A stretch of 64,000 bases of DNA, from assembly GCA_965203275.1 (NCBI GenBank), contig OZ241865.1, positions 1,088,001 to 1,152,000 of the forward strand, in the 5' to 3' direction. Below, piece by piece: positions 1 through 64,000 of the stretch. The notes beneath the pieces are model-generated. The model was not told where the DNA came from and made no database searches. It was given only the letters and a program-made list of their open reading frames with translations. This stretch comes from Bdellovibrionales bacterium. GTDB taxonomy: Bacteria > Bdellovibrionota > Bdellovibrionia > Bdellovibrionales > JAUICD01. The first letter of the stretch is position 1; each line of letters begins with the position of its first letter. The position numbers and the translations under genes are program-made.

Positions 1-1864
1 AAGTTGTGCCTTTGTTTTCTTCTGATGTAACTGTGATCTGGCCTCCATGTTTCTGCACTAGATTATAAGAGATACTCAGTCCTAAGCCTGTCCCTTGACC
101 AACTGCTTTTGTGGTAAAGAAAGGATCAAAGACATGGTGAATGTGATCTGATGGAATCCCTCGACCGTTATCTTCAATGGTAATTTTGACCTGCTGATCA
201 TGCTTTGTAGCTACAATTTTGATATGACCTTTATCTTCAATAGCATGAGCAGCATTGGAAATAATATTCATCAGTACTTGATTGATCTGACCTGCATTGC
301 ATTGGATTTTAAGAGAATCCTCTATATCTAAATCTACTTGGATTCTAGTTTTGATTTCACCTGATAAAAGCTCTAATGTATTCTGTATGTTTTCTTTTAA
401 ATGATAATCCTGCAACGTACTGTCATCTATGCGAGAAAAACTACGCAAAGAAACTACAATATCCATAACCCTCTTTGACCCGTCTTGACAAGATTTAATG
501 AGCTTAGGTAAGTCTTTCACAAGGTAATCATAATCTATATCTTCTTTAAATTTTTCCACCTTTTGAGGATTATTTTGCATTAGCTGAATAAGTTGAATAA
601 GATTTTTTGAATAGGCTTCCAGATGGGCCATATTAGAATCAATAAAACCAATAGGATTATTGAGTTCATGGGCAACTCCTGCCACTAGCTGACCTAAACT
701 GACCATTTTAGCTGAATGTACAAGCTGTGCTTGTGTTTCTTGTAGCTCTTTATTGGCTTTTTCTAATTGCTGGTTAGCTTCTTCCAGTTGAGAGATAGAC
801 TCAGCAATCCACAAAGACATATTATTAAAAGTTGCAATTAACTTATTGATCTCCCTTGAGTTAGAAGCCTTGATAGGGATTTGTGTTCCTAACTGGCCAT
901 CTTCGATTTGTTTAGCAGCTTTGACCAAATCAGATACAGGGCGAATGATCATGACACGACTAACAACAATCAGTATACCAATCAAAAGAATAATCATCAC
1001 CACAACACCTGTAAAAAGGGCTTTTGAAATCCTCCTTACCAAAGTATTTTCTGTAGATGTTTGGACAGATGCCAAACCTAAAAAGATACGCATTCTATCA
1101 GGATCAATAGATTGAGTAAACAAACCGTATGGAGGGTTTGGATGAATAAGTTTAAAAAAAGGAGTGATTGCTTTAAGTAGCCATGTATTTTGCGGTACAA
1201 GTTCTTTTTGCTCTGATGTGGACACAATAGGCTGTTGTTCATGATCTAAAATCACAAGGTTTAAATTCAATCTTTGTTTAAAGTGATTTAAAATGGTTTT
1301 ATCAATATGGTAAACACCTTGAATAAACCCTTGTACTTGATCTTCAAGGACCACTTGAGAATAAGTTGTTAGCTCCATACGATTGTCAATTATATCACGG
1401 AAAGATTTATGAGAGGTGTTTTGAAGTTCATTTTGAAGATCTGATGGGAGATATAATGTTCCTGATGTTCTCTCTTGAATATTCTTATCCTCTTTGAAAA
1501 AAATAAATAAAGAAGCTCCTTGGTTGTCAAAAATAGCTATTTGAGAGATAGGAGAATCTTCTTGCATCCAGTTTTCAATCAAGCTTTTTATTTGTGTTGT
1601 GGATTTTTGTTGAAGTGCAGGAGCTAGCTGTAAATGACTGGCATACTGTTGAATATGTGTAGCAAGTTGATCTTCTAAAAGGTTTATTTCTGATGCAATT
1701 TCTTTAAAGTTGGCCTCTAATCGTTGGCGTTGTTCTCCGTAAAAAACAATTTGAAATTCTATTAAGCTATAGAAGGTCATTAAAAGCAAGGGTATGATTG
1801 AGAATATCAAAAACCAAAATATCAGTATATAGCGGAGGCTATAGCCATTTTGTTTTCTTGCCAT
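1..1864 (-). CDS. Membrane sensor histidine kinase (HAMP, HisKA, HATPase); runs off window start
   Basis: Not in ORF track. Manual translation from ATG at 1864 gives MARKQNGYSLRYILIFWFLIFSIIP..., an H-box LVAGVAHELNNPIGF and a G2 box GQGTGLGLSISY. Confidence 0.9.
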   Translation of the reverse strand, partial: MARKQNGYSLRYILIFWFLIFSIIPLLLMTFYSLIEFQIVFYGEQRQRLEANFKEIASEINLLEDQLATHIQQYASHLQLAPALQQKSTTQIKSLIENWMQEDSPISQIAIFDNQGASLFIFFKEDKNIQERTSGTLYLPSDLQNELQNTSHKSFRDIIDNRMELTTYSQVVLEDQVQGFIQGVYHIDKTILNHFKQRLNLNLVILDHEQQPIVSTSEQKELVPQNTWLLKAITPFFKLIHPNPPYGLFTQSIDPDRMRIFLGLASVQTSTENTLVRRISKALFTGVVVMIILLIGILIVVSRVMIIRPVSDLVKAAKQIEDGQLGTQIPIKASNSREINKLIATFNNMSLWIAESISQLEEANQQLEKANKELQETQAQLVHSAKMVSLGQLVAGVAHELNNPIGFIDSNMAHLEAYSKNLIQLIQLMQNNPQKVEKFKEDIDYDYLVKDLPKLIKSCQDGSKRVMDIVVSLRSFSRIDDSTLQDYHLKENIQNTLELLSGEIKTRIQVDLDIEDSLKIQCNAGQINQVLMNIISNAAHAIEDKGHIKIVATKHDQQVKITIEDNGRGIPSDHIHHVFDPFFTTKAVGQGTGLGLSISYNLVQKHGGQITVTSEENKGTT

Positions 1865-1943
1865 GAATGCCTATTCTTAAAGGTTTTTAGAAATTACTGT
1901 TTTTTATAGTTTTGTCATCAAATGTTTATTTCATAGCTTTTTC

Positions 1944-2384
1944 TTAAGCTGTAGAATCAGTGTTACGGTCAGACATAAGATTTGTCTGCCGGAATATTGT
2001 AAGAGTGCTTGTCTTTGTAATATTTTTTATAGTGTTTTGCGTGAAAGAGCTAGAGAAAAATATAATAAGAATAAGTAAAATAACACCAATGATGAGACTT
2101 GCTATTCTCCATTTATATGTTTTAAGTAAATGTATACTATGACGTAGCAGAGATTTGTTAAGTAAAGCAGTTTCTATTAAGTCAGAAGGTACTTTTGTTT
2201 GAGATAGTTTTTGAGTGTAATCAAGTCCTTGTTTTAAAGCTTGAAATTCTGTTTCGAGATCTGGATAGTCTTTGATATAATGTTTCATAGCTTCTTTTCT
2301 GTCAGCATCTAGCTGTCCTGTGGCATAGTCATAGAGGAGTTCCCGACAAAGAAACTCACTTAATTGATAATGTTTGTGTCTCAT
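1944..2384 (-). CDS. Anti-sigma-factor-like membrane protein (degenerate zf-HC2-like N-terminus, one TM helix)
   Basis: CRELLYDYATGQLD...MKHY pattern; C-terminal hydrophobic helix; adjacent to a sigma region-4-like gene. Confidence 0.5.
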   Translation of the reverse strand: MRHKHYQLSEFLCRELLYDYATGQLDADRKEAMKHYIKDYPDLETEFQALKQGLDYTQKLSQTKVPSDLIETALLNKSLLRHSIHLLKTYKWRIASLIIGVILLILIIFFSSSFTQNTIKNITKTSTLTIFRQTNLMSDRNTDSTA

Positions 2385-2474
2385 AATAACCTCTAATAAC
2401 CTCTTTTAAACATATCATATCTTATTGTCTGGTATTATAAAAGCTTTTCTTTTTTACTGATAGTTTCCTTTAAA

Positions 2475-2930
2475 TTATAAAGGGGTGACGCATGGATAGG
2501 TGACATGGCCAAGTGATCGCAGACCATGAGCTAACCGATATCTCACAGTTCCCACAGATATATTCATTCCTTTAGCAATATCTTCATCTGAAAATAAAAG
2601 TATTTTTGAGAAGATCACAACACAAATCACTTCATTGTCTGTTTCTTGTAAAAAGTCACACCATGAACTTAAGTCAACTGGAGGTAGCATAAAGCCTTTT
2701 TTATGATGAAGGTCTCTTTTCAAAGCTAATTGGTCTTTATTATTTGCAAAGTTGTATTTTTGGTATTTTTGCCAAACTTGCATACAAGAAAGAATCAAAT
2801 TGGCTCTTTGATTTTGTGCTTGTAGAGGTTGTTTTTTTTGTTTTCTAAGAACTTTATATGTAGCTTTTAAAGTTACTTTTTCCTCTAAAAACATATAATA
2901 AAAAAATAAAATAATAGATCGAACATGCAT
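2475..2930 (-). CDS. Sigma-70 region-4 (ECF-like) HTH protein
   Basis: FSDEDIAKGMNISVGTVRYRL motif typical of sigma region 4.2. Confidence 0.6.
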   Translation of the reverse strand: MHVRSIILFFYYMFLEEKVTLKATYKVLRKQKKQPLQAQNQRANLILSCMQVWQKYQKYNFANNKDQLALKRDLHHKKGFMLPPVDLSSWCDFLQETDNEVICVVIFSKILLFSDEDIAKGMNISVGTVRYRLAHGLRSLGHVTYPCVTPL

Positions 2931-3125
2931 TATTCTTTTTTCTACCTTTATTATTATGACTGTGCAAAGTTTAAATTAGTTTTATTAAATATGATTGTTG
3001 ATCATATTTCAAGCAGATTTAAGAAAATATAAATTCATTTTATTGCAATAGCCTTGACAATCATAATTTATAAAAGTTATATTATAAAGTTATGAAAATA
3101 AACCTTACAGCGATTTTAAGGAGAT

Positions 3126-5084
3126 TTGACTTTGGCATCAATAAATTCTTCTGGTCCTCTTGATGGCACTCATCTCTTATTTTGTCTTAATTCACATCGT
3201 CAAAATTTTCTTAATAGACATCTTATACCTTTTATCAAAAAACATCTACCCCAAGTACAGATTTCTTATGTATATGAATTTAAGCAAGCTCAACATAAGA
3301 TGGATCAGATCAACTTTGCAACAGTAATTGTTCAAGACACATCTCACAAAAAACAACATCTTTCGTCTCTTGATTTTTTAATTGATCTTAAAAAAAACTT
3401 TCCAGATACAAGTCGCATCCTCTATACTAAAAACCTCAAATTTCAAGAAATAATAAATTATATTAATCAAGCATACATTTTAGATATTTTCAGTCCTCAA
3501 TGGGAATTAAATAAAATCTTAATTCTTATCCAAAAATCAATAGATCAATATCGCATTTGCACAAACAGAATGAAGCTTGTAGAAGAAATCACTCATATCA
3601 ATAAAAAATTAGAAATCAATATGCAACAACTTGAAACCCACATTAAAGAAGGAACTCAATATATTAAAGAAGCACAGTTAGACGCTCAAAAAAAGAAACA
3701 CAAAGCAGAAAGATTAGTACATCTTGTACAAAAACTAGGTGAAATTACAGATTTTGAAGAATATTTAATAGCTCTTAAGATGGAATATAAAAGTTGGCAT
3801 TGTATTATAACTCCATTCTTAATCGTTCAGCATATCCAGGATCAGTTTATTTTTTATCAGTTACAAGGTAGGACAATCAAAAAACAACACTTACCCTGGC
3901 CACAAAAAAATATTTTACTTAATGCTTTTAGAAAAGAGCTAGCTAACTTGATAGGTCGACCTTTAGGACAACTCTTGCAAATTTCATTAGGAGAGAAGGG
4001 GGTTTTAATTTTTGAACATATATTTGAAAAAAAAGAGCTAGAGGATTTTAAAGAACACATTGAGTTAAACAGACAAGCTTTAGAGATTGCTTTTCAACGC
4101 ATACTTCAAGACAGTCAATTAGTAGAAGCTACTAAAGTTTGGCAAAAAACATTCGATGTGATCTCTGATCCTATTGCTATAGTGGATAACTCTCATCAAA
4201 TTTTAAGATGCAATCAGAGTTTTCATAAACATCAATTAAGTACTTATGATCTTAAGAGGTCTTCTTTAAATAGACATATCATTGCAAATAATAAATTATT
4301 TGAAGTCAGCTATTTTCCTATTGATATAAAGTCTCATAATACCCATACAGTATATATTTATAAAGATATTACCCATTCTAAAACACTTCATTTACAAATG
4401 ATACAAAATGAAAAAATGGCTGCTTTAGGTCATCTAGCTGGAAATATCACACATGAACTCAATAACCCTCTCACAGGGCTTAAGGCTTTAGCTCAAATCC
4501 TTGCTCAAGAAGTCAAAGATCAACCTCAGTTATATCAAGATATCATAGATATTAAAGAAGGTGTGCAACGTTCTCAAGATGTGATTAAAAATTTATTAGA
4601 ATTTACATCACCACATACTTCTTTAAATGTTTCTAAAATAGAAATAGACGATCTGGTCAAAAAAACTTTGCCATTTTTAAAGACAGCCACTCGGTTTCAC
4701 AAGCTTAATATTCATCTGCAATCAAAAGGTGCTTATATTAAGGCTGTTCCGCAACTTATTCAGCATGTTATTTTTAACTTGATCAATAATTCTTGCCAAG
4801 CTATTAAAAAACTAGGAGAAATTTCTATTATCACTGAAGTTCAAAACAATAAGGATAAGGATTTTGTAAAGCTGAAGATTAGCGATAATGGTCCAGGTAT
4901 TCCAGAAGAATTAAGAGAGCAAATTTTTCTTCCATTTGCTACAACAAAACAGAAAAATCAAGGGACAGGGTTGGGCTTACATCTTTGTAAGAATATTGTG
5001 GAAAAGTACCAAGGAGAGATTTTTTACAACAAAGAATTTAAACAAGGGGCAGAGTTTATTGTGCAGTTTCCTTGTGTATTTTAG
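3126..5084 (+). CDS. Sensor histidine kinase (receiver-like N-terminus, PAS-like, HisKA, HATPase)
   Basis: GHLAGNITHELNNPL H-box, NLINNS N-box, DNGPGI, GTGLGL; AAGGAG upstream of TTG. Confidence 0.9.
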   Translation: MTLASINSSGPLDGTHLLFCLNSHRQNFLNRHLIPFIKKHLPQVQISYVYEFKQAQHKMDQINFATVIVQDTSHKKQHLSSLDFLIDLKKNFPDTSRILYTKNLKFQEIINYINQAYILDIFSPQWELNKILILIQKSIDQYRICTNRMKLVEEITHINKKLEINMQQLETHIKEGTQYIKEAQLDAQKKKHKAERLVHLVQKLGEITDFEEYLIALKMEYKSWHCIITPFLIVQHIQDQFIFYQLQGRTIKKQHLPWPQKNILLNAFRKELANLIGRPLGQLLQISLGEKGVLIFEHIFEKKELEDFKEHIELNRQALEIAFQRILQDSQLVEATKVWQKTFDVISDPIAIVDNSHQILRCNQSFHKHQLSTYDLKRSSLNRHIIANNKLFEVSYFPIDIKSHNTHTVYIYKDITHSKTLHLQMIQNEKMAALGHLAGNITHELNNPLTGLKALAQILAQEVKDQPQLYQDIIDIKEGVQRSQDVIKNLLEFTSPHTSLNVSKIEIDDLVKKTLPFLKTATRFHKLNIHLQSKGAYIKAVPQLIQHVIFNLINNSCQAIKKLGEISIITEVQNNKDKDFVKLKISDNGPGIPEELREQIFLPFATTKQKNQGTGLGLHLCKNIVEKYQGEIFYNKEFKQGAEFIVQFPCVF

Positions 5085-5093
5085 AGGTGGTCT

Positions 5094-5519
5094 TTGACAA
5101 AATGGTCAATAAAGGATTATGGTTTGAAAGTTTTAATTATAGAAGATGACAAAATTATAAGACATGCTTTAAATAGAGTTTTTACAGCGAGGGGGCATGA
5201 AGTCTTTTTAGCTAAAGATGGCAAAGAAGGTGTGGATACTTGGCAAAAGCAAAAGCCTCATTTGGTGTTATTGGATGTGATCATGCCTCATTTGACGGGA
5301 GTACAAATTTTAGAAATGAGAGAAGATTTACCAGAGGCTAAAGTTGTTGTTATGTCAGCTTATACTGGAGATCAATATAATTTTAAAACTTTAAAAAACT
5401 TATCTGATTTGATCATTTCTAAACCATTTGGAGATATTTTTCAATTAATCCAAAAACTAGAATCCATGACAAAATCTTGTGATGAACTTGACTTAGTAGA
5501 TATACAAGATGAGAGATAA
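5094..5519 (+). CDS. Single-domain response regulator (CheY-like)
   Basis: VLIIEDD, LLDVIMP, SKPF motifs. Confidence 0.9.
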   Translation: MTKWSIKDYGLKVLIIEDDKIIRHALNRVFTARGHEVFLAKDGKEGVDTWQKQKPHLVLLDVIMPHLTGVQILEMREDLPEAKVVVMSAYTGDQYNFKTLKNLSDLIISKPFGDIFQLIQKLESMTKSCDELDLVDIQDER

Positions 5520-5571
5520 AAGCTTTTAAGGAGGGAGTTTTTTCTTAACACAGTGTTAATCCCGGGATCCC

Positions 5572-5800
5572 GGGATCCCTAACCCCACCCCCCACCCTTC
5601 GATTCTGCCTTTTCATTTTGTTTTTACTTGAGGATGGGGCAGTGTGAGCCTTCCGAAGTCCTCAATTGAGCTTGCTTTTAAAGAGCAAGCTCAATTTGCG
5701 GAAGATCTCCAGGCTCCCACTGCCCCATCCTCTTAATTAATTACTTTTTGTTTGAGATTTATGCAGAATCTAAAAGAGAATAAAAAAACAAAAAAACGAG
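5572..5800. repeat. Family B nested-hairpin dispersed repeat, copy 1
   Basis: GAGGATGGGGCAGTG/CACTGCCCCATCCTC and AATTGAGCTTGCT/AGCAAGCTCAATT arms; inverted copy at ~21160-21385. Confidence 0.85.
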
Positions 5801-5806
5801 CTTTTT

Positions 5807-5904
5807 CCTTAACATGGAGTTAAGGGACGAAGGGATCCTCCCTACTAAAAGTAAACGGACTTTTGAGGTAGCCAGAGGCTAGTTTACTTTTAGTGAAAAA
5901 CAAC
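5807..5904 (+). repeat. Family A structured repeat, internally deleted copy
   Basis: CCTTAACAT...CTACTAAAAGTAAAC...TAGCCAGAGGCTAGTTTACTTTTAGTGAA plus AAACAAC tail; central arm missing. Confidence 0.8.
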
Positions 5905-5905
5905 T

Positions 5906-6004
5906 CAGGCAATATTAGATTTGGAATTTGTTGGTTGTATGGAATTAGCAAAACAAGCTGATAAATTAGGTGCTTTTTTATACAAATTATGTAAAAATAC
6001 TTAA
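5906..6004 (+). pseudogene. 5'-truncated paralogous remnant of the four-helix-bundle gene (last ~32 codons)
   Basis: Translates QAILDLEFVGCMELAKQADKLGAFLYKLCKNT*, matching the C-terminus of 6149..6454 with mostly synonymous differences. Confidence 0.85.
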
Positions 6005-6082
6005 ATTCAAATTTGATCTTTTCTGGGATCTGGGATCCGGGATCTGGCATCCCGGCATCAGGTTCCAGAGCATTGATTGTAA

Positions 6083-6167
6083 TGAATTTTTTCATCTAAA
6101 AAATTTCCTCCCAAGCCCTGGCGGGTTTTTAGAAAGGAGGAAATTTTTATGACGATGAAAAAATTCA
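6083..6167 (+). promoter_or_regulatory. Hairpin sequestering RBS and start region of the four-helix-bundle gene
   Basis: 6099-6111 AAAAATTTCCTCC pairs with 6136-6148 GGAGGAAATTTTT; 6084-6096 pairs with 6154-6166. Confidence 0.7.
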
Positions 6168-6454
6168 AAACTTACCAATTAGCTACTCAATTTTATCGTA
6201 ATTCTAAAAAATTACATCTGAAAGAGCCTCATAGAAGTCAGTTTCGAAGGGCTGTCTCAAGTATTGTACTTAACTTAGCTGAAGGATCTGCTAAACCTAC
6301 AGCAAAAGATCGTAGGAAGTTTTATTATATTAGTCTTGGTTCTTTAAGAGAGGTTCAAGCGATATTGGATCTAGAGTTTATTGGCTGTATGGAATTAGCA
6401 AAACAAGCTGATAAATTAGGAGCTTATTTATACAAACTGTGTAAAAATACTTAA
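6149..6454 (+). CDS. Four-helix-bundle protein (23S rRNA IVS-encoded/Avd-like family)
   Basis: SQFRRAVSSIVLNLAEGSAK...RRKFYYISLGSLREVQAILDL family signature; strong GGAGG RBS. Confidence 0.9.
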   Translation: MTMKKFKTYQLATQFYRNSKKLHLKEPHRSQFRRAVSSIVLNLAEGSAKPTAKDRRKFYYISLGSLREVQAILDLEFIGCMELAKQADKLGAYLYKLCKNT

Positions 6455-6471
6455 ATTCAATTTTGATCTTT

Positions 6472-6731
6472 TCCGGGATCTGGGATCCGGGATCTGGCAG
6501 TCAGGCAGAGATGAAGCGAATAGCTTGTTTCCTTAACATCGTGTTAAAAAACGAAGGTTTCCTTCCTACTCAAAATAAATGAATTTTCTAAGCAGTTAGC
6601 CTTTGTCGACGACGAAAGTCGTCGGGCTAACTGCCAGAAAACATGCCAGAGGCATGATGCATTTTGAGTGAACCAAACGGCTAGACCACTTTTAGTGAAC
6701 CAGAGGTGTGGCTCATTTTGAGTGAAACAAC
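6472..6731 (+). repeat. Repeat cluster: GGGATCY heptamer module, full family A copy (6531-6678) and two stacked truncated A copies
   Basis: Direct reading; AGTGAA ends at ~6667, 6694 and 6721. Confidence 0.85.
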
Positions 6732-6803
6732 AAGAAAGTTTTAAAGTCAAAAAGATACATCGGCTTAATGGATTCTTATTTTGAGACAAATATAGAATTG
6801 GTC

Positions 6804-7787
6804 TTATTCTGTAGCAACGCCCCCACAAGATATCATGATTGGGTTCGTCTGTAATAACAGTCTTACAATATCAGTATAACCTCTCGACCTTGCCAGTTCT
6901 AAAGCCGTCCATCCTGTTGTCTCTTGAAGATTAACGTTTGCTCCAGCATCTAGCAATAGCTTTACAACCTCAGTATGGCCTTCACGGCTAGCACTTATTA
7001 AAGCCGTAGAGCCATATTCGTTTTGAAAATTAACGTTTGCTCCGGCCGCTAGCAATAACCTTACAAACTCAGGTTGACTTGTTACAGACATTAAAGCTGT
7101 ATTGCCCCTGTCGTCTCGAAGATTGACGTCCGCCCCGGTAGCTAGCAACCCCTTGAAAATCTCAGGCTGGTTTGCGGCCCGCATTAAAGCAGTCACTCCA
7201 TATTTGGTTTGATGGTCAATGTCCGCTCCGGCATCTAGCAAAAGCTTTGCAGTATTAAATGATAGTACTTTATAGCGTATTGATAGTTTTTGAATATCCC
7301 TGTGTTTTTGCAGATTAGCGTTTCGACGACTCCAAAGAGTAAGACTGATACTTCCTAAAGTTGAAGCAAATTGTAAAGCCGTCCTGCCTCCTCGGTCTTG
7401 AACATTAACTTCTGCTCCAGCATCTAGCAATAGCCTTACAATATCTATATTGTGATCACTATCACTAGCCCACATTAAAGCCGTAAAGTCATTGTTGTCT
7501 TGATAGTCAACATCCGCTCCATTATTTAAGGCATCTCTTACCTTACTGATGTTTCCTTCTTTGACCGCTTGAATTAGTGACTGATTTATATCGGGATTTG
7601 GTGATGGGTTTATAGCTGGTGTTTCTCTTTTATCTGGAGTAGGGCTTGGTGGGCTTGTTTGTGTCATCTTAGAGTTAGATGTCTGGCTTTCCTTATCTTT
7701 ATAACAGTTGTTAAACCCGAATGCCAAACAAGACAAAGCAAGCAATAATAATAATAAATAAGCTTTCTTTTTCCCTGTTTTCTTCAT
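6804..7787 (-). CDS. Ankyrin-repeat lipoprotein
   Basis: Several TALMxA...LLDAGADVN repeats; signal peptide ending LAFGFNNC. Confidence 0.9.
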   Translation of the reverse strand: MKKTGKKKAYLLLLLLALSCLAFGFNNCYKDKESQTSNSKMTQTSPPSPTPDKRETPAINPSPNPDINQSLIQAVKEGNISKVRDALNNGADVDYQDNNDFTALMWASDSDHNIDIVRLLLDAGAEVNVQDRGGRTALQFASTLGSISLTLWSRRNANLQKHRDIQKLSIRYKVLSFNTAKLLLDAGADIDHQTKYGVTALMRAANQPEIFKGLLATGADVNLRDDRGNTALMSVTSQPEFVRLLLAAGANVNFQNEYGSTALISASREGHTEVVKLLLDAGANVNLQETTGWTALELARSRGYTDIVRLLLQTNPIMISCGGVATE

Positions 7788-7826
7788 GATCCTTTTTCCT
7801 CAATATTTTGTTCATCCAATCAATAT

Positions 7827-8090
7827 CCGGGATCTGGCAACCCGGCATCAGATCCCGGGATGCCTGATTGCCTGATCCCGGGAGTGGATATCTTGTTTCC
7901 TTAACATCGTGTAAAGAGACGAGAAGATCCTCCTCTACTCAAAATGCATAGATTTTTGAGGCAATGACCATTTTGCCAATGGCGAAAGCCATTGCGGTCA
8001 TTGCCCAAAAACATGCCAGAGGCATGATGCATTTTGAGTGAACCAAACGGCTAGACCACTTTTAGTGAAACAACTCATTTTGAGTGAAAA
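7827..8090 (+). repeat. Repeat cluster: heptamer (D) module, full family A copy (7899-8048) and two truncated A ends
   Basis: Perfect stems ACTCAAAATGCAT/ATGCATTTTGAGT, GGCAATGACC/GGTCATTGCC, CAATGGC-GAAA-GCCATTG, CATGCC-AGA-GGCATG. Confidence 0.9.
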
Positions 8091-8098
8091 TCACAATT

Positions 8099-10546
8099 TT
8101 AATCGGTTATGTCGTCTGAGGATAACTCAGAAGGCCCTGGATGATTAATATTGCCAGTGCCACCACCACTTGCTTTTGGCCATTTACACTGGATCTCTCT
8201 TTTATTGCCACACTGGGTAAGTCTTGTATGTGGTTTGTTACGGCAAGTCCACCGATGGTGGGTGGCATTGTCTCCTGGATGTGGATGATGGACTCCTTCA
8301 GAACATTTATTATTTATGTTGCCACACACACCACAGACACTTCTGTCAGTCTTATCTCTACTACACCTGACCTCTCTTTTATTGCCACATTTAGCAAGTC
8401 TTGTATGTGGACGATTACGACAAGTCCACCGATGGTGGGTGGCATTAGCTCCTGGGTGTGGATGAACTACTCCAGCAGAACATGTATTAGCTTTTGAGCC
8501 ACAACGTCCGCAGACAGTATTGTCAGCTCTTTCTTTACTACACCTCACCTCTTTTTTATTACCACACTTAGCAATTTTTGTATGTGGACGATTACGACAA
8601 GTCCATCGATAGTGAGTGGTGTTATGACCAGGGTGCGGGTGACGTGTTCCGGACACACATGCATTGACTGTGTTGCCACACTCTCCACAGACACCATTGA
8701 CAGCATTCGGCTTACTACACCTAACCTCTCTTTTATTACCACACTGGGCAAGTCTTGTATGTGGTTTGTTACGGCAAGTCCAGCGATAGTGAGTGGCATT
8801 AGCTCCTGGGTGCGGGTGATGGCTTCCAGCAGAACATGTATTGGCTTTTGAACCACAACGTCCGCATTTCACCGATTTGCTGACAGGCTTTTTCTTACTA
8901 CACCTGATCTCTCTTTTATTGCTACACTGGGCAAGTCTTTTATGTGGCTTGTTACGGCAAGTCCACCGATAGTGGGTGGCATTAGCTCCTGGGTGCGGGT
9001 GATGGCTTCCAGCAGAACATGTATTTGGCTTTGAACCACAACGTCCGCATTTCACCGATTTGCTGACAGGCTTTTTCTTACTACACCTGATCTCTCTTTT
9101 ATTACTGCACTTGGCATTTTTGGTATGTGGCTTGTTACGGCAAGTCCATCGATAATGAGTGGCATTAGCTCCTGGATGTGGATGAACTACTCCAGCAGAA
9201 CATGTATTTGGCTTTGAACCACAACGTCCGCATTTCACCGATTTGCTGACAGGCTTTTTCTTACTACACCTGATCTCTCTTTTATTACTGCACTTGGCAT
9301 TTTTGGTATGTGGTTTGTTACGGCAAGTCCATCGATAATGAGTGGCATTAGCTCCTGGATGTGGATGAACTATTCCAGCAGAACATGTATTTGGCTTTGA
9401 ACCACAACGTCCGCATTTCACCGATTTGCTGACAGGCTTTTTCTTACTACACCTGATCTCTCTTTTATTACTGCACTTGGCATTTTTGGTATGTGGCTTG
9501 TTACGGCAAGTCCATCGATAATGAGTGGCATTAGCTCCTGGATGTGGATGAACTACTCCAGCAGAACATGTATTTGGCTTTGAACCACATTTTCCACAAG
9601 TCACTGGTTTGCTGACAGGCTTTTTCTTACTACACCTGATCTCTCTTTTATTACTGCACTTGGCATTTTTGGTATGTGGTTTGTTACGGCAAGTCCACCG
9701 ATGGTGAGTGGCATTGTCTCCTGGATGTGGATGAAGTGTTCCAACAGAACATGTATTGGGCTTTGAACCACATTTTCCACAAGCCACTGGTTTGCTGACA
9801 GGCTTTTTCTTACTACACCTGATCTCTCTTTTATTACTGCACTTGGCATTTTTGGTATGTGGTTTGTTACGGCAAGTCCACCGATGGTGAGTGGCATTGT
9901 CTCCTGGATGTGGATGAAGTGTTCCAACAGAACATGTATTGGGCTTTGAACCACATTTTCCACAAGCCACTGGTGTTGGGCTTTTTATTGGTGATGGACT
10001 TGGTCTTGGTGATTCTGCAACGTTAGCTATCGATCTAGAATGATAAATCCAAGTACCTTCTCTATCTGTTTGCACATTCCAGGTGAATTGAGGATTGCTG
10101 TTACAATTGTTAAGAATTTGTACAACACTGATCTCGCTACTTCCTTGACAGCCTGTGGCAATTCTCTTTTTACAGTAAGCAATATTAACTTTTGAAATTT
10201 GATTTGGGTTGGTAATACAATCTTGATCTATTGGACAGTAATATCCGTAACGCCAAGACCTGCTAGAATGACTGTGGTATCTTAAATCATCTATTACATC
10301 ATCTATAAAATCATAATTATTACAAGCATTCTCATCAGGTGGTAACATGCCAATAAATGGCTCTGGAGTGTCCTCTGGCACTGCTGGTGGTATATATTGG
10401 GAGGGGGTCACTATTTGAGGGGAAGCAGATGTAGAAACACTTTGAGTAGGATTATTTTTTGATTCACAATTGTTAAATTGTAAGCCAAGTAGAGCAAAAG
10501 ATATAATGATCACAATAAGAGAAAATTTTTTTCCTTTTATTTCCAT
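8099..10546 (-). CDS. Secreted lipoprotein with ten ~60-aa Cys/His-rich tandem repeats
   Basis: LGLQFNNC lipobox-like; repeat CGxCGSKxNTCSxGxxHPHPGxNATHxRWTCRNKPH...CxNKRExRC. Confidence 0.85.
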   Translation of the reverse strand: MEIKGKKFSLIVIIISFALLGLQFNNCESKNNPTQSVSTSASPQIVTPSQYIPPAVPEDTPEPFIGMLPPDENACNNYDFIDDVIDDLRYHSHSSRSWRYGYYCPIDQDCITNPNQISKVNIAYCKKRIATGCQGSSEISVVQILNNCNSNPQFTWNVQTDREGTWIYHSRSIANVAESPRPSPSPIKSPTPVACGKCGSKPNTCSVGTLHPHPGDNATHHRWTCRNKPHTKNAKCSNKREIRCSKKKPVSKPVACGKCGSKPNTCSVGTLHPHPGDNATHHRWTCRNKPHTKNAKCSNKREIRCSKKKPVSKPVTCGKCGSKPNTCSAGVVHPHPGANATHYRWTCRNKPHTKNAKCSNKREIRCSKKKPVSKSVKCGRCGSKPNTCSAGIVHPHPGANATHYRWTCRNKPHTKNAKCSNKREIRCSKKKPVSKSVKCGRCGSKPNTCSAGVVHPHPGANATHYRWTCRNKPHTKNAKCSNKREIRCSKKKPVSKSVKCGRCGSKPNTCSAGSHHPHPGANATHYRWTCRNKPHKRLAQCSNKREIRCSKKKPVSKSVKCGRCGSKANTCSAGSHHPHPGANATHYRWTCRNKPHTRLAQCGNKREVRCSKPNAVNGVCGECGNTVNACVSGTRHPHPGHNTTHYRWTCRNRPHTKIAKCGNKKEVRCSKERADNTVCGRCGSKANTCSAGVVHPHPGANATHHRWTCRNRPHTRLAKCGNKREVRCSRDKTDRSVCGVCGNINNKCSEGVHHPHPGDNATHHRWTCRNKPHTRLTQCGNKREIQCKWPKASGGGTGNINHPGPSELSSDDITD
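8180..9972 (-). repeat. Intragenic tandem repeat, ~177-183 bp unit, 10 copies
   Basis: Near-identical 183-bp units visible at 8870-9970. Confidence 0.9.
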
Positions 10547-10603
10547 CTTTTTTCAACCTTCAAATTTTATCCTTTCATCAAGCCAAAATCTTACCTATTT
10601 ACT

Positions 10604-10631
10604 TTATCGGCAAGTTTCTTGAAAATTTTTA
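10604..10631 (-). promoter_or_regulatory. Possible sigma-28 (FliA)-type promoter for the Cys-repeat lipoprotein
   Basis: Minus strand TAAA-N16-GCCGATAA; spacing is one base off the usual consensus. Confidence 0.3.
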
Positions 10632-11080
10632 ATTTTTTAATTTAAAAAATTATTTTAATGCCTTAAAACACATCTCTATGAAATGATGAGAATTTTTCTG
10701 GAGGGAAAATGCTATCCTGAAAAGATGATGTTTGCTTCTTTATGTAATTTGGTATGATATTGATTTATGTGTCTTTCAGGCTTTTTTAAGACTAAAAACT
10801 GATAGGAATTAAGGTACTAGCACATCAATTGGATTTTCCTCTAAATAATGCTAGATAAAGGTATAATGATATAAAATAGAGGTATTAAAAGATGATTTCC
10901 TCAGGATGGTTTGAAATTTAGTTTTTTATTTGTGTTATATGGCTCTATAAACTCAGGATTTAATTTCTTGCATATAAATATAAAATTAGATTATTTATAG
11001 CATTTCTTATATTGTCTTCTTTGTATATGATGGGTCATAAACTATATCCCTTTGAAAAATTAAACAAATGGCAAAGACTA

Positions 11081-11809
11081 TTAAGAGAGGTATATGCCAC
11101 CAAAACGTCTTTTTCTCTTACGATAGGCATCGATTATATAACTTAAATCGCCTTCTGAAAAATCAGGCCATTGTTTTTTGGTAAAAAATAACTCTGCATA
11201 AGAAGCCTTCCAAAGCAAGAAATTAGAAAGCCGTTTTTCTCCACTGCTACGGATAATGATGTCTGGGTTTGGTAAAAAACTTGTTTCTAAGTGTTGATCT
11301 ATTAGGTTTTCTGTTATATCAGTCTGCTTGATTCGACCTGACAGAACATCTCTTACAATATCTTGCATCACAGATGCGATCTCCTGTTTGCCCCCATAAT
11401 TCAGGGCAAGGGTTAGAGTCATGCCTTTATTGTGACTTGTTGTTTCAATGCAATTTTTAAGTTTATTTTGTATGTGGATAGGTAATTTTTGAGTTTGTCC
11501 GATACTGCAAAGGCGGATGTTATTTTTCATCATTGTATAAATTTCACGATCTAGATATTTGTTAAGAAGCTTCATTAAGATATTGATTTCTTCTTGTGGT
11601 CGTTTCCAGTTTTCTGTACTCAATGCAAAAAGAGTTAAATATTTGATTTGTTTTTGAAAAGCAGCTTTCACTGTGGCTTTTACAGCCTTAGCTCCTCTAA
11701 CATGCCCATAAATACGAGGATAACCTCTTTTTTCAGCCCATCTTCCATTGCCATCCATAATTATTGCAATATGCTTAGGAATTTTCACGCCTTTAGCCTT
11801 CCTATTCAT
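11081..11809 (-). CDS. uppS: Isoprenyl transferase (undecaprenyl diphosphate synthase)
   Basis: HIAIIMDGNGRWA, FALSTENWKRP, IRSSGEKRLSNFLLW. Confidence 0.95.
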   Translation of the reverse strand: MNRKAKGVKIPKHIAIIMDGNGRWAEKRGYPRIYGHVRGAKAVKATVKAAFQKQIKYLTLFALSTENWKRPQEEINILMKLLNKYLDREIYTMMKNNIRLCSIGQTQKLPIHIQNKLKNCIETTSHNKGMTLTLALNYGGKQEIASVMQDIVRDVLSGRIKQTDITENLIDQHLETSFLPNPDIIIRSSGEKRLSNFLLWKASYAELFFTKKQWPDFSEGDLSYIIDAYRKRKRRFGGIYLS

Positions 11810-11811
11810 TG

Positions 11812-12720
11812 GGTTGTTTCAGTTGTTTCACTCAAAGTGAACTGACCTCTGGTCACTTTCTGGCGATGACCACGATGGCTTTCGCCATCGATAAAATGGT
11901 CATCGCCTAGAAAGCCTGTTCACTTTGAGTAGGGAGGATATCCTCGTTTTTTTACTACATGTTAAGGGTTTGTTTCACTAAAAGTAAACCAACCTCTGGT
12001 TGCTTTTGGACATTGCTCTGACAGCTATCGCTGTCCAAAAAGAGCAATGTCGTTGGTTCACTAAAAGTGGTCTAGCCTCTGGCTACTTTCTGGCAATGAC
12101 CGCAATGGCTTTCGCCATTGGCAAAATGGTCATTGCCTAGAAAGCTTGACCACTTTTAGTAGGGAGGATCCCTTCGTCCCTTAACTTCATATTAAGGAAA
12201 AAGTCCTTTCTTACACCTTTTGACCACGATGGCTTTCGCCATCGATAAAATGGTCATCGCCTAGAAAGCCTGTTCACTTTGAGTAGGGAGGATATCCTCG
12301 TTTTTTTACTACATGTTAAGGGTTTGTTTCACTAAAAGTAAACCAACCTCTGGTTGCTTTTGGACATTGCTCTGACAGCTATCGCTGTCCAAAAAGAGCA
12401 ATGTCGTTGGTTCACTAAAAGTGGTCTAGCCTCTGGCTACTTTCTGGCAATGACCGCAATGGCTTTCGCCATTGGCAAAATGGTCATTGCCTAGAAAGCT
12501 TGACCACTTTTAGTAGGGAGGATCCCTTCGTCCCTTAACTTCATATTAAGGAAAAAGTCCTTTCTTACACCTTTTGACCACGATGGCTTTCGCCATCGGT
12601 AAAATGGTCATCGCCTAGAAAGCCTGTTCACTTTGAGTAGGAAGGATATCCTCGTTTTTTTACTACATGCTAAGGAAAAAGTTCCTTCTGTTGCCGGTTT
12701 GCCGGATGCCGGAAAAAAGA
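11812..12720 (-). repeat. Family A repeat cluster containing a 354-bp tandem duplication (~2.3 copies)
   Basis: GACCACGATGGC recurs at 11868, 12222 and 12576; full A copies at ~11825-11967, 12055-12197 and 12409-12551. Confidence 0.9.
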
Positions 12721-12775
12721 CCTTTTTATTTCTTTATACCATGTTAATGAAAGTTCTCTACATCAAAGCATAGAA

Positions 12776-13450
12776 TTATTCGTGGCTTTCCATTGTTTTA
12801 AAAAGACTCTCAGCTAGCTCTTTTTTACTTTCTACTTTTTGAAAAAGTTTTTTATTTTTATAAATCTCAGCTTTATGTTTTTCACCTTTAATTTCTGATA
12901 GCCTATTGTGAACCACAATATCAACAGTGTCACAATATAGTATCTCTTTGATTTGATTTGTTTCTTCTTGAACATTATTGGTATCTGTTAATTTAAACCC
13001 CGCCACAAGAATACTTTTATTTTGAGAAAGAGCTTTTAATTGAGGTAAAAGTTTAGGGTTTTGTTTTAACTTTAAGGTCAAGCTTTGACAAGCTGTTATT
13101 TTTTTTACACTCTGCATACGTGTTATACGATGATCTTCCATCAAAATATCAGAGATACAATAATCTCCCACAGCAGCTAAATGAATGACTGCATCAAAAT
13201 GATTTAAAGAAAGCTGTGAGCTTAAAGCTCTTTGCAAATCTCTATAAGTTGTAAAAGGAATAACCACAGTAGATTCTTTGATCTCATCAGGGATAGACAC
13301 ATCAGAAGCTATTAATAAAGTCACTTTTTGATGAAACTGAACAAAAGCTTGAGCTAAAAAAAGCCCTGTTTGTCCTGTGCTGATATTGCTAATGTAGCGA
13401 ACAGAATCAATAAACTCTTTTGTGCTACCAGCTGTGATCAGAAGTTTCAT
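12776..13450 (-). CDS. coaB: Phosphopantothenate--cysteine ligase (stand-alone CoaB/DFP domain)
   Basis: LITAGSTKEFIDSVRYISNISTG, HLAAVGDY, GFKL; start moved to ATG 13450. Confidence 0.8.
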   Translation of the reverse strand: MKLLITAGSTKEFIDSVRYISNISTGQTGLFLAQAFVQFHQKVTLLIASDVSIPDEIKESTVVIPFTTYRDLQRALSSQLSLNHFDAVIHLAAVGDYCISDILMEDHRITRMQSVKKITACQSLTLKLKQNPKLLPQLKALSQNKSILVAGFKLTDTNNVQEETNQIKEILYCDTVDIVVHNRLSEIKGEKHKAEIYKNKKLFQKVESKKELAESLFKTMESHE

Positions 13451-13454
13451 CGTT

Positions 13455-14357
13455 TCACCTACTTCTATTAACATTTAACTCTACAAGCTGAACTAGATGC
13501 GTTATATCGAGGTTCTCAGCTATAGGTTCTAAAGCTTTTATAGCATTAAGAGAATAATCTTGCAGTTTTTTTTTAGCTTTGTGAAACCCCCACCTTTGAA
13601 CACAATTTATAGATGGTACTGTATGGCTATCAGTAGAATCAAAATCCTCTAAATCATCTGCAATTTGAAAAGCTATACCTAAATTTTGTGCAAATTTTTC
13701 TAAATGAGTTACTACCAAAGTGCGAGCTTTTAATAAAGTAGCTGTTCCTACCACAGGGGCTAAAATCAAAGCTCCTGTTTTAAGAGTATAAAGCTTTTCT
13801 AAATCTAAATGAGCATGATTTTTAGCTTGTAGATCCATCATTTGACCAGAGATCATCCCCTGTCCACCTGCTGCTAAAGCTAGTAACTCTACCAAAGCCT
13901 TTGCATGGATAGGATAATAAGCGACTAATGAAAACGCTTCTGTCAAAAGAGTATCACCAACTAAAATAGCAGTCGCTTCATCAAAAGCTTTGTGTAATGA
14001 AAGGCGACCACGTCGTTGTGAGGCATTGTCCATAGCTGGCAAATCATCATGGACTAAAGAGTAGGTATGAATAAATTCCACCCCACAAGCAAAAGGTAAT
14101 ACAAAATGCATGTTTTCTTTTTGTATAGATTCTTTTGTCAGCAAGGATTTTGTATTCAAGGACTTTGCTACCGAAAGAGCTAATAATACACGAAATCTTT
14201 TACCGCCTTTAAGTGCATATTTAATGGCTTTAATCAATTGCTTATTTTCAGGAGGAATTTTTTGTTGATAGGTGTTGATCCAATCCTGAAGAAATTTATC
14301 AAAAAGAACCACCATCTCTTGAAAAGAAGTATTTTTAAGTAATGCAGGTTTAGACAT
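13455..14357 (-). CDS. ispA: Polyprenyl synthetase (geranyltranstransferase)
   Basis: GGKRFR, HDDLPAMD, GQMMD, KTGAL, FQIADD; likely start ATG 14357 (the ORF-track GTG lies inside a repeat end). Confidence 0.9.
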   Translation of the reverse strand: MSKPALLKNTSFQEMVVLFDKFLQDWINTYQQKIPPENKQLIKAIKYALKGGKRFRVLLALSVAKSLNTKSLLTKESIQKENMHFVLPFACGVEFIHTYSLVHDDLPAMDNASQRRGRLSLHKAFDEATAILVGDTLLTEAFSLVAYYPIHAKALVELLALAAGGQGMISGQMMDLQAKNHAHLDLEKLYTLKTGALILAPVVGTATLLKARTLVVTHLEKFAQNLGIAFQIADDLEDFDSTDSHTVPSINCVQRWGFHKAKKKLQDYSLNAIKALEPIAENLDITHLVQLVELNVNRSR

Positions 14358-14370
14358 TTTTGTACCTATA

Positions 14371-15783
14371 TTCACTAAAAGTAAACTAGCCTCTGGCTAC
14401 TTTTGGGTTGCCAGCCCGACGGCTCTCGCCGTCGATCAAAGGCTGATTGCCTCAAAAATCCGTTTATTTTTAGTAGGAAGAATCCTCTTGTCTCTTTACA
14501 CGATGTTAAGGAAACAAGATATCCACTCCCGGGATCAGGCAATCAGGCATCCCGGGATCTGATGCCGGGTTGCCGGATCCCGGATCCCGGATAAATATCA
14601 TGTTAAGGAAAAAGTTCCTTCTGTTTCACTGTTTCACTAAAAGTAAACTAGCCTCTGTTTCACTCAAAGTGAACTGGCCTCTGGCCACTTTCTGGCGATG
14701 ACCACGATGGCTTACGCCGTTGACAAAATGGTCATCGCCTAGAAAGCCTGTTCACTTTGAGTAGGGAGGATCTCCTCGTTTTTTTACTACATGTTAAGGA
14801 AACAAGCTATTTGTTTCACTCAAAATAAATCATGCCTCTGGCATGTTTTCTGGCAGTTAGCCCGACGGCTCACGCCGTCGATCAAAGGCTAACTGCCTAG
14901 AAAATCCATTTATTTTTAGTAGGAAGAATCCTCTTGTCTCTTTACACGATGTTAAGGAAACAAGATATCCACTCCCGGGATCAGGCAATCAGGCATCCCG
15001 GGATCTGATGCCGGGTTGCCGGATCCCTGATCCCGGATCCCGGATAAATATCATGTTAAGGAAAAAGTTCCTTCTGTTTTACTGGTTCACTAAAAGTAAA
15101 CTAGCCTCTGGCTACTTTCTGGCAATGACCGCAATGGCTTTCGCCATTGGCAAAATGGTCATTGCCTAGAAAGCTTGACCACTTTTAGTAGGGAGGATCC
15201 CTTCGTCCCTTAACTTCATGTTAAGGAAAAAGTCCTTTCTTACACCTTTTGACCACGATGGCTTTCGCCATTGGCAAAATGGTCATCGCCTAGAAAGCCT
15301 GACCACTTTTAGTAGGGAGGACCTCCTCATCTCTTTACACGATGTTAAGGAAACAAGACATTCACTCCCGGTATCTTGGATCTGGCACTGGCATCCCGGG
15401 TTCCGGGACTTGATGCCGGTTTGCCGGATACCAGATCCCAGAAAAAGGATCCCTTTATGTCTTTATACCATGTTAAGGAAATAAACTATTTGTTTTTTTG
15501 TTTTTTTATTTTCTTTTAGATTCTGCGTAATTTTCAAAAAAGCATGAGTATTATGAGTGGGAGGCGGGGGCAGGCTGAAGATCTTCCGCAGACCCGCTTG
15601 CTCCCTAAAAACATTTTAGAAGCATATCTTGTTTCCCTAACATGGTGTAAGAAGCAAGGAGATCCTCCTCTACTCAAAATGAGCGGATTTTTTAGGTGTT
15701 GCCTATTTTGTCAAAGGCGTAAGCCTTTGCAGGCAACACCAAAAAACACACCAGAGGTGTGGCTCATTTTGAGTGAAAAAAAT
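14371..15783. repeat. 1.4-kb mosaic repeat cluster between xseB and ispA (A, D and partial B modules)
   Basis: A copies at ~14371-14510, 14657-14798, 14813-14956, 15084-15226, 15251-15350 (minus) and 15635-15780 (plus); D modules at ~14520, 14970 and 15365; partial B at ~15490-15625. Confidence 0.9.
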
Positions 15784-15795
15784 AGATGTTCTCTG

Positions 15796-16020
15796 TTAAT
15801 TTTGAACCGAAGTTAAAGGCTCTGTTTGAGCCTGACCTGTTTCATCCACACTTAAAAGCATTTTGACTTTTTGTTCCGCTTGATGAAGCTTCTCATTGCA
15901 ATCTTTAGAAAGACGTACACCTTCTTCAAAAGCTTTTAAAGATTCATCTAACGACAAATCACCAGATTCTATTTTCTCTACAATGTCTTCTAATTTTTTT
16001 AAATTATTTTCAAAATCCAT
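15796..16020 (-). CDS. xseB: Exodeoxyribonuclease VII small subunit
   Basis: FENNLKKLEDIVEKIESGDLSLDESLKAFEEGVRL. Confidence 0.95.
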   Translation of the reverse strand: MDFENNLKKLEDIVEKIESGDLSLDESLKAFEEGVRLSKDCNEKLHQAEQKVKMLLSVDETGQAQTEPLTSVQN

Positions 16021-16051
16021 ACAACCTCCTCAGGTATTCAGTATAAAAAAC

Positions 16052-17401
16052 TTAATGATGTTTTTGTTTAATTTCTGCCTCTGCCTTCCCTTGAGCAAAG
16101 GTGATCTGCACTACATCGCCTAATTTTATATTTTGAACAGATGTGATAATCTTTGGTTCTTTAAGCAATTTCACAATAGAATAACCTCTGGTCATTACTT
16201 TTAATGGACTTAAGGAGTCTAAAAGTTCTGCTTGATTTTGTAAAGCGAGTTTTTTATTAGCTAAAAAATAATCCATGCCTTTTCTTAGGTTTTCAGATAA
16301 GGAGTTTAATTTCTGTGCCTCTATTTGCCACGTTTGATCTATACGGGTTAATTTTTCTCTATTATTGTTATACCTTTCCCTTAGGAGTCTTAAAGTGTAT
16401 TGAAAGGCTTTTTGCAATCTTTGAAGAAGCTCATCATTTCTTTGGAAAAGTTCTTGTAAAACTTTTTGAGGGTCTTTGAGCCTTTTTGATAACTGCAAAT
16501 ATTTTTGTTGATGTTTTGCAATATGGCTGTGCATGGCATTTGTGAATCGGCAAGTTAAGTGATGAATAGTTTCTTTTATTTCTGTTTTATCTGGTACAAG
16601 AATTTCGGCTGCTACAGAAGGAGTGGGGGCCCGTTGATCAGCCACAAAATCAGAAAGTGTGAAATCAACCTCATGCCCTATAGCTGATACGATAGGAATG
16701 CTAGAAAAGGCTATACATCTAGCCACATCTTCATTATTAAAGCACCAGAGATCTTCCATAGAACCTCCTCCTCTAGCTACAACCATCACATCAAAAGCAG
16801 GTCTGACTTGATGAGCTAAATCAATAGCTCTAATAATTTCAGGGACAGCAGCTTCCCCTTGAACAAGAGTAGGAATTAAAGTGATCTCTAAACCTTGAAA
16901 CCGTCGAGTGAGAACATTGAGCAGATCTTTAATCACAGCCCCTGTAGGAGATGTGACAAGAGCTATTCTTTGAGGATACTTAGGTAGAGGTTTTTTACGT
17001 TCTAGATCAAAGAGTCCTTCGGATTGCAATTTTTGTTTAACCTGTTCAAATTGAGCTTGCAAAGCCCCTTGACCAACTGGTTGCATTTGATAGCACAAAA
17101 GCTGGTACTCTCCCCTTTTAATAAAGGTACTCACAGAAGCTCTGACAAGGACCTCCATGCCATCTTCCGGTGAAAACTCAAGTTTCAGGTTATAACTCTT
17201 AAACATCACAGCCCTAATTTGAGATTTACTATCTTTAAGAGAGAAATAACAATGCCCAGAAGAATGCCTCTTAAAATTAGAAACCTCCCCTTGTACCCAT
17301 ATTCTAGGAAAGTGACCTTCAAGCTGGGATTTAATAACAGTGTTGATCTGCGTAACAGAATAAGTTGGTTGATCCTCATCAGTGGTGTGAAGTATTGTCA
17401 T
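16052..17401 (-). CDS. xseA: Exodeoxyribonuclease VII large subunit
   Basis: WVQGEVSN..SSGHCYFSLKD, ARGGGSMEDLWCFN, SAIGHEVDFTLSDFVAD; likely start ATG 17401 (frame open to 17470). Confidence 0.95.
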   Translation of the reverse strand: MTILHTTDEDQPTYSVTQINTVIKSQLEGHFPRIWVQGEVSNFKRHSSGHCYFSLKDSKSQIRAVMFKSYNLKLEFSPEDGMEVLVRASVSTFIKRGEYQLLCYQMQPVGQGALQAQFEQVKQKLQSEGLFDLERKKPLPKYPQRIALVTSPTGAVIKDLLNVLTRRFQGLEITLIPTLVQGEAAVPEIIRAIDLAHQVRPAFDVMVVARGGGSMEDLWCFNNEDVARCIAFSSIPIVSAIGHEVDFTLSDFVADQRAPTPSVAAEILVPDKTEIKETIHHLTCRFTNAMHSHIAKHQQKYLQLSKRLKDPQKVLQELFQRNDELLQRLQKAFQYTLRLLRERYNNNREKLTRIDQTWQIEAQKLNSLSENLRKGMDYFLANKKLALQNQAELLDSLSPLKVMTRGYSIVKLLKEPKIITSVQNIKLGDVVQITFAQGKAEAEIKQKHH

Positions 17402-17763
17402 TGATATATCCCCTTTCTGGCTAGTTTGATTTCTTATCTCATAAGCTAAACTTATTTGTTTAATTTTCACGAATGTAGACTATCCGCAAGACAAGAATTT
17501 ATCAATAAAAAAAGCAATCCTTATGACGATCCTACCTAAGTATTGCTATCTTTTTATGATGAAATTTATGATGAAATCAATCATATTTTATTCCTAAGAC
17601 CATTCATAATTGTCTTGAATTATAGTTTTTTATAGTGTAAAATATAGTATATAACCAAGCTACGCTTTCAAGCTACGCTAAAAATTATTTAAACCGGTAG
17701 GCCATGACATGAATGCAGAAGTACTCACTCAATTTATTTTAATTTTATGAGGTTATTTATATT

Positions 17764-18180
17764 ATGAAAGTTATATTTATACTATGTACCTTATCTATAC
17801 TTTGCTTTTTCATATTGATAAATAGCAATAATCAATCAGTGGAACTCACATCTCAATCAATTACTCATGATAGTGAAGAGGTTGATTGTTACTGGCTAGA
17901 TAAAGAATATGATCGTATTGTCAGCTGGAATAATAAAAATGAGAGAGAGGTCACAGTCACGCCGGAAGGGCTTGTGATGACTGTTTTGACTGTAGTCACA
18001 CTACCTATTAGATGGATCGATGATTTTTTGAGCGAAGATGTTGAATATCATTTTTCTGATAATCCAGATGATGTCGTAGCAGCCGCAGAAAAAAAAGAAT
18101 GTTACGAGTTATTAGAAAAAATCAATCAAGATCGCATCAATGGTACTTACCCTCTTCCTCCAGAATCAAATCAGAAATAA
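17764..18180 (+). CDS. Hypothetical exported/membrane protein
   Basis: ORF with hydrophobic N-terminus and GAGG RBS. Confidence 0.6.
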   Translation: MKVIFILCTLSILCFFILINSNNQSVELTSQSITHDSEEVDCYWLDKEYDRIVSWNNKNEREVTVTPEGLVMTVLTVVTLPIRWIDDFLSEDVEYHFSDNPDDVVAAAEKKECYELLEKINQDRINGTYPLPPESNQK

Positions 18181-18291
18181 CAAATATGTTTAATATTCTT
18201 TCTTCAAATAAAAGAGCAAATATTCATAAGGGGATTATAACTTAAGTTGAATAGAATAAACTAGAAGTTTATTTATGTTGCAAACATTCTC

Positions 18292-20562
18292 TTATCTATG
18301 TTGGCTAGTGATTTCATAAGATACAACAATATTTAAAGTAGCAAAAGTGCGAATATCAAAAGGATCATGATCTGCAAAAACGCTTTCATTGAGTTTTAAT
18401 TGAACGGCCTGATCATCAGATGAAATTTCCATCTCAAAGTCTTCTTGAGAAGCTAACTTTCCATTTAGCTCCACCTGAGCTGAAGTGATCAAAACTTCTT
18501 GTGTAGAAGGTTTATGATGTTGAGGATCACTTTGCAAAACCAATGGATGTCTCTGCACATTGTCTATTAAACGTCCTACTTCATATTCTATATAAATTTC
18601 AGAACCTCGATGGGGAGGTTGGTTAAAAACAATATAATTATCTTCTATAAAAAAATTATCCTCTAATTGACCATCAACAGTCACAAGATGAACTTGTATA
18701 GGTTGATTGCTTTCTAATAACCAATGTGATTGAAGCTCTGGCTTGCCACTAGACATATTTGAATCAATATCTTGCACCTCAATTTGTATATTTTTAAAAT
18801 AAGAGGTCAAAGAAATCTCTCTTTCATTTAAGTTTAGGAAAGGATTTAATGGAGATGACTCTTCTACAATATATTCTAACCTATAAAAAACATCGATTTG
18901 TTCTTTCACTTGATCAGTGATCTCTAAGATATTTGAACTGTTTAATGCTTTCAGATCAAACCATTGACCTGATGAAGCTTCTACAAGAGATGGATATTCA
19001 AAATAATTTTTAGAAAATCCATCATAATCATAAGTCAGAGCAAAAACTTGAATATTATTCTTTTCAAGTGCGTTTAGAACAGTAGGATAGTCTGGAGCTG
19101 TCAGAGCCTCTATCCCTCGATCAAATGGCTTAACCCAAAATAAAGCATCTGTGATTAAAATAACCATACGTTGACTATTAGGTTGCCAAGGAGCTTGCGT
19201 TGCGGTCAGTAGTCCTCCTAATGCATTTTCTTTATAACTGCCCCCTCCTCCTAAGTTTAAACCAGAAAGATCATCTAAAAAGCTTATAAAATTTTCATTC
19301 TCTGGTGTTAAAGGATGATCTTCAATAAATTTATTACATACTTTTTCGACTCTATCTCTAAAGGTGACAAGACAAAACTTTGCATCAATAGCATTTTCTT
19401 GCAGTATATCTACAAAATAAGCCATGTTTTCTTTAATTAAATGCATGTACCTTCGCATAGACCCCTGTGTATCAATAGCAAGTACCACTTCTAATGAAAG
19501 ATTTTTTTTCTCTGTATAAGACGACAAAGTATAATTTTGAATCTCTATTTGATTTTCTGTCACAGTTATATCTTCGTTTTGCAAATCTTTTATATTAAAA
19601 CCTCTCTCATTATATGCTTTAAACAAGACAGCTGTTGTATTTTGTATAGGCTGTTTAAATAAATGTTGACTCCATGTATAAGGAAACTGATCACGAAACT
19701 CATGTTGAGATTGCATTTGTATCAAAGGTGGGGGAGGTGGAGGTGGAGGCGGAGGCGGATGCAAAATAACTGGAGGTGGTATATCGGGTAAAGAAGGTGA
19801 AAGTATTCTAGGAGCTTGAGTTATATATTGAATGTTTTGACTTGCAGATAAAGGAGGCGGAGGTGGGATATTTTGACGACCTCCTATAATATTGGGAATA
19901 ACATCAGATGAAGGAATTAAAGAAAATAACAAAGGAGGGGGAGGTGGAGGCGGAACAACGGGAGGTGGTATATCAGGTAAAGAAGGTGAAAGTATTCTAG
20001 GAGCTTGAGTTATATATTGAACGTTTTGACTTGCAAATAAAGGAGGCGGAGGTGGGATATTTTGACGACCTCCTACAATATTGGGAATAACATCAGATGA
20101 GGGGATTGCAGAAAATAACAAAGGAGAGGGAGGTGGAGGTGGAGTCAGAACAACGGGAGGTGGTATATCGGGTAAAGAAGGTGAAAGTATTCTAGGAGCT
20201 TGAGTTATATATTGAATGTTTTGACTTGCAGATAAAGGAGGCGGAGGTGGGATATTTTGACGACCTCCTATAATATTGGGAATAACCTCTGATGAAGGAA
20301 TTAAAGAAAATAACAAAGGAGGTGGATGGATAGTGTGTTCTCCTCTAACTATATTATTTAATATTTGAGATGATTTTATGTTAAAAGGTTCTAAAGTGAT
20401 TGGATGTGGCTTCATCTCTTGAGATATAACAGGATAAGGTTGAGGTGGTGACATAGGTCGTGGTATCATTTCACTTTTTAAAGAAAAAGACACATTCTTG
20501 CCACATCCACAGCATAAGAAAAGAATACATAATAAAATGAGATTTTGCTTTTGTATATCCAT
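18292..20562 (-). CDS. vWA-domain lipoprotein with three ~62-aa proline-rich repeats
   Basis: LCCGC lipobox-like; VVLAIDTQGSM, ENALGGL, VILITDA vWA motifs; repeats at ~19730-20330. Confidence 0.75.
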   Translation of the reverse strand: MDIQKQNLILLCILFLCCGCGKNVSFSLKSEMIPRPMSPPQPYPVISQEMKPHPITLEPFNIKSSQILNNIVRGEHTIHPPPLLFSLIPSSEVIPNIIGGRQNIPPPPPLSASQNIQYITQAPRILSPSLPDIPPPVVLTPPPPPSPLLFSAIPSSDVIPNIVGGRQNIPPPPPLFASQNVQYITQAPRILSPSLPDIPPPVVPPPPPPPLLFSLIPSSDVIPNIIGGRQNIPPPPPLSASQNIQYITQAPRILSPSLPDIPPPVILHPPPPPPPPPPPLIQMQSQHEFRDQFPYTWSQHLFKQPIQNTTAVLFKAYNERGFNIKDLQNEDITVTENQIEIQNYTLSSYTEKKNLSLEVVLAIDTQGSMRRYMHLIKENMAYFVDILQENAIDAKFCLVTFRDRVEKVCNKFIEDHPLTPENENFISFLDDLSGLNLGGGGSYKENALGGLLTATQAPWQPNSQRMVILITDALFWVKPFDRGIEALTAPDYPTVLNALEKNNIQVFALTYDYDGFSKNYFEYPSLVEASSGQWFDLKALNSSNILEITDQVKEQIDVFYRLEYIVEESSPLNPFLNLNEREISLTSYFKNIQIEVQDIDSNMSSGKPELQSHWLLESNQPIQVHLVTVDGQLEDNFFIEDNYIVFNQPPHRGSEIYIEYEVGRLIDNVQRHPLVLQSDPQHHKPSTQEVLITSAQVELNGKLASQEDFEMEISSDDQAVQLKLNESVFADHDPFDIRTFATLNIVVSYEITSQHR

Positions 20563-20643
20563 AATAGCCTAGTATGTTCTTGTGTTCTTTATTACATTAT
20601 TAATAAAAAGAACCTTAAAAGCTATTCTACAAAAGTCTCAATT

Positions 20644-21152
20644 TTCACTAAAAGTAAACTGACCTCTGGTCACTTTTGGGCATTGGCTCACTAAAAGTGG
20701 TCTAGCCTCTGTTTCACTCAAAATGAGCCACATCTCTGGTGTGTTTTTGGGCATTGCTCTGACAGCTTACGCTGTCTAAAAAGAGCAATGTCTCAAAAGT
20801 CCGTTTACTTTTAGTAGGAAGGATCTCATCGTCTCTTAACCACATGTTAAGGGTTTGTTTCACTCAAAATGCATCATGCCTCTGTTTCCCTAAAATTGAA
20901 CTAGCCTCTGGCTACTTTTGGGCAGTTAGCCCGACGACTGTCGTCGTCGATCAAAGGCTAACTCCCTCAAAAGCTTGTTCAATTTTAGGAAGAAGGATCT
21001 CCTCGTCTCTTGACCACATGTTAAGGAAAATATCCTTTTAATACCAGTTAGCCCAACGGCTTATCGCCGTTGATCAAAGGCTAACTGCCTAGAAAATCCA
21101 TTTATTTTGAGTAGGGAAGGATCTTCTCGTCTCTTAACCACATGTTAAGGAA
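20644..21152 (-). repeat. Family A repeat cluster (two full and several truncated copies)
   Basis: TTCACT/TTCCCT ends at ~20644, 20688, 20713, 20859 and 20886; ATGTTAAGG at ~20844, 21018 and 21142. Confidence 0.9.
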
Positions 21153-21159
21153 AAAGTTC

Positions 21160-21385
21160 TTTTTTTTTGTTTTTTTATTTTTTTAGATTCTGCGTAAAAC
21201 CTCAAACAAAAAGTAATTAGGTGGAGGATGGGGCAGTGGGAGACTGAAGATCTTCCGCAAATTGAGCTTGCTCTTTAAAAGCAAGCTCAATTGAGGACTT
21301 CGGAAGGCTCTCACTGCCCTATCCTCAAATAAAAATAAAATGGAAAAGCAGAATCGAAGGGCGGTGGGTGGGGTTAGGGATAATC
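21160..21385. repeat. Family B nested-hairpin dispersed repeat, copy 2 (inverted relative to copy 1)
   Basis: Reverse-complement match to 5572-5800. Confidence 0.85.
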
Positions 21386-21528
21386 CTTTTGTTGCCGGGG
21401 TCCCGGAGGGAGAATATCCGTATTTCACTATCAATGTGTATTATATTGATACAGAATCTTAGAAAAATTATATATTTTTTACTTTTTTCATTAAATTGTC
21501 GATAAGTCGTTTATAATGACTTTAAGGA

Positions 21529-21672
21529 GTTGGTTCACTAAAAGTAAACTAGCCTCTGGCTACTTTTGGACATTGCTCTGACAGCTATCGCTGTCCAAAA
21601 AGAGCAATGTCTCAAAAGTCCGTTTACTTTTAGTAGAAAGGATATCCTCATTTTTTAACACGATGTTAAGGA
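21529..21672 (-). repeat. Family A full copy
   Basis: GGTTCACTAAAAGTAAACTAGCCTCTGGCTA...GACATTGCTC..GAGCAATGTC..GTTTACTTTTAGT..ATGTTAAGG. Confidence 0.9.
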
Positions 21673-21677
21673 AAAAA

Positions 21678-24600
21678 ATGTATATATACAAAAAAATTAT
21701 TTATTTAGTTTGGTTTTATTTTTCATTTGTACAAATATTTGCACAAACACTTCTGCAAAAAAATTGCATAACGCAATTAGCCTACCCCCCCCCCCCCCCC
21801 CTTAAGTCCAGGTTTTGATTATCTTAAAAAAAATCATTTTAAAAAGTGCAACCAGCCACAGCCAGAGTCACAGCTAGGGATGGGCTTAGTAGAGATGTTG
21901 ATTGTGATGACCATGCTTGCCTTAATCAGTGTAGGTACAGCATATTACTTCACACAGAGCCAAACAGTGATGCGTTCATCTGCACAAGATTCAGATTGTC
22001 AAAGCATTGCTCAGTCAGCTTTAGATAGAGTTGTGTCGTTGGGAACTCGTCTTTACGGATATAGAGTAGGTCATACTGACTCTGATCTTAGATATAACCC
22101 TCTTTTTATCAAAAAAGGAACTCAAATAACAGGTAGTACTCCAGCGGCTTATCGGATTACAGATACAAGCTCTGGTAATAATTTAAGCCTTACAGATAAA
22201 TATAAGAATTTATACGAAGAATTAACAAATAACACCCCTCCTGCCCTGCTTGTGAATACAGGAGTTCCTTTAGTAAATCTTTCTGGTAGTGGCTTTATTA
22301 ATATAGGTACATCTGTGTTACTAGTTAATTCTGTAAATTTTTTGCAGTATATGTATAATTCTGACCCTGAATTTTTTAATGGTAATAGTGGCAAAGGTAA
22401 AGACTTTACTATTACAAGTAGTACCTCAACAAGTAATAATAAAGTGATAGCTTCTTTATGGAAGGACTATCTTAAAAAGTACAATCTTCAAAATGTGAAA
22501 TTCTACATCAGGATTAACCCTGTTGATCTGAAAAATCAAAAGGTGATAGAGAGTTATTCAGGTATTAAATGTTACTATACAAGATATAAGGGTTCAAAGT
22601 TTGTCTCAACAGAGATTCCTTGTCCGCGTCCATCTAGTCACCCATCACATAAATTAGTGTTGACTCATCCTAGGCTTTCTGTTGGGACTTCAACTTTAAG
22701 TAGTTCATCAAATTTACGCACCATAGGTAATCCTGATTTAGGATTTCAGGTGACAGTTAAGTTAAGTTATGAAAAGAATAATCAGGATTATTCTTGTAAG
22801 AGCATGCAACGATTTGCTCACCAAACTCGTTTATTGATGGAACAGACAACTCCAATTAATGTTTCAGTGACTTCCCTTAAGAATGGCCATAACAAAAACT
22901 TACTACCTAATGGTGGTCGTAAGCAGACTTCATGTGACACAGATGGTTCAAATTATAGAAACATCACCATGGAGTTAAATTTTGATAATACAGCCGGCAG
23001 AACAACTAAGGAGTTTGGAACATTATTTTTATGTCGTGGAGTACGTTGGAGGTATCCTGATAGAGATTGTAATACAAATAAAATAGAAAAAATATATGGA
23101 CCTTGGCGGAGATGCCATCAAGTGAAATTTCCAGATCAAAGAGGTAATACAGAGTCTGTTTTGTTAAATAGCAGTGGCCATAATATAAAGCTACGATTAA
23201 AATTTAATAACTTAAAGGAAGATAGAAGCTATGCTTTAGAGATTGCAGAAGTATCGCAATTAGGTATTTCTAAACCACCTTATCAGCGTATAACAAACAG
23301 TCGCTTTTATATAGATGCTACAAGACCTACATTAATTGCAAGTATAAATGACAGCGACGTAGGTTCACCAGACGATTTTGTAACGGCTCTTATTGATGCA
23401 AATTGGATAGATCATTTACCTAAGGTTCGATTTAAACATGGTAAGAATCATAAAAAAGGACCTGGTTTGCAGTGCAATTCAAATCCTGTCAGCTTTCATG
23501 GTTGCATCATCGATAAGTTTACTCATAATTTAGGAGACTGCACCGCAACAGGCCGTCGGAGAGATGGTAATGGCACCCAATCTATACCTGCTAGTTCGAT
23601 CAGTATAAGCACAAACTCACTTAGTTGTAGTGGCACATTAAGTTCGGTTCAACATGGTCGACAAAAATTGATGATCACTCCTAGTGATATTTGTGGCAGT
23701 GGTTCTAGTGATCAACTTGAATGGGATACAGACCTTCCAAGTACATTTGTAGCCAGACCTTTTTCTACAAACCCTTATTGGCTTCAAAATAAAAAGAAGA
23801 CAAAATATATAATTCAAACACTTGTACCAGCTTCAGGGGCGGGTACATTCCCGAAGCATTATGCAGTGACATGTTATGGAAAGGAATATTCAACCGCTAC
23901 AAGAACAGCTAGCAATGGAGGGAGCATTTCCTGTGAATTTAATGGCAGTAGAAATAGTGGATCTGGCGATCATGATGGGTGCAATTCTGCAAATTTCGGT
24001 GTGAAGTATCATCATATTTGTGGTGATTCTTCTAGTACGCAAGCAACACAATGGGGGGTGTGGGTGGCACATCCAGATCACGGTGGTGGAAGTTGTGAAA
24101 ATGTACCTTGTGAACCTAGATCTGATAGATATTCTAAAGATTTGATATGTTGCGATGGCTTTCGTAATGAGTGTGGTAATGCAGGGAGTACACCACATCG
24201 ATGTGCTAAGGATAATCATCCTCGTAGGAACGACTGTGGTAACCCTACAGGAGGAGGTAATAGTGAACAAGATACAACTTCTGATTGTCCACCATTGGGT
24301 CTCTATGACTGTAATTATACTTTGCCCTGTGAAGGAGATGCAGGAGAGCTGAAAAATAGAAGAGATAATGGTGATGCTTGTAAGAATAAGAGGCCGAGGC
24401 TTCGTAGAGGCGATAGATGTACTTTTAATAGACCTGGTCAGTGTAAAAATCGTTTTACAGACCAGGGATATAATGGATACTCTGAAATTGAAATTGAGAG
24501 TACACCCGGTGAATGTCACCTTAATGATAATTCAAAAGTATCGTGTACTGTTGAGGCACTGTGTAAGAAGAAATATAAATATGAAAATAGAAGTAACGCA

Positions 24601-25818
24601 CGTAAATGCAATGTGGTTAATGGGTCTGTCCCACCTGTAAAAGCAGATTGTAATATTCCTCATGACATAAATAGCGATTATGATATAGACGGTGAATGGA
24701 GTAGTGGAGAACTTGATGGTGATGGAAAGGGGAAGTGTGCTACTCCTCCAAATCAACCATGTGATTTGAAAGTTACAGAAGTAACAAATACAAATGACTG
24801 TAGAGCCAAGAATACGTCCTGTCCTTTGACATTCATAGGGACTTGTCAAGAACCGCAAGGCGATTGCGATCCAAAAGGTCGTGGTGGTGGTGGTTCAGGA
24901 GAGTCATGTACCGTACGACCACCGACAACTGGACCTCCTCCTACTACTATAACACGACGTTCCCCCGATCAATCATTTGGAGCATGTGCAAGAGGGACAT
25001 GCACCCCTCCCTTTTGTGCAGAAAACTGTGCATCAGTAGGCAGATGTCATGTCAAAGATGTAAATGGTACATGTCGTCCTTCTTGTGGACATGCAGCTCG
25101 ATTGATATTTAATAAAAGTGGCTTTGGACCTGATAGAAAACGTAATACTTCTGATGATCTGCATGTCTATCGTCGGTCAGCTACATCTTGTAGTGGAGTT
25201 TCTGTCACTTATTCTGATGGTGTTACAGTCAATAATTGGGTACAAAAGGCTTTTCATCAGGGTGTCACCCCATACGAAGTTGTACAGGGTGGTGGTGTTT
25301 GCTGTATGCGAGGATCTACCCCACCATCTACCCCTCCTACACCTGTATCCACACCTTCGGCATGTGAATTCGGAGATTTTGCTACTTGTAAAGCTGGAAT
25401 CCCAGTAGGAGCAAGAGCAGGAACAACGTGTCGTCCGCTAAGCGATGGATGCTATGACAGAATCTGCAAAGATGGATATAAAGAAGACGCCAACGGCAAC
25501 TGCATTCGGGATCCTATACCCCCTACCTGTTCTGGCAATCAATATGCCACTAAAGAGCTTTGCGAAAACGTCCGTGCAAACGACTTTTGTGTTCAAAATA
25601 GCAATAGTTGCTGGGTCCAAGGCCCTCCTATCCCCGGACAATGTGATTATAACTATGGTACCTGTGGTGCTTGTTTCATTGGAGAAGAAAAAAGGGAGGA
25701 CTATCCAGCATGTATAGAGTCAGGTGAAAGCACGTTTAGCTGTTTCTGGCAATGTGATGGAGAGAATGGAGGATCAGCTACTTCATGTGAGATAAGTCAG
25801 TTAACCTCATGCGACTAA
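21678..25818 (+). CDS. Giant Cys-rich protein with type IV prepilin-like N-terminus; frameshifted at poly-C (main ORF 21880..25818)
   Basis: In-frame SQLG|MGLVEMLIVMTMLALISVG fits a prepilin G|xxxxE motif; upstream ATG 21678 would be in frame with C16 or C19. Confidence 0.7.
21785..21801 (+). repeat. Poly-C17 homopolymer (candidate phase-variation tract)
   Basis: 17 consecutive C in an AT-rich genome, in the 5' region of the pilin-like gene. Confidence 0.8.
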
Positions 25819-25897
25819 TGCACTTTGAACCCCCATAGTTTTAATTCTCATCTGCAAAGACTTAACAAAACTTTAACTTTGATACACTCAACATATT

Positions 25898-26410
25898 TTA
25901 TTTTTTATTTTCTTGAAGAGTTAGCTTTTTTATATCATATAAAACCTTAGTGCCTTGTTTTTTTGGCTCTGCTATAATAATTTCCCCTTGGCGAATATCG
26001 GCAAGGTGTCCCTTATTAAGCCCTATGCGATCATTTTTTTTAATAATATGAGATTTATTATTAGGATCCATAACCAATGCTCTTGGTTCTTTTGTATCCC
26101 ATATAATACCAATAAGCTTAAATTTATTTATATCAAATTGTTCTAAGGGAAGATAGGGTCCAAGGGTGGTTTGATTGATTTCTTTATGAATACGAAGAGG
26201 GATAAAGGGATCACGCAAACCTGTTGGATCATATTTATAAGATTGAATGATTTCTTCTTGTACTTTTTTTGCTTTTTTATCTTCTCCTTCATTCACAGGA
26301 GAACCCTCAGGTGAGGGTTCTGTTTGTGCTTGCAAAGGTGTTACTTTAAAGCCATTGTAAATATCGTTACATAATAAAAAAAATAAAAACACAATCAATA
26401 TATATCTCAT
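25898..26410 (-). CDS. pilP: Type IV pilus assembly protein PilP
   Basis: YDPTGLRDPF, PLEQFDINKFKLIGIIW..RALVMDP; operon position. Confidence 0.85.
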   Translation of the reverse strand: MRYILIVFLFFLLCNDIYNGFKVTPLQAQTEPSPEGSPVNEGEDKKAKKVQEEIIQSYKYDPTGLRDPFIPLRIHKEINQTTLGPYLPLEQFDINKFKLIGIIWDTKEPRALVMDPNNKSHIIKKNDRIGLNKGHLADIRQGEIIIAEPKKQGTKVLYDIKKLTLQENKK

Positions 26411-27087
26411 TGTTCCTCCTGAGGTGAGCTTGTTGTAGGTGCCTTATTGTTGTTGTTTGCTTCTGCCTTTTTCATCATTTCTTGTTTTTCATTTTCCATA
26501 ACCTGAGCATATAAAGTAATATTTCCATCTAAAGTAAGATTGGCTTTTTGTTCAGCTGTTTCATTAGGGTTGTGAATGCGGATTCTATCTATAGAAATCA
26601 ACTGTTGCACCTCTGTAAGGTGTGACATAAATAAAAGAAGCTGTGTATAACTTCCTTCAATTTTAATAGTTAAAGGTACAAGTTTATAAGTATCTACAAG
26701 CTCACCTAATAGATCAGTAGCAAATGTTTCTTCTTGTGATTCATGTCCATTGACTTTAACCCCTATGGCTTGAATGGAAGGCTCATTGATAAGTTTATCA
26801 AAGAATGTAGTCGAATTGTCTATGTAGTTCATATATTCAAAAAAAATATCGGCAGTTTTTTTGGTTGTTTCATATTCGTTTTTAAAATCAGAAAATCTCT
26901 CTATCAAAGTTTTAATATCCTCATATTCTTTTTGTTTTTCCTCAATATTGACTTTTGTTAAACTAATATTTTGTGTGACTGTATCTAAATAAGTGTCATT
27001 TTGTATAATGAAAATCCAATAAAGACCTAATACAAGCAAAGAAATCAAAAAAATATGAAACAAAGATAATTGGTTTAGTTTTTTCAT
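26407..27087 (-). CDS. pilO: Type IV pilus assembly protein PilO
   Basis: TM plus coiled coil plus VPLTIKIEGSYTQLLLFM; operon position. Confidence 0.75.
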   Translation of the reverse strand: MKKLNQLSLFHIFLISLLVLGLYWIFIIQNDTYLDTVTQNISLTKVNIEEKQKEYEDIKTLIERFSDFKNEYETTKKTADIFFEYMNYIDNSTTFFDKLINEPSIQAIGVKVNGHESQEETFATDLLGELVDTYKLVPLTIKIEGSYTQLLLFMSHLTEVQQLISIDRIRIHNPNETAEQKANLTLDGNITLYAQVMENEKQEMMKKAEANNNNKAPTTSSPQEEQ

Positions 27088-28073
27088 TGTGGCAATTCCT
27101 GATTTTTGTTTTCTGAGATATTCTCTTCTGGTTTTGAGTTGTTTGGCTCTGATGTGGTTTTTGTTTCACCAATTGGGACTTCTTCTATCTCCTCTGTTTG
27201 ATTGGCTGACACAGCTTTGTTCTGGTTATTTGGAGTAGATGTATCTTGAGCTGTAGGAGGTTCGGCCTCATTTTGACTAGGCTGATCGGGCTGGCCAGGT
27301 TGATCGGGCTGACTAGGTTGAACAGGTTGATTGGGCTGATCGGGCTGGCCAGGTTGATCGGGCTGACTAGGTTGAAATGGAGATTTATTGATAGAAGTTG
27401 GTGTCATATTGGATTTTATTTCACCTGCTACAACTTGATCTGTAGGCATTGTGATTTCTGAATCAGTGGTAGGTTGCAGTACTGAAGTTATTTGAAACTT
27501 TCTATATGGATCAGAATAACTTGATTGACTGCTTAAATCTAAAACTTGAATATCTTTAAAGTATCGAGATTGTTTTTTTAAATTACTTTCAAATATATTA
27601 ATTTCATTAGGTATAGATTCACCAGTAAAAGTCACCTCTCCATTTTTGCTGTCAATAGAAACCTCTGTCAACCAAGCATTATCCGGCACAACAAAATGCA
27701 AAGTATTTAAAGCTTCCAATGTTTTTATACGTTGACTTGTCACTTGAGAGAGGCTAGCAATTAAGTTATCAAGTTTAAGCTTCTCTTTTTTTAAGTTATT
27801 GATTTCATCTCGGCTTTGCTTTTGTGTTTCTAGTTTATTCATAACTTCTTGTTCTTGAGATTTTAGTTCATTGAGTATGGCTTCTTGGGATTGTTTCTCT
27901 ATAACTGTCCATCCAAAGATAGCTAAAGAAGGCATTAAAATAAAGCTCATTTTTAATATAATTTTTGTAAGTTCTTTTATATCTACAGGTGAAGATACTT
28001 CTTGAATACCTTGAAATGACTGAATATCTGTATCAGCAGTTTTAATATCATTAAGTAAATTTACAAATATCAT
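27084..28073 (-). CDS. pilN: PilN-domain protein with Pro/Gln-repeat C-terminal extension
   Basis: MIFVNLL start, VPDNAWLTEV motif; QPSQPDQPG repeats at ~27275-27375. Confidence 0.8.
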   Translation of the reverse strand: MIFVNLLNDIKTADTDIQSFQGIQEVSSPVDIKELTKIILKMSFILMPSLAIFGWTVIEKQSQEAILNELKSQEQEVMNKLETQKQSRDEINNLKKEKLKLDNLIASLSQVTSQRIKTLEALNTLHFVVPDNAWLTEVSIDSKNGEVTFTGESIPNEINIFESNLKKQSRYFKDIQVLDLSSQSSYSDPYRKFQITSVLQPTTDSEITMPTDQVVAGEIKSNMTPTSINKSPFQPSQPDQPGQPDQPNQPVQPSQPDQPGQPDQPSQNEAEPPTAQDTSTPNNQNKAVSANQTEEIEEVPIGETKTTSEPNNSKPEENISENKNQELPQ

Positions 28074-29143
28074 TTGTCATCACCTACATATCTCATAGCT
28101 AATCCCATAGCCACAGAAGCATAAGGTGTAATTTGTGCAATGTACTCTGGACTGAAATTCCTTTGATCGTAAGAAACTAAAGAAAAAGGATTGATCACTT
28201 GAACTTCTAGTTGAAGTGCTTCCTGTAAAAATGGAATAAGATTTTTTGTAAGAGATGCTCCCCCTGTGATGAAGAGCTTTTGTATTTTTGTCTTATCAGA
28301 TCGAGCATGATAGAAGTCAAAGTTCTTTTTAATCTCTTCTGTAATGGCTTTATGAGTATTTTGAATAATACGATATGCATCAGGAGGAACAGCGTGATCA
28401 TTGGATGTGCTGATTTTAAGGCTTTCTGCTTCATCTTCTGATACTTGCATAGAATTAATTAAATTTTTATTGTAAAGGTCACCACCAAAAAACAAATCTT
28501 TAGCAAAGGTAATTTCTTTATTCTCTAAAACAACAAAATTAGTAATGGCAGACCCTAAATTAAGCAAAACCATTGTATCTCCTTCAATTTGAGGGTAGTT
28601 ATTTGTAAAACAATTCGAAAGGGCAAAACTAGCAATATCCACAATAGAACAGTTCATATCTAAATGATTGATGAGTTCTATAAATTTAAAAATGATGTCT
28701 TTTTGAGCTGATATGATAAGGGCTTTGGTCATATCCGGATGATCCTGGTTTTTTAAAATATGGTATTGGAGGTGAGCATTGTCTAAATTATGAGGGATGT
28801 ATTGTTCTGCTTCACCGCTGATGACTGTCGCTATGTGCTTTACATCTGTTACATGAGGCAATGCAATTTGTTTTACAATAATGTCTTCACCACAAAGACT
28901 GATAGAAACATTTTTGGTTTTTGTTTTCATTTGTTGTATTAAGTCAGAGATCACAGGAACAAGTGGTTGAATATTCATTAAACGGCCATGCTCAACAACT
29001 CCTTGGGGTGTTGCAGCATAATGAAAAGATATAAGCTTAAACTTATTTTTTGATGGTTTAAGTTCCATAGCTTTGATATAACTGGTTCCTATATCCAATC
29101 CTATGAGCTGTTGAGAAGAAAAAAGTGAATCTAAAAACGACAT
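28070..29143 (-). CDS. pilM: Type IV pilus assembly protein PilM
   Basis: IGLDIGTSYIK, ITGGAS, VAMGLAMR actin-like fold motifs. Confidence 0.95.
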   Translation of the reverse strand: MSFLDSLFSSQQLIGLDIGTSYIKAMELKPSKNKFKLISFHYAATPQGVVEHGRLMNIQPLVPVISDLIQQMKTKTKNVSISLCGEDIIVKQIALPHVTDVKHIATVISGEAEQYIPHNLDNAHLQYHILKNQDHPDMTKALIISAQKDIIFKFIELINHLDMNCSIVDIASFALSNCFTNNYPQIEGDTMVLLNLGSAITNFVVLENKEITFAKDLFFGGDLYNKNLINSMQVSEDEAESLKISTSNDHAVPPDAYRIIQNTHKAITEEIKKNFDFYHARSDKTKIQKLFITGGASLTKNLIPFLQEALQLEVQVINPFSLVSYDQRNFSPEYIAQITPYASVAMGLAMRYVGDDK

Positions 29144-29580
29144 ATTTTATCCTATTTTTTAGTATCTATTCGAAGGAACTAAGATGAATGACTGGTCTAA
29201 ATACTTATTGACCTAGAACAAAGTTAGGTCATCCCTCTTATTATTACACAATCTTTTAGGTAAAAAGTCAAAAAGACCAAAGTCTGGCATCTTAAAAGGT
29301 GTTCTATTATAAGACAGTTACGGCTTTGGCAGTTTGTGGTCATTATGATAGACATTATATAAGCGGAAGGACAATAAGTTATAAGAATTACTTATAAAAT
29401 TTGAAAATCATACCATCAAAATCAACATTGAAGGTGCATAACTTAATAGCACTTGGAAATAATGTTGATACTGTCTTTTTAAAATAGAGTTATTCAAAAG
29501 CATTATGTTAGAATAAAAATATCTAAGAATAAAATGAAAGCAAGCACTTAGAAAATAAATGAGATCATAATAGGTTCAAT

Positions 29581-30024
29581 ATGACAGCAACAACAATAAA
29601 AGATTCATTTAAATGTTCTGTAAATGATTTTTATAAAATTATTACAGATTATGAAAAATATCCTGAATTTTTATCTGAAATATCTATATGTCGCATTATT
29701 GAGGAAAAAGCTGAGCAAGGGCAAATTAAGAAGCTTGTAGAGTATCATATTCGTTTATTTAAATCTTTTATGTATCGACTTTGGATGATTGAGAACCATC
29801 AAGATTGTAGTTTAAATTGGGAATTTGCACAGGGTTCTATTTTTAAATCCAATCAAGGTTATTGGAAGCTAAAGGGTCAAAAAGACCAATGTGTTGCAAC
29901 TTTTTATATAGATTGTCAATTTAAAATTTTCATTCCTAGCACAGTGAGTAAAAAGTTGATTTCCATTCATCTTCCTAATATGATGAGATCATATCATCAG
30001 AGAGTAGGTGTACTTTATGGATAA
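29581..30024 (+). CDS. SRPBCC/polyketide cyclase-like protein
   Basis: FYKIITDYEKYPEFL..NQGYWKL pattern. Confidence 0.8.
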   Translation: MTATTIKDSFKCSVNDFYKIITDYEKYPEFLSEISICRIIEEKAEQGQIKKLVEYHIRLFKSFMYRLWMIENHQDCSLNWEFAQGSIFKSNQGYWKLKGQKDQCVATFYIDCQFKIFIPSTVSKKLISIHLPNMMRSYHQRVGVLYG

Positions 30025-30379
30025 CAACCAAAAAACTCAACAAAACAAAGAAAAAGACCAAGACGAACACTCTAAAGGCAAAAGTGTTTCAGATGTGATC
30101 AAACGGCTTTTTGCAGTGGGGTCGACGGCTGCCTTTCTCACAGAAGAAAGCATCAAAACAGCCCTAGGTGATATTAAGTTGCCTAAGGAATTATTAAAAC
30201 CTCTCTTAGCAAGTGCCATGTCTTCTAAACAGCAAATTTTTCAACGTGTTAGTAAAGAAGTATCAAGCGAAATGATTAAAATACTTAATTCAGAAAAGTT
30301 TAAAGATGAAGTTTTTAAATTTTTAAGGACACATAAATTTAAAATCAATATAGAAATAGAAAGCAATAAGGATGCCTAG
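30017..30379 (+). CDS. Hypothetical protein
   Basis: ORF overlapping neighbours in an operon. Confidence 0.65.
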   Translation: MDNNQKTQQNKEKDQDEHSKGKSVSDVIKRLFAVGSTAAFLTEESIKTALGDIKLPKELLKPLLASAMSSKQQIFQRVSKEVSSEMIKILNSEKFKDEVFKFLRTHKFKINIEIESNKDA

Positions 30380-30713
30380 TATTTTCACTAAAATTCTTAA
30401 TAAAGAAATACCTGCGGATATTGTCTATGAAGACAATCATTGCCTTGCCTTTAAAGATATTAACCCCTTAGCTCCAGTCCATGTTTTGCTGATTCCTAAA
30501 AAAGAAATCACAACCCTACAAGATGTGCAGGCAAGTGATGCTCAACTTATGGGACTGATGATCACTAAAATCCCAGAGATTGCTCAAATTATGGGAATAG
30601 ATGAAAGAGGATACCGTGTGATTGTCAATTGCAAAGAAGGGCAAGAGGTTCCCCATTTACACTTTCACATTTTAGGAGGCAAGGCTTTTAAATCTGCTAC
30701 TACTAAAATGTGA
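30372..30713 (+). CDS. Histidine triad (HIT) nucleotide-binding protein
   Basis: SIFTKIL..EIPA, GQEVPHLHFHILGG. Confidence 0.95.
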   Translation: MPSIFTKILNKEIPADIVYEDNHCLAFKDINPLAPVHVLLIPKKEITTLQDVQASDAQLMGLMITKIPEIAQIMGIDERGYRVIVNCKEGQEVPHLHFHILGGKAFKSATTKM

Positions 30714-30898
30714 GGTCTTTTTGTTCTGTTCTTTTTAAAATAATCTATGATTTTAATGTTTTTATTTCGCCTGTTGTTACTTCATTTAACATTGTTGGTG
30801 CTTTTTATTTTGAATTTAAGAATAAACCCTCTATAAATAGAGGGTATTCTTAGGGAGAGGTTAGGGGGTTAGGGGGTTAAGGGATTTATACATTTACT

Positions 30899-31405
30899 TT
30901 AAAGTATAATAAAAGAACTTAAAACATAAGGGGAGTAGAAGCCTCCAGGAATATGAATAAGCTCTTGGCTTTGTTTAAGATAGTTTATATAACTTGTCAC
31001 TTGCTGTGGTTTAAGATGTTGCCTTAAAACTTTGTTATAAAGCGAAGTGGTCTTTTTAAACTGAGTTTGTGCTTGGTGAAAATGACTTTGACTTTCTTGA
31101 TTACGCTTCCTTTTGTAAAGCATATTTGCAGCACTTGATATTTTGTATTCTGCAAGTATTTTTCTCTCAATATTTTGAATAGACTGAATGCTCTGATGAG
31201 AAGTCCCTGTTTGTGATAAATATTGAATTCTTGAGCGAGAATTTTTAACAGCCGTAGCAAGTTGCCTCTTAATATCTGCCACATTTGCCTGTTGTGATTG
31301 AGATGTTTCTTTTTTATTTGTTTGATGAGTAGAAACGCTTTTTGCTAAAGCTAACTCAGATACGAATAAAATAACTAAACTTAAAATAACTACTTGTTTT
31401 TTCAT
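30899..31405 (-). CDS. Hypothetical secreted protein
   Basis: Signal peptide MKKQVVIL...ALA; GGAG RBS. Confidence 0.65.
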   Translation of the reverse strand: MKKQVVILSLVILFVSELALAKSVSTHQTNKKETSQSQQANVADIKRQLATAVKNSRSRIQYLSQTGTSHQSIQSIQNIERKILAEYKISSAANMLYKRKRNQESQSHFHQAQTQFKKTTSLYNKVLRQHLKPQQVTSYINYLKQSQELIHIPGGFYSPYVLSSFIIL

Positions 31406-31932
31406 AATTAATTGCTCCCTCTCTTATTCTTCTTAAATAAAATTTTTAAAACCCTTATATACTTTTTAAGTACAAAAACCATGCCAAACACATTAAGTAT
31501 CTGTTATCACTAATGTTTTCTGGTTATCTATGGATAGACCATAAAGACAGGCTATTAAAACTTAGGTTATATAATTTAAAATAAAAACTGTTTCATTTTG
31601 AAACAGTTTTTATAACTTACTGAAAATATTGGATTTATTTATATTTTTGTGATGTTTTAAGAGGTGTTTTTGAAGACAAAAGAAAAGTGTTTAAAAATGA
31701 GACAGTGGTGACGTTTTGCGTCGTTTGTTTTCTGCTGTGCTTCATGTATTTGTAATACCATGTAATTTTGATCAATACCCCCCAAAAGAATTAGGCTATT
31801 AAAGTCATTTAAGAGGATGACTATATCAAACGAGACAAAAAAATAGTTTATATGGATAAATGTATAGAATTGCTTAAAACATTTAAGAAAATTTAATATG
31901 AATGCGAATAAGATAAGTAGAGAGGCTACAAA

Positions 31933-33123
31933 ATGCAAAAACTTGTTTATAGTATAATATTGATTATTGGTATTATTGGAATATCACATAACATAGCTAA
32001 TGCCAATGAGCAATGGGCAATCAAAACAAAGCATGATCGTTTTGTTATCAAAAAAGGTAACGGAGAGCAATATTTTATTGGCCGTCAAGCCGTTCAATCA
32101 AATGCTTTTGATCATCTAAGAGATTTTGTGGATCATCAGTTAGCTTTTTTAGAATCGTCAGAAGATGCAGTGTGTGAAAAGCCACGCAAGAAGCCAGATT
32201 TGCAAATCACAAAGACAAAAGCTGGTCAAAAGGGTAAAGATATTTTGGTTTATATTCAAGAATCAGAGCATCTTGTGATCAGTAATAATAAATGTTCTTC
32301 TTTGACTGGAGAGGGGGTTTTGGGTTTACCAGTTGATCGTTCATGGTATATTGGTCCTAAGACTGTTGCAATTGATTTAGGAAACCGAAGGAGATGGAAT
32401 TTTGGAGATTCAAAATTTATAGAATATTATCAAAAAGAATCAAAAAGTGCAGGTGTAGGTGCAGGTGAGGAAAAGGTCGAAAAAATATTAGCAAATAACT
32501 CAATGATTCCAGAGTGGGAGAAGATCCATGCATTTGAAGAAACTTTAAGTTCTATAGACATCATAGGTCGACGCCATTTATCTTATAGCAAAAACTCTTC
32601 TCATTTTGATTTTATGACTGGTGGCAAGCAGTATCGGTTTTATGAAATTCGCAATGGGCAAGGACTTATTTGGGCTTTAAAACTTCCAGATAAGCCTTTC
32701 CTTATTATCTCTCACTCATTTAATTGGGGAGAGTTTAATTTAGATTATATAACTGGGTCTAATTCTGGTATTATAGCCATTCTTAAAGATTCTCAAAAGC
32801 CTGATAATGAAAGAATAAAGGCTCTGAGACAATTAGGTAATTATTGGAATAGCTCATTTCAGCAAATATTATTTACTATTTTAAAAGATGAAGGTGAATC
32901 AGAGAGTTTACGTAAAATCATCACAGAGGCTTTAGTCCAAAAACCCACTGCTTTAAATAAAAAAGTTTTACTTGAGGTACTTATAAGTACACAGGAGGAT
33001 TCTTTGAGAAGGTATATTTCTCGAAGGCTAAGTTTGCTTTATCCTAAAGGACAAGCCATTTTAAGGACTGATGATTCTTTTACTATCACAGAAAAAATGA
33101 ATGTTTGGAGAGGTATGCAGTGA
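31933..33123 (+). CDS. Hypothetical secreted protein with HEAT-like C-terminus
   Basis: Signal peptide; helical ERIKALRQLG...LRRYISRRL repeats. Confidence 0.6.
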   Translation: MQKLVYSIILIIGIIGISHNIANANEQWAIKTKHDRFVIKKGNGEQYFIGRQAVQSNAFDHLRDFVDHQLAFLESSEDAVCEKPRKKPDLQITKTKAGQKGKDILVYIQESEHLVISNNKCSSLTGEGVLGLPVDRSWYIGPKTVAIDLGNRRRWNFGDSKFIEYYQKESKSAGVGAGEEKVEKILANNSMIPEWEKIHAFEETLSSIDIIGRRHLSYSKNSSHFDFMTGGKQYRFYEIRNGQGLIWALKLPDKPFLIISHSFNWGEFNLDYITGSNSGIIAILKDSQKPDNERIKALRQLGNYWNSSFQQILFTILKDEGESESLRKIITEALVQKPTALNKKVLLEVLISTQEDSLRRYISRRLSLLYPKGQAILRTDDSFTITEKMNVWRGMQ

Positions 33124-33234
33124 ACTTATAAAAAGGTTTGAGAATAAGGGCTGATGATTATTTCTTTAGACACAGTCTTCAGGAATTATCATATTCAAAG
33201 GTGTCATTTTTGTGACAGTAAGTTATTTTGTCTT

Positions 33235-35457
33235 TTAATGAATATAAGCTTGATAGATGGGTTGATTGTTGACTAAAAAGCAAATCTGCTTTGTTTTTTT
33301 GCCATTCTTCTCTTCAAGAATGTCTACCACAACAGCTTGACCATCCTTCAAATGGTCTTTCAACAGAGCTTCTGCTAAATGTGTTTCTAAATGCCTCTGC
33401 AAAAATCTTTTTAATGGCCTTGCTCCATATACAGGATCATAAGATAACTCTACAATGCCTTTGCAAGCCTGCTTTGTTAAAGTCAAATGAATCTTTCTAT
33501 CCTTTAAGCGGTTGGCTATTCGCTGAACCTGTAGGTTGGCTATTTGCAAAAGATTGTCTTTGCTCAATGGTGAGAACATCACTATTTCATCTACCCTGTT
33601 TAAAAATTCTGGACGGAAAAATTCTTTTAACTCTTTGATCATTAACTCTTTTGTTTCTTCTTTGATACTAGAGAGGTCTTGTGATGCTGGGTCTTCTAAG
33701 TCTTTCAGGATATGGGAAGCTCCTATATTAGAGGTCATAATTAAAACTGTGTTTTTAAAATCCACTGTTCGCCCTTTAGAATCTGTCAATCGACCGTCAT
33801 CTAAAATTTGCAATAAAATATGAAAAACATCAGGATGAGCTTTTTCAACTTCATCTAACAAGATCACAGTGTAAGGTTTACGTCGAATGGCTTCTGTAAG
33901 CTGTCCTCCTTCTTCAAAACCAATGTATCCAGGGGGAGCTCCAATCAAACGGCTGACAGCGTGTTTTTCCATATATTCACTCATATCTAAACGCAAAATA
34001 TTATTTTCACTATCAAACAGGGCTTCTGCTAATGCTTTTGCTAACTCTGTCTTACCTACACCTGTTGGTCCTAAAAATAGAAAAGAGCCGATCGGCTTTT
34101 GAGGATCTTTAATACCTGCTCTAGCTCTTAAAATGCTATCACATACCCATTTAACAGCTTCATGTTGTCCAATCACACGCTCATGTAATTCATCTGATAA
34201 ATGTAATAGCTTTTCTTTTTCTCCTTTTAAAAGGCGAGACAAAGGGATACCTGTCCACTTAGAAATAATATCATGGATTTCTTGATCTGTGACAGCTTCT
34301 GATAAAAGCTTGTGAGAATTAAATGCTTTTTCTAGTTGAGCTTCCTCTTGAGCTAAAGTTTTTTCTAACTCTGGTAGTCGCCCTAACTTAAGGGCTGCCA
34401 TCTTTTCTAAATTATATTCTCTTTCGTATCTTTCAATTTCATGCTTGACTGATTCTATTTCTTTTCGAATAGATCGCAGTTTTTGTACAGCTTGTTTTTC
34501 TTGCTCCCATTGTTTTTTCATTTGAATAGAAGACTTTTTTGATTTTTCTAATTCTTCTTTGACTTGCTTTAGTTTTTCTTTACTGGATGCATCTGTTTCT
34601 TTTTTTAAAGCTGTCTCTTCAATCTCTAGCTGCAAAATTCTACGGGTGATTTGATCTAGCTCTGAAGGCATGGAATCTAACTCTGTACGAATCATTGCAC
34701 AGGCTTCATCCACAAGGTCAATGCCTTTATCTGGCAAAAAGCGATCGTTAATGTATCTGTCTGATAACACAGCCGCAGAAACCAATGCAGAATCATGGAT
34801 GCGAACCCCGTGATGTAGTTCAAATCTTTCTTTTAACCCTCGCAAAATAGATATTGTGTCATCTACAGTAGGAGGCTCTACCAATACAGGCTGGAAGCGA
34901 CGTTCTAAAGCCACGTCTTTTTCTATGTACTTTCTGTACTCATCTAAAGTTGTTGCTCCGATACAATGTAGCTCTCCTCTGGCCAACAAGGGCTTTAATA
35001 TTTGCCCTGCATCCATAGCTCCTTCTGTCTGGCCAGCACCCACAATTGTATGTAGTTCATCAATGAAAAGTAAAATACGTCCATTTGATTTTTTGATTTC
35101 AGATAGCACAGCTTTAAGACGTTCTTCAAACTCCCCTCGGAATTTTGCTCCTGCTAAAAGTGAAGCCATGTCTAAAGCAAAAATACTTTTCTCTTTTAAA
35201 CCATCAGGCACGTCTCCTTTGACAATTCTTTGAGCTAAGCTTTCTGCAATCGCTGTTTTACCCACGCCAGGCTCTCCAATGAGGACAGGATTGTTTTTAG
35301 TTTTACGAGATAAAATGCGAATCACTCGACGGATTTCAGAATCTCTACCAATCACAGGATCTAATTGACCTGTTTTAGCAATCTCAACTAAGTCTCTGCC
35401 ATACTTTTCAAGATGTGTTTGATGAGCATTTGGATTATGAGATTGTGAATAGGTCAT
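33235..35457 (-). CDS. clpB: ClpB AAA+ disaggregase lacking the N-terminal Clp-N domain
   Basis: GEPGVGKT, middle coiled coil, GPTGVGKT; begins just before LEKYGRDL. Confidence 0.9.
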
Positions 35458-35614
35458 GGTTACTTTCTCCTTATGATTTTTTTGATGAATGCTTTGCTTA
35501 TTTAAAAGGATTATTTTTTAGTAAGGCTTGTTTTAGAACAGTCAGTCTTTGATCTGCGATGCGGATTGACTGACTGTCTAAAAACAGCTAGAAGTTAATG
35601 CTTTGTGAGACAAA

Positions 35615-36064
35615 CTAACTAATTTGAATTTTCTTTTTAGGGTTAGATGTCTTTTGAAGGGTAATAGAAAGTAAACCATGCTCAAAGTGAGCTTTGATTC
35701 CTTTGCTGTCAATCCCTTTAGGCAAACGGAAATGTCTTTGAAACTTTCCAATCTGAAGCTCCTCAATACACAGACTGGCATTTTTCTCTTGATGATGTTG
35801 CCTTTTCTCTCCTGAAATTTCTAAGACTCCATCTTCTACAGAAACTTCAAAGTCCTTCTCTTGCATGCCAGGTAACTCGACTTGCATTTGATATTCTTTC
35901 TGAGTTTCAAGAATATTCACTCTAGGACAGAAAGCTTCACCCTTTGTAGATAAAAAATGCTCTCTTCCTACATCCTTAAAAAAGGAGTCTAAAAATAAAG
36001 ATGGAAAAAATCCTTCTCTTAAGTTTTGATGGTTTGGATTAAAAATTTCTTTTGATAACATCAT
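35615..36064 (-). CDS. Small heat-shock protein (Hsp20/alpha-crystallin)
   Basis: PRVNILET..ELPGM..GVLEISGEK..GKFQRHFRLP..HGLLSITL. Confidence 0.92.
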   Translation of the reverse strand: MMLSKEIFNPNHQNLREGFFPSLFLDSFFKDVGREHFLSTKGEAFCPRVNILETQKEYQMQVELPGMQEKDFEVSVEDGVLEISGEKRQHHQEKNASLCIEELQIGKFQRHFRLPKGIDSKGIKAHFEHGLLSITLQKTSNPKKKIQIS

Positions 36065-36358
36065 AACGTACCTCCTATCATTGATTAAAAATTATTAAAC
36101 ACTTACTTACAAAAAGCTAAAATATTTATATTTATAACTTTTTGACCCTCAATTTAAAGGTGTGTGCGATTTGGATTTTGTCAAGGAGGTATCTAAAAAT
36201 ATTTAATGATCTATCCTTTAAAAATGAATTTAAACCTTTAGGCCTTAGGCTTTTAGGTCTTTGGGCCTTTAGGTATGAGTAGATTTTCTTTAAAATATAT
36301 TGACATATTGACAAAAAACTGATGAATGGTATAATGGATATAAAGTGGAGGAATACAA

Positions 36359-36784
36359 ATGGAAGAAAGGCCAAACAACGGCCATAGATCAGAAAATGGC
36401 CAATCATTACAAAATGGTACGAAACAAAATGGTGCAAAGAAATCATTTTTATCATTTTTATCATCTGAATTTGTACAAGCTATAGCATTTGTTTTAAGTA
36501 CATTTGCAATCGGTATTGTGAGTGTTGTGACTTCTTTAATTTTAATTAATAGTGTTTTGAATACTCCTATTAAAGAACAAGTAGATATTATTAAAGAACA
36601 AATGGATGATGTTAAGGAACAAATCAGAACTGTTGAGAATAAAGTCGATAGCCTTGAGAGTAAAGTCGAAGGACTTGAGAGTAAAGTCGAAGGCATTGAG
36701 ATTAAAATAGAAGAAATGGTCAAAGAAAATGATCAAAGATTTGATGATGTTATTGAATTATTAACTAAAAGTGTCAATAAATAA
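36359..36784 (+). CDS. Small membrane-anchored coiled-coil protein
   Basis: GGAGG RBS; TM helix; heptads VDSLESK/VEGLESK/VEGIEIK. Confidence 0.7.
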   Translation: MEERPNNGHRSENGQSLQNGTKQNGAKKSFLSFLSSEFVQAIAFVLSTFAIGIVSVVTSLILINSVLNTPIKEQVDIIKEQMDDVKEQIRTVENKVDSLESKVEGLESKVEGIEIKIEEMVKENDQRFDDVIELLTKSVNK

Positions 36785-37212
36785 TCTTAGCATTCTTTTT
36801 TGCCTACCTTAAGTCAAAATGCAACACTGTTTTAAAAGTTAAAAGGTTTAACAGGTCGTTAATATGGCCGGGAAAGTGTCGCATTTTGAAAATGAAAGGT
36901 TAGTTTATATTTAGACCTCCTTATTTATAATGTCTACAAATTGTCACTTAAACTCATGTTTTCATTATCTTTATGACCTGCGAGACAAGCCACACTATCA
37001 TAAAAACTTACATTATATCTTATTTAGTTTCGAAAGTCAAGGATTTATTATAAGATTTTAAGATTTTGTGAAATTGTTATGTAATTTGAGGGAATCTCAT
37101 CGGAGCAAACACTCTGTGAAGGGGTGGTCTTTCCTTCCTTAAGTGAATTATGGCCTCTGTAGATAGAGTATCTATAAAATCAAGTCTTGCCGGCGAGAGG
37201 GTAAGGATGTAC

Positions 37213-38196
37213 CTAATTTGTTTCATCTAAATAAAGTTTTGTTGGTACAGGACAAATTTTTGGATCATTGCTTAATAAATGTGTAGGATAGATTTGTCCC
37301 TCAATATATTGCCTTCTCATTCTAAGATTTCTTCTTTTTGAAAATAGTTCTTCATAAAGATAGTGTTGAAGAGTTGGATCTTGATTTATATCAATCTCTT
37401 GTAAAGATAGATCTTGTATATAAAAGGGATTCATAATTGATATAGTTTCTTTTGGTGCATGGGCTTGGTCTAGATCGACATGTCCTAGCTCATGGAAAAT
37501 ATACAGCTCTTTTTTTGCTTCAGGAAAAGTCATCCATGCATCATAGTTTACAAGGATATGTCTACTGCTAAGAATGGCGGAAGCTACACCTTGAAACGTA
37601 AATCTTTGAGCTAAGCGACTAATTTGTCTCCAAACCTCACTATCAGATCTATAAAAAAGAATTTTAATAGGATAATCAAGCTCTTCTCGACCTGTAATGT
37701 TTTTCTTGATAGATAAATATTTCTCAATATAAGGTAAAAACACAGGATGTGTATCTGCAACTGTCCATGTTTGATGAGGATCAGATATGCATTTTGAGGG
37801 GACAATTTCAATAAGTATTATGGGGCGGAAAGGTTTAGACCAATCAGGATTAGCATCTAATGCTGCATTTCTCTCCATTAAAGCTTGTGTAATGGTTTCA
37901 TTCTTTTTGCTAAGAGCTAGGTAGAATGGAGTTCGTCCATCTCTCTCTGGTTTGTTTATATCTGCTCCTGCCTCTATAAGCATCATTGCAATTGGAGTTT
38001 GATTATAAACGATCGAATAATAAAGGAGAGTCATTTCTCTAATACCTGTTGTATTAATATCTCCTCCATTAGCCAGAAATTCTTGTACATAGCTCAGTTC
38101 ACCTTTAGAAATTGCGGTAAATATTTTAGAACTTTGAGCATAGACAAAGGGTTTCAAATACAACAAAATGGATAAAACAAATAATAATTTTTTAAT
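37213..38196 (-). CDS. Secreted ankyrin-repeat plus zincin-like (HExxH) protein
   Basis: Ankyrin repeats, FHELGHVDLDQAH; probable ATT start at 38196 after GGAGGA. Confidence 0.7.
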   Translation of the reverse strand: MKKLLFVLSILLYLKPFVYAQSSKIFTAISKGELSYVQEFLANGGDINTTGIREMTLLYYSIVYNQTPIAMMLIEAGADINKPERDGRTPFYLALSKKNETITQALMERNAALDANPDWSKPFRPIILIEIVPSKCISDPHQTWTVADTHPVFLPYIEKYLSIKKNITGREELDYPIKILFYRSDSEVWRQISRLAQRFTFQGVASAILSSRHILVNYDAWMTFPEAKKELYIFHELGHVDLDQAHAPKETISIMNPFYIQDLSLQEIDINQDPTLQHYLYEELFSKRRNLRMRRQYIEGQIYPTHLLSNDPKICPVPTKLYLDETN

Positions 38197-38455
38197 AAAA
38201 TATCCTCCTAGAAATTTCTTAAGTTATCTTGAGATTATGTTTTATTTCTATGCCTTTAAATTGTCTTGAACTAAAGGGTATATGTCAAGTTCACAGTAAT
38301 ATGTGGTGTTGTGTGATGTTTGTAAGGAGCATGTCCCATAATTCGGCAAAAATAGAAGGCTCATAAATTAGTTTTTAATTGTTTTTTCTTTTTGTCAAAC
38401 TTTTTTCTAATTGTTTTAAGTAAGCCAATGTTTTGTTTTACTTACGATAGGATGA

Positions 38456-38860
38456 TCATAAGGACTTTTCATTTTTGGGCATTTGTTTTTTTTCGTTTTG
38501 CGATCGGTTTTTATCGACTAAAAGATCAAATAAACGATCAAATTTTCGATCAAATTTTTGATCAATTTGATCAATTTTTTTATTTATTTCTTTTATCTGT
38601 GTAGGTATATGATTGTATACTTGCTCTTGAATAGGCTTAATTGTAGCAGTCAGTAGATCTCTTAAGTTATTTTCTGATTGTTTTACCAATTCTCTTAAGT
38701 TATTCTCTGATTTTTCTATCCGTTCATTTAATCTATTTTCTGATTGAGTTGTCCTTTTCACCGCTCTATCATAAAGAAAAAAGCCCATAAAAGATATAGC
38801 CATGATTGTTGGTAGGTCTAAATATTCAACTATCTTTAAAATAAATTCGTAGAAACCCAT
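38456..38860 (-). CDS. Small membrane-anchored coiled-coil protein
   Basis: TM helix, KSENNLR repeats, NHIPTQIKEI..FDRKFDRLFDLL. Confidence 0.7.
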   Translation of the reverse strand: MGFYEFILKIVEYLDLPTIMAISFMGFFLYDRAVKRTTQSENRLNERIEKSENNLRELVKQSENNLRDLLTATIKPIQEQVYNHIPTQIKEINKKIDQIDQKFDRKFDRLFDLLVDKNRSQNEKKQMPKNEKSL

Positions 38861-39017
38861 AATGTCCTCTTTAGTTATACCATTACATTATCAATATTAA
38901 AAAACACTTATAAAATTACATAATTTTACAACATTATCTAAGGCCTGTCTAGCCCAAAACACCGGAATCTATACGTATTACTTTATTATAAAACAACGTT
39001 AAAGTCAAGTTTTTGAC

Positions 39018-39045
39018 AAAAAAAAGAGCTACCAAAGTAGCTCTT
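39018..39045 (-). terminator. Rho-independent terminator after ankyrin lipoprotein gene
   Basis: Minus strand AGAGCTAC-TTTG-GTAGCTCT followed by T-run. Confidence 0.7.
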
Positions 39046-39178
39046 AACTAAAAATATAAAGGTAAACAAGACTCACTATGATCAACTGAGTCTTACTAAA
39101 TTTATCGGCATGGCCTGACTTTAATAAAAACTTCATGATTCCAATTGAGGAAGTTTTTATGGGCATATAACATTTAAA

Positions 39179-39781
39179 TTATTCTGTAGCACCAGCCTGT
39201 CGCAATAAATCTGCAATTATGGTATAGTCAGACATAACAGCCTTAAATAAAGCTGTTTGTTCATTATTGTCTTGAATATTGACCTGGGCATTGGCATTTA
39301 GCAATGACTGTACAATCCGAACACGGGTATCAATACCTGCTCGGGACAAAGGGCTATTATGAGGGCTATCAGAACTAGCTTGCATTAAAGCCGTCTTGCC
39401 TCTTGGGGTTTGAATGTCAGGATTTGCACCGGCATCTAGTAATAACTCTACAATCTCAGCCCGGCCCAGAAAGGTAGCCCATATTAAAGCCGGGGGATTA
39501 GAATCTGTTTGGTCGATATTCACACCTTCTTCAATTAAACTTTTTACAGCATTAGTATCGTTATTTAAAATAGCTATCTTTAGGTCTTCGAATTGGCCTT
39601 GAATAGCCTGACATATTCCTTCAACCTGCTGTTGTCCATTTCCTACTTCGACTTGTTGGCCATTTCCTACTGAATTTGAGTAGCCTGAAACTTCAATAGC
39701 CTCTGGATTTTGAGTAAGTTCTGGATTTTGACATGCAACCATGGATAAAGATAAAAAATAAAGAAAAAATATATTTCTCAT
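39179..39781 (-). CDS. Ankyrin-repeat lipoprotein
   Basis: MVAC lipobox; PALIWA..LLDAGANPD, TALMQA, TALFKA. Confidence 0.88.
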   Translation of the reverse strand: MRNIFFLYFLSLSMVACQNPELTQNPEAIEVSGYSNSVGNGQQVEVGNGQQQVEGICQAIQGQFEDLKIAILNNDTNAVKSLIEEGVNIDQTDSNPPALIWATFLGRAEIVELLLDAGANPDIQTPRGKTALMQASSDSPHNSPLSRAGIDTRVRIVQSLLNANAQVNIQDNNEQTALFKAVMSDYTIIADLLRQAGATE

Positions 39782-40047
39782 TGTTTAGACCTCCTTGTTA
39801 ATGGGTTTTAATGGGTTTAAAATTTTAAGTTAAATAACATCAAGGTATATGCAAGATTAAGGCCTTGATTAAAAGGGCTTTTATCTATGGTTTGAAGAAA
39901 AATACCGACAATTTTTGTCATTATGACTTTAAAGTGTCCGCAATTTGTCACTTAAGCTCCATACTTTAAGATTTTTTACTTCCTTAAAAGAAACTCGAAG
40001 CTATTGAATAAATACCCATACCCACAAATAAAGTGTTAAACTCAGGA

Positions 40048-43000
40048 TTAAAGCTTTTGATATACAAAACTTGGTCGTCTCAATAAATTAAATGTATCAA
40101 TAAATTCAGGCTTTTCAATGCCTTTTGTAGCTTCTGCGAGCAAACCTGTTTGAGCTTTTGTCTTCCAACAAGGATGAATAATTATAATGTTTTTGTTGTT
40201 CACAGCAAAACCATAAAGTTGATCATAATCTTTTTTTGATCGACAGCCAGTGAAGCCTTCACAGAATTGATCTCTTAAAGATTTTGCTTTTTCTCTCCAG
40301 CCTTGTAATTCAGGAGTATCAGGAGCATCAAACTGACCATCAGTTCCACATTTATAGTCTTTGTTGATCAGTGTTTTAAGTAGAGATATACCCAAACGCC
40401 AATCAAGTAAGCCATGATAATTAATATTTCGGTAAGCTTTAAGACATCGATGACAAGCAGAATCGCATTTATTGATATGATCTTCTTTATAAAGATTTTT
40501 CATAAAAGCACTTTTGTTTGGACTTTTTATTTCTTTGAGAATATCTGAGAGAATAGTTTTAATTTGAGTACAAAATCCGGCTCCATTAGGAAGTTTGTCA
40601 TTCAACCTAATCTCTCCACTTTTCTCTTTTTTGACAATGTTACCTATATCCAGTTCCTCTGGGTCAATATCCCAATGCTCTGCAATCAATGTTCTTAAAA
40701 GGAAAGCCGCAGAATAATAAGCTCCCTTCATAGCAGAATGTGTTTTTAATAAATCCAGATCTAGTTCCTCTGGTATTTGATTTTGATTGTGTGTGATACT
40801 AAAAACCTCTGTTTGCTTTTTTGAAGCTAAGGCTACTTTCATTTTTTGATTATTTTCATTATCAGATCTGAACTTAAAATTTTTATCTGTATATTGTCCA
40901 TATTCTGAGATAACCCATTGGTTTTTTAAACTTAATCCGTTTCTTTTAATTTCTCCAATAGAACCTTCAAAAAACTTTTTATTATTATCATTGATTCGAA
41001 AGACAGAACCATCATTCTTTGAGTCAATCTTGCAATTGAAACCATCCAACAGCTGATGATTAAAAGAAGTATCAATAAAGCTCCCTGCTCCATGGAATAC
41101 AGGCAAATCAACCTCAGTGGCCTCTTTTCCAAAGGAAAAATCAGTACGAAACCCTTTAGGAGTAATATATTCAAAAGTAAATTCTGGTTTAGAGTTTTGC
41201 TTACATTCAGGACACTCTGAATAAGTAGGTTCTGTTTGAGATGATTTAATATATCGGCATTTTTCACACCGAAAGATCCATCTTTGCTCTAATATAGGGT
41301 CATCTGTTTTTATATCTTTGCTACGTATAGAGTATAAAGGTGATGTAAAACCTATGGATGTGTGGATTCTTTTATCCTTGGTTTTTTGAGATCCTGGGGC
41401 AAAGTCAGAGATAGCTATTTCAAGGTCTCTATCAATACTTTGGAAACTATTACCACGTCGTCCGTGATACAAATAACGTACGCGAGAGGGCATACCAAAC
41501 ATAGGTAGTAAATTCTTCTCAGCTAAGGCTTCAGCAAGTCCTAAGCTTTCACTTTGTCCTTCGATACTTTTATTGATCTCTTTATAGAGTTCATCTTGGA
41601 TAAATTCTTTGATCTTTTCTCTGCCTATTTCATCTTCATCAACTCCAAAAGTAATATTTTTTATAATTGAATCTATATCTGAATCTGAAAATTTATTTAA
41701 TTGCTCTCTTATTTTGTCTTTAACTTTATCTTTTTTATTTTCAGCATTCCAATTTTCGATTGTACCAAATTCCCCATGAGTATCTGTATTCTTAGGACCA
41801 TCTGAGCTTTTGATACCTGCATTTTTAAAGGCTTGTCTTAAGATTTCCTTGATGACGAGTCGTCTTGCAATTTCTATTCTATTCATAGACAAAAATGGCA
41901 ATGGTGGTTTTTGATTAAGCATTTGATTGGGATTGTTGAAATAAAAATTATCAAAGCTATTACCTCGACACAAAGTCACAGCAAAAGAAAAAGCTTGATC
42001 TCGCCGGCCTGCTCTACCTACTCTTTGTTGATAATTAAACCTTTGAGGTGGCATATTAGCTAGAAAGACTGATTGCAAAGAGCCAATATCTACACCCACT
42101 TCCATTGTGGTGGTCACGCTTAAAATGTCTATTTCTTTGACTGCTTTGATTTCATCTTTAAATGTGAGTCCTCTAAAATGCCTTTGTCTCTCTGGTTGTT
42201 GCTCTTTATCTGTTTGAGCAGATAACTCCTCACAGTGGAGTCGAAAAGGAAAAGGCTCTCTTTCTTGTTTGACTGCTTGAGAATAATAATTTTTCTCATA
42301 TAAATCTTCACATCTTTTACTTGGTTTTTCTAGTAATGGTTGAAAGCAATTACTGCATATCTCACCACTTTTATGAAGGTGAGGTCTTTGACACGTTTGA
42401 CATATCCAAACATGATCTTGTTGATTGGCAATTTTGATAAAAAGATGGTTTGGTTCTAAGATGCATTTTCTATGATGTCCAAATTTTGGATCACAAACTA
42501 ATTTGTCAATCAGACTGTTTAGTTTTTCTTGATCTATATTGTGTTTTTCTGCACATTTTTCAAGGTAGTCACGAGCTTTTAGTAATTTATTGATATATAG
42601 ACCATCTAGTGTTTTGTTATATATTCCTCTATATCTATATTTATCACCAAAGATACGGATGCAACTATTGCTGATTTGTTTAATGGTATCTATTGAAAGA
42701 GCATTTTCCATTCCTAAAATTTGATTTTTTTGTTCTTCTATAATTTGATCCTCTATATCAAGACAGGCATAACCTAAGCCAGAGGATTCAAAACCAAAAT
42801 AAAGCCTTGAGAATAAAATCGAAAGAATAGTTTTTTTAATCTCATTTCTAAAATTTCCTCTTTTGTCTTTAAGGGTTTGAGATATATCTTCTTTCCAAAT
42901 TTTATCTTCTTTTTCAAAATCAAATAAATCACACCATGAATGTTCTTGATTATTTTCTGAATCCCATATTTTATCTTTTTCATTTCCTGCTGGATTGACT

Positions 43001-44158
43001 CCTATATCTTTGAGTCTTCGTATTAATGTTTCATCTGTTTGATCTTCAAATAAAATTTTCAATGAGACAATTTGTGTTTCTTTCATTCTTTTGATTCGTT
43101 CTATATTTTCCTGATACTTTTTTGCTTTGCCTTTTATTTCTTCTGATGGGTTTTTTAATTGTTTATAATCATCAATAACTTTTATATTATCTTTTAATCT
43201 ATCAAAGCTTCCTGGATGCTTTTCTTTGTATTTTTTAGCATCTTCACTTTTTATCTCTTGCTGTGTCTCTACATCTGCAAGTAAGGCTGGCTCTCCCCTG
43301 ACAATCAAACGCAGTTCATTGTAGAGCATATCTCTGAGCAAATCCCTGTAATGCTCTCTTTCAATACCATTGCTAACCCTGGCAGCTTCCTCACGGCTAT
43401 CAGAAAAAGCAATAAGCTTTTTATTTTCTGAAGGCATTCGATAAAAAAGCTCTTTAGATAGAATTTGAATCATTTTTGAAAAGCCAGTTCTAAACCCTCT
43501 AATGGGTGTTTTGTTGTTTGTTCTTTGAGTGTAATCTGTAGCACAACTAGGGCATATTGAAGCTAGTGCCATTGCATTTGATTCTTTATTGCTGGTATGA
43601 AATAAATAGCCATTAATACCATCTTTTTGGTTTGTATGTCCAAGTTGGACTTTTCCTGTTTTTATATTTAAAGAGGCTGTTTTCCAAGAGGCTTTATCTT
43701 TTGTTTTACTTGTTGATTTTGTAAGAGATGATGGACTCCATTTTTTATCTTTAACATCTGTATCAATTTCTGTATTGGGCCAAAAAAGAGCAAAATCTTT
43801 ATAACTTCTTTTTTCAACAAAAAAAGCTTTTTTGAAGCATTTTTATCTGGTGTTGATACAATTCAAAGTTTTTTTTCATCAATCCAGCTTGAATAAAGTC
43901 TTGAAACTTTTTGATCTGATCAGGTGAAAAATCTTTGAGATCATCTTCTGTCAAAGCAGAGATATTTTTCTCTGAGCTTTTGTATTTTGGAATCAGTTCG
44001 ATCCAGGGCTTTTGATAAAACAAACCTTCTTTATCTAGACGCTTTTTTCTTTCCTGTTCAACAGATGGAAACTGTGGTGTTGCAAATCTTGTCTGCACAT
44101 ATAGCTTAAAGCTATCTTTTATTTCTTCAAAGGTTTTGATAGGGTCACGCAATGCCAT
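40048..44158 (-). pseudogene. DruE-like DEAD/DEAH helicase with DUF1998, internally deleted and frameshifted
   Basis: N-terminal fragment 43814..44158 ends at the Q-motif LYQHQ. A second frame from ~43821 (FVEKRSY...) continues into 40048..43572, which has [20 protein letters not shown] and CDSACHRCL. No Walker A or DEAH in between. Confidence 0.75.
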
Positions 44159-44229
44159 CCTCCTTAATGACTTATTACCTTAAAAACGCTTACTTATAAG
44201 ATATCCATGTATCTTATTTGTCTATAGAC

Positions 44230-44592
44230 CTAGGCTGTTTTCTTTTTTGAATATGTTTGGAACATCCATAAAACTTGTGATGCGGGCATTGTAATATTTT
44301 GTTTTTTCTTAGCTGCTTTTTCAATATCTTTCTTTAAAAAACGTTGCCATTGTCTAGGATTGTCACTGAACTTTTCTGCTACCATTTTGGCAAATTCAAG
44401 GCAAGGAAAACATCGACCTGTCTCTAAGTCACTCAATTGCCTTTTGCTAATTCCTAACATCTTTGCTACCTGACTTTGTGTCATTTTATTGCACAATCTT
44501 TCAGACTTTAAAGCACTTGCGAAAGTCAAAGGACCAAACTCTGTCTCTAGTTTTTCAGTTGTTATTACTCTGCCTTTTCTATTTATAGTCAT
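44230..44592 (-). CDS. XRE-family HTH protein (HigA-like)
   Basis: MTQSQVAKMLGISKRQLSDLETGR. Confidence 0.85.
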   Translation of the reverse strand: MTINRKGRVITTEKLETEFGPLTFASALKSERLCNKMTQSQVAKMLGISKRQLSDLETGRCFPCLEFAKMVAEKFSDNPRQWQRFLKKDIEKAAKKKQNITMPASQVLWMFQTYSKKKTA

Positions 44593-45550
44593 GTTTAGTG
44601 ACCCCCTTTATAATGATACGATAAAAACCTTTATTCTCAATAAGTTTGGCTATTTCATAAGGTACATTTTTAAAAATGAACTTTCTTCTTTCTTTTTGAG
44701 GGAGACTTCCTGAAAGCATTGTCAATGCTCTTTCTAAGAGAGGTGGAAGTCGAAGATCACTACTCAATTCAAAAGTTTTTTTATTGTATTTTAAAATACT
44801 TTTACTAGAATTCTTGAGTATTAGCCATCGTCCCTGATCTAAATGAACCTTTACTTTACATTCATTTGATTTTTTGAACAAATAGTATTTGTAATAATTG
44901 TTATAATGAGAGAGTTTGATAAGAGATAACTCTTTTTTTAAAGATTGATTTTGATTAAATTTTTTGAATGTTAATTGAGTTAAGTCAAACACTTCTTTAA
45001 TGTCTGATGCTTGTCCACTATGCCAATGAGGATTTAAATATTCCTCATAATCAGATAGATTTTCAGCAAACTCTAAAATACTCCAAGCTATAGGTTCTTT
45101 ACAAATCTTGATATAAGATGATAATTGATTACCCTGAAATTTCACTTGATCCCATTGAGCTTCTAAGCTTTGTATATCTTCAGGTTTTATAATGATAGTA
45201 TCAGGAAGATGCTTATTTGTTTTTATATCAATATTTATATGCATTTTAAGTGTTTTTAAAAGATGAAAAGAGCGTCCTCCTGTTAAAAGAAAAGTTGGTT
45301 GTATAAATGGTAATGCAACCAACATAGGAGGAGCTACTTGAACAAATGTCTGATCGTTGGTTTCCCCTATATCAATGTAACCTAAAGCACTTAAGTCTCT
45401 AGCTAAGTTGTATGCGAAATATTTGCTTTCTTGTTCTGTTATTTGTCTTGTATAAAGAAGCTCTACATATTTTCTAAAATCACTCCAGCTAAGAGATTTT
45501 TTCTCAGAGAGTAAATACAGTAAGTGGTTTCCAGATTGATTTTTAGACAT
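44579..45550 (-). CDS. Hypothetical protein; candidate Druantia-like accessory subunit
   Basis: Co-oriented upstream of DruE-like helicase; recalled similarity (LLYLLS..SW.DF..L.ALGYID..VAPP.L) not verified. Confidence 0.45.
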   Translation of the reverse strand: MSKNQSGNHLLYLLSEKKSLSWSDFRKYVELLYTRQITEQESKYFAYNLARDLSALGYIDIGETNDQTFVQVAPPMLVALPFIQPTFLLTGGRSFHLLKTLKMHINIDIKTNKHLPDTIIIKPEDIQSLEAQWDQVKFQGNQLSSYIKICKEPIAWSILEFAENLSDYEEYLNPHWHSGQASDIKEVFDLTQLTFKKFNQNQSLKKELSLIKLSHYNNYYKYYLFKKSNECKVKVHLDQGRWLILKNSSKSILKYNKKTFELSSDLRLPPLLERALTMLSGSLPQKERRKFIFKNVPYEIAKLIENKGFYRIIIKGVTKHDYK

Positions 45551-46391
45551 TTTGAGCCTTGTTTAAAAACTTTTTCCATTCCTTTTTCCACCCTGCTTTT
45601 GATTTGGAGTCTACTTGGATTCGCTTTCTTTTATGCCAAATAATTTTTTTAACTCCTTTAATCTTAAATAAATGCCAATCCTGTGGTATCCCTTTAAAGG
45701 GTAATTCTTGACACTTGTCGCAGTGCTTTTGACCCCATTTTTGCACTTTGTCTAAAAGATTATTATGGATAGCAAGGTAAAAGGGCTGATCAGGTGTGTA
45801 TCTTTGACCTGATATCCAACCACGTATTTCAAGGTGATCTGCTTTAGTGAATATATTGTATTTTTCTCCTTTATAATGAAATTTGTATTGATCACTTGTT
45901 GCATCAAAATCTTTTGTCCAATCTTCCATCTTAAAATTTTCAATAGGAGCAGATACAGAAAAGCTAGAAGTAGAAACTTTCCATTCTTTATTTTTATTTT
46001 TTAAGTTAAAATCTTCTTGAGGAAGACCAGCTATTCTTCTACATCTAAAGGAAAATTGAGCTTGTTTAGCAGTGCAATCTATTTCATCCAAACAAAGATC
46101 AATAAAACCTCTTTGAGTATCCGTATTTTTTTGATCAGATAAATTTGCTTCATCAAGCTCTTCTAGCTGTTTTAAGACTCTTTGAATTAAAGCTGTTTGA
46201 AAGTCAAACTTTCCTTTCTCAATCCTTTTTGAGGTCCTATTTGAAAGCTTATTTTTATGAAACTTTAAAGCTTTTAATATTTCTTCATCTGTAGGATGAG
46301 AGTTAGAATCCCATCCCATTTTCCAAAATATCTCAGGAATTTCTTTAAGATCGTCTTGTGTTAGAACAACTTGATAATAAAGAATACCCAC
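45543..46391 (-). CDS. Hypothetical protein, probably 5'-truncated; candidate Druantia-like accessory subunit
   Basis: Overlaps the next gene; GTG start without RBS, frame open only 9 codons further. Confidence 0.4.
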   Translation of the reverse strand: MGILYYQVVLTQDDLKEIPEIFWKMGWDSNSHPTDEEILKALKFHKNKLSNRTSKRIEKGKFDFQTALIQRVLKQLEELDEANLSDQKNTDTQRGFIDLCLDEIDCTAKQAQFSFRCRRIAGLPQEDFNLKNKNKEWKVSTSSFSVSAPIENFKMEDWTKDFDATSDQYKFHYKGEKYNIFTKADHLEIRGWISGQRYTPDQPFYLAIHNNLLDKVQKWGQKHCDKCQELPFKGIPQDWHLFKIKGVKKIIWHKRKRIQVDSKSKAGWKKEWKKFLNKAQNV

Positions 46392-46473
46392 ATAATATTC
46401 TATATTGAAACATAAATCTTATATCATAATAAAAAGAGTTGTGTTATGTCATAGATTTGCTTGTATTCTTAAC

Positions 46474-46588
46474 TCCTGAGGTTGATAGCCAGCAAAATAA
46501 AGTTGAGTAAAATCAGTGGGTTATGAGTCGAAAGAGATTTTGTGCCACTGCCACTAGGTTTTTGTTTTGTGGCAGAATTTTGGAAAAT
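46474..46588. repeat. Family C dispersed repeat, copy 1
   Basis: Reverse-complement similarity to 62620-62730; TGCCAC..GTGGCA hairpin. Confidence 0.75.
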
Positions 46589-46678
46589 TTATTAAGAATG
46601 AATTCCTTTATTTTCATCTTATGTTATGTTGCATTATTATTTCAATAATCTTTTATTATAGGGTCATCCGGTGCTGAT

Positions 46679-47593
46679 ATGCAGATATTTAATAAATCTA
46701 AATGGTGGATCAGTTTGGTCTATCCTACACTTTTTGTTATTCTTTGCCTGATCTGGGGGACAACATGGTTGGCCATCAAAATTTCTGTTGAATCTATACC
46801 TCCCATTACTGCTGTGGGATTGCGACTTCTCATTACTTATCCTATATTTTTTGGTTTTTCATTGGTTCGCAGAGAACCTATTTGGTTCTCTTCCAAGCAA
46901 TTATTTCTCTATTTTTTATTAATCACTGCCTTTTATTTTACTCTTCCTTTTTGGTTGACAAGTTTTGGACAGCAACACATCTCATCTGGATTGGGAGGCT
47001 TATTATACAGCTCAATGCCGATTTTTATTTTGCTATTTTCTTTTGTTATCTTAAAAGAGCAATTTTTTCTCTCTCAAATAATAGGTATGATCATTGGTTT
47101 TTTAAGTCTTATAATGATTATTAATCTACAATATGGGCATTTACATCATTCTGGTTTGATTGGTGTCTTTGCATTTATTGTGGCAGTTATGATGCATGCA
47201 CTTGCTTATGTCATCTTTAAAAAAGTTCGAGACAAAATTAGCACTTGGACTATGCATACATTGCCTATAGGTGTATCAGGAGTTCTTTCTATCATTGTAG
47301 GTTTTGTATTAGAGCAACCAAACATTGCAGAATTTTCAAAACATTCTATTTTAGCTACTATTTATCTTGCCCTGATTGGATCTTTTCTTGGGTCTATTAT
47401 TTATGTCTTCCTTTTACAAAGAATAAATACAGTTGTTGTTTCTTTTGTTTTCATAATTTTTCCTGTCATTGCAGTTGTTGTGAGTGTATGGTATGAAAAC
47501 ATGCCTATTTCAGAGGGTTTTTTGTTCTACACTATTATTTTGCTGATTGGTTTTGCCATTACAAAATTCCCTATTGAAAAATGGAAAAAGTGA
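46679..47593 (+). CDS. EamA/DMT family transporter
   Basis: LIWGTTWLAIKI..PP...GLR; ~10 TM helices. Confidence 0.9.
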   Translation: MQIFNKSKWWISLVYPTLFVILCLIWGTTWLAIKISVESIPPITAVGLRLLITYPIFFGFSLVRREPIWFSSKQLFLYFLLITAFYFTLPFWLTSFGQQHISSGLGGLLYSSMPIFILLFSFVILKEQFFLSQIIGMIIGFLSLIMIINLQYGHLHHSGLIGVFAFIVAVMMHALAYVIFKKVRDKISTWTMHTLPIGVSGVLSIIVGFVLEQPNIAEFSKHSILATIYLALIGSFLGSIIYVFLLQRINTVVVSFVFIIFPVIAVVVSVWYENMPISEGFLFYTIILLIGFAITKFPIEKWKK

Positions 47594-47838
47594 AACAGAA
47601 ACTAGCTTACTTTTAGTGAAACAAACTAGCTGAAATCACTTAATTTCTAATTTTCAAACCTAAATTCCTTACCTTTCCAAAGAAATCCAGAGAAACAAAC
47701 TTTTTCCTTAACATCTCACTCAAAATGCATCATGCCTCTGGCAGGCTTTTGAGACAGTTAGCCTTTGATCGACGGCGAGAGCCGTCGGGCTAACTGTCCA
47801 AAAGTAGCCAGAGGCTAGACCACTTTTAGTGAAACAAA
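47589..47838 (+). repeat. Family A fragments and a head-to-head hybrid copy upstream of rpn
   Basis: AGTGAAAC ends at ~47589, 47615 and 47828; GGC-GAGA-GCC arm. Confidence 0.8.
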
Positions 47839-47843
47839 TGTGT

Positions 47844-47872
47844 TTGACATTCCATCAAGATATGTTTATTCT
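47844..47872 (+). promoter_or_regulatory. Sigma-70-like promoter for rpn (possibly leaderless mRNA)
   Basis: TTGACA-N17-TATTCT, 7 nt before ATG 47880. Confidence 0.5.
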
Positions 47873-47879
47873 ATGCAAA

Positions 47880-49040
47880 ATGAATCAAGTGAAACAAAAT
47901 CATCTTAAGAATCAAGCTCAAAAAGAAGAGCAACAAGCTATTTCTCAAGCTCATGTCCATGACCTGTCTTTCAAAAGGTTTTTTGATAGTGTAGAGAACA
48001 TATTAGCCTTTTTAAACCTTGCTTTTTCTCAGGCATTTCTAAACCTTTTTAACCTTGACTCACTCAAAATAGAAAAGAATGTTTTAATAGCAGGTATAGA
48101 AATGCAAATAGACCTTCTCATTTCATTAACCCTTAAAAACTCTCAAAAAACAGTCAGATTTATCTTTCTTTTAGAACACAAAAGCTGGCCAGACCATAAT
48201 GTCTTAAAACAATTATTAAAATATCAGGCTACAGTCTATGAAAAATATGGCTATCCAGTAATTCCTATTGTTTTTTATCACGGGATGAAAAAATGGACAG
48301 TGCCTATTTCTTTCCATGATTACTTAGAATCTCAAGGTTATTTTCCTGATCATTCTCGCAGTCTTATTGCTCCTTACCTTATGAATTTTTCTTATGTGCC
48401 ATTTGATCTATCGGTTTATGATATAGAAGCGAAGGCAAAAGGTTCAATGATCAGCCCTATTTTGCATTTATTTCAGGGTATTTGGTCTTTAGATAGTAGA
48501 AAAAGTACAAAGGAACAGCATGATTTTTTCATAAAATTTTTTTCATTTGTGAAAAAAGTGTCGCAAAGTACCGATAAAAAGTATATAATAGAACTCATCA
48601 CTAAAGCGATGACTTATTTTTATCAGTACAATAATCAGTTAAGTAAAGAAGTTGTTCAATCAGCTTCAAAAGAAGTGACTCAACAATTAGGAGGAGAAAA
48701 TATTATGGAAGCATTTGATTTTACCATAGAAGGAACTATGAAAAAAGGCATTCAGATTGGCCGAGAAGAAGGCATTCAGATTGGCCAAGAGAAAGGCATT
48801 CAGATTGGCCGAGAGAAAGGCATTCAGATTGGCCAAGAGAAAGGCAGAGAAGAAGGTAGGCAAGAAGGTAGGCAAGAAGGTAGGCAAGAAGGTAGGCAAG
48901 AAGGCAGAGAAGAAGGTAGGCAAGATATTATCTTAAATATGCTTAAAAATAACATGGATATTTCGATCATTGCAAAAATCACAGAGTCCACAGAGAACAA
49001 AATACGAGAAATACAGAAAAAACTAAACAACTTGGGCTAA
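47880..49040 (+). CDS. Rpn/YhgA-family PD-(D/E)XK nuclease (putative transposase_31)
   Basis: HDLSFKRFF, IDLLI, LLEHKS, QLLKY, PVIPIVFYHG..W; C-terminal GIQIGREE/GRQE repeats. Confidence 0.9.
   Translation: MNQVKQNHLKNQAQKEEQQAISQAHVHDLSFKRFFDSVENILAFLNLAFSQAFLNLFNLDSLKIEKNVLIAGIEMQIDLLISLTLKNSQKTVRFIFLLEHKSWPDHNVLKQLLKYQATVYEKYGYPVIPIVFYHGMKKWTVPISFHDYLESQGYFPDHSRSLIAPYLMNFSYVPFDLSVYDIEAKAKGSMISPILHLFQGIWSLDSRKSTKEQHDFFIKFFSFVKKVSQSTDKKYIIELITKAMTYFYQYNNQLSKEVVQSASKEVTQQLGGENIMEAFDFTIEGTMKKGIQIGREEGIQIGQEKGIQIGREKGIQIGQEKGREEGRQEGRQEGRQEGRQEGREEGRQDIILNMLKNNMDISIIAKITESTENKIREIQKKLNNLG
48705..49040 (+). CDS. Putative in-frame internal small protein (RpnS-like antitoxin)
   Basis: AGGAGGAG upstream of in-frame ATG 48705 (LGGENIM). 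Confidence 0.6.
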   Translation: MEAFDFTIEGTMKKGIQIGREEGIQIGQEKGIQIGREKGIQIGQEKGREEGRQEGRQEGRQEGRQEGREEGRQDIILNMLKNNMDISIIAKITESTENKIREIQKKLNNLG

Positions 49041-49056
49041 AGATTATTGCATTTTT

Positions 49057-49570
49057 TTCACTCAAAATAAATCATGCCTCTGGCATGTTTTCTGGCAGTT
49101 AGCCCGACGGCTGTCGCCGTCGGGCTAACTGTCCAAAAGTAGCCAGAGGCTAGTTCAATTTTAGGGAAACAGAGGCTGGTTTATTTTTAGTGAAAAAGAT
49201 AAGAAGGCGGTAGCCTTCGGCTGGCAACCAGAAAGTAGCCAGAGGCTAGACCACTTTTAGTGAAACAACTCCTTAACATGGAGTAAAAAAACGAGGAGAT
49301 CCTCATGACTCAAAGTGAACAGGCTTTCTAGGCGATGACCATTTTATCGATGGCGAAAGCCTTTGCAGGGCAACAAGTGTAAGAAGGAACTTTTTCCTTA
49401 ACATGGTGTTAAGAAATGAGGACATCCTTCTTCCTAAAATTGAACAAGCTTTTGAGGCGGTTAGCCTTTGATCGACGGCGGTAGCCGTCGGGCTAACTGC
49501 CCAAAAGTAGCCAGAGGCTAGTTCAATTTTAGGGAAAAAGACCACTTTTAGTGAAAAAAACCAAACAAAC
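49057..49570 (+). repeat. Family A cluster between rpn and ftsH (fold-back copy, hybrids, full copy 49396-49538, long A/C tail)
   Basis: Direct reading; ends AGTGAAAAAAACCAAACAAAC immediately before the ftsH RBS. Confidence 0.9.
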
Positions 49571-49584
49571 GAAAGGATTAAAAA

Positions 49585-51705
49585 GTGAAATTATCATCAC
49601 CTCATAAAAAAAAGGCATTTAGTACATTTTTTCTTTGGTTAATGCTTGTGGCAAGTGTTATTGTTGTGTTTCAATTTTATGTAGAGCAGACACAAGATAA
49701 CATCGCAGATTTTGACTACGGAAAATTTTACACAGCTGTTGAAAACAAAGAGATTGAAAGTGTGATTTTTTATGAACACACAGGTCAAATCAGTGGTGAA
49801 GTCAAACCAGCATTTCAAGAAAAATACCAAGGTAAAAAATTCAATATTTATGGTGCAACAGGAGAGGAGTCTTTTAAATTTTTAAAAGAAAATGGCATTA
49901 TTCCAAGCTATGCTCGATCTGATGATTCTTTAATCTATAAGGTTATTATGACTTGGCTTCCACTCCTTGTGATCATTTTGTTTTTCTTTTTTATTTTTCG
50001 TCAAATACAGGCAGGTGGTCGAGCTATGAGCTTTGGTAAGAGCAAAGCCCGCTTACTCACAGAACATAAAAACACTATTACATTTAAAGACGTTGCTGGG
50101 GTTAATGAAGCTAAAGAAGAATTAAATGAAATCATTGCTTTTCTCAAAGAACCCAAAAAATTTACCCAACTGGGTGGTAAAATTCCTAAAGGGGTTTTAA
50201 TGATAGGTTCTCCTGGAACGGGTAAAACCCTACTTGCTAGAGCTGTAGCTGGGGAAGCTGGTGTGCCTTTCTTTACTATTTCTGGATCTGATTTTGTGGA
50301 GATGTTTGTGGGCGTAGGAGCTTCTCGAGTCAGAGATTTATTTGAACAAGGTAAAAAAAATGCTCCATGTTTGATCTTTATAGATGAAATTGACGCTGTA
50401 GGAAGACATAGAGGTGCAGGGATGGGAGGAGGCCATGACGAAAGAGAGCAAACTCTCAATCAACTTTTAGTTGAAATGGATGGTTTTGAAAGCACAGAAG
50501 GTGTGATTTTAATTGCTGCAACCAACAGACCAGATGTTTTGGACCCTGCTTTACTAAGGCCAGGAAGATTTGATCGCCGAGTGATTGTAAGCAAACCTGA
50601 TATTAAAGGCAGAGAGAAAATATTAGAAGTGCATATTCATAAAGTACCTACCTCAAAAGAGGTGGATTTAAAAGTTATTGCCAAGGGGACCCCTGGTTTT
50701 TCTGGAGCAGATTTAAGAAATTTGGTCAATGAAGCTGCTTTATTAGCTGCTCGTAAAAGTAAACAAATTGTAGATATGGATGACTTAGAACAGGCTAAAG
50801 ACAAGGTATTGATGGGGTCAGAACGTAAGTCTATGACCATTAGCGATGAAGATAGAAAAATTACAGCCTACCATGAAGCAGGACATACATTAGTAGGTAA
50901 GATTATTCCTGGAACAGATCCTATTCATAAAGTCACTATTATTCCTCGTGGCATGGCATTGGGAGTCACACAGACCTTACCAGAGGAGGAGCGTTTGAAT
51001 ATGACAAAGCAGAAAGCTAATAATATGATAGCCTTTTTGTTTGGTGGGCGAGCTGCCGAAGAAATCATATTTGAAGATTATACAACAGGAGCAGGTAATG
51101 ATATTGAAAGAGCGACAGAGATTGCTAGAAAAATGGTTTGTGAGTGGGGAATGAGTGAAACCTTAGGTCCATTAGCTTTTGAGAAAAGAGAAGGACCTGT
51201 ATTTTTAGGTTTACAAACAAAAAGTGATAAAGATTACTCAGAAGCAACAGCTCAACAAATTGATCAAGAGGTCACACGTCTGATCATGGAAGGACATAAG
51301 AAGGCTAAAAAAATCCTTGCAGAAAATATTGCTATTCTGCACAATTTAGCAGAAGCCCTGTTAGAGAAAGAAACCATAGACGGTGAAGAAGTAGATATGA
51401 TTATGAGAGGCAATACTTTAAAAGATATAGAAGATCTAAGAAATGAGCGTTTAAAAGAACTGGCTGCTGAAAACAAAAAACAAAAGAGAAAAAACAACAA
51501 AGCCCAAAAAGCAAAAGAGAAAAAAGAGAAAGAGAAAAAGGATAGCCAGCAAACTTCTCAAAAAAGCAATAGCCTTTTTGGTAGTGCCAAAATTAGAAAT
51601 AAATTTACACCGGGTGAAAAATCTAACTCTAAACAATCTAATAAAAAAACATCATCAAAAGGTCCTAAGCGATTTGATCAACCTTCCACCCCTAAAGATA
51701 CTTAA
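49585..51705 (+). CDS. ftsH: ATP-dependent zinc metalloprotease FtsH
   Basis: [21 protein letters not shown]. Confidence 0.97.
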
Positions 51706-51711
51706 CAAACT

Positions 51712-52563
51712 CTAAACACGACCTAGTGTTTTTTTCATAAAATGAGGTAGCTGGAAAGCAGCCTTATGTATACCTGAATTATAATACTGAAAATCCCATC
51801 CTTTTGTTTTATGGGCATCATAATCTTCAATAGGATGATATTTTTTAGAAGAAAACAGAAAAGACCAAAGCCCCCCTGGATAAACTAAATTTGAATAATT
51901 ATAAAACTCAACAATAGGAAAATGCTCTTGAAGTCTTCTCATCATAGATGCTTGCAGTTCACCTTCATAAAAAGGTGATTCACATTGAGATACCACAATG
52001 CCGTCTTCATTTAATATGCAATGTATATTTTGATAAAACTGACTATCAAAGAGTGGAATAGCAGGTCCTAGAGGGTCTGTAGAATCCACAAGAACCACAT
52101 CAAAATGTTCTGTGGTATTTTTAACATACTTGACACCATCATCGATATGCACTTTCACACGTGCATGATCTAATTGAGAGGCTGTTTGAGGTATGAATTT
52201 CTTACAAGCTTCTACCACACAAGAGTCAATTTCTACAAGGGTGCATTTTTTAACTTGTGGATGTTTTAAAACCTCTCTGACAGTTCCACCATCTCCACCT
52301 CCAATCACTAAAATATTTTGAGGGTGAGAATGAACAAAAAGAGGTACGTGAGCAATCATTTCATGGTACACAAATTCGTCTTTTTCTGAAAGCATAGCGA
52401 TTTTATCATTGAAAAGCATTTTTCCGTATCCTTCTGTTTCAACCACCTGAACATGTTGAAACGGGCTTTTTTTAGAATACAAAATCTTTTTTATATCATA
52501 ACGTAAACTTAAAATGTCTTGATGTCTTTCTTCTATCCATAGATTAGCTTTTTTCATAATCAC
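51712..52563 (-). CDS. speE: Polyamine aminopropyltransferase (spermidine synthase)
   Basis: ILVIGGGDGGTVRE, LVEID, VDSTDP. Confidence 0.95.
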   Translation of the reverse strand: MIMKKANLWIEERHQDILSLRYDIKKILYSKKSPFQHVQVVETEGYGKMLFNDKIAMLSEKDEFVYHEMIAHVPLFVHSHPQNILVIGGGDGGTVREVLKHPQVKKCTLVEIDSCVVEACKKFIPQTASQLDHARVKVHIDDGVKYVKNTTEHFDVVLVDSTDPLGPAIPLFDSQFYQNIHCILNEDGIVVSQCESPFYEGELQASMMRRLQEHFPIVEFYNYSNLVYPGGLWSFLFSSKKYHPIEDYDAHKTKGWDFQYYNSGIHKAAFQLPHFMKKTLGRV

Positions 52564-52567
52564 ACTC

Positions 52568-53584
52568 CTACTTAAGTGAAATTTTAAATGGTTCTAATGC
52601 CTGGCTTTGTTTTTTATAAAAATTATAAAATTGAATATCATATCCAAAATTAAGCTTTTTGCATACCTTTCTCTTAGGTAAATATAAATGATTAAGGCAA
52701 GGGGTATGTTGAATTTGAAATTGAAAAATGTCAAATAGTTTAGGTTTAAAAATATCTAAAATCTTTTCAATAGTTGCTTGATAGTCATTTGTAAAAAAGT
52801 GATTGGTTTCAAAGCTCACATAAGAACCTAAATCACCAGGACTTATGTGAAAAGTATAATATTCATTTTCTCTTATAGCATTTAAAGAATAGCCATAAGG
52901 TTTAAAAATATGATCATCAATTTGGAATTTGTTTGGAAAGATATCATAAAGACCAAGTGATTGAAAAGCTGTCTTTATTTCTGCATCCAACTGAGAAGAT
53001 GAAAAGACATTTTTAATAGTATCGTCTATTTCATGCATGAGCAATTCTAGTGTCATATCTTGAAGGTAAAGTAAAAAAGGACTCATTTTATTGTTGTGTA
53101 AAAGCATTTCAGGTGTCATATCTTTTAAGTTAAGTGTCGTAGTCTCAATGTCTTTGCAGAAAAGACAAATATGATGCTCTGTCAGATCTCCAAAACGATA
53201 AGCTGTAGCATTAAAGTGATTTTTTAATCTCTTAGCATCTTCATAGAAATTTGTAGATTGGTCTGTAGGGAAAATAGGATTTTTCCGCTCATAGAAAAAT
53301 GAAAGTATATGATCTTTAGGAATAAAATTTAAAATTTCTAAAGTGGCATCTACTAAAGATGTATTTCCACAAGTGATCATTGTCATAAAATGATCATAAA
53401 TAAACAGTGATGACTCAGAAAGTAAATAAGCAATGCAGTAATCATTTTGCATAGAAGACAAAATTTGGGACTTTGACTTTTTGACGACATTTTTCCATAA
53501 AGAGATATCTAAATGCCTCAAAGACTTTATATCTTCTGAAACAAAAAGTTCTAGTTTTTTCTCTGTTCCTTCAAAGCGTGTCAT
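52568..53584 (-). CDS. speD: S-adenosylmethionine decarboxylase, eukaryote-like class
   Basis: FEGTEKKLE, YLLSESSLF, TCGNT, PYGYSLN, HISP..SYVSFETN; adjacent to speE. Confidence 0.85.
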   Translation of the reverse strand: MTRFEGTEKKLELFVSEDIKSLRHLDISLWKNVVKKSKSQILSSMQNDYCIAYLLSESSLFIYDHFMTMITCGNTSLVDATLEILNFIPKDHILSFFYERKNPIFPTDQSTNFYEDAKRLKNHFNATAYRFGDLTEHHICLFCKDIETTTLNLKDMTPEMLLHNNKMSPFLLYLQDMTLELLMHEIDDTIKNVFSSSQLDAEIKTAFQSLGLYDIFPNKFQIDDHIFKPYGYSLNAIRENEYYTFHISPGDLGSYVSFETNHFFTNDYQATIEKILDIFKPKLFDIFQFQIQHTPCLNHLYLPKRKVCKKLNFGYDIQFYNFYKKQSQALEPFKISLK

Positions 53585-53748
53585 TTTTTAGCCCTATGAT
53601 GATCATTGCACTGTGTTTGAGTTATGATTTTTTATAGGTTTTTACTTACTTCAACAATAAACTTATCCATTTGACTCTATCCCCCTCCCCTCTCTTCAAA
53701 GAGATCAAGGGCAAGCGATTTTGAACCAAATCAAAATGCCTAAACCTT

Positions 53749-54639
53749 TTAAGAAGACGCGATGTAAGCAGAAAGTAATACCATCAAGAAACACCAAAGT
53801 AAAGATAAAATACCTAAAATAAATAACACATCTTTGATATATATTTGCTTTTGTCGATAAAGCTCTTGCAATAAAAGTTTATGTGCTATCACAATAGAAG
53901 ATGGATGCTGTTCAAATAAAATTAGGTCATTGCCCATAGAGCCTTTAACTAATATCTCCCCTTTCACGGATGGTTGCGAGTTCAATAAGGATGGTAAGTG
54001 ATCTATTTGATTTGCGAATAAAACTTCTCCTTTATGATTCCATATTCCATAAAGACATATTTGAGATTCCCCCATAGCTACAGCAAGAGCTTCCTTTTCT
54101 ATTTCAAAAATAGCAATTTCTTTTTGAAAGCTAGGTTCTGTAGGAATAGTCAAAGGTACAACCACAAGCAAATTTTTAAAAGGAGAGTTTATGAAGTACA
54201 TAGGATGTTTTAGATCCAAGGAATTAAGCTCTTTACTAAGCCAAAACATAAGGTCTTTGATATGAAGCTTTTCTATAGATTGATTGTCAAATAAGTTTTT
54301 TTTATACCAGTGTTTTTTAACAGAATAAAACGGACCTTTACTAAACAAAATAAATCTTAAAATGTTTCTATGGGATAAATACTGCTCTGTTGACATGGAT
54401 GCAGGGTTATTTTTAGCACCAATAGCATAATTCATTAATTCATCGTTGAATTGACTTAATCTTTGTAGGCGATTTTGTTGTTGTTCTTGACAATAGGCTT
54501 TTTGAGAGGATACTTTCCAATTAAAGTTCTTGTTTTGTTGATAATAAGCTACTAAACAGACAACTGTAGCAATAATAATAAGACCAAACCATAAAATTTT
54601 ATGAGAGAAAACAAGAGAAGGTAACCATTTTAAAGACAT
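53749..54639 (-). CDS. Hypothetical membrane protein (two TM flanking a periplasmic region)
   Basis: N- and C-terminal hydrophobic helices. Confidence 0.6.
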   Translation of the reverse strand: MSLKWLPSLVFSHKILWFGLIIIATVVCLVAYYQQNKNFNWKVSSQKAYCQEQQQNRLQRLSQFNDELMNYAIGAKNNPASMSTEQYLSHRNILRFILFSKGPFYSVKKHWYKKNLFDNQSIEKLHIKDLMFWLSKELNSLDLKHPMYFINSPFKNLLVVVPLTIPTEPSFQKEIAIFEIEKEALAVAMGESQICLYGIWNHKGEVLFANQIDHLPSLLNSQPSVKGEILVKGSMGNDLILFEQHPSSIVIAHKLLLQELYRQKQIYIKDVLFILGILSLLWCFLMVLLSAYIASS

Positions 54640-54779
54640 TTTTATAAACCTTTCTTAAGATGGTATAAAATGGCACTTAATAGTCATTGAACTTTAATGA
54701 TATTAGACAGTGGTTTTTTATATTTTGCAATGAGAATCATTGTCATAAAAAATTTTCAAAAAACAAAAGGAGGGAGAAC

Positions 54780-55658
54780 ATGGGCAAAATACAAGGTGTT
54801 TTGACAGCTTTAGTGACACCATTTAAAAATGGTCAGATAGATGTGGTTTCTTTAAAGAAGCTTGTGCGACATCAAATAGATGGAGGCATTCATGGTCTTG
54901 TTGTCATAGGGACCACTTCTGAAAGTCCCACCTTAAATGATCAAGAAAAAAAACAAATTTTTGATATAGTGAGGTCTGAAGTGGCAGGGCAAGTGCCATT
55001 GATTGTGGGAGTGAGTTCTAACTGCACAACCGATGCCATTGCAAAAGCTCAAAGGACAGCTGATTGGGATGGCGTAGATGCTCTTTTATGTGTTGTACCT
55101 TATTATAATAAGCCTCCTCAAAGAGGTCTTCTGCATTACTTCCAACAAATCACGCGATCTATCTCTATTCCTATTTTACTTTACAATGTGCCATCTCGAA
55201 CAGTCACTTCATTAAAATTAGAAAGTATTATTGCTCTAGCAGAGTGTGATCAAATTATTGGGATCAAGGAAGCATCAGGTGATATGATTTTTGATAAAGC
55301 TTTATTAGAGCATTTTTCAGGAAGTCGTATGTTTGCAATTTTAAGTGGGGATGATGGAACCTTTGGACCTTTTATGGAGTTGGGTGGATGTGGTATTATT
55401 TCTGTTATTTCTAATTTATTACCACTTCAAACTGCTACAGTGTATAATTCTTATGTGGACAAAGATATAACAAAAGCCAAGTTGCAGTTTCAAGAGCTAA
55501 AAAAATACATAGATCTGTTAAATTTTGACACCAATCCTATACCCATCAAAACAGCATTATATGTGTCAGGATTAATTCCTAAGCTAGAATTCAGGAGTCC
55601 TCTGATGGTTCCAGAAGCTCAACAAATCCAGCAACTTAAAAAAGAACTTACAATATAG
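54780..55658 (+). CDS. dapA: 4-hydroxy-tetrahydrodipicolinate synthase
   Basis: ALVTPF, GTTSES, PYYNKP, LYNVPSRT, GIKEAS; ATG 54780 after AGGAGG. Confidence 0.92.
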   Translation: MGKIQGVLTALVTPFKNGQIDVVSLKKLVRHQIDGGIHGLVVIGTTSESPTLNDQEKKQIFDIVRSEVAGQVPLIVGVSSNCTTDAIAKAQRTADWDGVDALLCVVPYYNKPPQRGLLHYFQQITRSISIPILLYNVPSRTVTSLKLESIIALAECDQIIGIKEASGDMIFDKALLEHFSGSRMFAILSGDDGTFGPFMELGGCGIISVISNLLPLQTATVYNSYVDKDITKAKLQFQELKKYIDLLNFDTNPIPIKTALYVSGLIPKLEFRSPLMVPEAQQIQQLKKELTI

Positions 55659-55713
55659 TTGATGCTAGACTAGCCTGATTGATTTTAGCAAAATAGCTTT
55701 GAACGAAATTTAC

Positions 55714-55776
55714 AAAAGCATCTAAGGAGGAATCTATTTTTGTAGGATTTCCAAAATGTCCTTTGGATGCTTTTTT
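55714..55776. terminator. Hairpin between convergent dapA and ssb
   Basis: AAAAGCATCTAAGGA...TCCTTTGGATGCTTTTTT. Confidence 0.45.
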
Positions 55777-55824
55777 GCAGGCCAACACACTGTCACCTTC
55801 TTACATAATTTCTTTCTGAAACCC

Positions 55825-56379
55825 TTAAAAAGGCATTTGGTCTGATGCTTCTGCACCCTTTCCGTTATTCACCCCTGTATTTGTTGCTGGAGCTGGAGGG
55901 GTAGTAGTTTGTTGTTGTGGTGGATCAAAATGAGGCTCTTCTACATAAGGCTTTTCTTCATAAGAAGATGTGTTGCCACTGTTATTTTGATTATTTTGAG
56001 ATAATTGAGATGTAGTAGTAGTAGGCGATACAGAAGAACTCTTATGTTCACTAGGGCCACCTAAAAACTGCACAGTTGAAGCAATGATTTCGGTAGAATA
56101 TTTCTTTACATTTTGGCTGTCTTCCCATGAGCGAGTTTGCAATCGCCCTTCAAGATAAACCTGTCGACCCTTTGATAAATGTTGATGACAGATTTCACCT
56201 AACCGACCCCATGCGATAATTCTATGCCACTCTGTTTTCTCATTCTGCTCACCCGTTTTGCTTTTCCAATACTCGTTGGTTGCTACATTAAACCGTGTTA
56301 CAGAATGTCCACTGGTCGTATGTCGCAACTCAGGGTCACTTCCTAAATGTCCTATAATAATAACTTTGTTAATGCTCAT
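55825..56379 (-). CDS. ssb: Single-stranded DNA-binding protein
   Basis: [34 protein letters not shown]-terminal DQMPF. Confidence 0.96.
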
Positions 56380-56768
56380 TACATGTCTCCTTCTTTCCTT
56401 AATTTTTAACAATTAACAATAATAATTATAAATAACTTAAAATTCTTTCTTTTCTTTATCACTTAAGTAGCAATCACTTAAGTAGCATTTAAATAGCCTT
56501 AAATGAATGATTTAAGCTTTCATAATAATAACTCTAAATTTACACTTTTACCACAAATACTTCAACAAAGATAGTCTGCTCAAAGCGTTGTCACACTTTG
56601 GCAAGTATTTTCTTTCAAGTCAAGGATAAATATTGATTTTAATAACTTTTTAGCCATTATTAAGGCTCTATTTGACTCTCTGTGCCATAAATAAATAGCC
56701 TTTAGATGATTACAACAATCAAATGGATTTTGTGGAGGGGGAGAGGATGACTATGACGATGGATTTTT

Positions 56769-57725
56769 TTAAGGGGCATATTCCATCACAGCAAAAAACT
56801 CTAATTGTGGATTTGCTCCTAAAAAATCTTCTGATTTCATAAGGTTTTGCAAGGCAGGTGGTAGCAATTGTTCTTCAATAGAAGATGGTGGTCGATGAGG
56901 TAGAAGTCCAAAAACAAACACAGCTTCACTTCGGTTGAGGGTGATCTGAAAAGAAAGAGCTTCCTGTAAAGCTCTTCCTTCCAACTCTACCAGAAACACA
57001 TTAATATCCGGCTCTAAAGTGACACTTGTTTCAGAAAGCTCTGTTACATTCAAATCAATGACGATACCTATTTGTCCAAAAGAGTCATTTTCCTCACCTC
57101 TTAAAGCAAATACCTCTCTTTGGTTTTCTCCTTGCGGTTGTTTTGTAACTTCCCATGTTCTCTGTGTTAAAATAGTTTTATTTTCAGCTGCTCTTAAAGC
57201 CTGTGCAAAATCAAAAATCACAGCATGTTGACTGCCTCGAGGTTCTGCTGTCTGAATTAAGGGACTGTCTGTGGGTAACACAACAAAATAAACCCTGATT
57301 TGACCTGATGAAAATGTATCATCTTCTTTATTTGATTCTTGTATTTCGATGGAAGGACTTGTAGAAGGTAATATGTCTTGAGATAAAAAAGCATCATTTT
57401 GAGAAAGCTGGGTAAAACCTTCGTCTACTATGTCTGATTTTTGTAACAATCCTTGGGACTTTGGTAAATCTTCTATAGAATCATTGAGTTGAGATGAAAA
57501 GATATCAGTATCTTCATCTTGAAGATGAATAAGAATTTTTTCATAAACAAAAAAAGTTGTAATGGAGACAACAATACATAGTAACACAATATAAAAACCT
57601 GTACTTTCCACAACCTTTTTAAAAAAAGATTGATGTTGAGAGATATAGGTTTCCATATTGACACCACACTTTGCACAGAAGATATCTTGTGGCTGTTCAA
57701 ATCCACAATGTGGACAAATAATCAT
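56769..57725 (-). CDS. Zinc-ribbon membrane protein
   Basis: CPHCGFEQ..FCAKCG plus TM helix. Confidence 0.7.
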   Translation of the reverse strand: MIICPHCGFEQPQDIFCAKCGVNMETYISQHQSFFKKVVESTGFYIVLLCIVVSITTFFVYEKILIHLQDEDTDIFSSQLNDSIEDLPKSQGLLQKSDIVDEGFTQLSQNDAFLSQDILPSTSPSIEIQESNKEDDTFSSGQIRVYFVVLPTDSPLIQTAEPRGSQHAVIFDFAQALRAAENKTILTQRTWEVTKQPQGENQREVFALRGEENDSFGQIGIVIDLNVTELSETSVTLEPDINVFLVELEGRALQEALSFQITLNRSEAVFVFGLLPHRPPSSIEEQLLPPALQNLMKSEDFLGANPQLEFFAVMEYAP

Positions 57726-57815
57726 TGAGTACTCCTTTAAGTTTTTCTAATTCAAATTTTCATAACTTTATCTTACATAACCCTACAATCTTTGTATATA
57801 ATCATCATTAGAAAA

Positions 57816-58058
57816 TTAGAAATAAAAAAAACACCATAGACAAACAGCACATACAATACCTAAAAGTCCTATATCCATTAAAGACCAGTATTGACTAATA
57901 CTCCAAAAGCATAAAAAGAAAAACGAAAAAACAAACCAAAAAACTAAAAGAGGCTCGAAGAATCCTATCACCCCTTCTCCAAAAGTAGCAAAAATCCAAC
58001 CTAAAACAAACCCCGTGACCGCTCTTAAAATAAATATAGTTGTTTTTAATAGTTTCAT
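57816..58058 (-). CDS. Small membrane protein
   Basis: Hydrophobic ORF in operon. Confidence 0.6.
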   Translation of the reverse strand: MKLLKTTIFILRAVTGFVLGWIFATFGEGVIGFFEPLLVFWFVFSFFFLCFWSISQYWSLMDIGLLGIVCAVCLWCFFYF

Positions 58059-58067
58059 AAAAATATT

Positions 58068-61000
58068 TTACTGTTGTGAAAGTTTTAATATTTTAGATTC
58101 AATAATTTTTTTATCATAAGCATTTGGAGCTGTTTGAATGTAACGTTCATAAACAGCAATAGCCCTTTGCACTTGCCCTTTTTGTTCATAAATTTCTCCT
58201 TGTTCTTTATAGATCAAAGGATTTGCTCCTGATAACTTTTCTGCTTGTGCAATCATTTTTTCTGCAACATCAAAGTTATTAGAAAGTCTATAAGCTTGAG
58301 CTAGAGAGATATAGATCTGCCCACCTTGTGGACGAATTTTAATAGCTCTTTGATATTCTGCAATAGCCTTTGCATAGTGACCAGTTTTCATATAAGTATC
58401 CCCTGCAAGCAAATAAGATTCAGCTAAATTAGGATTGATTTGCTTTTCTTTTTTAGCTGCCTGAAGAGCTTCATTGGTTTGTCCTAGCTGCAAATAGGCC
58501 TGCCCTTGATAAAAATAAGCCCTTGGATATTTGTCATTAATTTTTAAAACTGTTTCAAATTGAGGGATGGCCTCTGTGTATCTTTGAGCTTCCATATAAA
58601 TGACACCAACCTGAAACAAAGGCTTAGCATCAACAGGATCTGCAATAGCAGCATTTAAGTAAGCTTTCAAAGCTTTGTTTATTTCGCGGTCAGGCATTTG
58701 TCTATAAATATCTCCCAACAGCACTTGAGCTTTTTTATTTCTAGGATCTCTTATGACAATTTCATTCAAAATGGCTTCTGCTTTTTGGTATTCGTGATCC
58801 ATAAAATAAATTTCAGCTAAAGCGATCTTATAATCTGGCTGATCTGGGTATGTGTTGATCAAAGGCAGGATATATTTTTCACCAAATTCTCTTCCTTGCA
58901 AGGCTGCTATCACCTTTGCATAAAAAGATTGAATCTTTGCATCCACACCTACCAGCTCAATGGCTTTAGCCATAATTTGATAAGCTTCTTGATATTTGTC
59001 AAGATGGTAAAGACCTTGTGCAAGAATCATGTTGGTCTCTATATCTGTGTCGTAAAGCTTAAGGGCTTTTTTAGCAAAAGATATAGCTCCTTTATAATTT
59101 TGCCTTCTCAACTCAACTAAGGCGACAGATTTGAGCAGTTTATAATTTTGAGATGTTTTTCTTATGCCACGTAGAAGAAAGGCCATAGCCATATCAAATT
59201 GATATTTTTGAGAAAGAATATCAGACAAAGCCACATAAACATCTATCATTTGAGGGTCAGCTACGAGAGCTTTTTTCATCCAAGTGACACTTTCTGTTCT
59301 GAAATTTAATTCCCAAAGAGATTGACCTGCTCTCAATGCTGCCATAGCATTTTTTGGATTCTGCTCGAAAGCTGCCTTATACTGAGCCTGAGCTTCTGCA
59401 AATTTTTTTTTCTCATAAAAAAAATCTCCTAATGCTATTAATTGACTTTCTGTCGTATGGAGTGCTTGTAGAGCTTCCTGACCTCCTATACTTAAAATAA
59501 TTTCTTTAGATTTGAGATTTAATGGATCTTTCTCATAACTTTTTTGAGCAAAGTTTAATGCCATTTTATTATTTTTTTGACTTATATAATATCGAGATAA
59601 GGCAAGGGTGACCCGAGAATAAATATCTGGTAAAAGTAAAATTTCATTAGACTTAAGTCCTTGTGTGATTCTTTGAATGCCTTGTTGATGATTTTCTAAA
59701 ACAGTTAGATCTAAATATCCTAATAAAACCATTGTAAAAATATGTGATGGGTTTTGTGTGTGAATCTGCCTTAAAGTTTCTGCTACAGCAATAGGTGGTT
59801 TTTGATTTATAGACAGTTTTTGATCTATTTGGTACTGGGCTTCCCTAATATAAAGTTTAAGCCAATGAGTCCAAGTGTTTTGTTTTGCCATAGATTGGGC
59901 TTTTTGAATATAGGCAATCGCCTCATCGTACTGGCCTGACCTTGCTAATATCTCTGCCTTTATATCATAGAGAACAGGAATTTCAGAATAATTTTTAAGA
60001 GCATTATTTGTGATGTTGCTAGCCATTTCTATTTGATCTGATAAAAGATGTTTGACAATAAGACATAAATTTTGATGGATACCAATGGCTTGTACTTGTG
60101 AGATTCTCTGTGAAAGCTGAGTGATGGCAATACGATCTTCAGATGTTTTTTGGGAATAAGGCCAAAGCTCTCTGTGTGTTAAACACAGCTGTCCTAGTAT
60201 ATCTGGAACATCTGAAGCATCCTCTGCTAGCTGTACAAGTTGCTCTTGTGCTTGTACATAACCTTTATAAGTGCTTGTGTAAAATAATTTAAGGATTTTT
60301 TGAAAACGTTCTTTAAGTTTATCTTCGGAAACTTTACCTATATCAAACTTACTAGGGAATATTAAAGAGACCCTCTGTGTCTTTTCTTCTTCCTCTCCCT
60401 CATCAAGTACAAGGTAAGCAACGGATATAAAACAACATAAAAAAAGTAGTTTAGATATTGATCGAGATGATTTCTTTTTCTGCTTTTTCTTTCCTGGAGG
60501 TTTTTCTTGTATCATCTGTTGTGTTTCATTTTTGGGAAAATCTTGAGCTAATAGTTGCTGATTTTTAGGTAATGGCATATTAGAGTTATGAGAAACTTGA
60601 CTTGCATAAGGGCTATGATGAACGTCCTTAAAGTCAATGTCTTGAGAAGATAGTACAGATGGCTTCTGCTCTGGTGTTTCTGTTTTTTCAGAAGCTTCTG
60701 AATCTAAAAGGTCTTTATCTAAGCCATTTTTTTTACGAGATGAAGAGTTAAGAATTTGACCAGAATGATCAGAAACAATATCTTCTGCCGAAATACTTTC
60801 AATAAGAGGCTTTTCTGAATGATCTGTTGATGGGGTCACATCTATATTTTCCACTTCAGGAGCATTTTCTAAATCTTCATCAGGACTTTCTTTATCAGGG
60901 TGAGGTATTAGAGGATTAGCAAGGGCAGAAAGTAAAGCTTCATAAAATGGAGGACATTTAGATAAGTTTTGCCATAAGCCTCCTGGATATTCAGAAACCT

Positions 61001-61118
61001 TCTCTGTACCTGTTAGCTGACCTTTGTGGATGAAGTCAATGATCTCTGTTTGATTATAAGGGCCAGCTATCTGCCCATCTGTGTACTTGACCATCCACTT
61101 TGAATTATTTTTAGACAT
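58068..61118 (-). CDS. Membrane-anchored TPR protein with GYF-like N-terminal domain
   Basis: WMVKYTDGQIAGPY; TM helix; many TPR repeats. Confidence 0.85.
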   Translation of the reverse strand: MSKNNSKWMVKYTDGQIAGPYNQTEIIDFIHKGQLTGTEKVSEYPGGLWQNLSKCPPFYEALLSALANPLIPHPDKESPDEDLENAPEVENIDVTPSTDHSEKPLIESISAEDIVSDHSGQILNSSSRKKNGLDKDLLDSEASEKTETPEQKPSVLSSQDIDFKDVHHSPYASQVSHNSNMPLPKNQQLLAQDFPKNETQQMIQEKPPGKKKQKKKSSRSISKLLFLCCFISVAYLVLDEGEEEEKTQRVSLIFPSKFDIGKVSEDKLKERFQKILKLFYTSTYKGYVQAQEQLVQLAEDASDVPDILGQLCLTHRELWPYSQKTSEDRIAITQLSQRISQVQAIGIHQNLCLIVKHLLSDQIEMASNITNNALKNYSEIPVLYDIKAEILARSGQYDEAIAYIQKAQSMAKQNTWTHWLKLYIREAQYQIDQKLSINQKPPIAVAETLRQIHTQNPSHIFTMVLLGYLDLTVLENHQQGIQRITQGLKSNEILLLPDIYSRVTLALSRYYISQKNNKMALNFAQKSYEKDPLNLKSKEIILSIGGQEALQALHTTESQLIALGDFFYEKKKFAEAQAQYKAAFEQNPKNAMAALRAGQSLWELNFRTESVTWMKKALVADPQMIDVYVALSDILSQKYQFDMAMAFLLRGIRKTSQNYKLLKSVALVELRRQNYKGAISFAKKALKLYDTDIETNMILAQGLYHLDKYQEAYQIMAKAIELVGVDAKIQSFYAKVIAALQGREFGEKYILPLINTYPDQPDYKIALAEIYFMDHEYQKAEAILNEIVIRDPRNKKAQVLLGDIYRQMPDREINKALKAYLNAAIADPVDAKPLFQVGVIYMEAQRYTEAIPQFETVLKINDKYPRAYFYQGQAYLQLGQTNEALQAAKKEKQINPNLAESYLLAGDTYMKTGHYAKAIAEYQRAIKIRPQGGQIYISLAQAYRLSNNFDVAEKMIAQAEKLSGANPLIYKEQGEIYEQKGQVQRAIAVYERYIQTAPNAYDKKIIESKILKLSQQ

Positions 61119-61163
61119 TTGACATCCTAAAATTTTTATTTACGTTACGTTACACTTTTAAAA

Positions 61164-62423
61164 TTATTCCTTTGTTCTTATAATATTTCCTCCTAATGAA
61201 CAAAGTTTCTGCTCTAATTTTTCGTACCCTCTATCTAAATGATACACCCTATGAAGAGTTGTTGTACCTTCTGCGACAAGGGCTGCTAAAATTAAACTAG
61301 CACTTGCCCTTAAGTCTGTAGCTATTAAATCAGCTCCCTTTAATCTTATCGGTCCTCTTACGATAGCAACTTTTGTTTTAGGTGTAATATTTGCTCCTAA
61401 TCTTTTTAATTCTTGAACATGCATAAAGCGATTTTCAAAAATATTCTCTGTGATGACACTTACACCCTCTGCTTGTGTCATAAGAGCCATAAATTGAGCC
61501 TGAAGGTCTGTGGCAAACCCTGGATAGGGTGCAGTAGATATATCCACTGCTTGAAAGGATTTGCCAGGTGCAATGTGTACCCAATCTGCCCCTTCTCTGA
61601 GATAAAAACCTGCTTCTTTTAGTTTATCAATTAATGCTTTCAAATGCGATGGAATACAGTGTTGAATGGTCACATTGCCACCAGTGATGGCACCTGCTAT
61701 GAGAAAAGTTCCTGCTTCTATACGATCAGAGATAATACTATGGGCTTGTTCTACTGGCCTAAGGCATGGAACTCCCTTTATTTTAAGTAAACTGCTACCA
61801 GCACCTAGAATGTCAGCTCCCATTTTATTCAGATAATGAATAAGATCTGTGATTTCAGGTTCTTTGGCTGCATTTTCTATGATAGTTTCTCCTTCTGCCA
61901 TTACAGCAGCCATAAGTATATTTTCTGTCCCTCCTACAGTAACTCCATTAAAAATAATATGAGTTCCTTTAAGTTTTTCACACTTGCCATGAACGTAGCC
62001 ATCTTTGATTTGAAATGAAGCTCCCATAAGCTTAAGAGCTTCTATGTGCTGGTCAATAGGACGTGTTCCTATAGCACAGCCTCCTGGCAGACTGACAATG
62101 GCTTTCTTGCATCTTGCTAAAAGAGGACCTAGGCATAAAACACTAGCCCTCATTTTACTCACAAGCTCGTAGGGAGCTTTGATACTTTTAATTTGAGGGA
62201 TAGAAACTTTTAATTGTTTATCCTGTCTTTGAATAGTTGCCCCTAATTCTTTGAGAAGTAGAATAGTCGAATCCACATCTTTTAAATAAGGGACATTTGT
62301 AAAGGAATGTTTCCCTTCTGCTAAAAGTGTAGAAAACAAAATAGGCAAGACAGCATTTTTAGAGCCACTACAAGCTATTTCCCCTGACAGCTTGTGTCCT
62401 CCTTGAATAATTATTTTTTCCAT
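61164..62423 (-). CDS. murA: UDP-N-acetylglucosamine 1-carboxyvinyltransferase
   Basis: SGSKNAVLP, LPGGCAIGTRPIDQH, TDLRAS, HLDRGYE. Confidence 0.97.
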   Translation of the reverse strand: MEKIIIQGGHKLSGEIACSGSKNAVLPILFSTLLAEGKHSFTNVPYLKDVDSTILLLKELGATIQRQDKQLKVSIPQIKSIKAPYELVSKMRASVLCLGPLLARCKKAIVSLPGGCAIGTRPIDQHIEALKLMGASFQIKDGYVHGKCEKLKGTHIIFNGVTVGGTENILMAAVMAEGETIIENAAKEPEITDLIHYLNKMGADILGAGSSLLKIKGVPCLRPVEQAHSIISDRIEAGTFLIAGAITGGNVTIQHCIPSHLKALIDKLKEAGFYLREGADWVHIAPGKSFQAVDISTAPYPGFATDLQAQFMALMTQAEGVSVITENIFENRFMHVQELKRLGANITPKTKVAIVRGPIRLKGADLIATDLRASASLILAALVAEGTTTLHRVYHLDRGYEKLEQKLCSLGGNIIRTKE

Positions 62424-62540
62424 AGTCGTTTCCCCTCAATTTTTTTGTACATATCATTCTCAATCCTTTGTTTGGGCCTTTTATTATCTAATTTCGGTTA
62501 TTGTCGTCTACCCGTACGCACCTCTTTCAGAGATACGTGC

Positions 62541-62615
62541 GTTTGGTTCACTAAAAGTAAAGTGACCAGAGGTCAGACCACTTTTAGTGAAACAAAGCAC
62601 TTTGAGTGAAACAAC
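62541..62615. repeat. Family A end fragments (head-to-head fusion plus stacked end)
   Basis: GTTTGGTTCACTAAAAGTAAA|GTGACCAGAGGTCAGACCACTTTTAGTGAAAC..CACTTTGAGTGAAACAAC. Confidence 0.8.
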
Positions 62616-62619
62616 ATAG

Positions 62620-62730
62620 ATTTTCTAAAATTCTGCCACAAAAACAAAAACCTAGTGGCACAAAATCTCTTTTGACTCATAACCTACTGAATTTACTCAG
62701 TTTTATTTTTGCAGGCTATCAAACTCAGGA
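62620..62730. repeat. Family C dispersed repeat, copy 2
   Basis: Reverse complement of 46474-46588. Confidence 0.75.
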
Positions 62731-62972
62731 TGAGATTTTTAAATAGTCCTCTTAAAAAGCAAATGGATGATATAGAGAAATATTTAAACAACCATCTATC
62801 TTCACAAATCAAAGAAATAGAAGACAATATAAAGGCACTTAATCAGAAAATTGATCGCAATTTTGATAAGTCCACCGAACAAAACAATCAACGTCTTGAT
62901 AAGATGGCCGATCAGAACAGTCAAATTTTCAAAGATATAATGCTTTTATTAAAAGATAAAAAGAATAATTGA
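62730..62972 (+). pseudogene. Probably 5'-truncated coiled-coil protein paralog
   Basis: LNSPLKKQMDD..NHLSSQIKEI resembles 36359..36784 and 38456..38860 but lacks the TM segment; abuts family C end. Confidence 0.5.
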
Positions 62973-63223
62973 TGCCTAATCCTATACTGATCTCTTAACT
63001 CTCAAACTATACTATGAACTATCCCTCTGATTCTATTCTCAATATGAACCTATATAATAAAGTCTTTTAATCCTCAAAATCAAGATGCTTGGTTTATTTT
63101 CTCTACATTGCTACCGATAAGAACTATAACTGTGGTGTAAGACATCTAGTATACTTTGTGTCTTTCATGAACATGAAACCTAAGTAACTCAAAATATATG
63201 AAGTGAAAAAAGACTGTGTTATA

Positions 63224-64000
63224 ATGAAATATTTTTTATCTTTACTTTTGATTATCTTTTTGATTCACGGGGCATATCCCATCAATGCATTAGCACAGTC
63301 AGACGAAAGTTGGGAAACTCAACAAATACAACGAAGTTCTCAATCTCAACAAAATTTACCAAGTGGAACATTCACCTTACCTAATAACGTTTCAAGTGAT
63401 GTGTTTGTCAAAGACCTCATGGATCAAGGCTTGCTCAATCCTATCAATGATGCTTCTTCTATTAACTTATTTCAATCCATTTGTTCTTCTGTGCATATTT
63501 CCTCTTTAAATCAAAATCTCAACACATTTTGTGAGATCATCGTTGCTTCAGAAATTTGCCAAGCTATAGAGGATAAAGATGATCTTTTGCAATGCAATGA
63601 TTTTTCAAGATCAAAGAGTTTAAATCCTATTGAGTTTTTGGCTGGTTGTACAGAAGGTCTTTTTGATTCTTTAAGAGAAATCTTATCTTTCGTGTGGGAG
63701 ATAATTAAAGTTATTGGGAAGACTTTTTTAAGCCCTATTGACACAGCTACTCAAGCAGTACGTCAACAAGCTGAATATCTTAATTCAGTCAAATTATACC
63801 TTCAAACTGAATATGATAGAGCTTATCAAGAAGCTAATTTCCCTAAAGGATACAATGCAATGAAAGAGGTAGCTTCTGGTGTAGCTTTAATGCTTATAAA
63901 AACCCTTTCAGATGCTCTTTATCAAGGTTATCAACAGTTTGGATGCTTAAATGCTAAAGCGAGGACAGATGCTATTTGCAAAGTTGCCGGAGAGCTTTTT
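63224..64000 (+). CDS. Hypothetical secreted protein; runs off window end
   Basis: Not in ORF track. Manual translation MKYFLSLLLIIFLIHGAYPINALAQ... is open to 64000. Confidence 0.75.
   Translation, partial: MKYFLSLLLIIFLIHGAYPINALAQSDESWETQQIQRSSQSQQNLPSGTFTLPNNVSSDVFVKDLMDQGLLNPINDASSINLFQSICSSVHISSLNQNLNTFCEIIVASEICQAIEDKDDLLQCNDFSRSKSLNPIEFLAGCTEGLFDSLREILSFVWEIIKVIGKTFLSPIDTATQAVRQQAEYLNSVKLYLQTEYDRAYQEANFPKGYNAMKEVASGVALMLIKTLSDALYQGYQQFGCLNAKARTDAICKVAGELF

Follow-up and report, generated by a model that had tools for sequence, protein, structure and literature searches.

Several classes of short bacterial repeats have been described that resemble the repeat analysed here. The REP/BIME/REPIN repeats, which occur with RAYT, are extragenic, reach high copy numbers and form mosaic arrays, and their fold shows compensatory changes, a bulged stem and strand asymmetry; excision as a circle and re-integration at a dinucleotide have been proposed for them (PMC3333891, PMC8266576, PMC3116915). 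For TnpA-REP, cutting and rejoining of single-stranded REP is reported to take place at CT or CA, and the enzyme is able to release circles by excision (PMC3333891, PMC8266576). The CGTC-tagged REPs, including Rickettsia RPE-4/RPE-6 and Neisseria dRS3, are described as abundant palindromic repeats without a dedicated transposase (PMC3733652), and RPEs measure 105-146 bp and occur in host-associated bacteria (PMC2229807). In the Bacillus cereus group, bcr1 (~155 bp) is reported to have a branched fold maintained by compensatory changes, with non-conserved positions (PMC3184786), and the classical MITEs (Correia, RUP, ERIC) are short, non-coding and mobile in trans (PMC2229807).

We analysed a 64,000-nt stretch (the window) of the small genome of an uncultured Bdellovibrio-like bacterium of the Bdellovibrionales that contains copies of a repeat which we call family A, a non-coding unit of ~160 nt including its leader that folds as a three-armed hairpin. 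Family A shares with REP/BIME/REPIN the high copy number, extragenic position, mosaic arrays, fold with compensatory changes, bulged stem and strand asymmetry, and circle excision with re-integration at a dinucleotide is proposed for it too, but it is a 101-nt three-way junction where those repeats are described as 20-40-nt hairpins. It also lacks the GTAG tag (0 of 515 copies, whether next to P1 on its 5' side, within the leader or within the tail, and at most 3 with GTGG) and a RAYT, its junctions carry filler and target loss, and it is inserted as a single unit, not as an inverted doublet. Unlike CGTC REPs and RPEs, it has no CGTC tag (0 before P1, 1 in the leader and 11 in the tail, n=515) and none of the 12-bp terminal inverted repeats described for RPEs, and it lies in-frame inside genes in 0 of 543 copies, though 48 ORFs end in its 3' end. 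bcr1, compared by description only, is reported to have 5-bp direct repeats and to be transcribed, whereas family A has no fixed duplication and nests in itself. The terminal inverted repeat pair usual in MITEs is absent: the longest inverted match of the ends was 3-6 nt in 454 of 515 copies and at least 7 nt in 61. There is no TA duplication either, and the ends are unrelated to those of the resident IS256 and IS1634-like elements. The attC sites of integrons are likewise recognised as a folded single strand with an extrahelical base, by structure over sequence, and are joined at a short motif; family A, however, is dispersed in hundreds of copies through a genome without an integron integrase and does not alternate with gene cassettes. 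The two tyrosine recombinases found scored 55 and 54 bits against a TIGR02249 cut-off of 265. Retron msr-msd differs in that no reverse transcriptase (RT) was found in the source genome. By these comparisons family A falls outside the REPs, MITEs, attC sites and retrons, and in its behaviour it is best read as REP/BIME-like.

Family A in the window and in its genome

With a covariance model built on 44 copies, 12 of which are window copies that match by construction, the window yielded 14 near-full copies scoring 107 bits or more, along with 12 partial matches. The preliminary description had reported about ten near-full copies and many fragments of one architecture in seven intergenic zones; the architecture was confirmed for P1 to P4, and the copies actually occupy about 9-10 zones. 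All 11 stem variants typed there occur in the window. The head-to-tail pattern of the unit was matched nine times in the window, compared with 0 in 100 shuffles.

The first array follows a companion module C, recognised from the sequence as a ~230-nt long covarying hairpin (5577-5806, plus strand) that lies directly upstream of a family A head and has 44 distinct cores genome-wide. The adjoining copy (5807-5900, plus) has P2/P3 deleted and its 3' end joined into a four-helix-bundle gene fragment. Heptamer repeats (module B; 6021-6066, plus) precede the four-helix-bundle gene PF05635/TIGR02436 (6149-6454, plus), a multi-copy cassette and frequent target. Full copies at 6531-6675 and 7899-8045 (both plus) are followed by stacked 3' ends, in the former case fragments of other subtypes reaching 6726 and in the latter reaching ~8090, ~10 nt from the stop of ORF 8099-10546. 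On the minus strand, a full copy (11824-11967) has its 3' end turned towards the undecaprenyl diphosphate synthase gene, on the side of the gene's start, and a tandem duplication with a 354-bp period holds the full copy 12054-12197 and its duplicate 12408-12551, with 3'-truncated copies at 12198-12321, interrupted by the next copy, and at 12552-12675.

A 1.4-kb mosaic array is situated between xseB and an ispA-like gene. From its ispA-like gene edge, full minus-strand copies were found at 14368-14511, 14656-14799, 14812-14957 and 15083-15226, the last with chimeric P1 arms, followed by a 3'-truncated copy (15227-15350, minus). In the copy 14656-14799, a full copy by the model, the head lies at 14799-14763 and P1 pairs 14762-14750 with 14674-14662; the DNA fold of 14650-14815 had a z of -8.45. 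A full copy in the opposite orientation (15635-15780, plus) is fused into an incomplete C module, in the region of its loop, and has its 3' end ~15 nt from the xseB stop.

Farther along, a near-full chimeric copy (20710-20852, minus) is accompanied by stacked 3' fragments on to 20641, and a full copy (20883-21026, minus) has landed in an older one, within its P4 loop; the head of the older copy is at 21027-21150. A complete C module (21151-21380, minus) and a solo copy with a short leader (21531-21680, minus) complete this group; the latter has an empty paralogous site elsewhere in the genome, and by eye ~10 target bases were replaced. Arrays flank both sides of an Rpn/YhgA-like PD-(D/E)XK gene (47829-49040, plus), which we read as a target and not a driver. 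They comprise a copy in which an inverted 3' end is fused to head position 9 (47706-47836, plus), two 3' halves back to back at the P3 loop with a stacked tail (49054-49204, no strand assigned), a 3'-truncated copy (49271-49395, plus) and a full copy upstream of an FtsH-like gene (49396-49539, plus). The switch of the terminal pair to CCT/AGG, reported earlier, was seen in this last copy and in the copy ending at 20886 (20883-21026). The final cluster (62547-62615) consists of 3'-end fragments in both orientations.

Two features had escaped the preliminary description: a ~14-20-nt leader is part of the inserted unit, and the family is genome-wide. The source genome (2.57 Mb, 90% complete) carries 733 full copies among 1303 matches, amounting to 6.15% of the sequence. 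Genome-wide, family A forms 582 arrays, and none of 543 copies lies inside filtered ORFs; the single overlap in the unfiltered set was one ORF lying over an array. GC skew was flat in this genome. In contigs from four of four public runs, at least one of which may be the source sample itself, array depth was 100-300x that of adjoining genes, which shows that family A is no assembly artefact.

Among the genomes searched, family A was found only in one genus of Bdellovibrionales. It is present in the source genome and in G001, which appears to carry fewer copies, and absent from G002, G003 and G004. Presence at the level of the taxonomic family was rejected because the L14 protein on contig C11 of G004 is 98% identical to that of G001, whereas G004's own L14 is 79% identical. 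No match was found in viral contigs, JGI metagenomes, plasmids or phages.

Fold and covariation

The supported fold consists of P1, P2 with a bulged A, an asymmetric internal loop, P3 and P4, in a core of 97-105 nt. Both the bulged A of P2 and the AGA loop of P4 were invariant in 193 of 193 cores, in agreement with the asymmetric bulge and AGA closure given earlier. The compensatory changes claimed for the multi-stem structure were also borne out: 30 of 42 pairs changed on both sides and 96.1% of cells were paired, which 0 of 500 shuffles reached. Arms were perfect for P1 in 136, P2a in 175, P2b in 142, P3 in 176 and P4 in 177 of the 193 unfiltered cores. Each helix from P1 to P4 exceeded all within-stratum shuffles (0/2000), covariation held inside subfamilies, and arms remained matched though interiors are shuffled between subtypes. 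Single mismatches on the CCTTAAC-to-AGTGAAAC strand were G-T rather than A-C in a ratio of 55:21 (p 1.2e-4). The matched arms and the excess of G-T mismatches support the proposal that family A is selected as a folded single strand with a three-way junction.

The closing of P3 by GNNA held in part. Among 612 loops in the source genome, 328 were GNRA and 202 GNYA, so that most copies follow the pattern; a further 46 loops have five bases and 36 were unparsed, and the loop is looser in G001. G-N-N-A loops suit DNA mini-hairpins. The 5' hairpins described previously were not recovered: RNAalifold leaves the region unpaired, its variable positions are almost unlinked and it shows no covariation, and leader-tail pairing did not reach significance (p 0.07). 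Hypermutation of the 5' segment was rejected in favour of mosaicism because the same 5' haplotypes recur on different cores.

An ncRNA family, the other identity suggested at first, fits these data poorly, given 733 full copies, many non-GNRA loops and the insertion footprints described below. Orientation to flanking genes is unbiased, with 144 copies in sense and 131 in antisense, or 68 and 60 with 10 ties when counted by gap. Rfam 15 gave no match in the window above the gathering score, the best sub-threshold match having 15 bits (E 1.6-1.9). The lack of an Rfam match and of an orientation bias makes an RNA gene unlikely.

Junctions and insertion footprints

The inserted unit is a leader of ~14-20 nt followed by CCTTAAC...AGTGAAAC; its 3' end is fixed, and its 5' end varies. 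The insertion mode was read from paralogous empty sites within the genome, which showed no fixed target duplication and often a loss of 0-30 target nt, a size read by eye in ~10 events, automatic alignment having settled 1 of 8 empty/filled pairs; these deletions could postdate insertion. The one cleanly aligned empty paralog revealed a 157-nt insert with 0 target bases lost or duplicated. In 30 solo copies inspected for target duplication, with no control set, shared words measured only 4-8 nt, and in three arrays ~75 nt of flank were repeated on both sides. Junctions with non-repeat DNA made up 296 of 337 at the 3' end and 118 of 211 at the leader, and the leader is unlinked from all sequence beyond the head motif.

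The 3' ends often adjoin stops, starts and tRNA ends. They lay -45 to +20 nt from a facing stop in 92 of 205 cases, compared with 11 of 108 heads (p 1e-10), and they provide the stop codon of 48 ORFs. This placement and the strong covariation might be expected of a regulatory RNA or DNA element selected by the host, such as a terminator, an mRNA stabiliser or a nucleoid-binding site. We regard that explanation as very improbable: besides the missing orientation bias and Rfam match, insertions break paralogous genes, the other genomes searched lack the element, and targeting of promoters was rejected (a promoter upstream in 11 of 71 cases, no enrichment over a background of 14.8%).

Filler was present at 315 of 454 distinct 3' junctions, and 30 junctions share CA (14 targets after P4-loop collapse). 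Past position +5 the filler was A-rich, with 783 A in 1490 bases against 480 in 1434 replaced target bases. Older family A copies were hit at recurrent positions such as the P4 loop, and the joining of head position 9 to an inverted 3' end occurs 110 times in the genome. One chimeric copy, a single event present as a tandem pair, is circularly permuted with a reciprocal CA crossover, which fits a circle integrating at a CA dinucleotide.

We propose that family A is selfish, intergenic and non-autonomous, that its folded strand is moved in trans and that it overwrites itself, a reading that we hold with evenly balanced confidence; it agrees with the earlier suggestion that the repeat is a structured mobile element, non-autonomous and of greater complexity than a simple REP. 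A trans-acting, structure-specific protein would act on the element strand as single-stranded DNA, as RAYT does on REP/BIME. The 3' end of the released strand, which would sometimes be circular, would be attached by microhomology of 1-4 nt, among which CA is over-represented, or by a short A-rich filler, whereas its 5' side would rely on homology to a head already present or on leader microhomology. Repeated events would overwrite older copies, producing mosaic arrays and stacked 3' ends, and would advance the 3' end as far as the next gene or tRNA whose loss is not tolerated. If only well-paired chimeras served as donors, the arms would be kept matched. The permuted copy was taken as support for this route, although it is a single event, and no free intermediate was seen. 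HUH strand transfer is normally precise, and filler at 315 of the 454 3' junctions, with CA shared at only 30, counts against it.

The fixed 3' end, A-rich filler and variable 5' end fit reverse transcription equally well. In a SINE-like retroposition, read-through transcripts would be trimmed to P1 so that a short A-rich tail stays at the 3' end, and an RT in trans would prime at this tail on a broken target and jump to the target or to an older head at the 5' side. The G-T excess falls on the would-be RNA strand, the RTs of G001 comprise two loci of the group II intron type and one RT of the retron St85 type, and group II intron-like RTs are reported to perform microhomology end joining and terminal transfer (10.1101/2022.03.14.484287). 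Against this, the search found 0 RT candidates in the source genome, which appears to have more copies than G001; G002 has an RT and no family A; neither group II RT locus of G001 contains a family A match; 202 loops are GNYA; and the permuted copy is more easily obtained via a circle. We consider retroposition unlikely.

Search for a candidate moving enzyme

Among the enzyme families searched, no HUH, RT or recombinase gene was found to track family A. No RAYT/Y1 (PF01797) and no Y2/IS91 transposase was found in the source genome; the one Y1 of G001 is IS200, and its locus is free of family A. One family A copy in G001 lies ~450 nt downstream of the retron-type RT, beside a tRNA. IS110 is lacking in the source genome and was found in G002 only. 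Motif scans with regular expressions, a weak test, for HUH, RT, Ku, PolX, AEP, RecT, ligase and protelomerase returned nothing credible.

Other candidate drivers were rejected. The GIY-YIG domain occurs in one 612-653-aa ORF per genome in five of five genomes, read from its size as UvrC; DUF559 gave single matches only; the TnpB-type domain occurs only inside 1343-1365-aa proteins adjoining cas1; the tyrosine recombinases are one Xer-like and one short form common to G002; and Prim-Pol is a decayed fragment confined to the source genome. IS256 and IS1634-like elements were dismissed as a source on their different ends, and IS256 is itself inserted within family A copies at two loci. A CRISPR origin was discarded, as the 14-nt likeness to the type II-B repeat of the source genome is not common to the G001 repeat and the actual tracrRNA-like sequence is unrelated. 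Rpn nucleases are enriched beside arrays (PF12784, 14 of 14 downstream vs 199 of 1372 single-copy genes), but insertions differ between paralogs and G003, with 16 PF04754 matches, has no element. Arrays follow four-helix-bundle cassettes in 11 of 11 cases, whereas five large-contig loci of G004 carry cassettes and heptamers with no family A. At 91 outside loci with C-motif matches there was neither a hairpin nor family A.

The empty result of these searches would suit a process with no dedicated enzyme, in which replication stalls at hairpins and family A is copied by the host's own template switching and microhomology repair, with a host protein binding the fold or arm-to-arm copying mending the stems. 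The imprecise junctions with microhomology point the same way, as do the absence of SbcD from the source genome and the precedent of the CGTC-tagged REPs, reported to lack a dedicated transposase too (PMC3733652). However, G001 has both SbcD and family A, whereas G002-G004 lack both. Moreover, the recurrent precise junctions (the 110 inverted joins and the P4-loop landings), the invariant bulged A and AGA loop and the strict polarity suggest specific recognition, and we judge copying by host processes to be distinctly improbable. An enzyme acting on family A would lie outside the families searched; it may have gone unrecognised, have been lost or be encoded by a replicon that is not part of the assembly. 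It is possible, though doubtful, that short repeats of bacteria have not been described to move in this way before. The route would then be SINE-like retroposition of a folded RNA by an RT in trans, or the work of a structure-specific nuclease/joining enzyme of an unrecognised kind, which would read the three-way junction, insert one fixed end by microhomology and write over older copies and flanks up to gene boundaries, thereby altering protein C-termini throughout the genome.

Family A bears on the manner in which orphan palindromic repeats spread among bacteria. With its hundreds of copies, nested covariation, fixed end, self-targeting and empty sites, family A makes the junction rules readable, and as a defined substrate it lets candidate enzymes be tested. 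The host, too, has been shaped by it: the element takes up about 6% of the 2.57 Mb, arrays stand in housekeeping clusters, paralogs are broken, and 48 proteins take their last residues and stop from it. Should family A be moved by a new enzyme or by an RT acting in trans, it would represent a new mode of mobility for short bacterial elements; otherwise it would belong to a familiar class, in which it would be unusually elaborate.

Copies and distribution of family A

G000, the genome that contains the window, is a single contig of 2.57 Mb and is 90% complete. We built a covariance model of family A, as the preliminary description had proposed, from 44 copies (12 from the window, 1 from elsewhere in G000, 27 from the same-genus genome G001 and 4 from contigs of G004, another genome of the order). 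The model gave 14 near-full and 12 partial matches in the window, 12 copies of which are in the model itself, and all of the stem variants named in that description were found there. By the same model, G000 carries 733 full copies and 1303 matches, amounting to 6.15% of the genome. These lie in 582 mosaic arrays, and coverage rises to 8.2% when the companion modules are included. In contigs of all four public runs, array bins were 100-300 times deeper than adjoining genes, indicating that family A is not an assembly artefact. The recommended Rfam search returned no match to family A.

When the order was scanned with 21 candidates scored per genome, the covariance model detected family A in 3 of 151 genomes: G000, G001 and G004. 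The G004 matches were confined to contigs C1, C4 and C11 (loci L021-L023 and L016). Because the L14 protein on C11 is 98% identical to that of G001, whereas another L14 on a large G004 contig is at 79%, we read the three contigs as probable contamination from the genus of the window, the sequence comparison having been made for C11 only. There are two L14 copies in G001 and three on C11, two of the latter being partial or broken. In a low-share public run labelled as a sponge metagenome, both the flanking genes and the repeats occurred in diverged form, and there were no family A matches in viral contigs, JGI metagenomes, plasmids or phages.

The folded core and its strand

The core of family A is 97-105 nt long. 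Its 13-bp P1 is connected by three purines to P2, which carries a single bulged A; an asymmetric loop, P3, and P4 with an AGA loop follow. In a mixed alignment, double-sided changes were seen in 30 of 42 pairs and 96.1% of cells were paired; none of 500 shuffles reached this level, and slid partners paired in only 36-50%. Because the copies are related, we used a stratified shuffle of 193 distinct cores, selected without a pairing filter, in which 3' arms were exchanged only among copies whose adjoining or enclosed segments were the same. Perfect arms were counted in 136 (P1), 175 (P2a), 142 (P2b), 176 (P3) and 177 (P4) cores, each above all 2000 within-stratum shuffles, confirming for P1-P4 the earlier claim that pairing is kept while stem sequence varies. 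Subtypes exchange helices, yet the arms of each helix remain matched, and the bulged A of P2 and the AGA loop of P4 were invariant (193/193). The 5' hairpins that had also been described were not upheld: the consensus leaves their region unpaired, with almost no linkage among its variable positions.

Single mismatches on the CCTTAAC-to-AGTGAAAC strand were G-T 55 times and A-C 21 times (p = 1.2e-4), suggesting that this is likely the strand that folds. Strand-biased deamination, an alternative source of the G-T excess, would indicate the same strand. Relative to co-directional genes, 144 arrangements were sense and 131 antisense. The P3 loops of 612 cores comprised 328 GNRA, 202 GNYA, 46 five-base and 36 unparsed loops; GNRA is preferred by RNA tetraloops, and GNNA is accepted by DNA mini-hairpins. 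The near-equal orientations and the many GNYA loops argue against a cis-acting RNA role, and an RNA intermediate may be compatible with both. That family A is a host-selected regulatory element seems very improbable to us; no promoter enrichment was found upstream of arrays.

Insertion junctions and array partners

A candidate empty paralog was found for 39 of the 582 arrays, many of these being other repeat copies, and about ten independent empty/filled events were retained by eye. In the cleanest, a 157-nt insert had neither removed nor duplicated target bases. It starts 16 nt upstream of CCTTAAC, and therefore the leader is part of the inserted unit. Other events, including the window copy at 21531-21671, had replaced, as judged by eye, roughly 2-4, 5, 10, 10, 10, 14-35 and 30 target bases, and one shows a possible short degenerate duplication. 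In three arrays about 75 nt of flank is present on both sides. An AT-rich repeat of ~75 nt alternates in tandem with family A at G000 2019921, 2100020 and 2354670, resembling a long duplication or array.

Of the junctions with non-repeat DNA, 296 of 337 fell at the 3' end but only 118 of 211 at the leader; these counts come from profile hits and include some mirror-strand noise. Linkage of the leader is to its upstream context, with none to any sequence past the head motif, and different 5' segments occur on identical cores; thus, new copies often join inside older heads. The 3' end recurrently lands in the P4 loop of older copies, and an inverted 3' end was joined exactly after head position 9 on 110 occasions. 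A target could be identified for 454 distinct 3' junctions, of which 315 had filler, 30 shared CA at +5/+6 (14 targets once the P4 loop was collapsed) and the rest were near-blunt. The filler is A-rich (783/1490 A vs 480/1434 in replaced bases). Retroposition by a reverse transcriptase (RT) supplied in trans would account well for the polarity and the A-rich filler, but G000 gave no RT match, and we regard this explanation as doubtful. A circularly permuted copy, present as a tandem pair at G000 2552475 and 2552774, was joined to its target by a reciprocal, lossless CA crossover; this is the footprint that circle integration would leave, in a single event with a chimeric copy.

The arrays combine family A with heptamer repeats (module B) and a ~230-nt covarying hairpin (module C). 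Where B and a family A head are adjacent, the two share an orientation in 390 of 475 pairs, and C usually continues straight into a family A head. Module C lies in the window at 5577-5806, 15479-15620 and 21151-21380. Its arms covary and its internal loop is invariant; the DNA fold of 21000-21380 has a z of -6.3. There are 47 pattern matches in G000 and a related form in G001 loci, with nothing above threshold in Rfam. B heptamers flank a multi-copy four-helix-bundle gene (window 6021-6515), matches to which form a 24-member family in G000 and number 19 each in G001 and G004, with none in G002 and G003, also of the order.

Other elements adjoin the arrays. A further repeat family (window 62500-62545; G000 756361), made up of a short hairpin preceded by a purine-rich tract, is a repeated target of family A and may resemble Rickettsia palindromic elements. 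The solo right end of an IS1634-like element follows family A fragments at window 62620-62730, and such solo ends recur genome-wide. The same CRISPR array type ends against a family A head in G000 and G001 (L127, L128), and at G000 2266380 the opening bases of the first repeat in the type II-B array have been replaced by a family A 3' end.

Proposed mobilisation and position relative to genes

No enzyme moving family A was found among the families searched; in G000, Y1, Y2, RT and IS110 all gave no match. In G001, which has an IS200 as well as three RT loci, neither the IS200 locus nor the group II loci contain family A; at the retron-type RT, one copy sits on the downstream side, beside a tRNA. 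At L083, a single 603-aa ORF of G001 combines a retron St85-type effector with its RT. Both Rpn nucleases and the four-helix-bundle cassettes adjoin arrays far more than other genes do, but were rejected as drivers, being present without family A in G003 and on large G004 contigs, respectively. IS256 was rejected as a source, its ends differing from those of family A, into whose copies it inserts. CRISPR repeats, tracrRNA, Prim-Pol and SbcD status did not track family A. Several decayed small elements (L132-L135) carry a serine recombinase, an HNH gene, Prim-Pol fragments and ankyrin genes. The mover may be encoded on a replicon outside the assembly; spread by host replication and repair alone we hold to be unlikely.

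We infer the chemistry of movement as follows. A trans-acting protein would recognise the folded strand as DNA, release it, sometimes as a circle, and join it with its fixed 3' end; we give this reading about an even chance. RAYT has been proposed to act likewise on BIMEs (PMC3333891, PMC8266576). Family A works similarly to REP/BIME elements but departs from them in tag, size and RAYT. It shares orphan status with the CGTC REPs (PMC3733652) but has no CGTC tag, and shares a covarying branched fold with bcr1 but lacks the duplication reported for it (PMC3184786). Membership tests rejected identity with attC, with retrons and with MITEs (PMC2229807). No earlier description of family A was found in searches of the open-access literature.

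None of 543 family A copies lay within a filtered ORF. Of 205 outward 3' ends, 92 lay -45 to +20 nt from a facing stop, compared with 11 of 108 heads (p = 1e-10), and 46 of 272 lay near gene starts, compared with 3 of 88 heads. In 48 ORFs the stop codon is supplied by the end of the element, and in the window a 1.4-kb array between xseB and an ispA-like gene has 3' ends facing both. The abutting-end pattern was matched by 8 of 37 tRNAs, one apparently spurious; tRNA genes with adjoining 3' ends are at G000 216535, 342280, 653183, 781172, 1867563, 2009843 and 2503379. Element 3' ends lie 0-10 nt from mature tRNA ends, on either side, as also at L083.

Elsewhere in the window, a ClpB-like ORF of 740 aa (33235-35457) begins at the first AAA domain; judging from their translations, many other G000 ORFs appear to open with a signal peptide and then a ClpN-like stretch. 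At 40048-46391 a helicase gene is broken into a 114-aa fragment and, downstream of it, an ORF of 1174 aa; with the unknown ORFs around it, this may be a decayed defence locus. G000 yielded a single full-length Xer-like recombinase. The cumulative GC skew of the genome is almost flat (range about 3300 across 2.57 Mb), a pattern that frequent repeat-mediated inversions could explain.

From the positions of the 3' ends we infer a ratchet toward gene edges, in which repeated 3'-end joining would strip flank until selection halts the loss. Family A is very probably a selfish repeat under selection on its fold.
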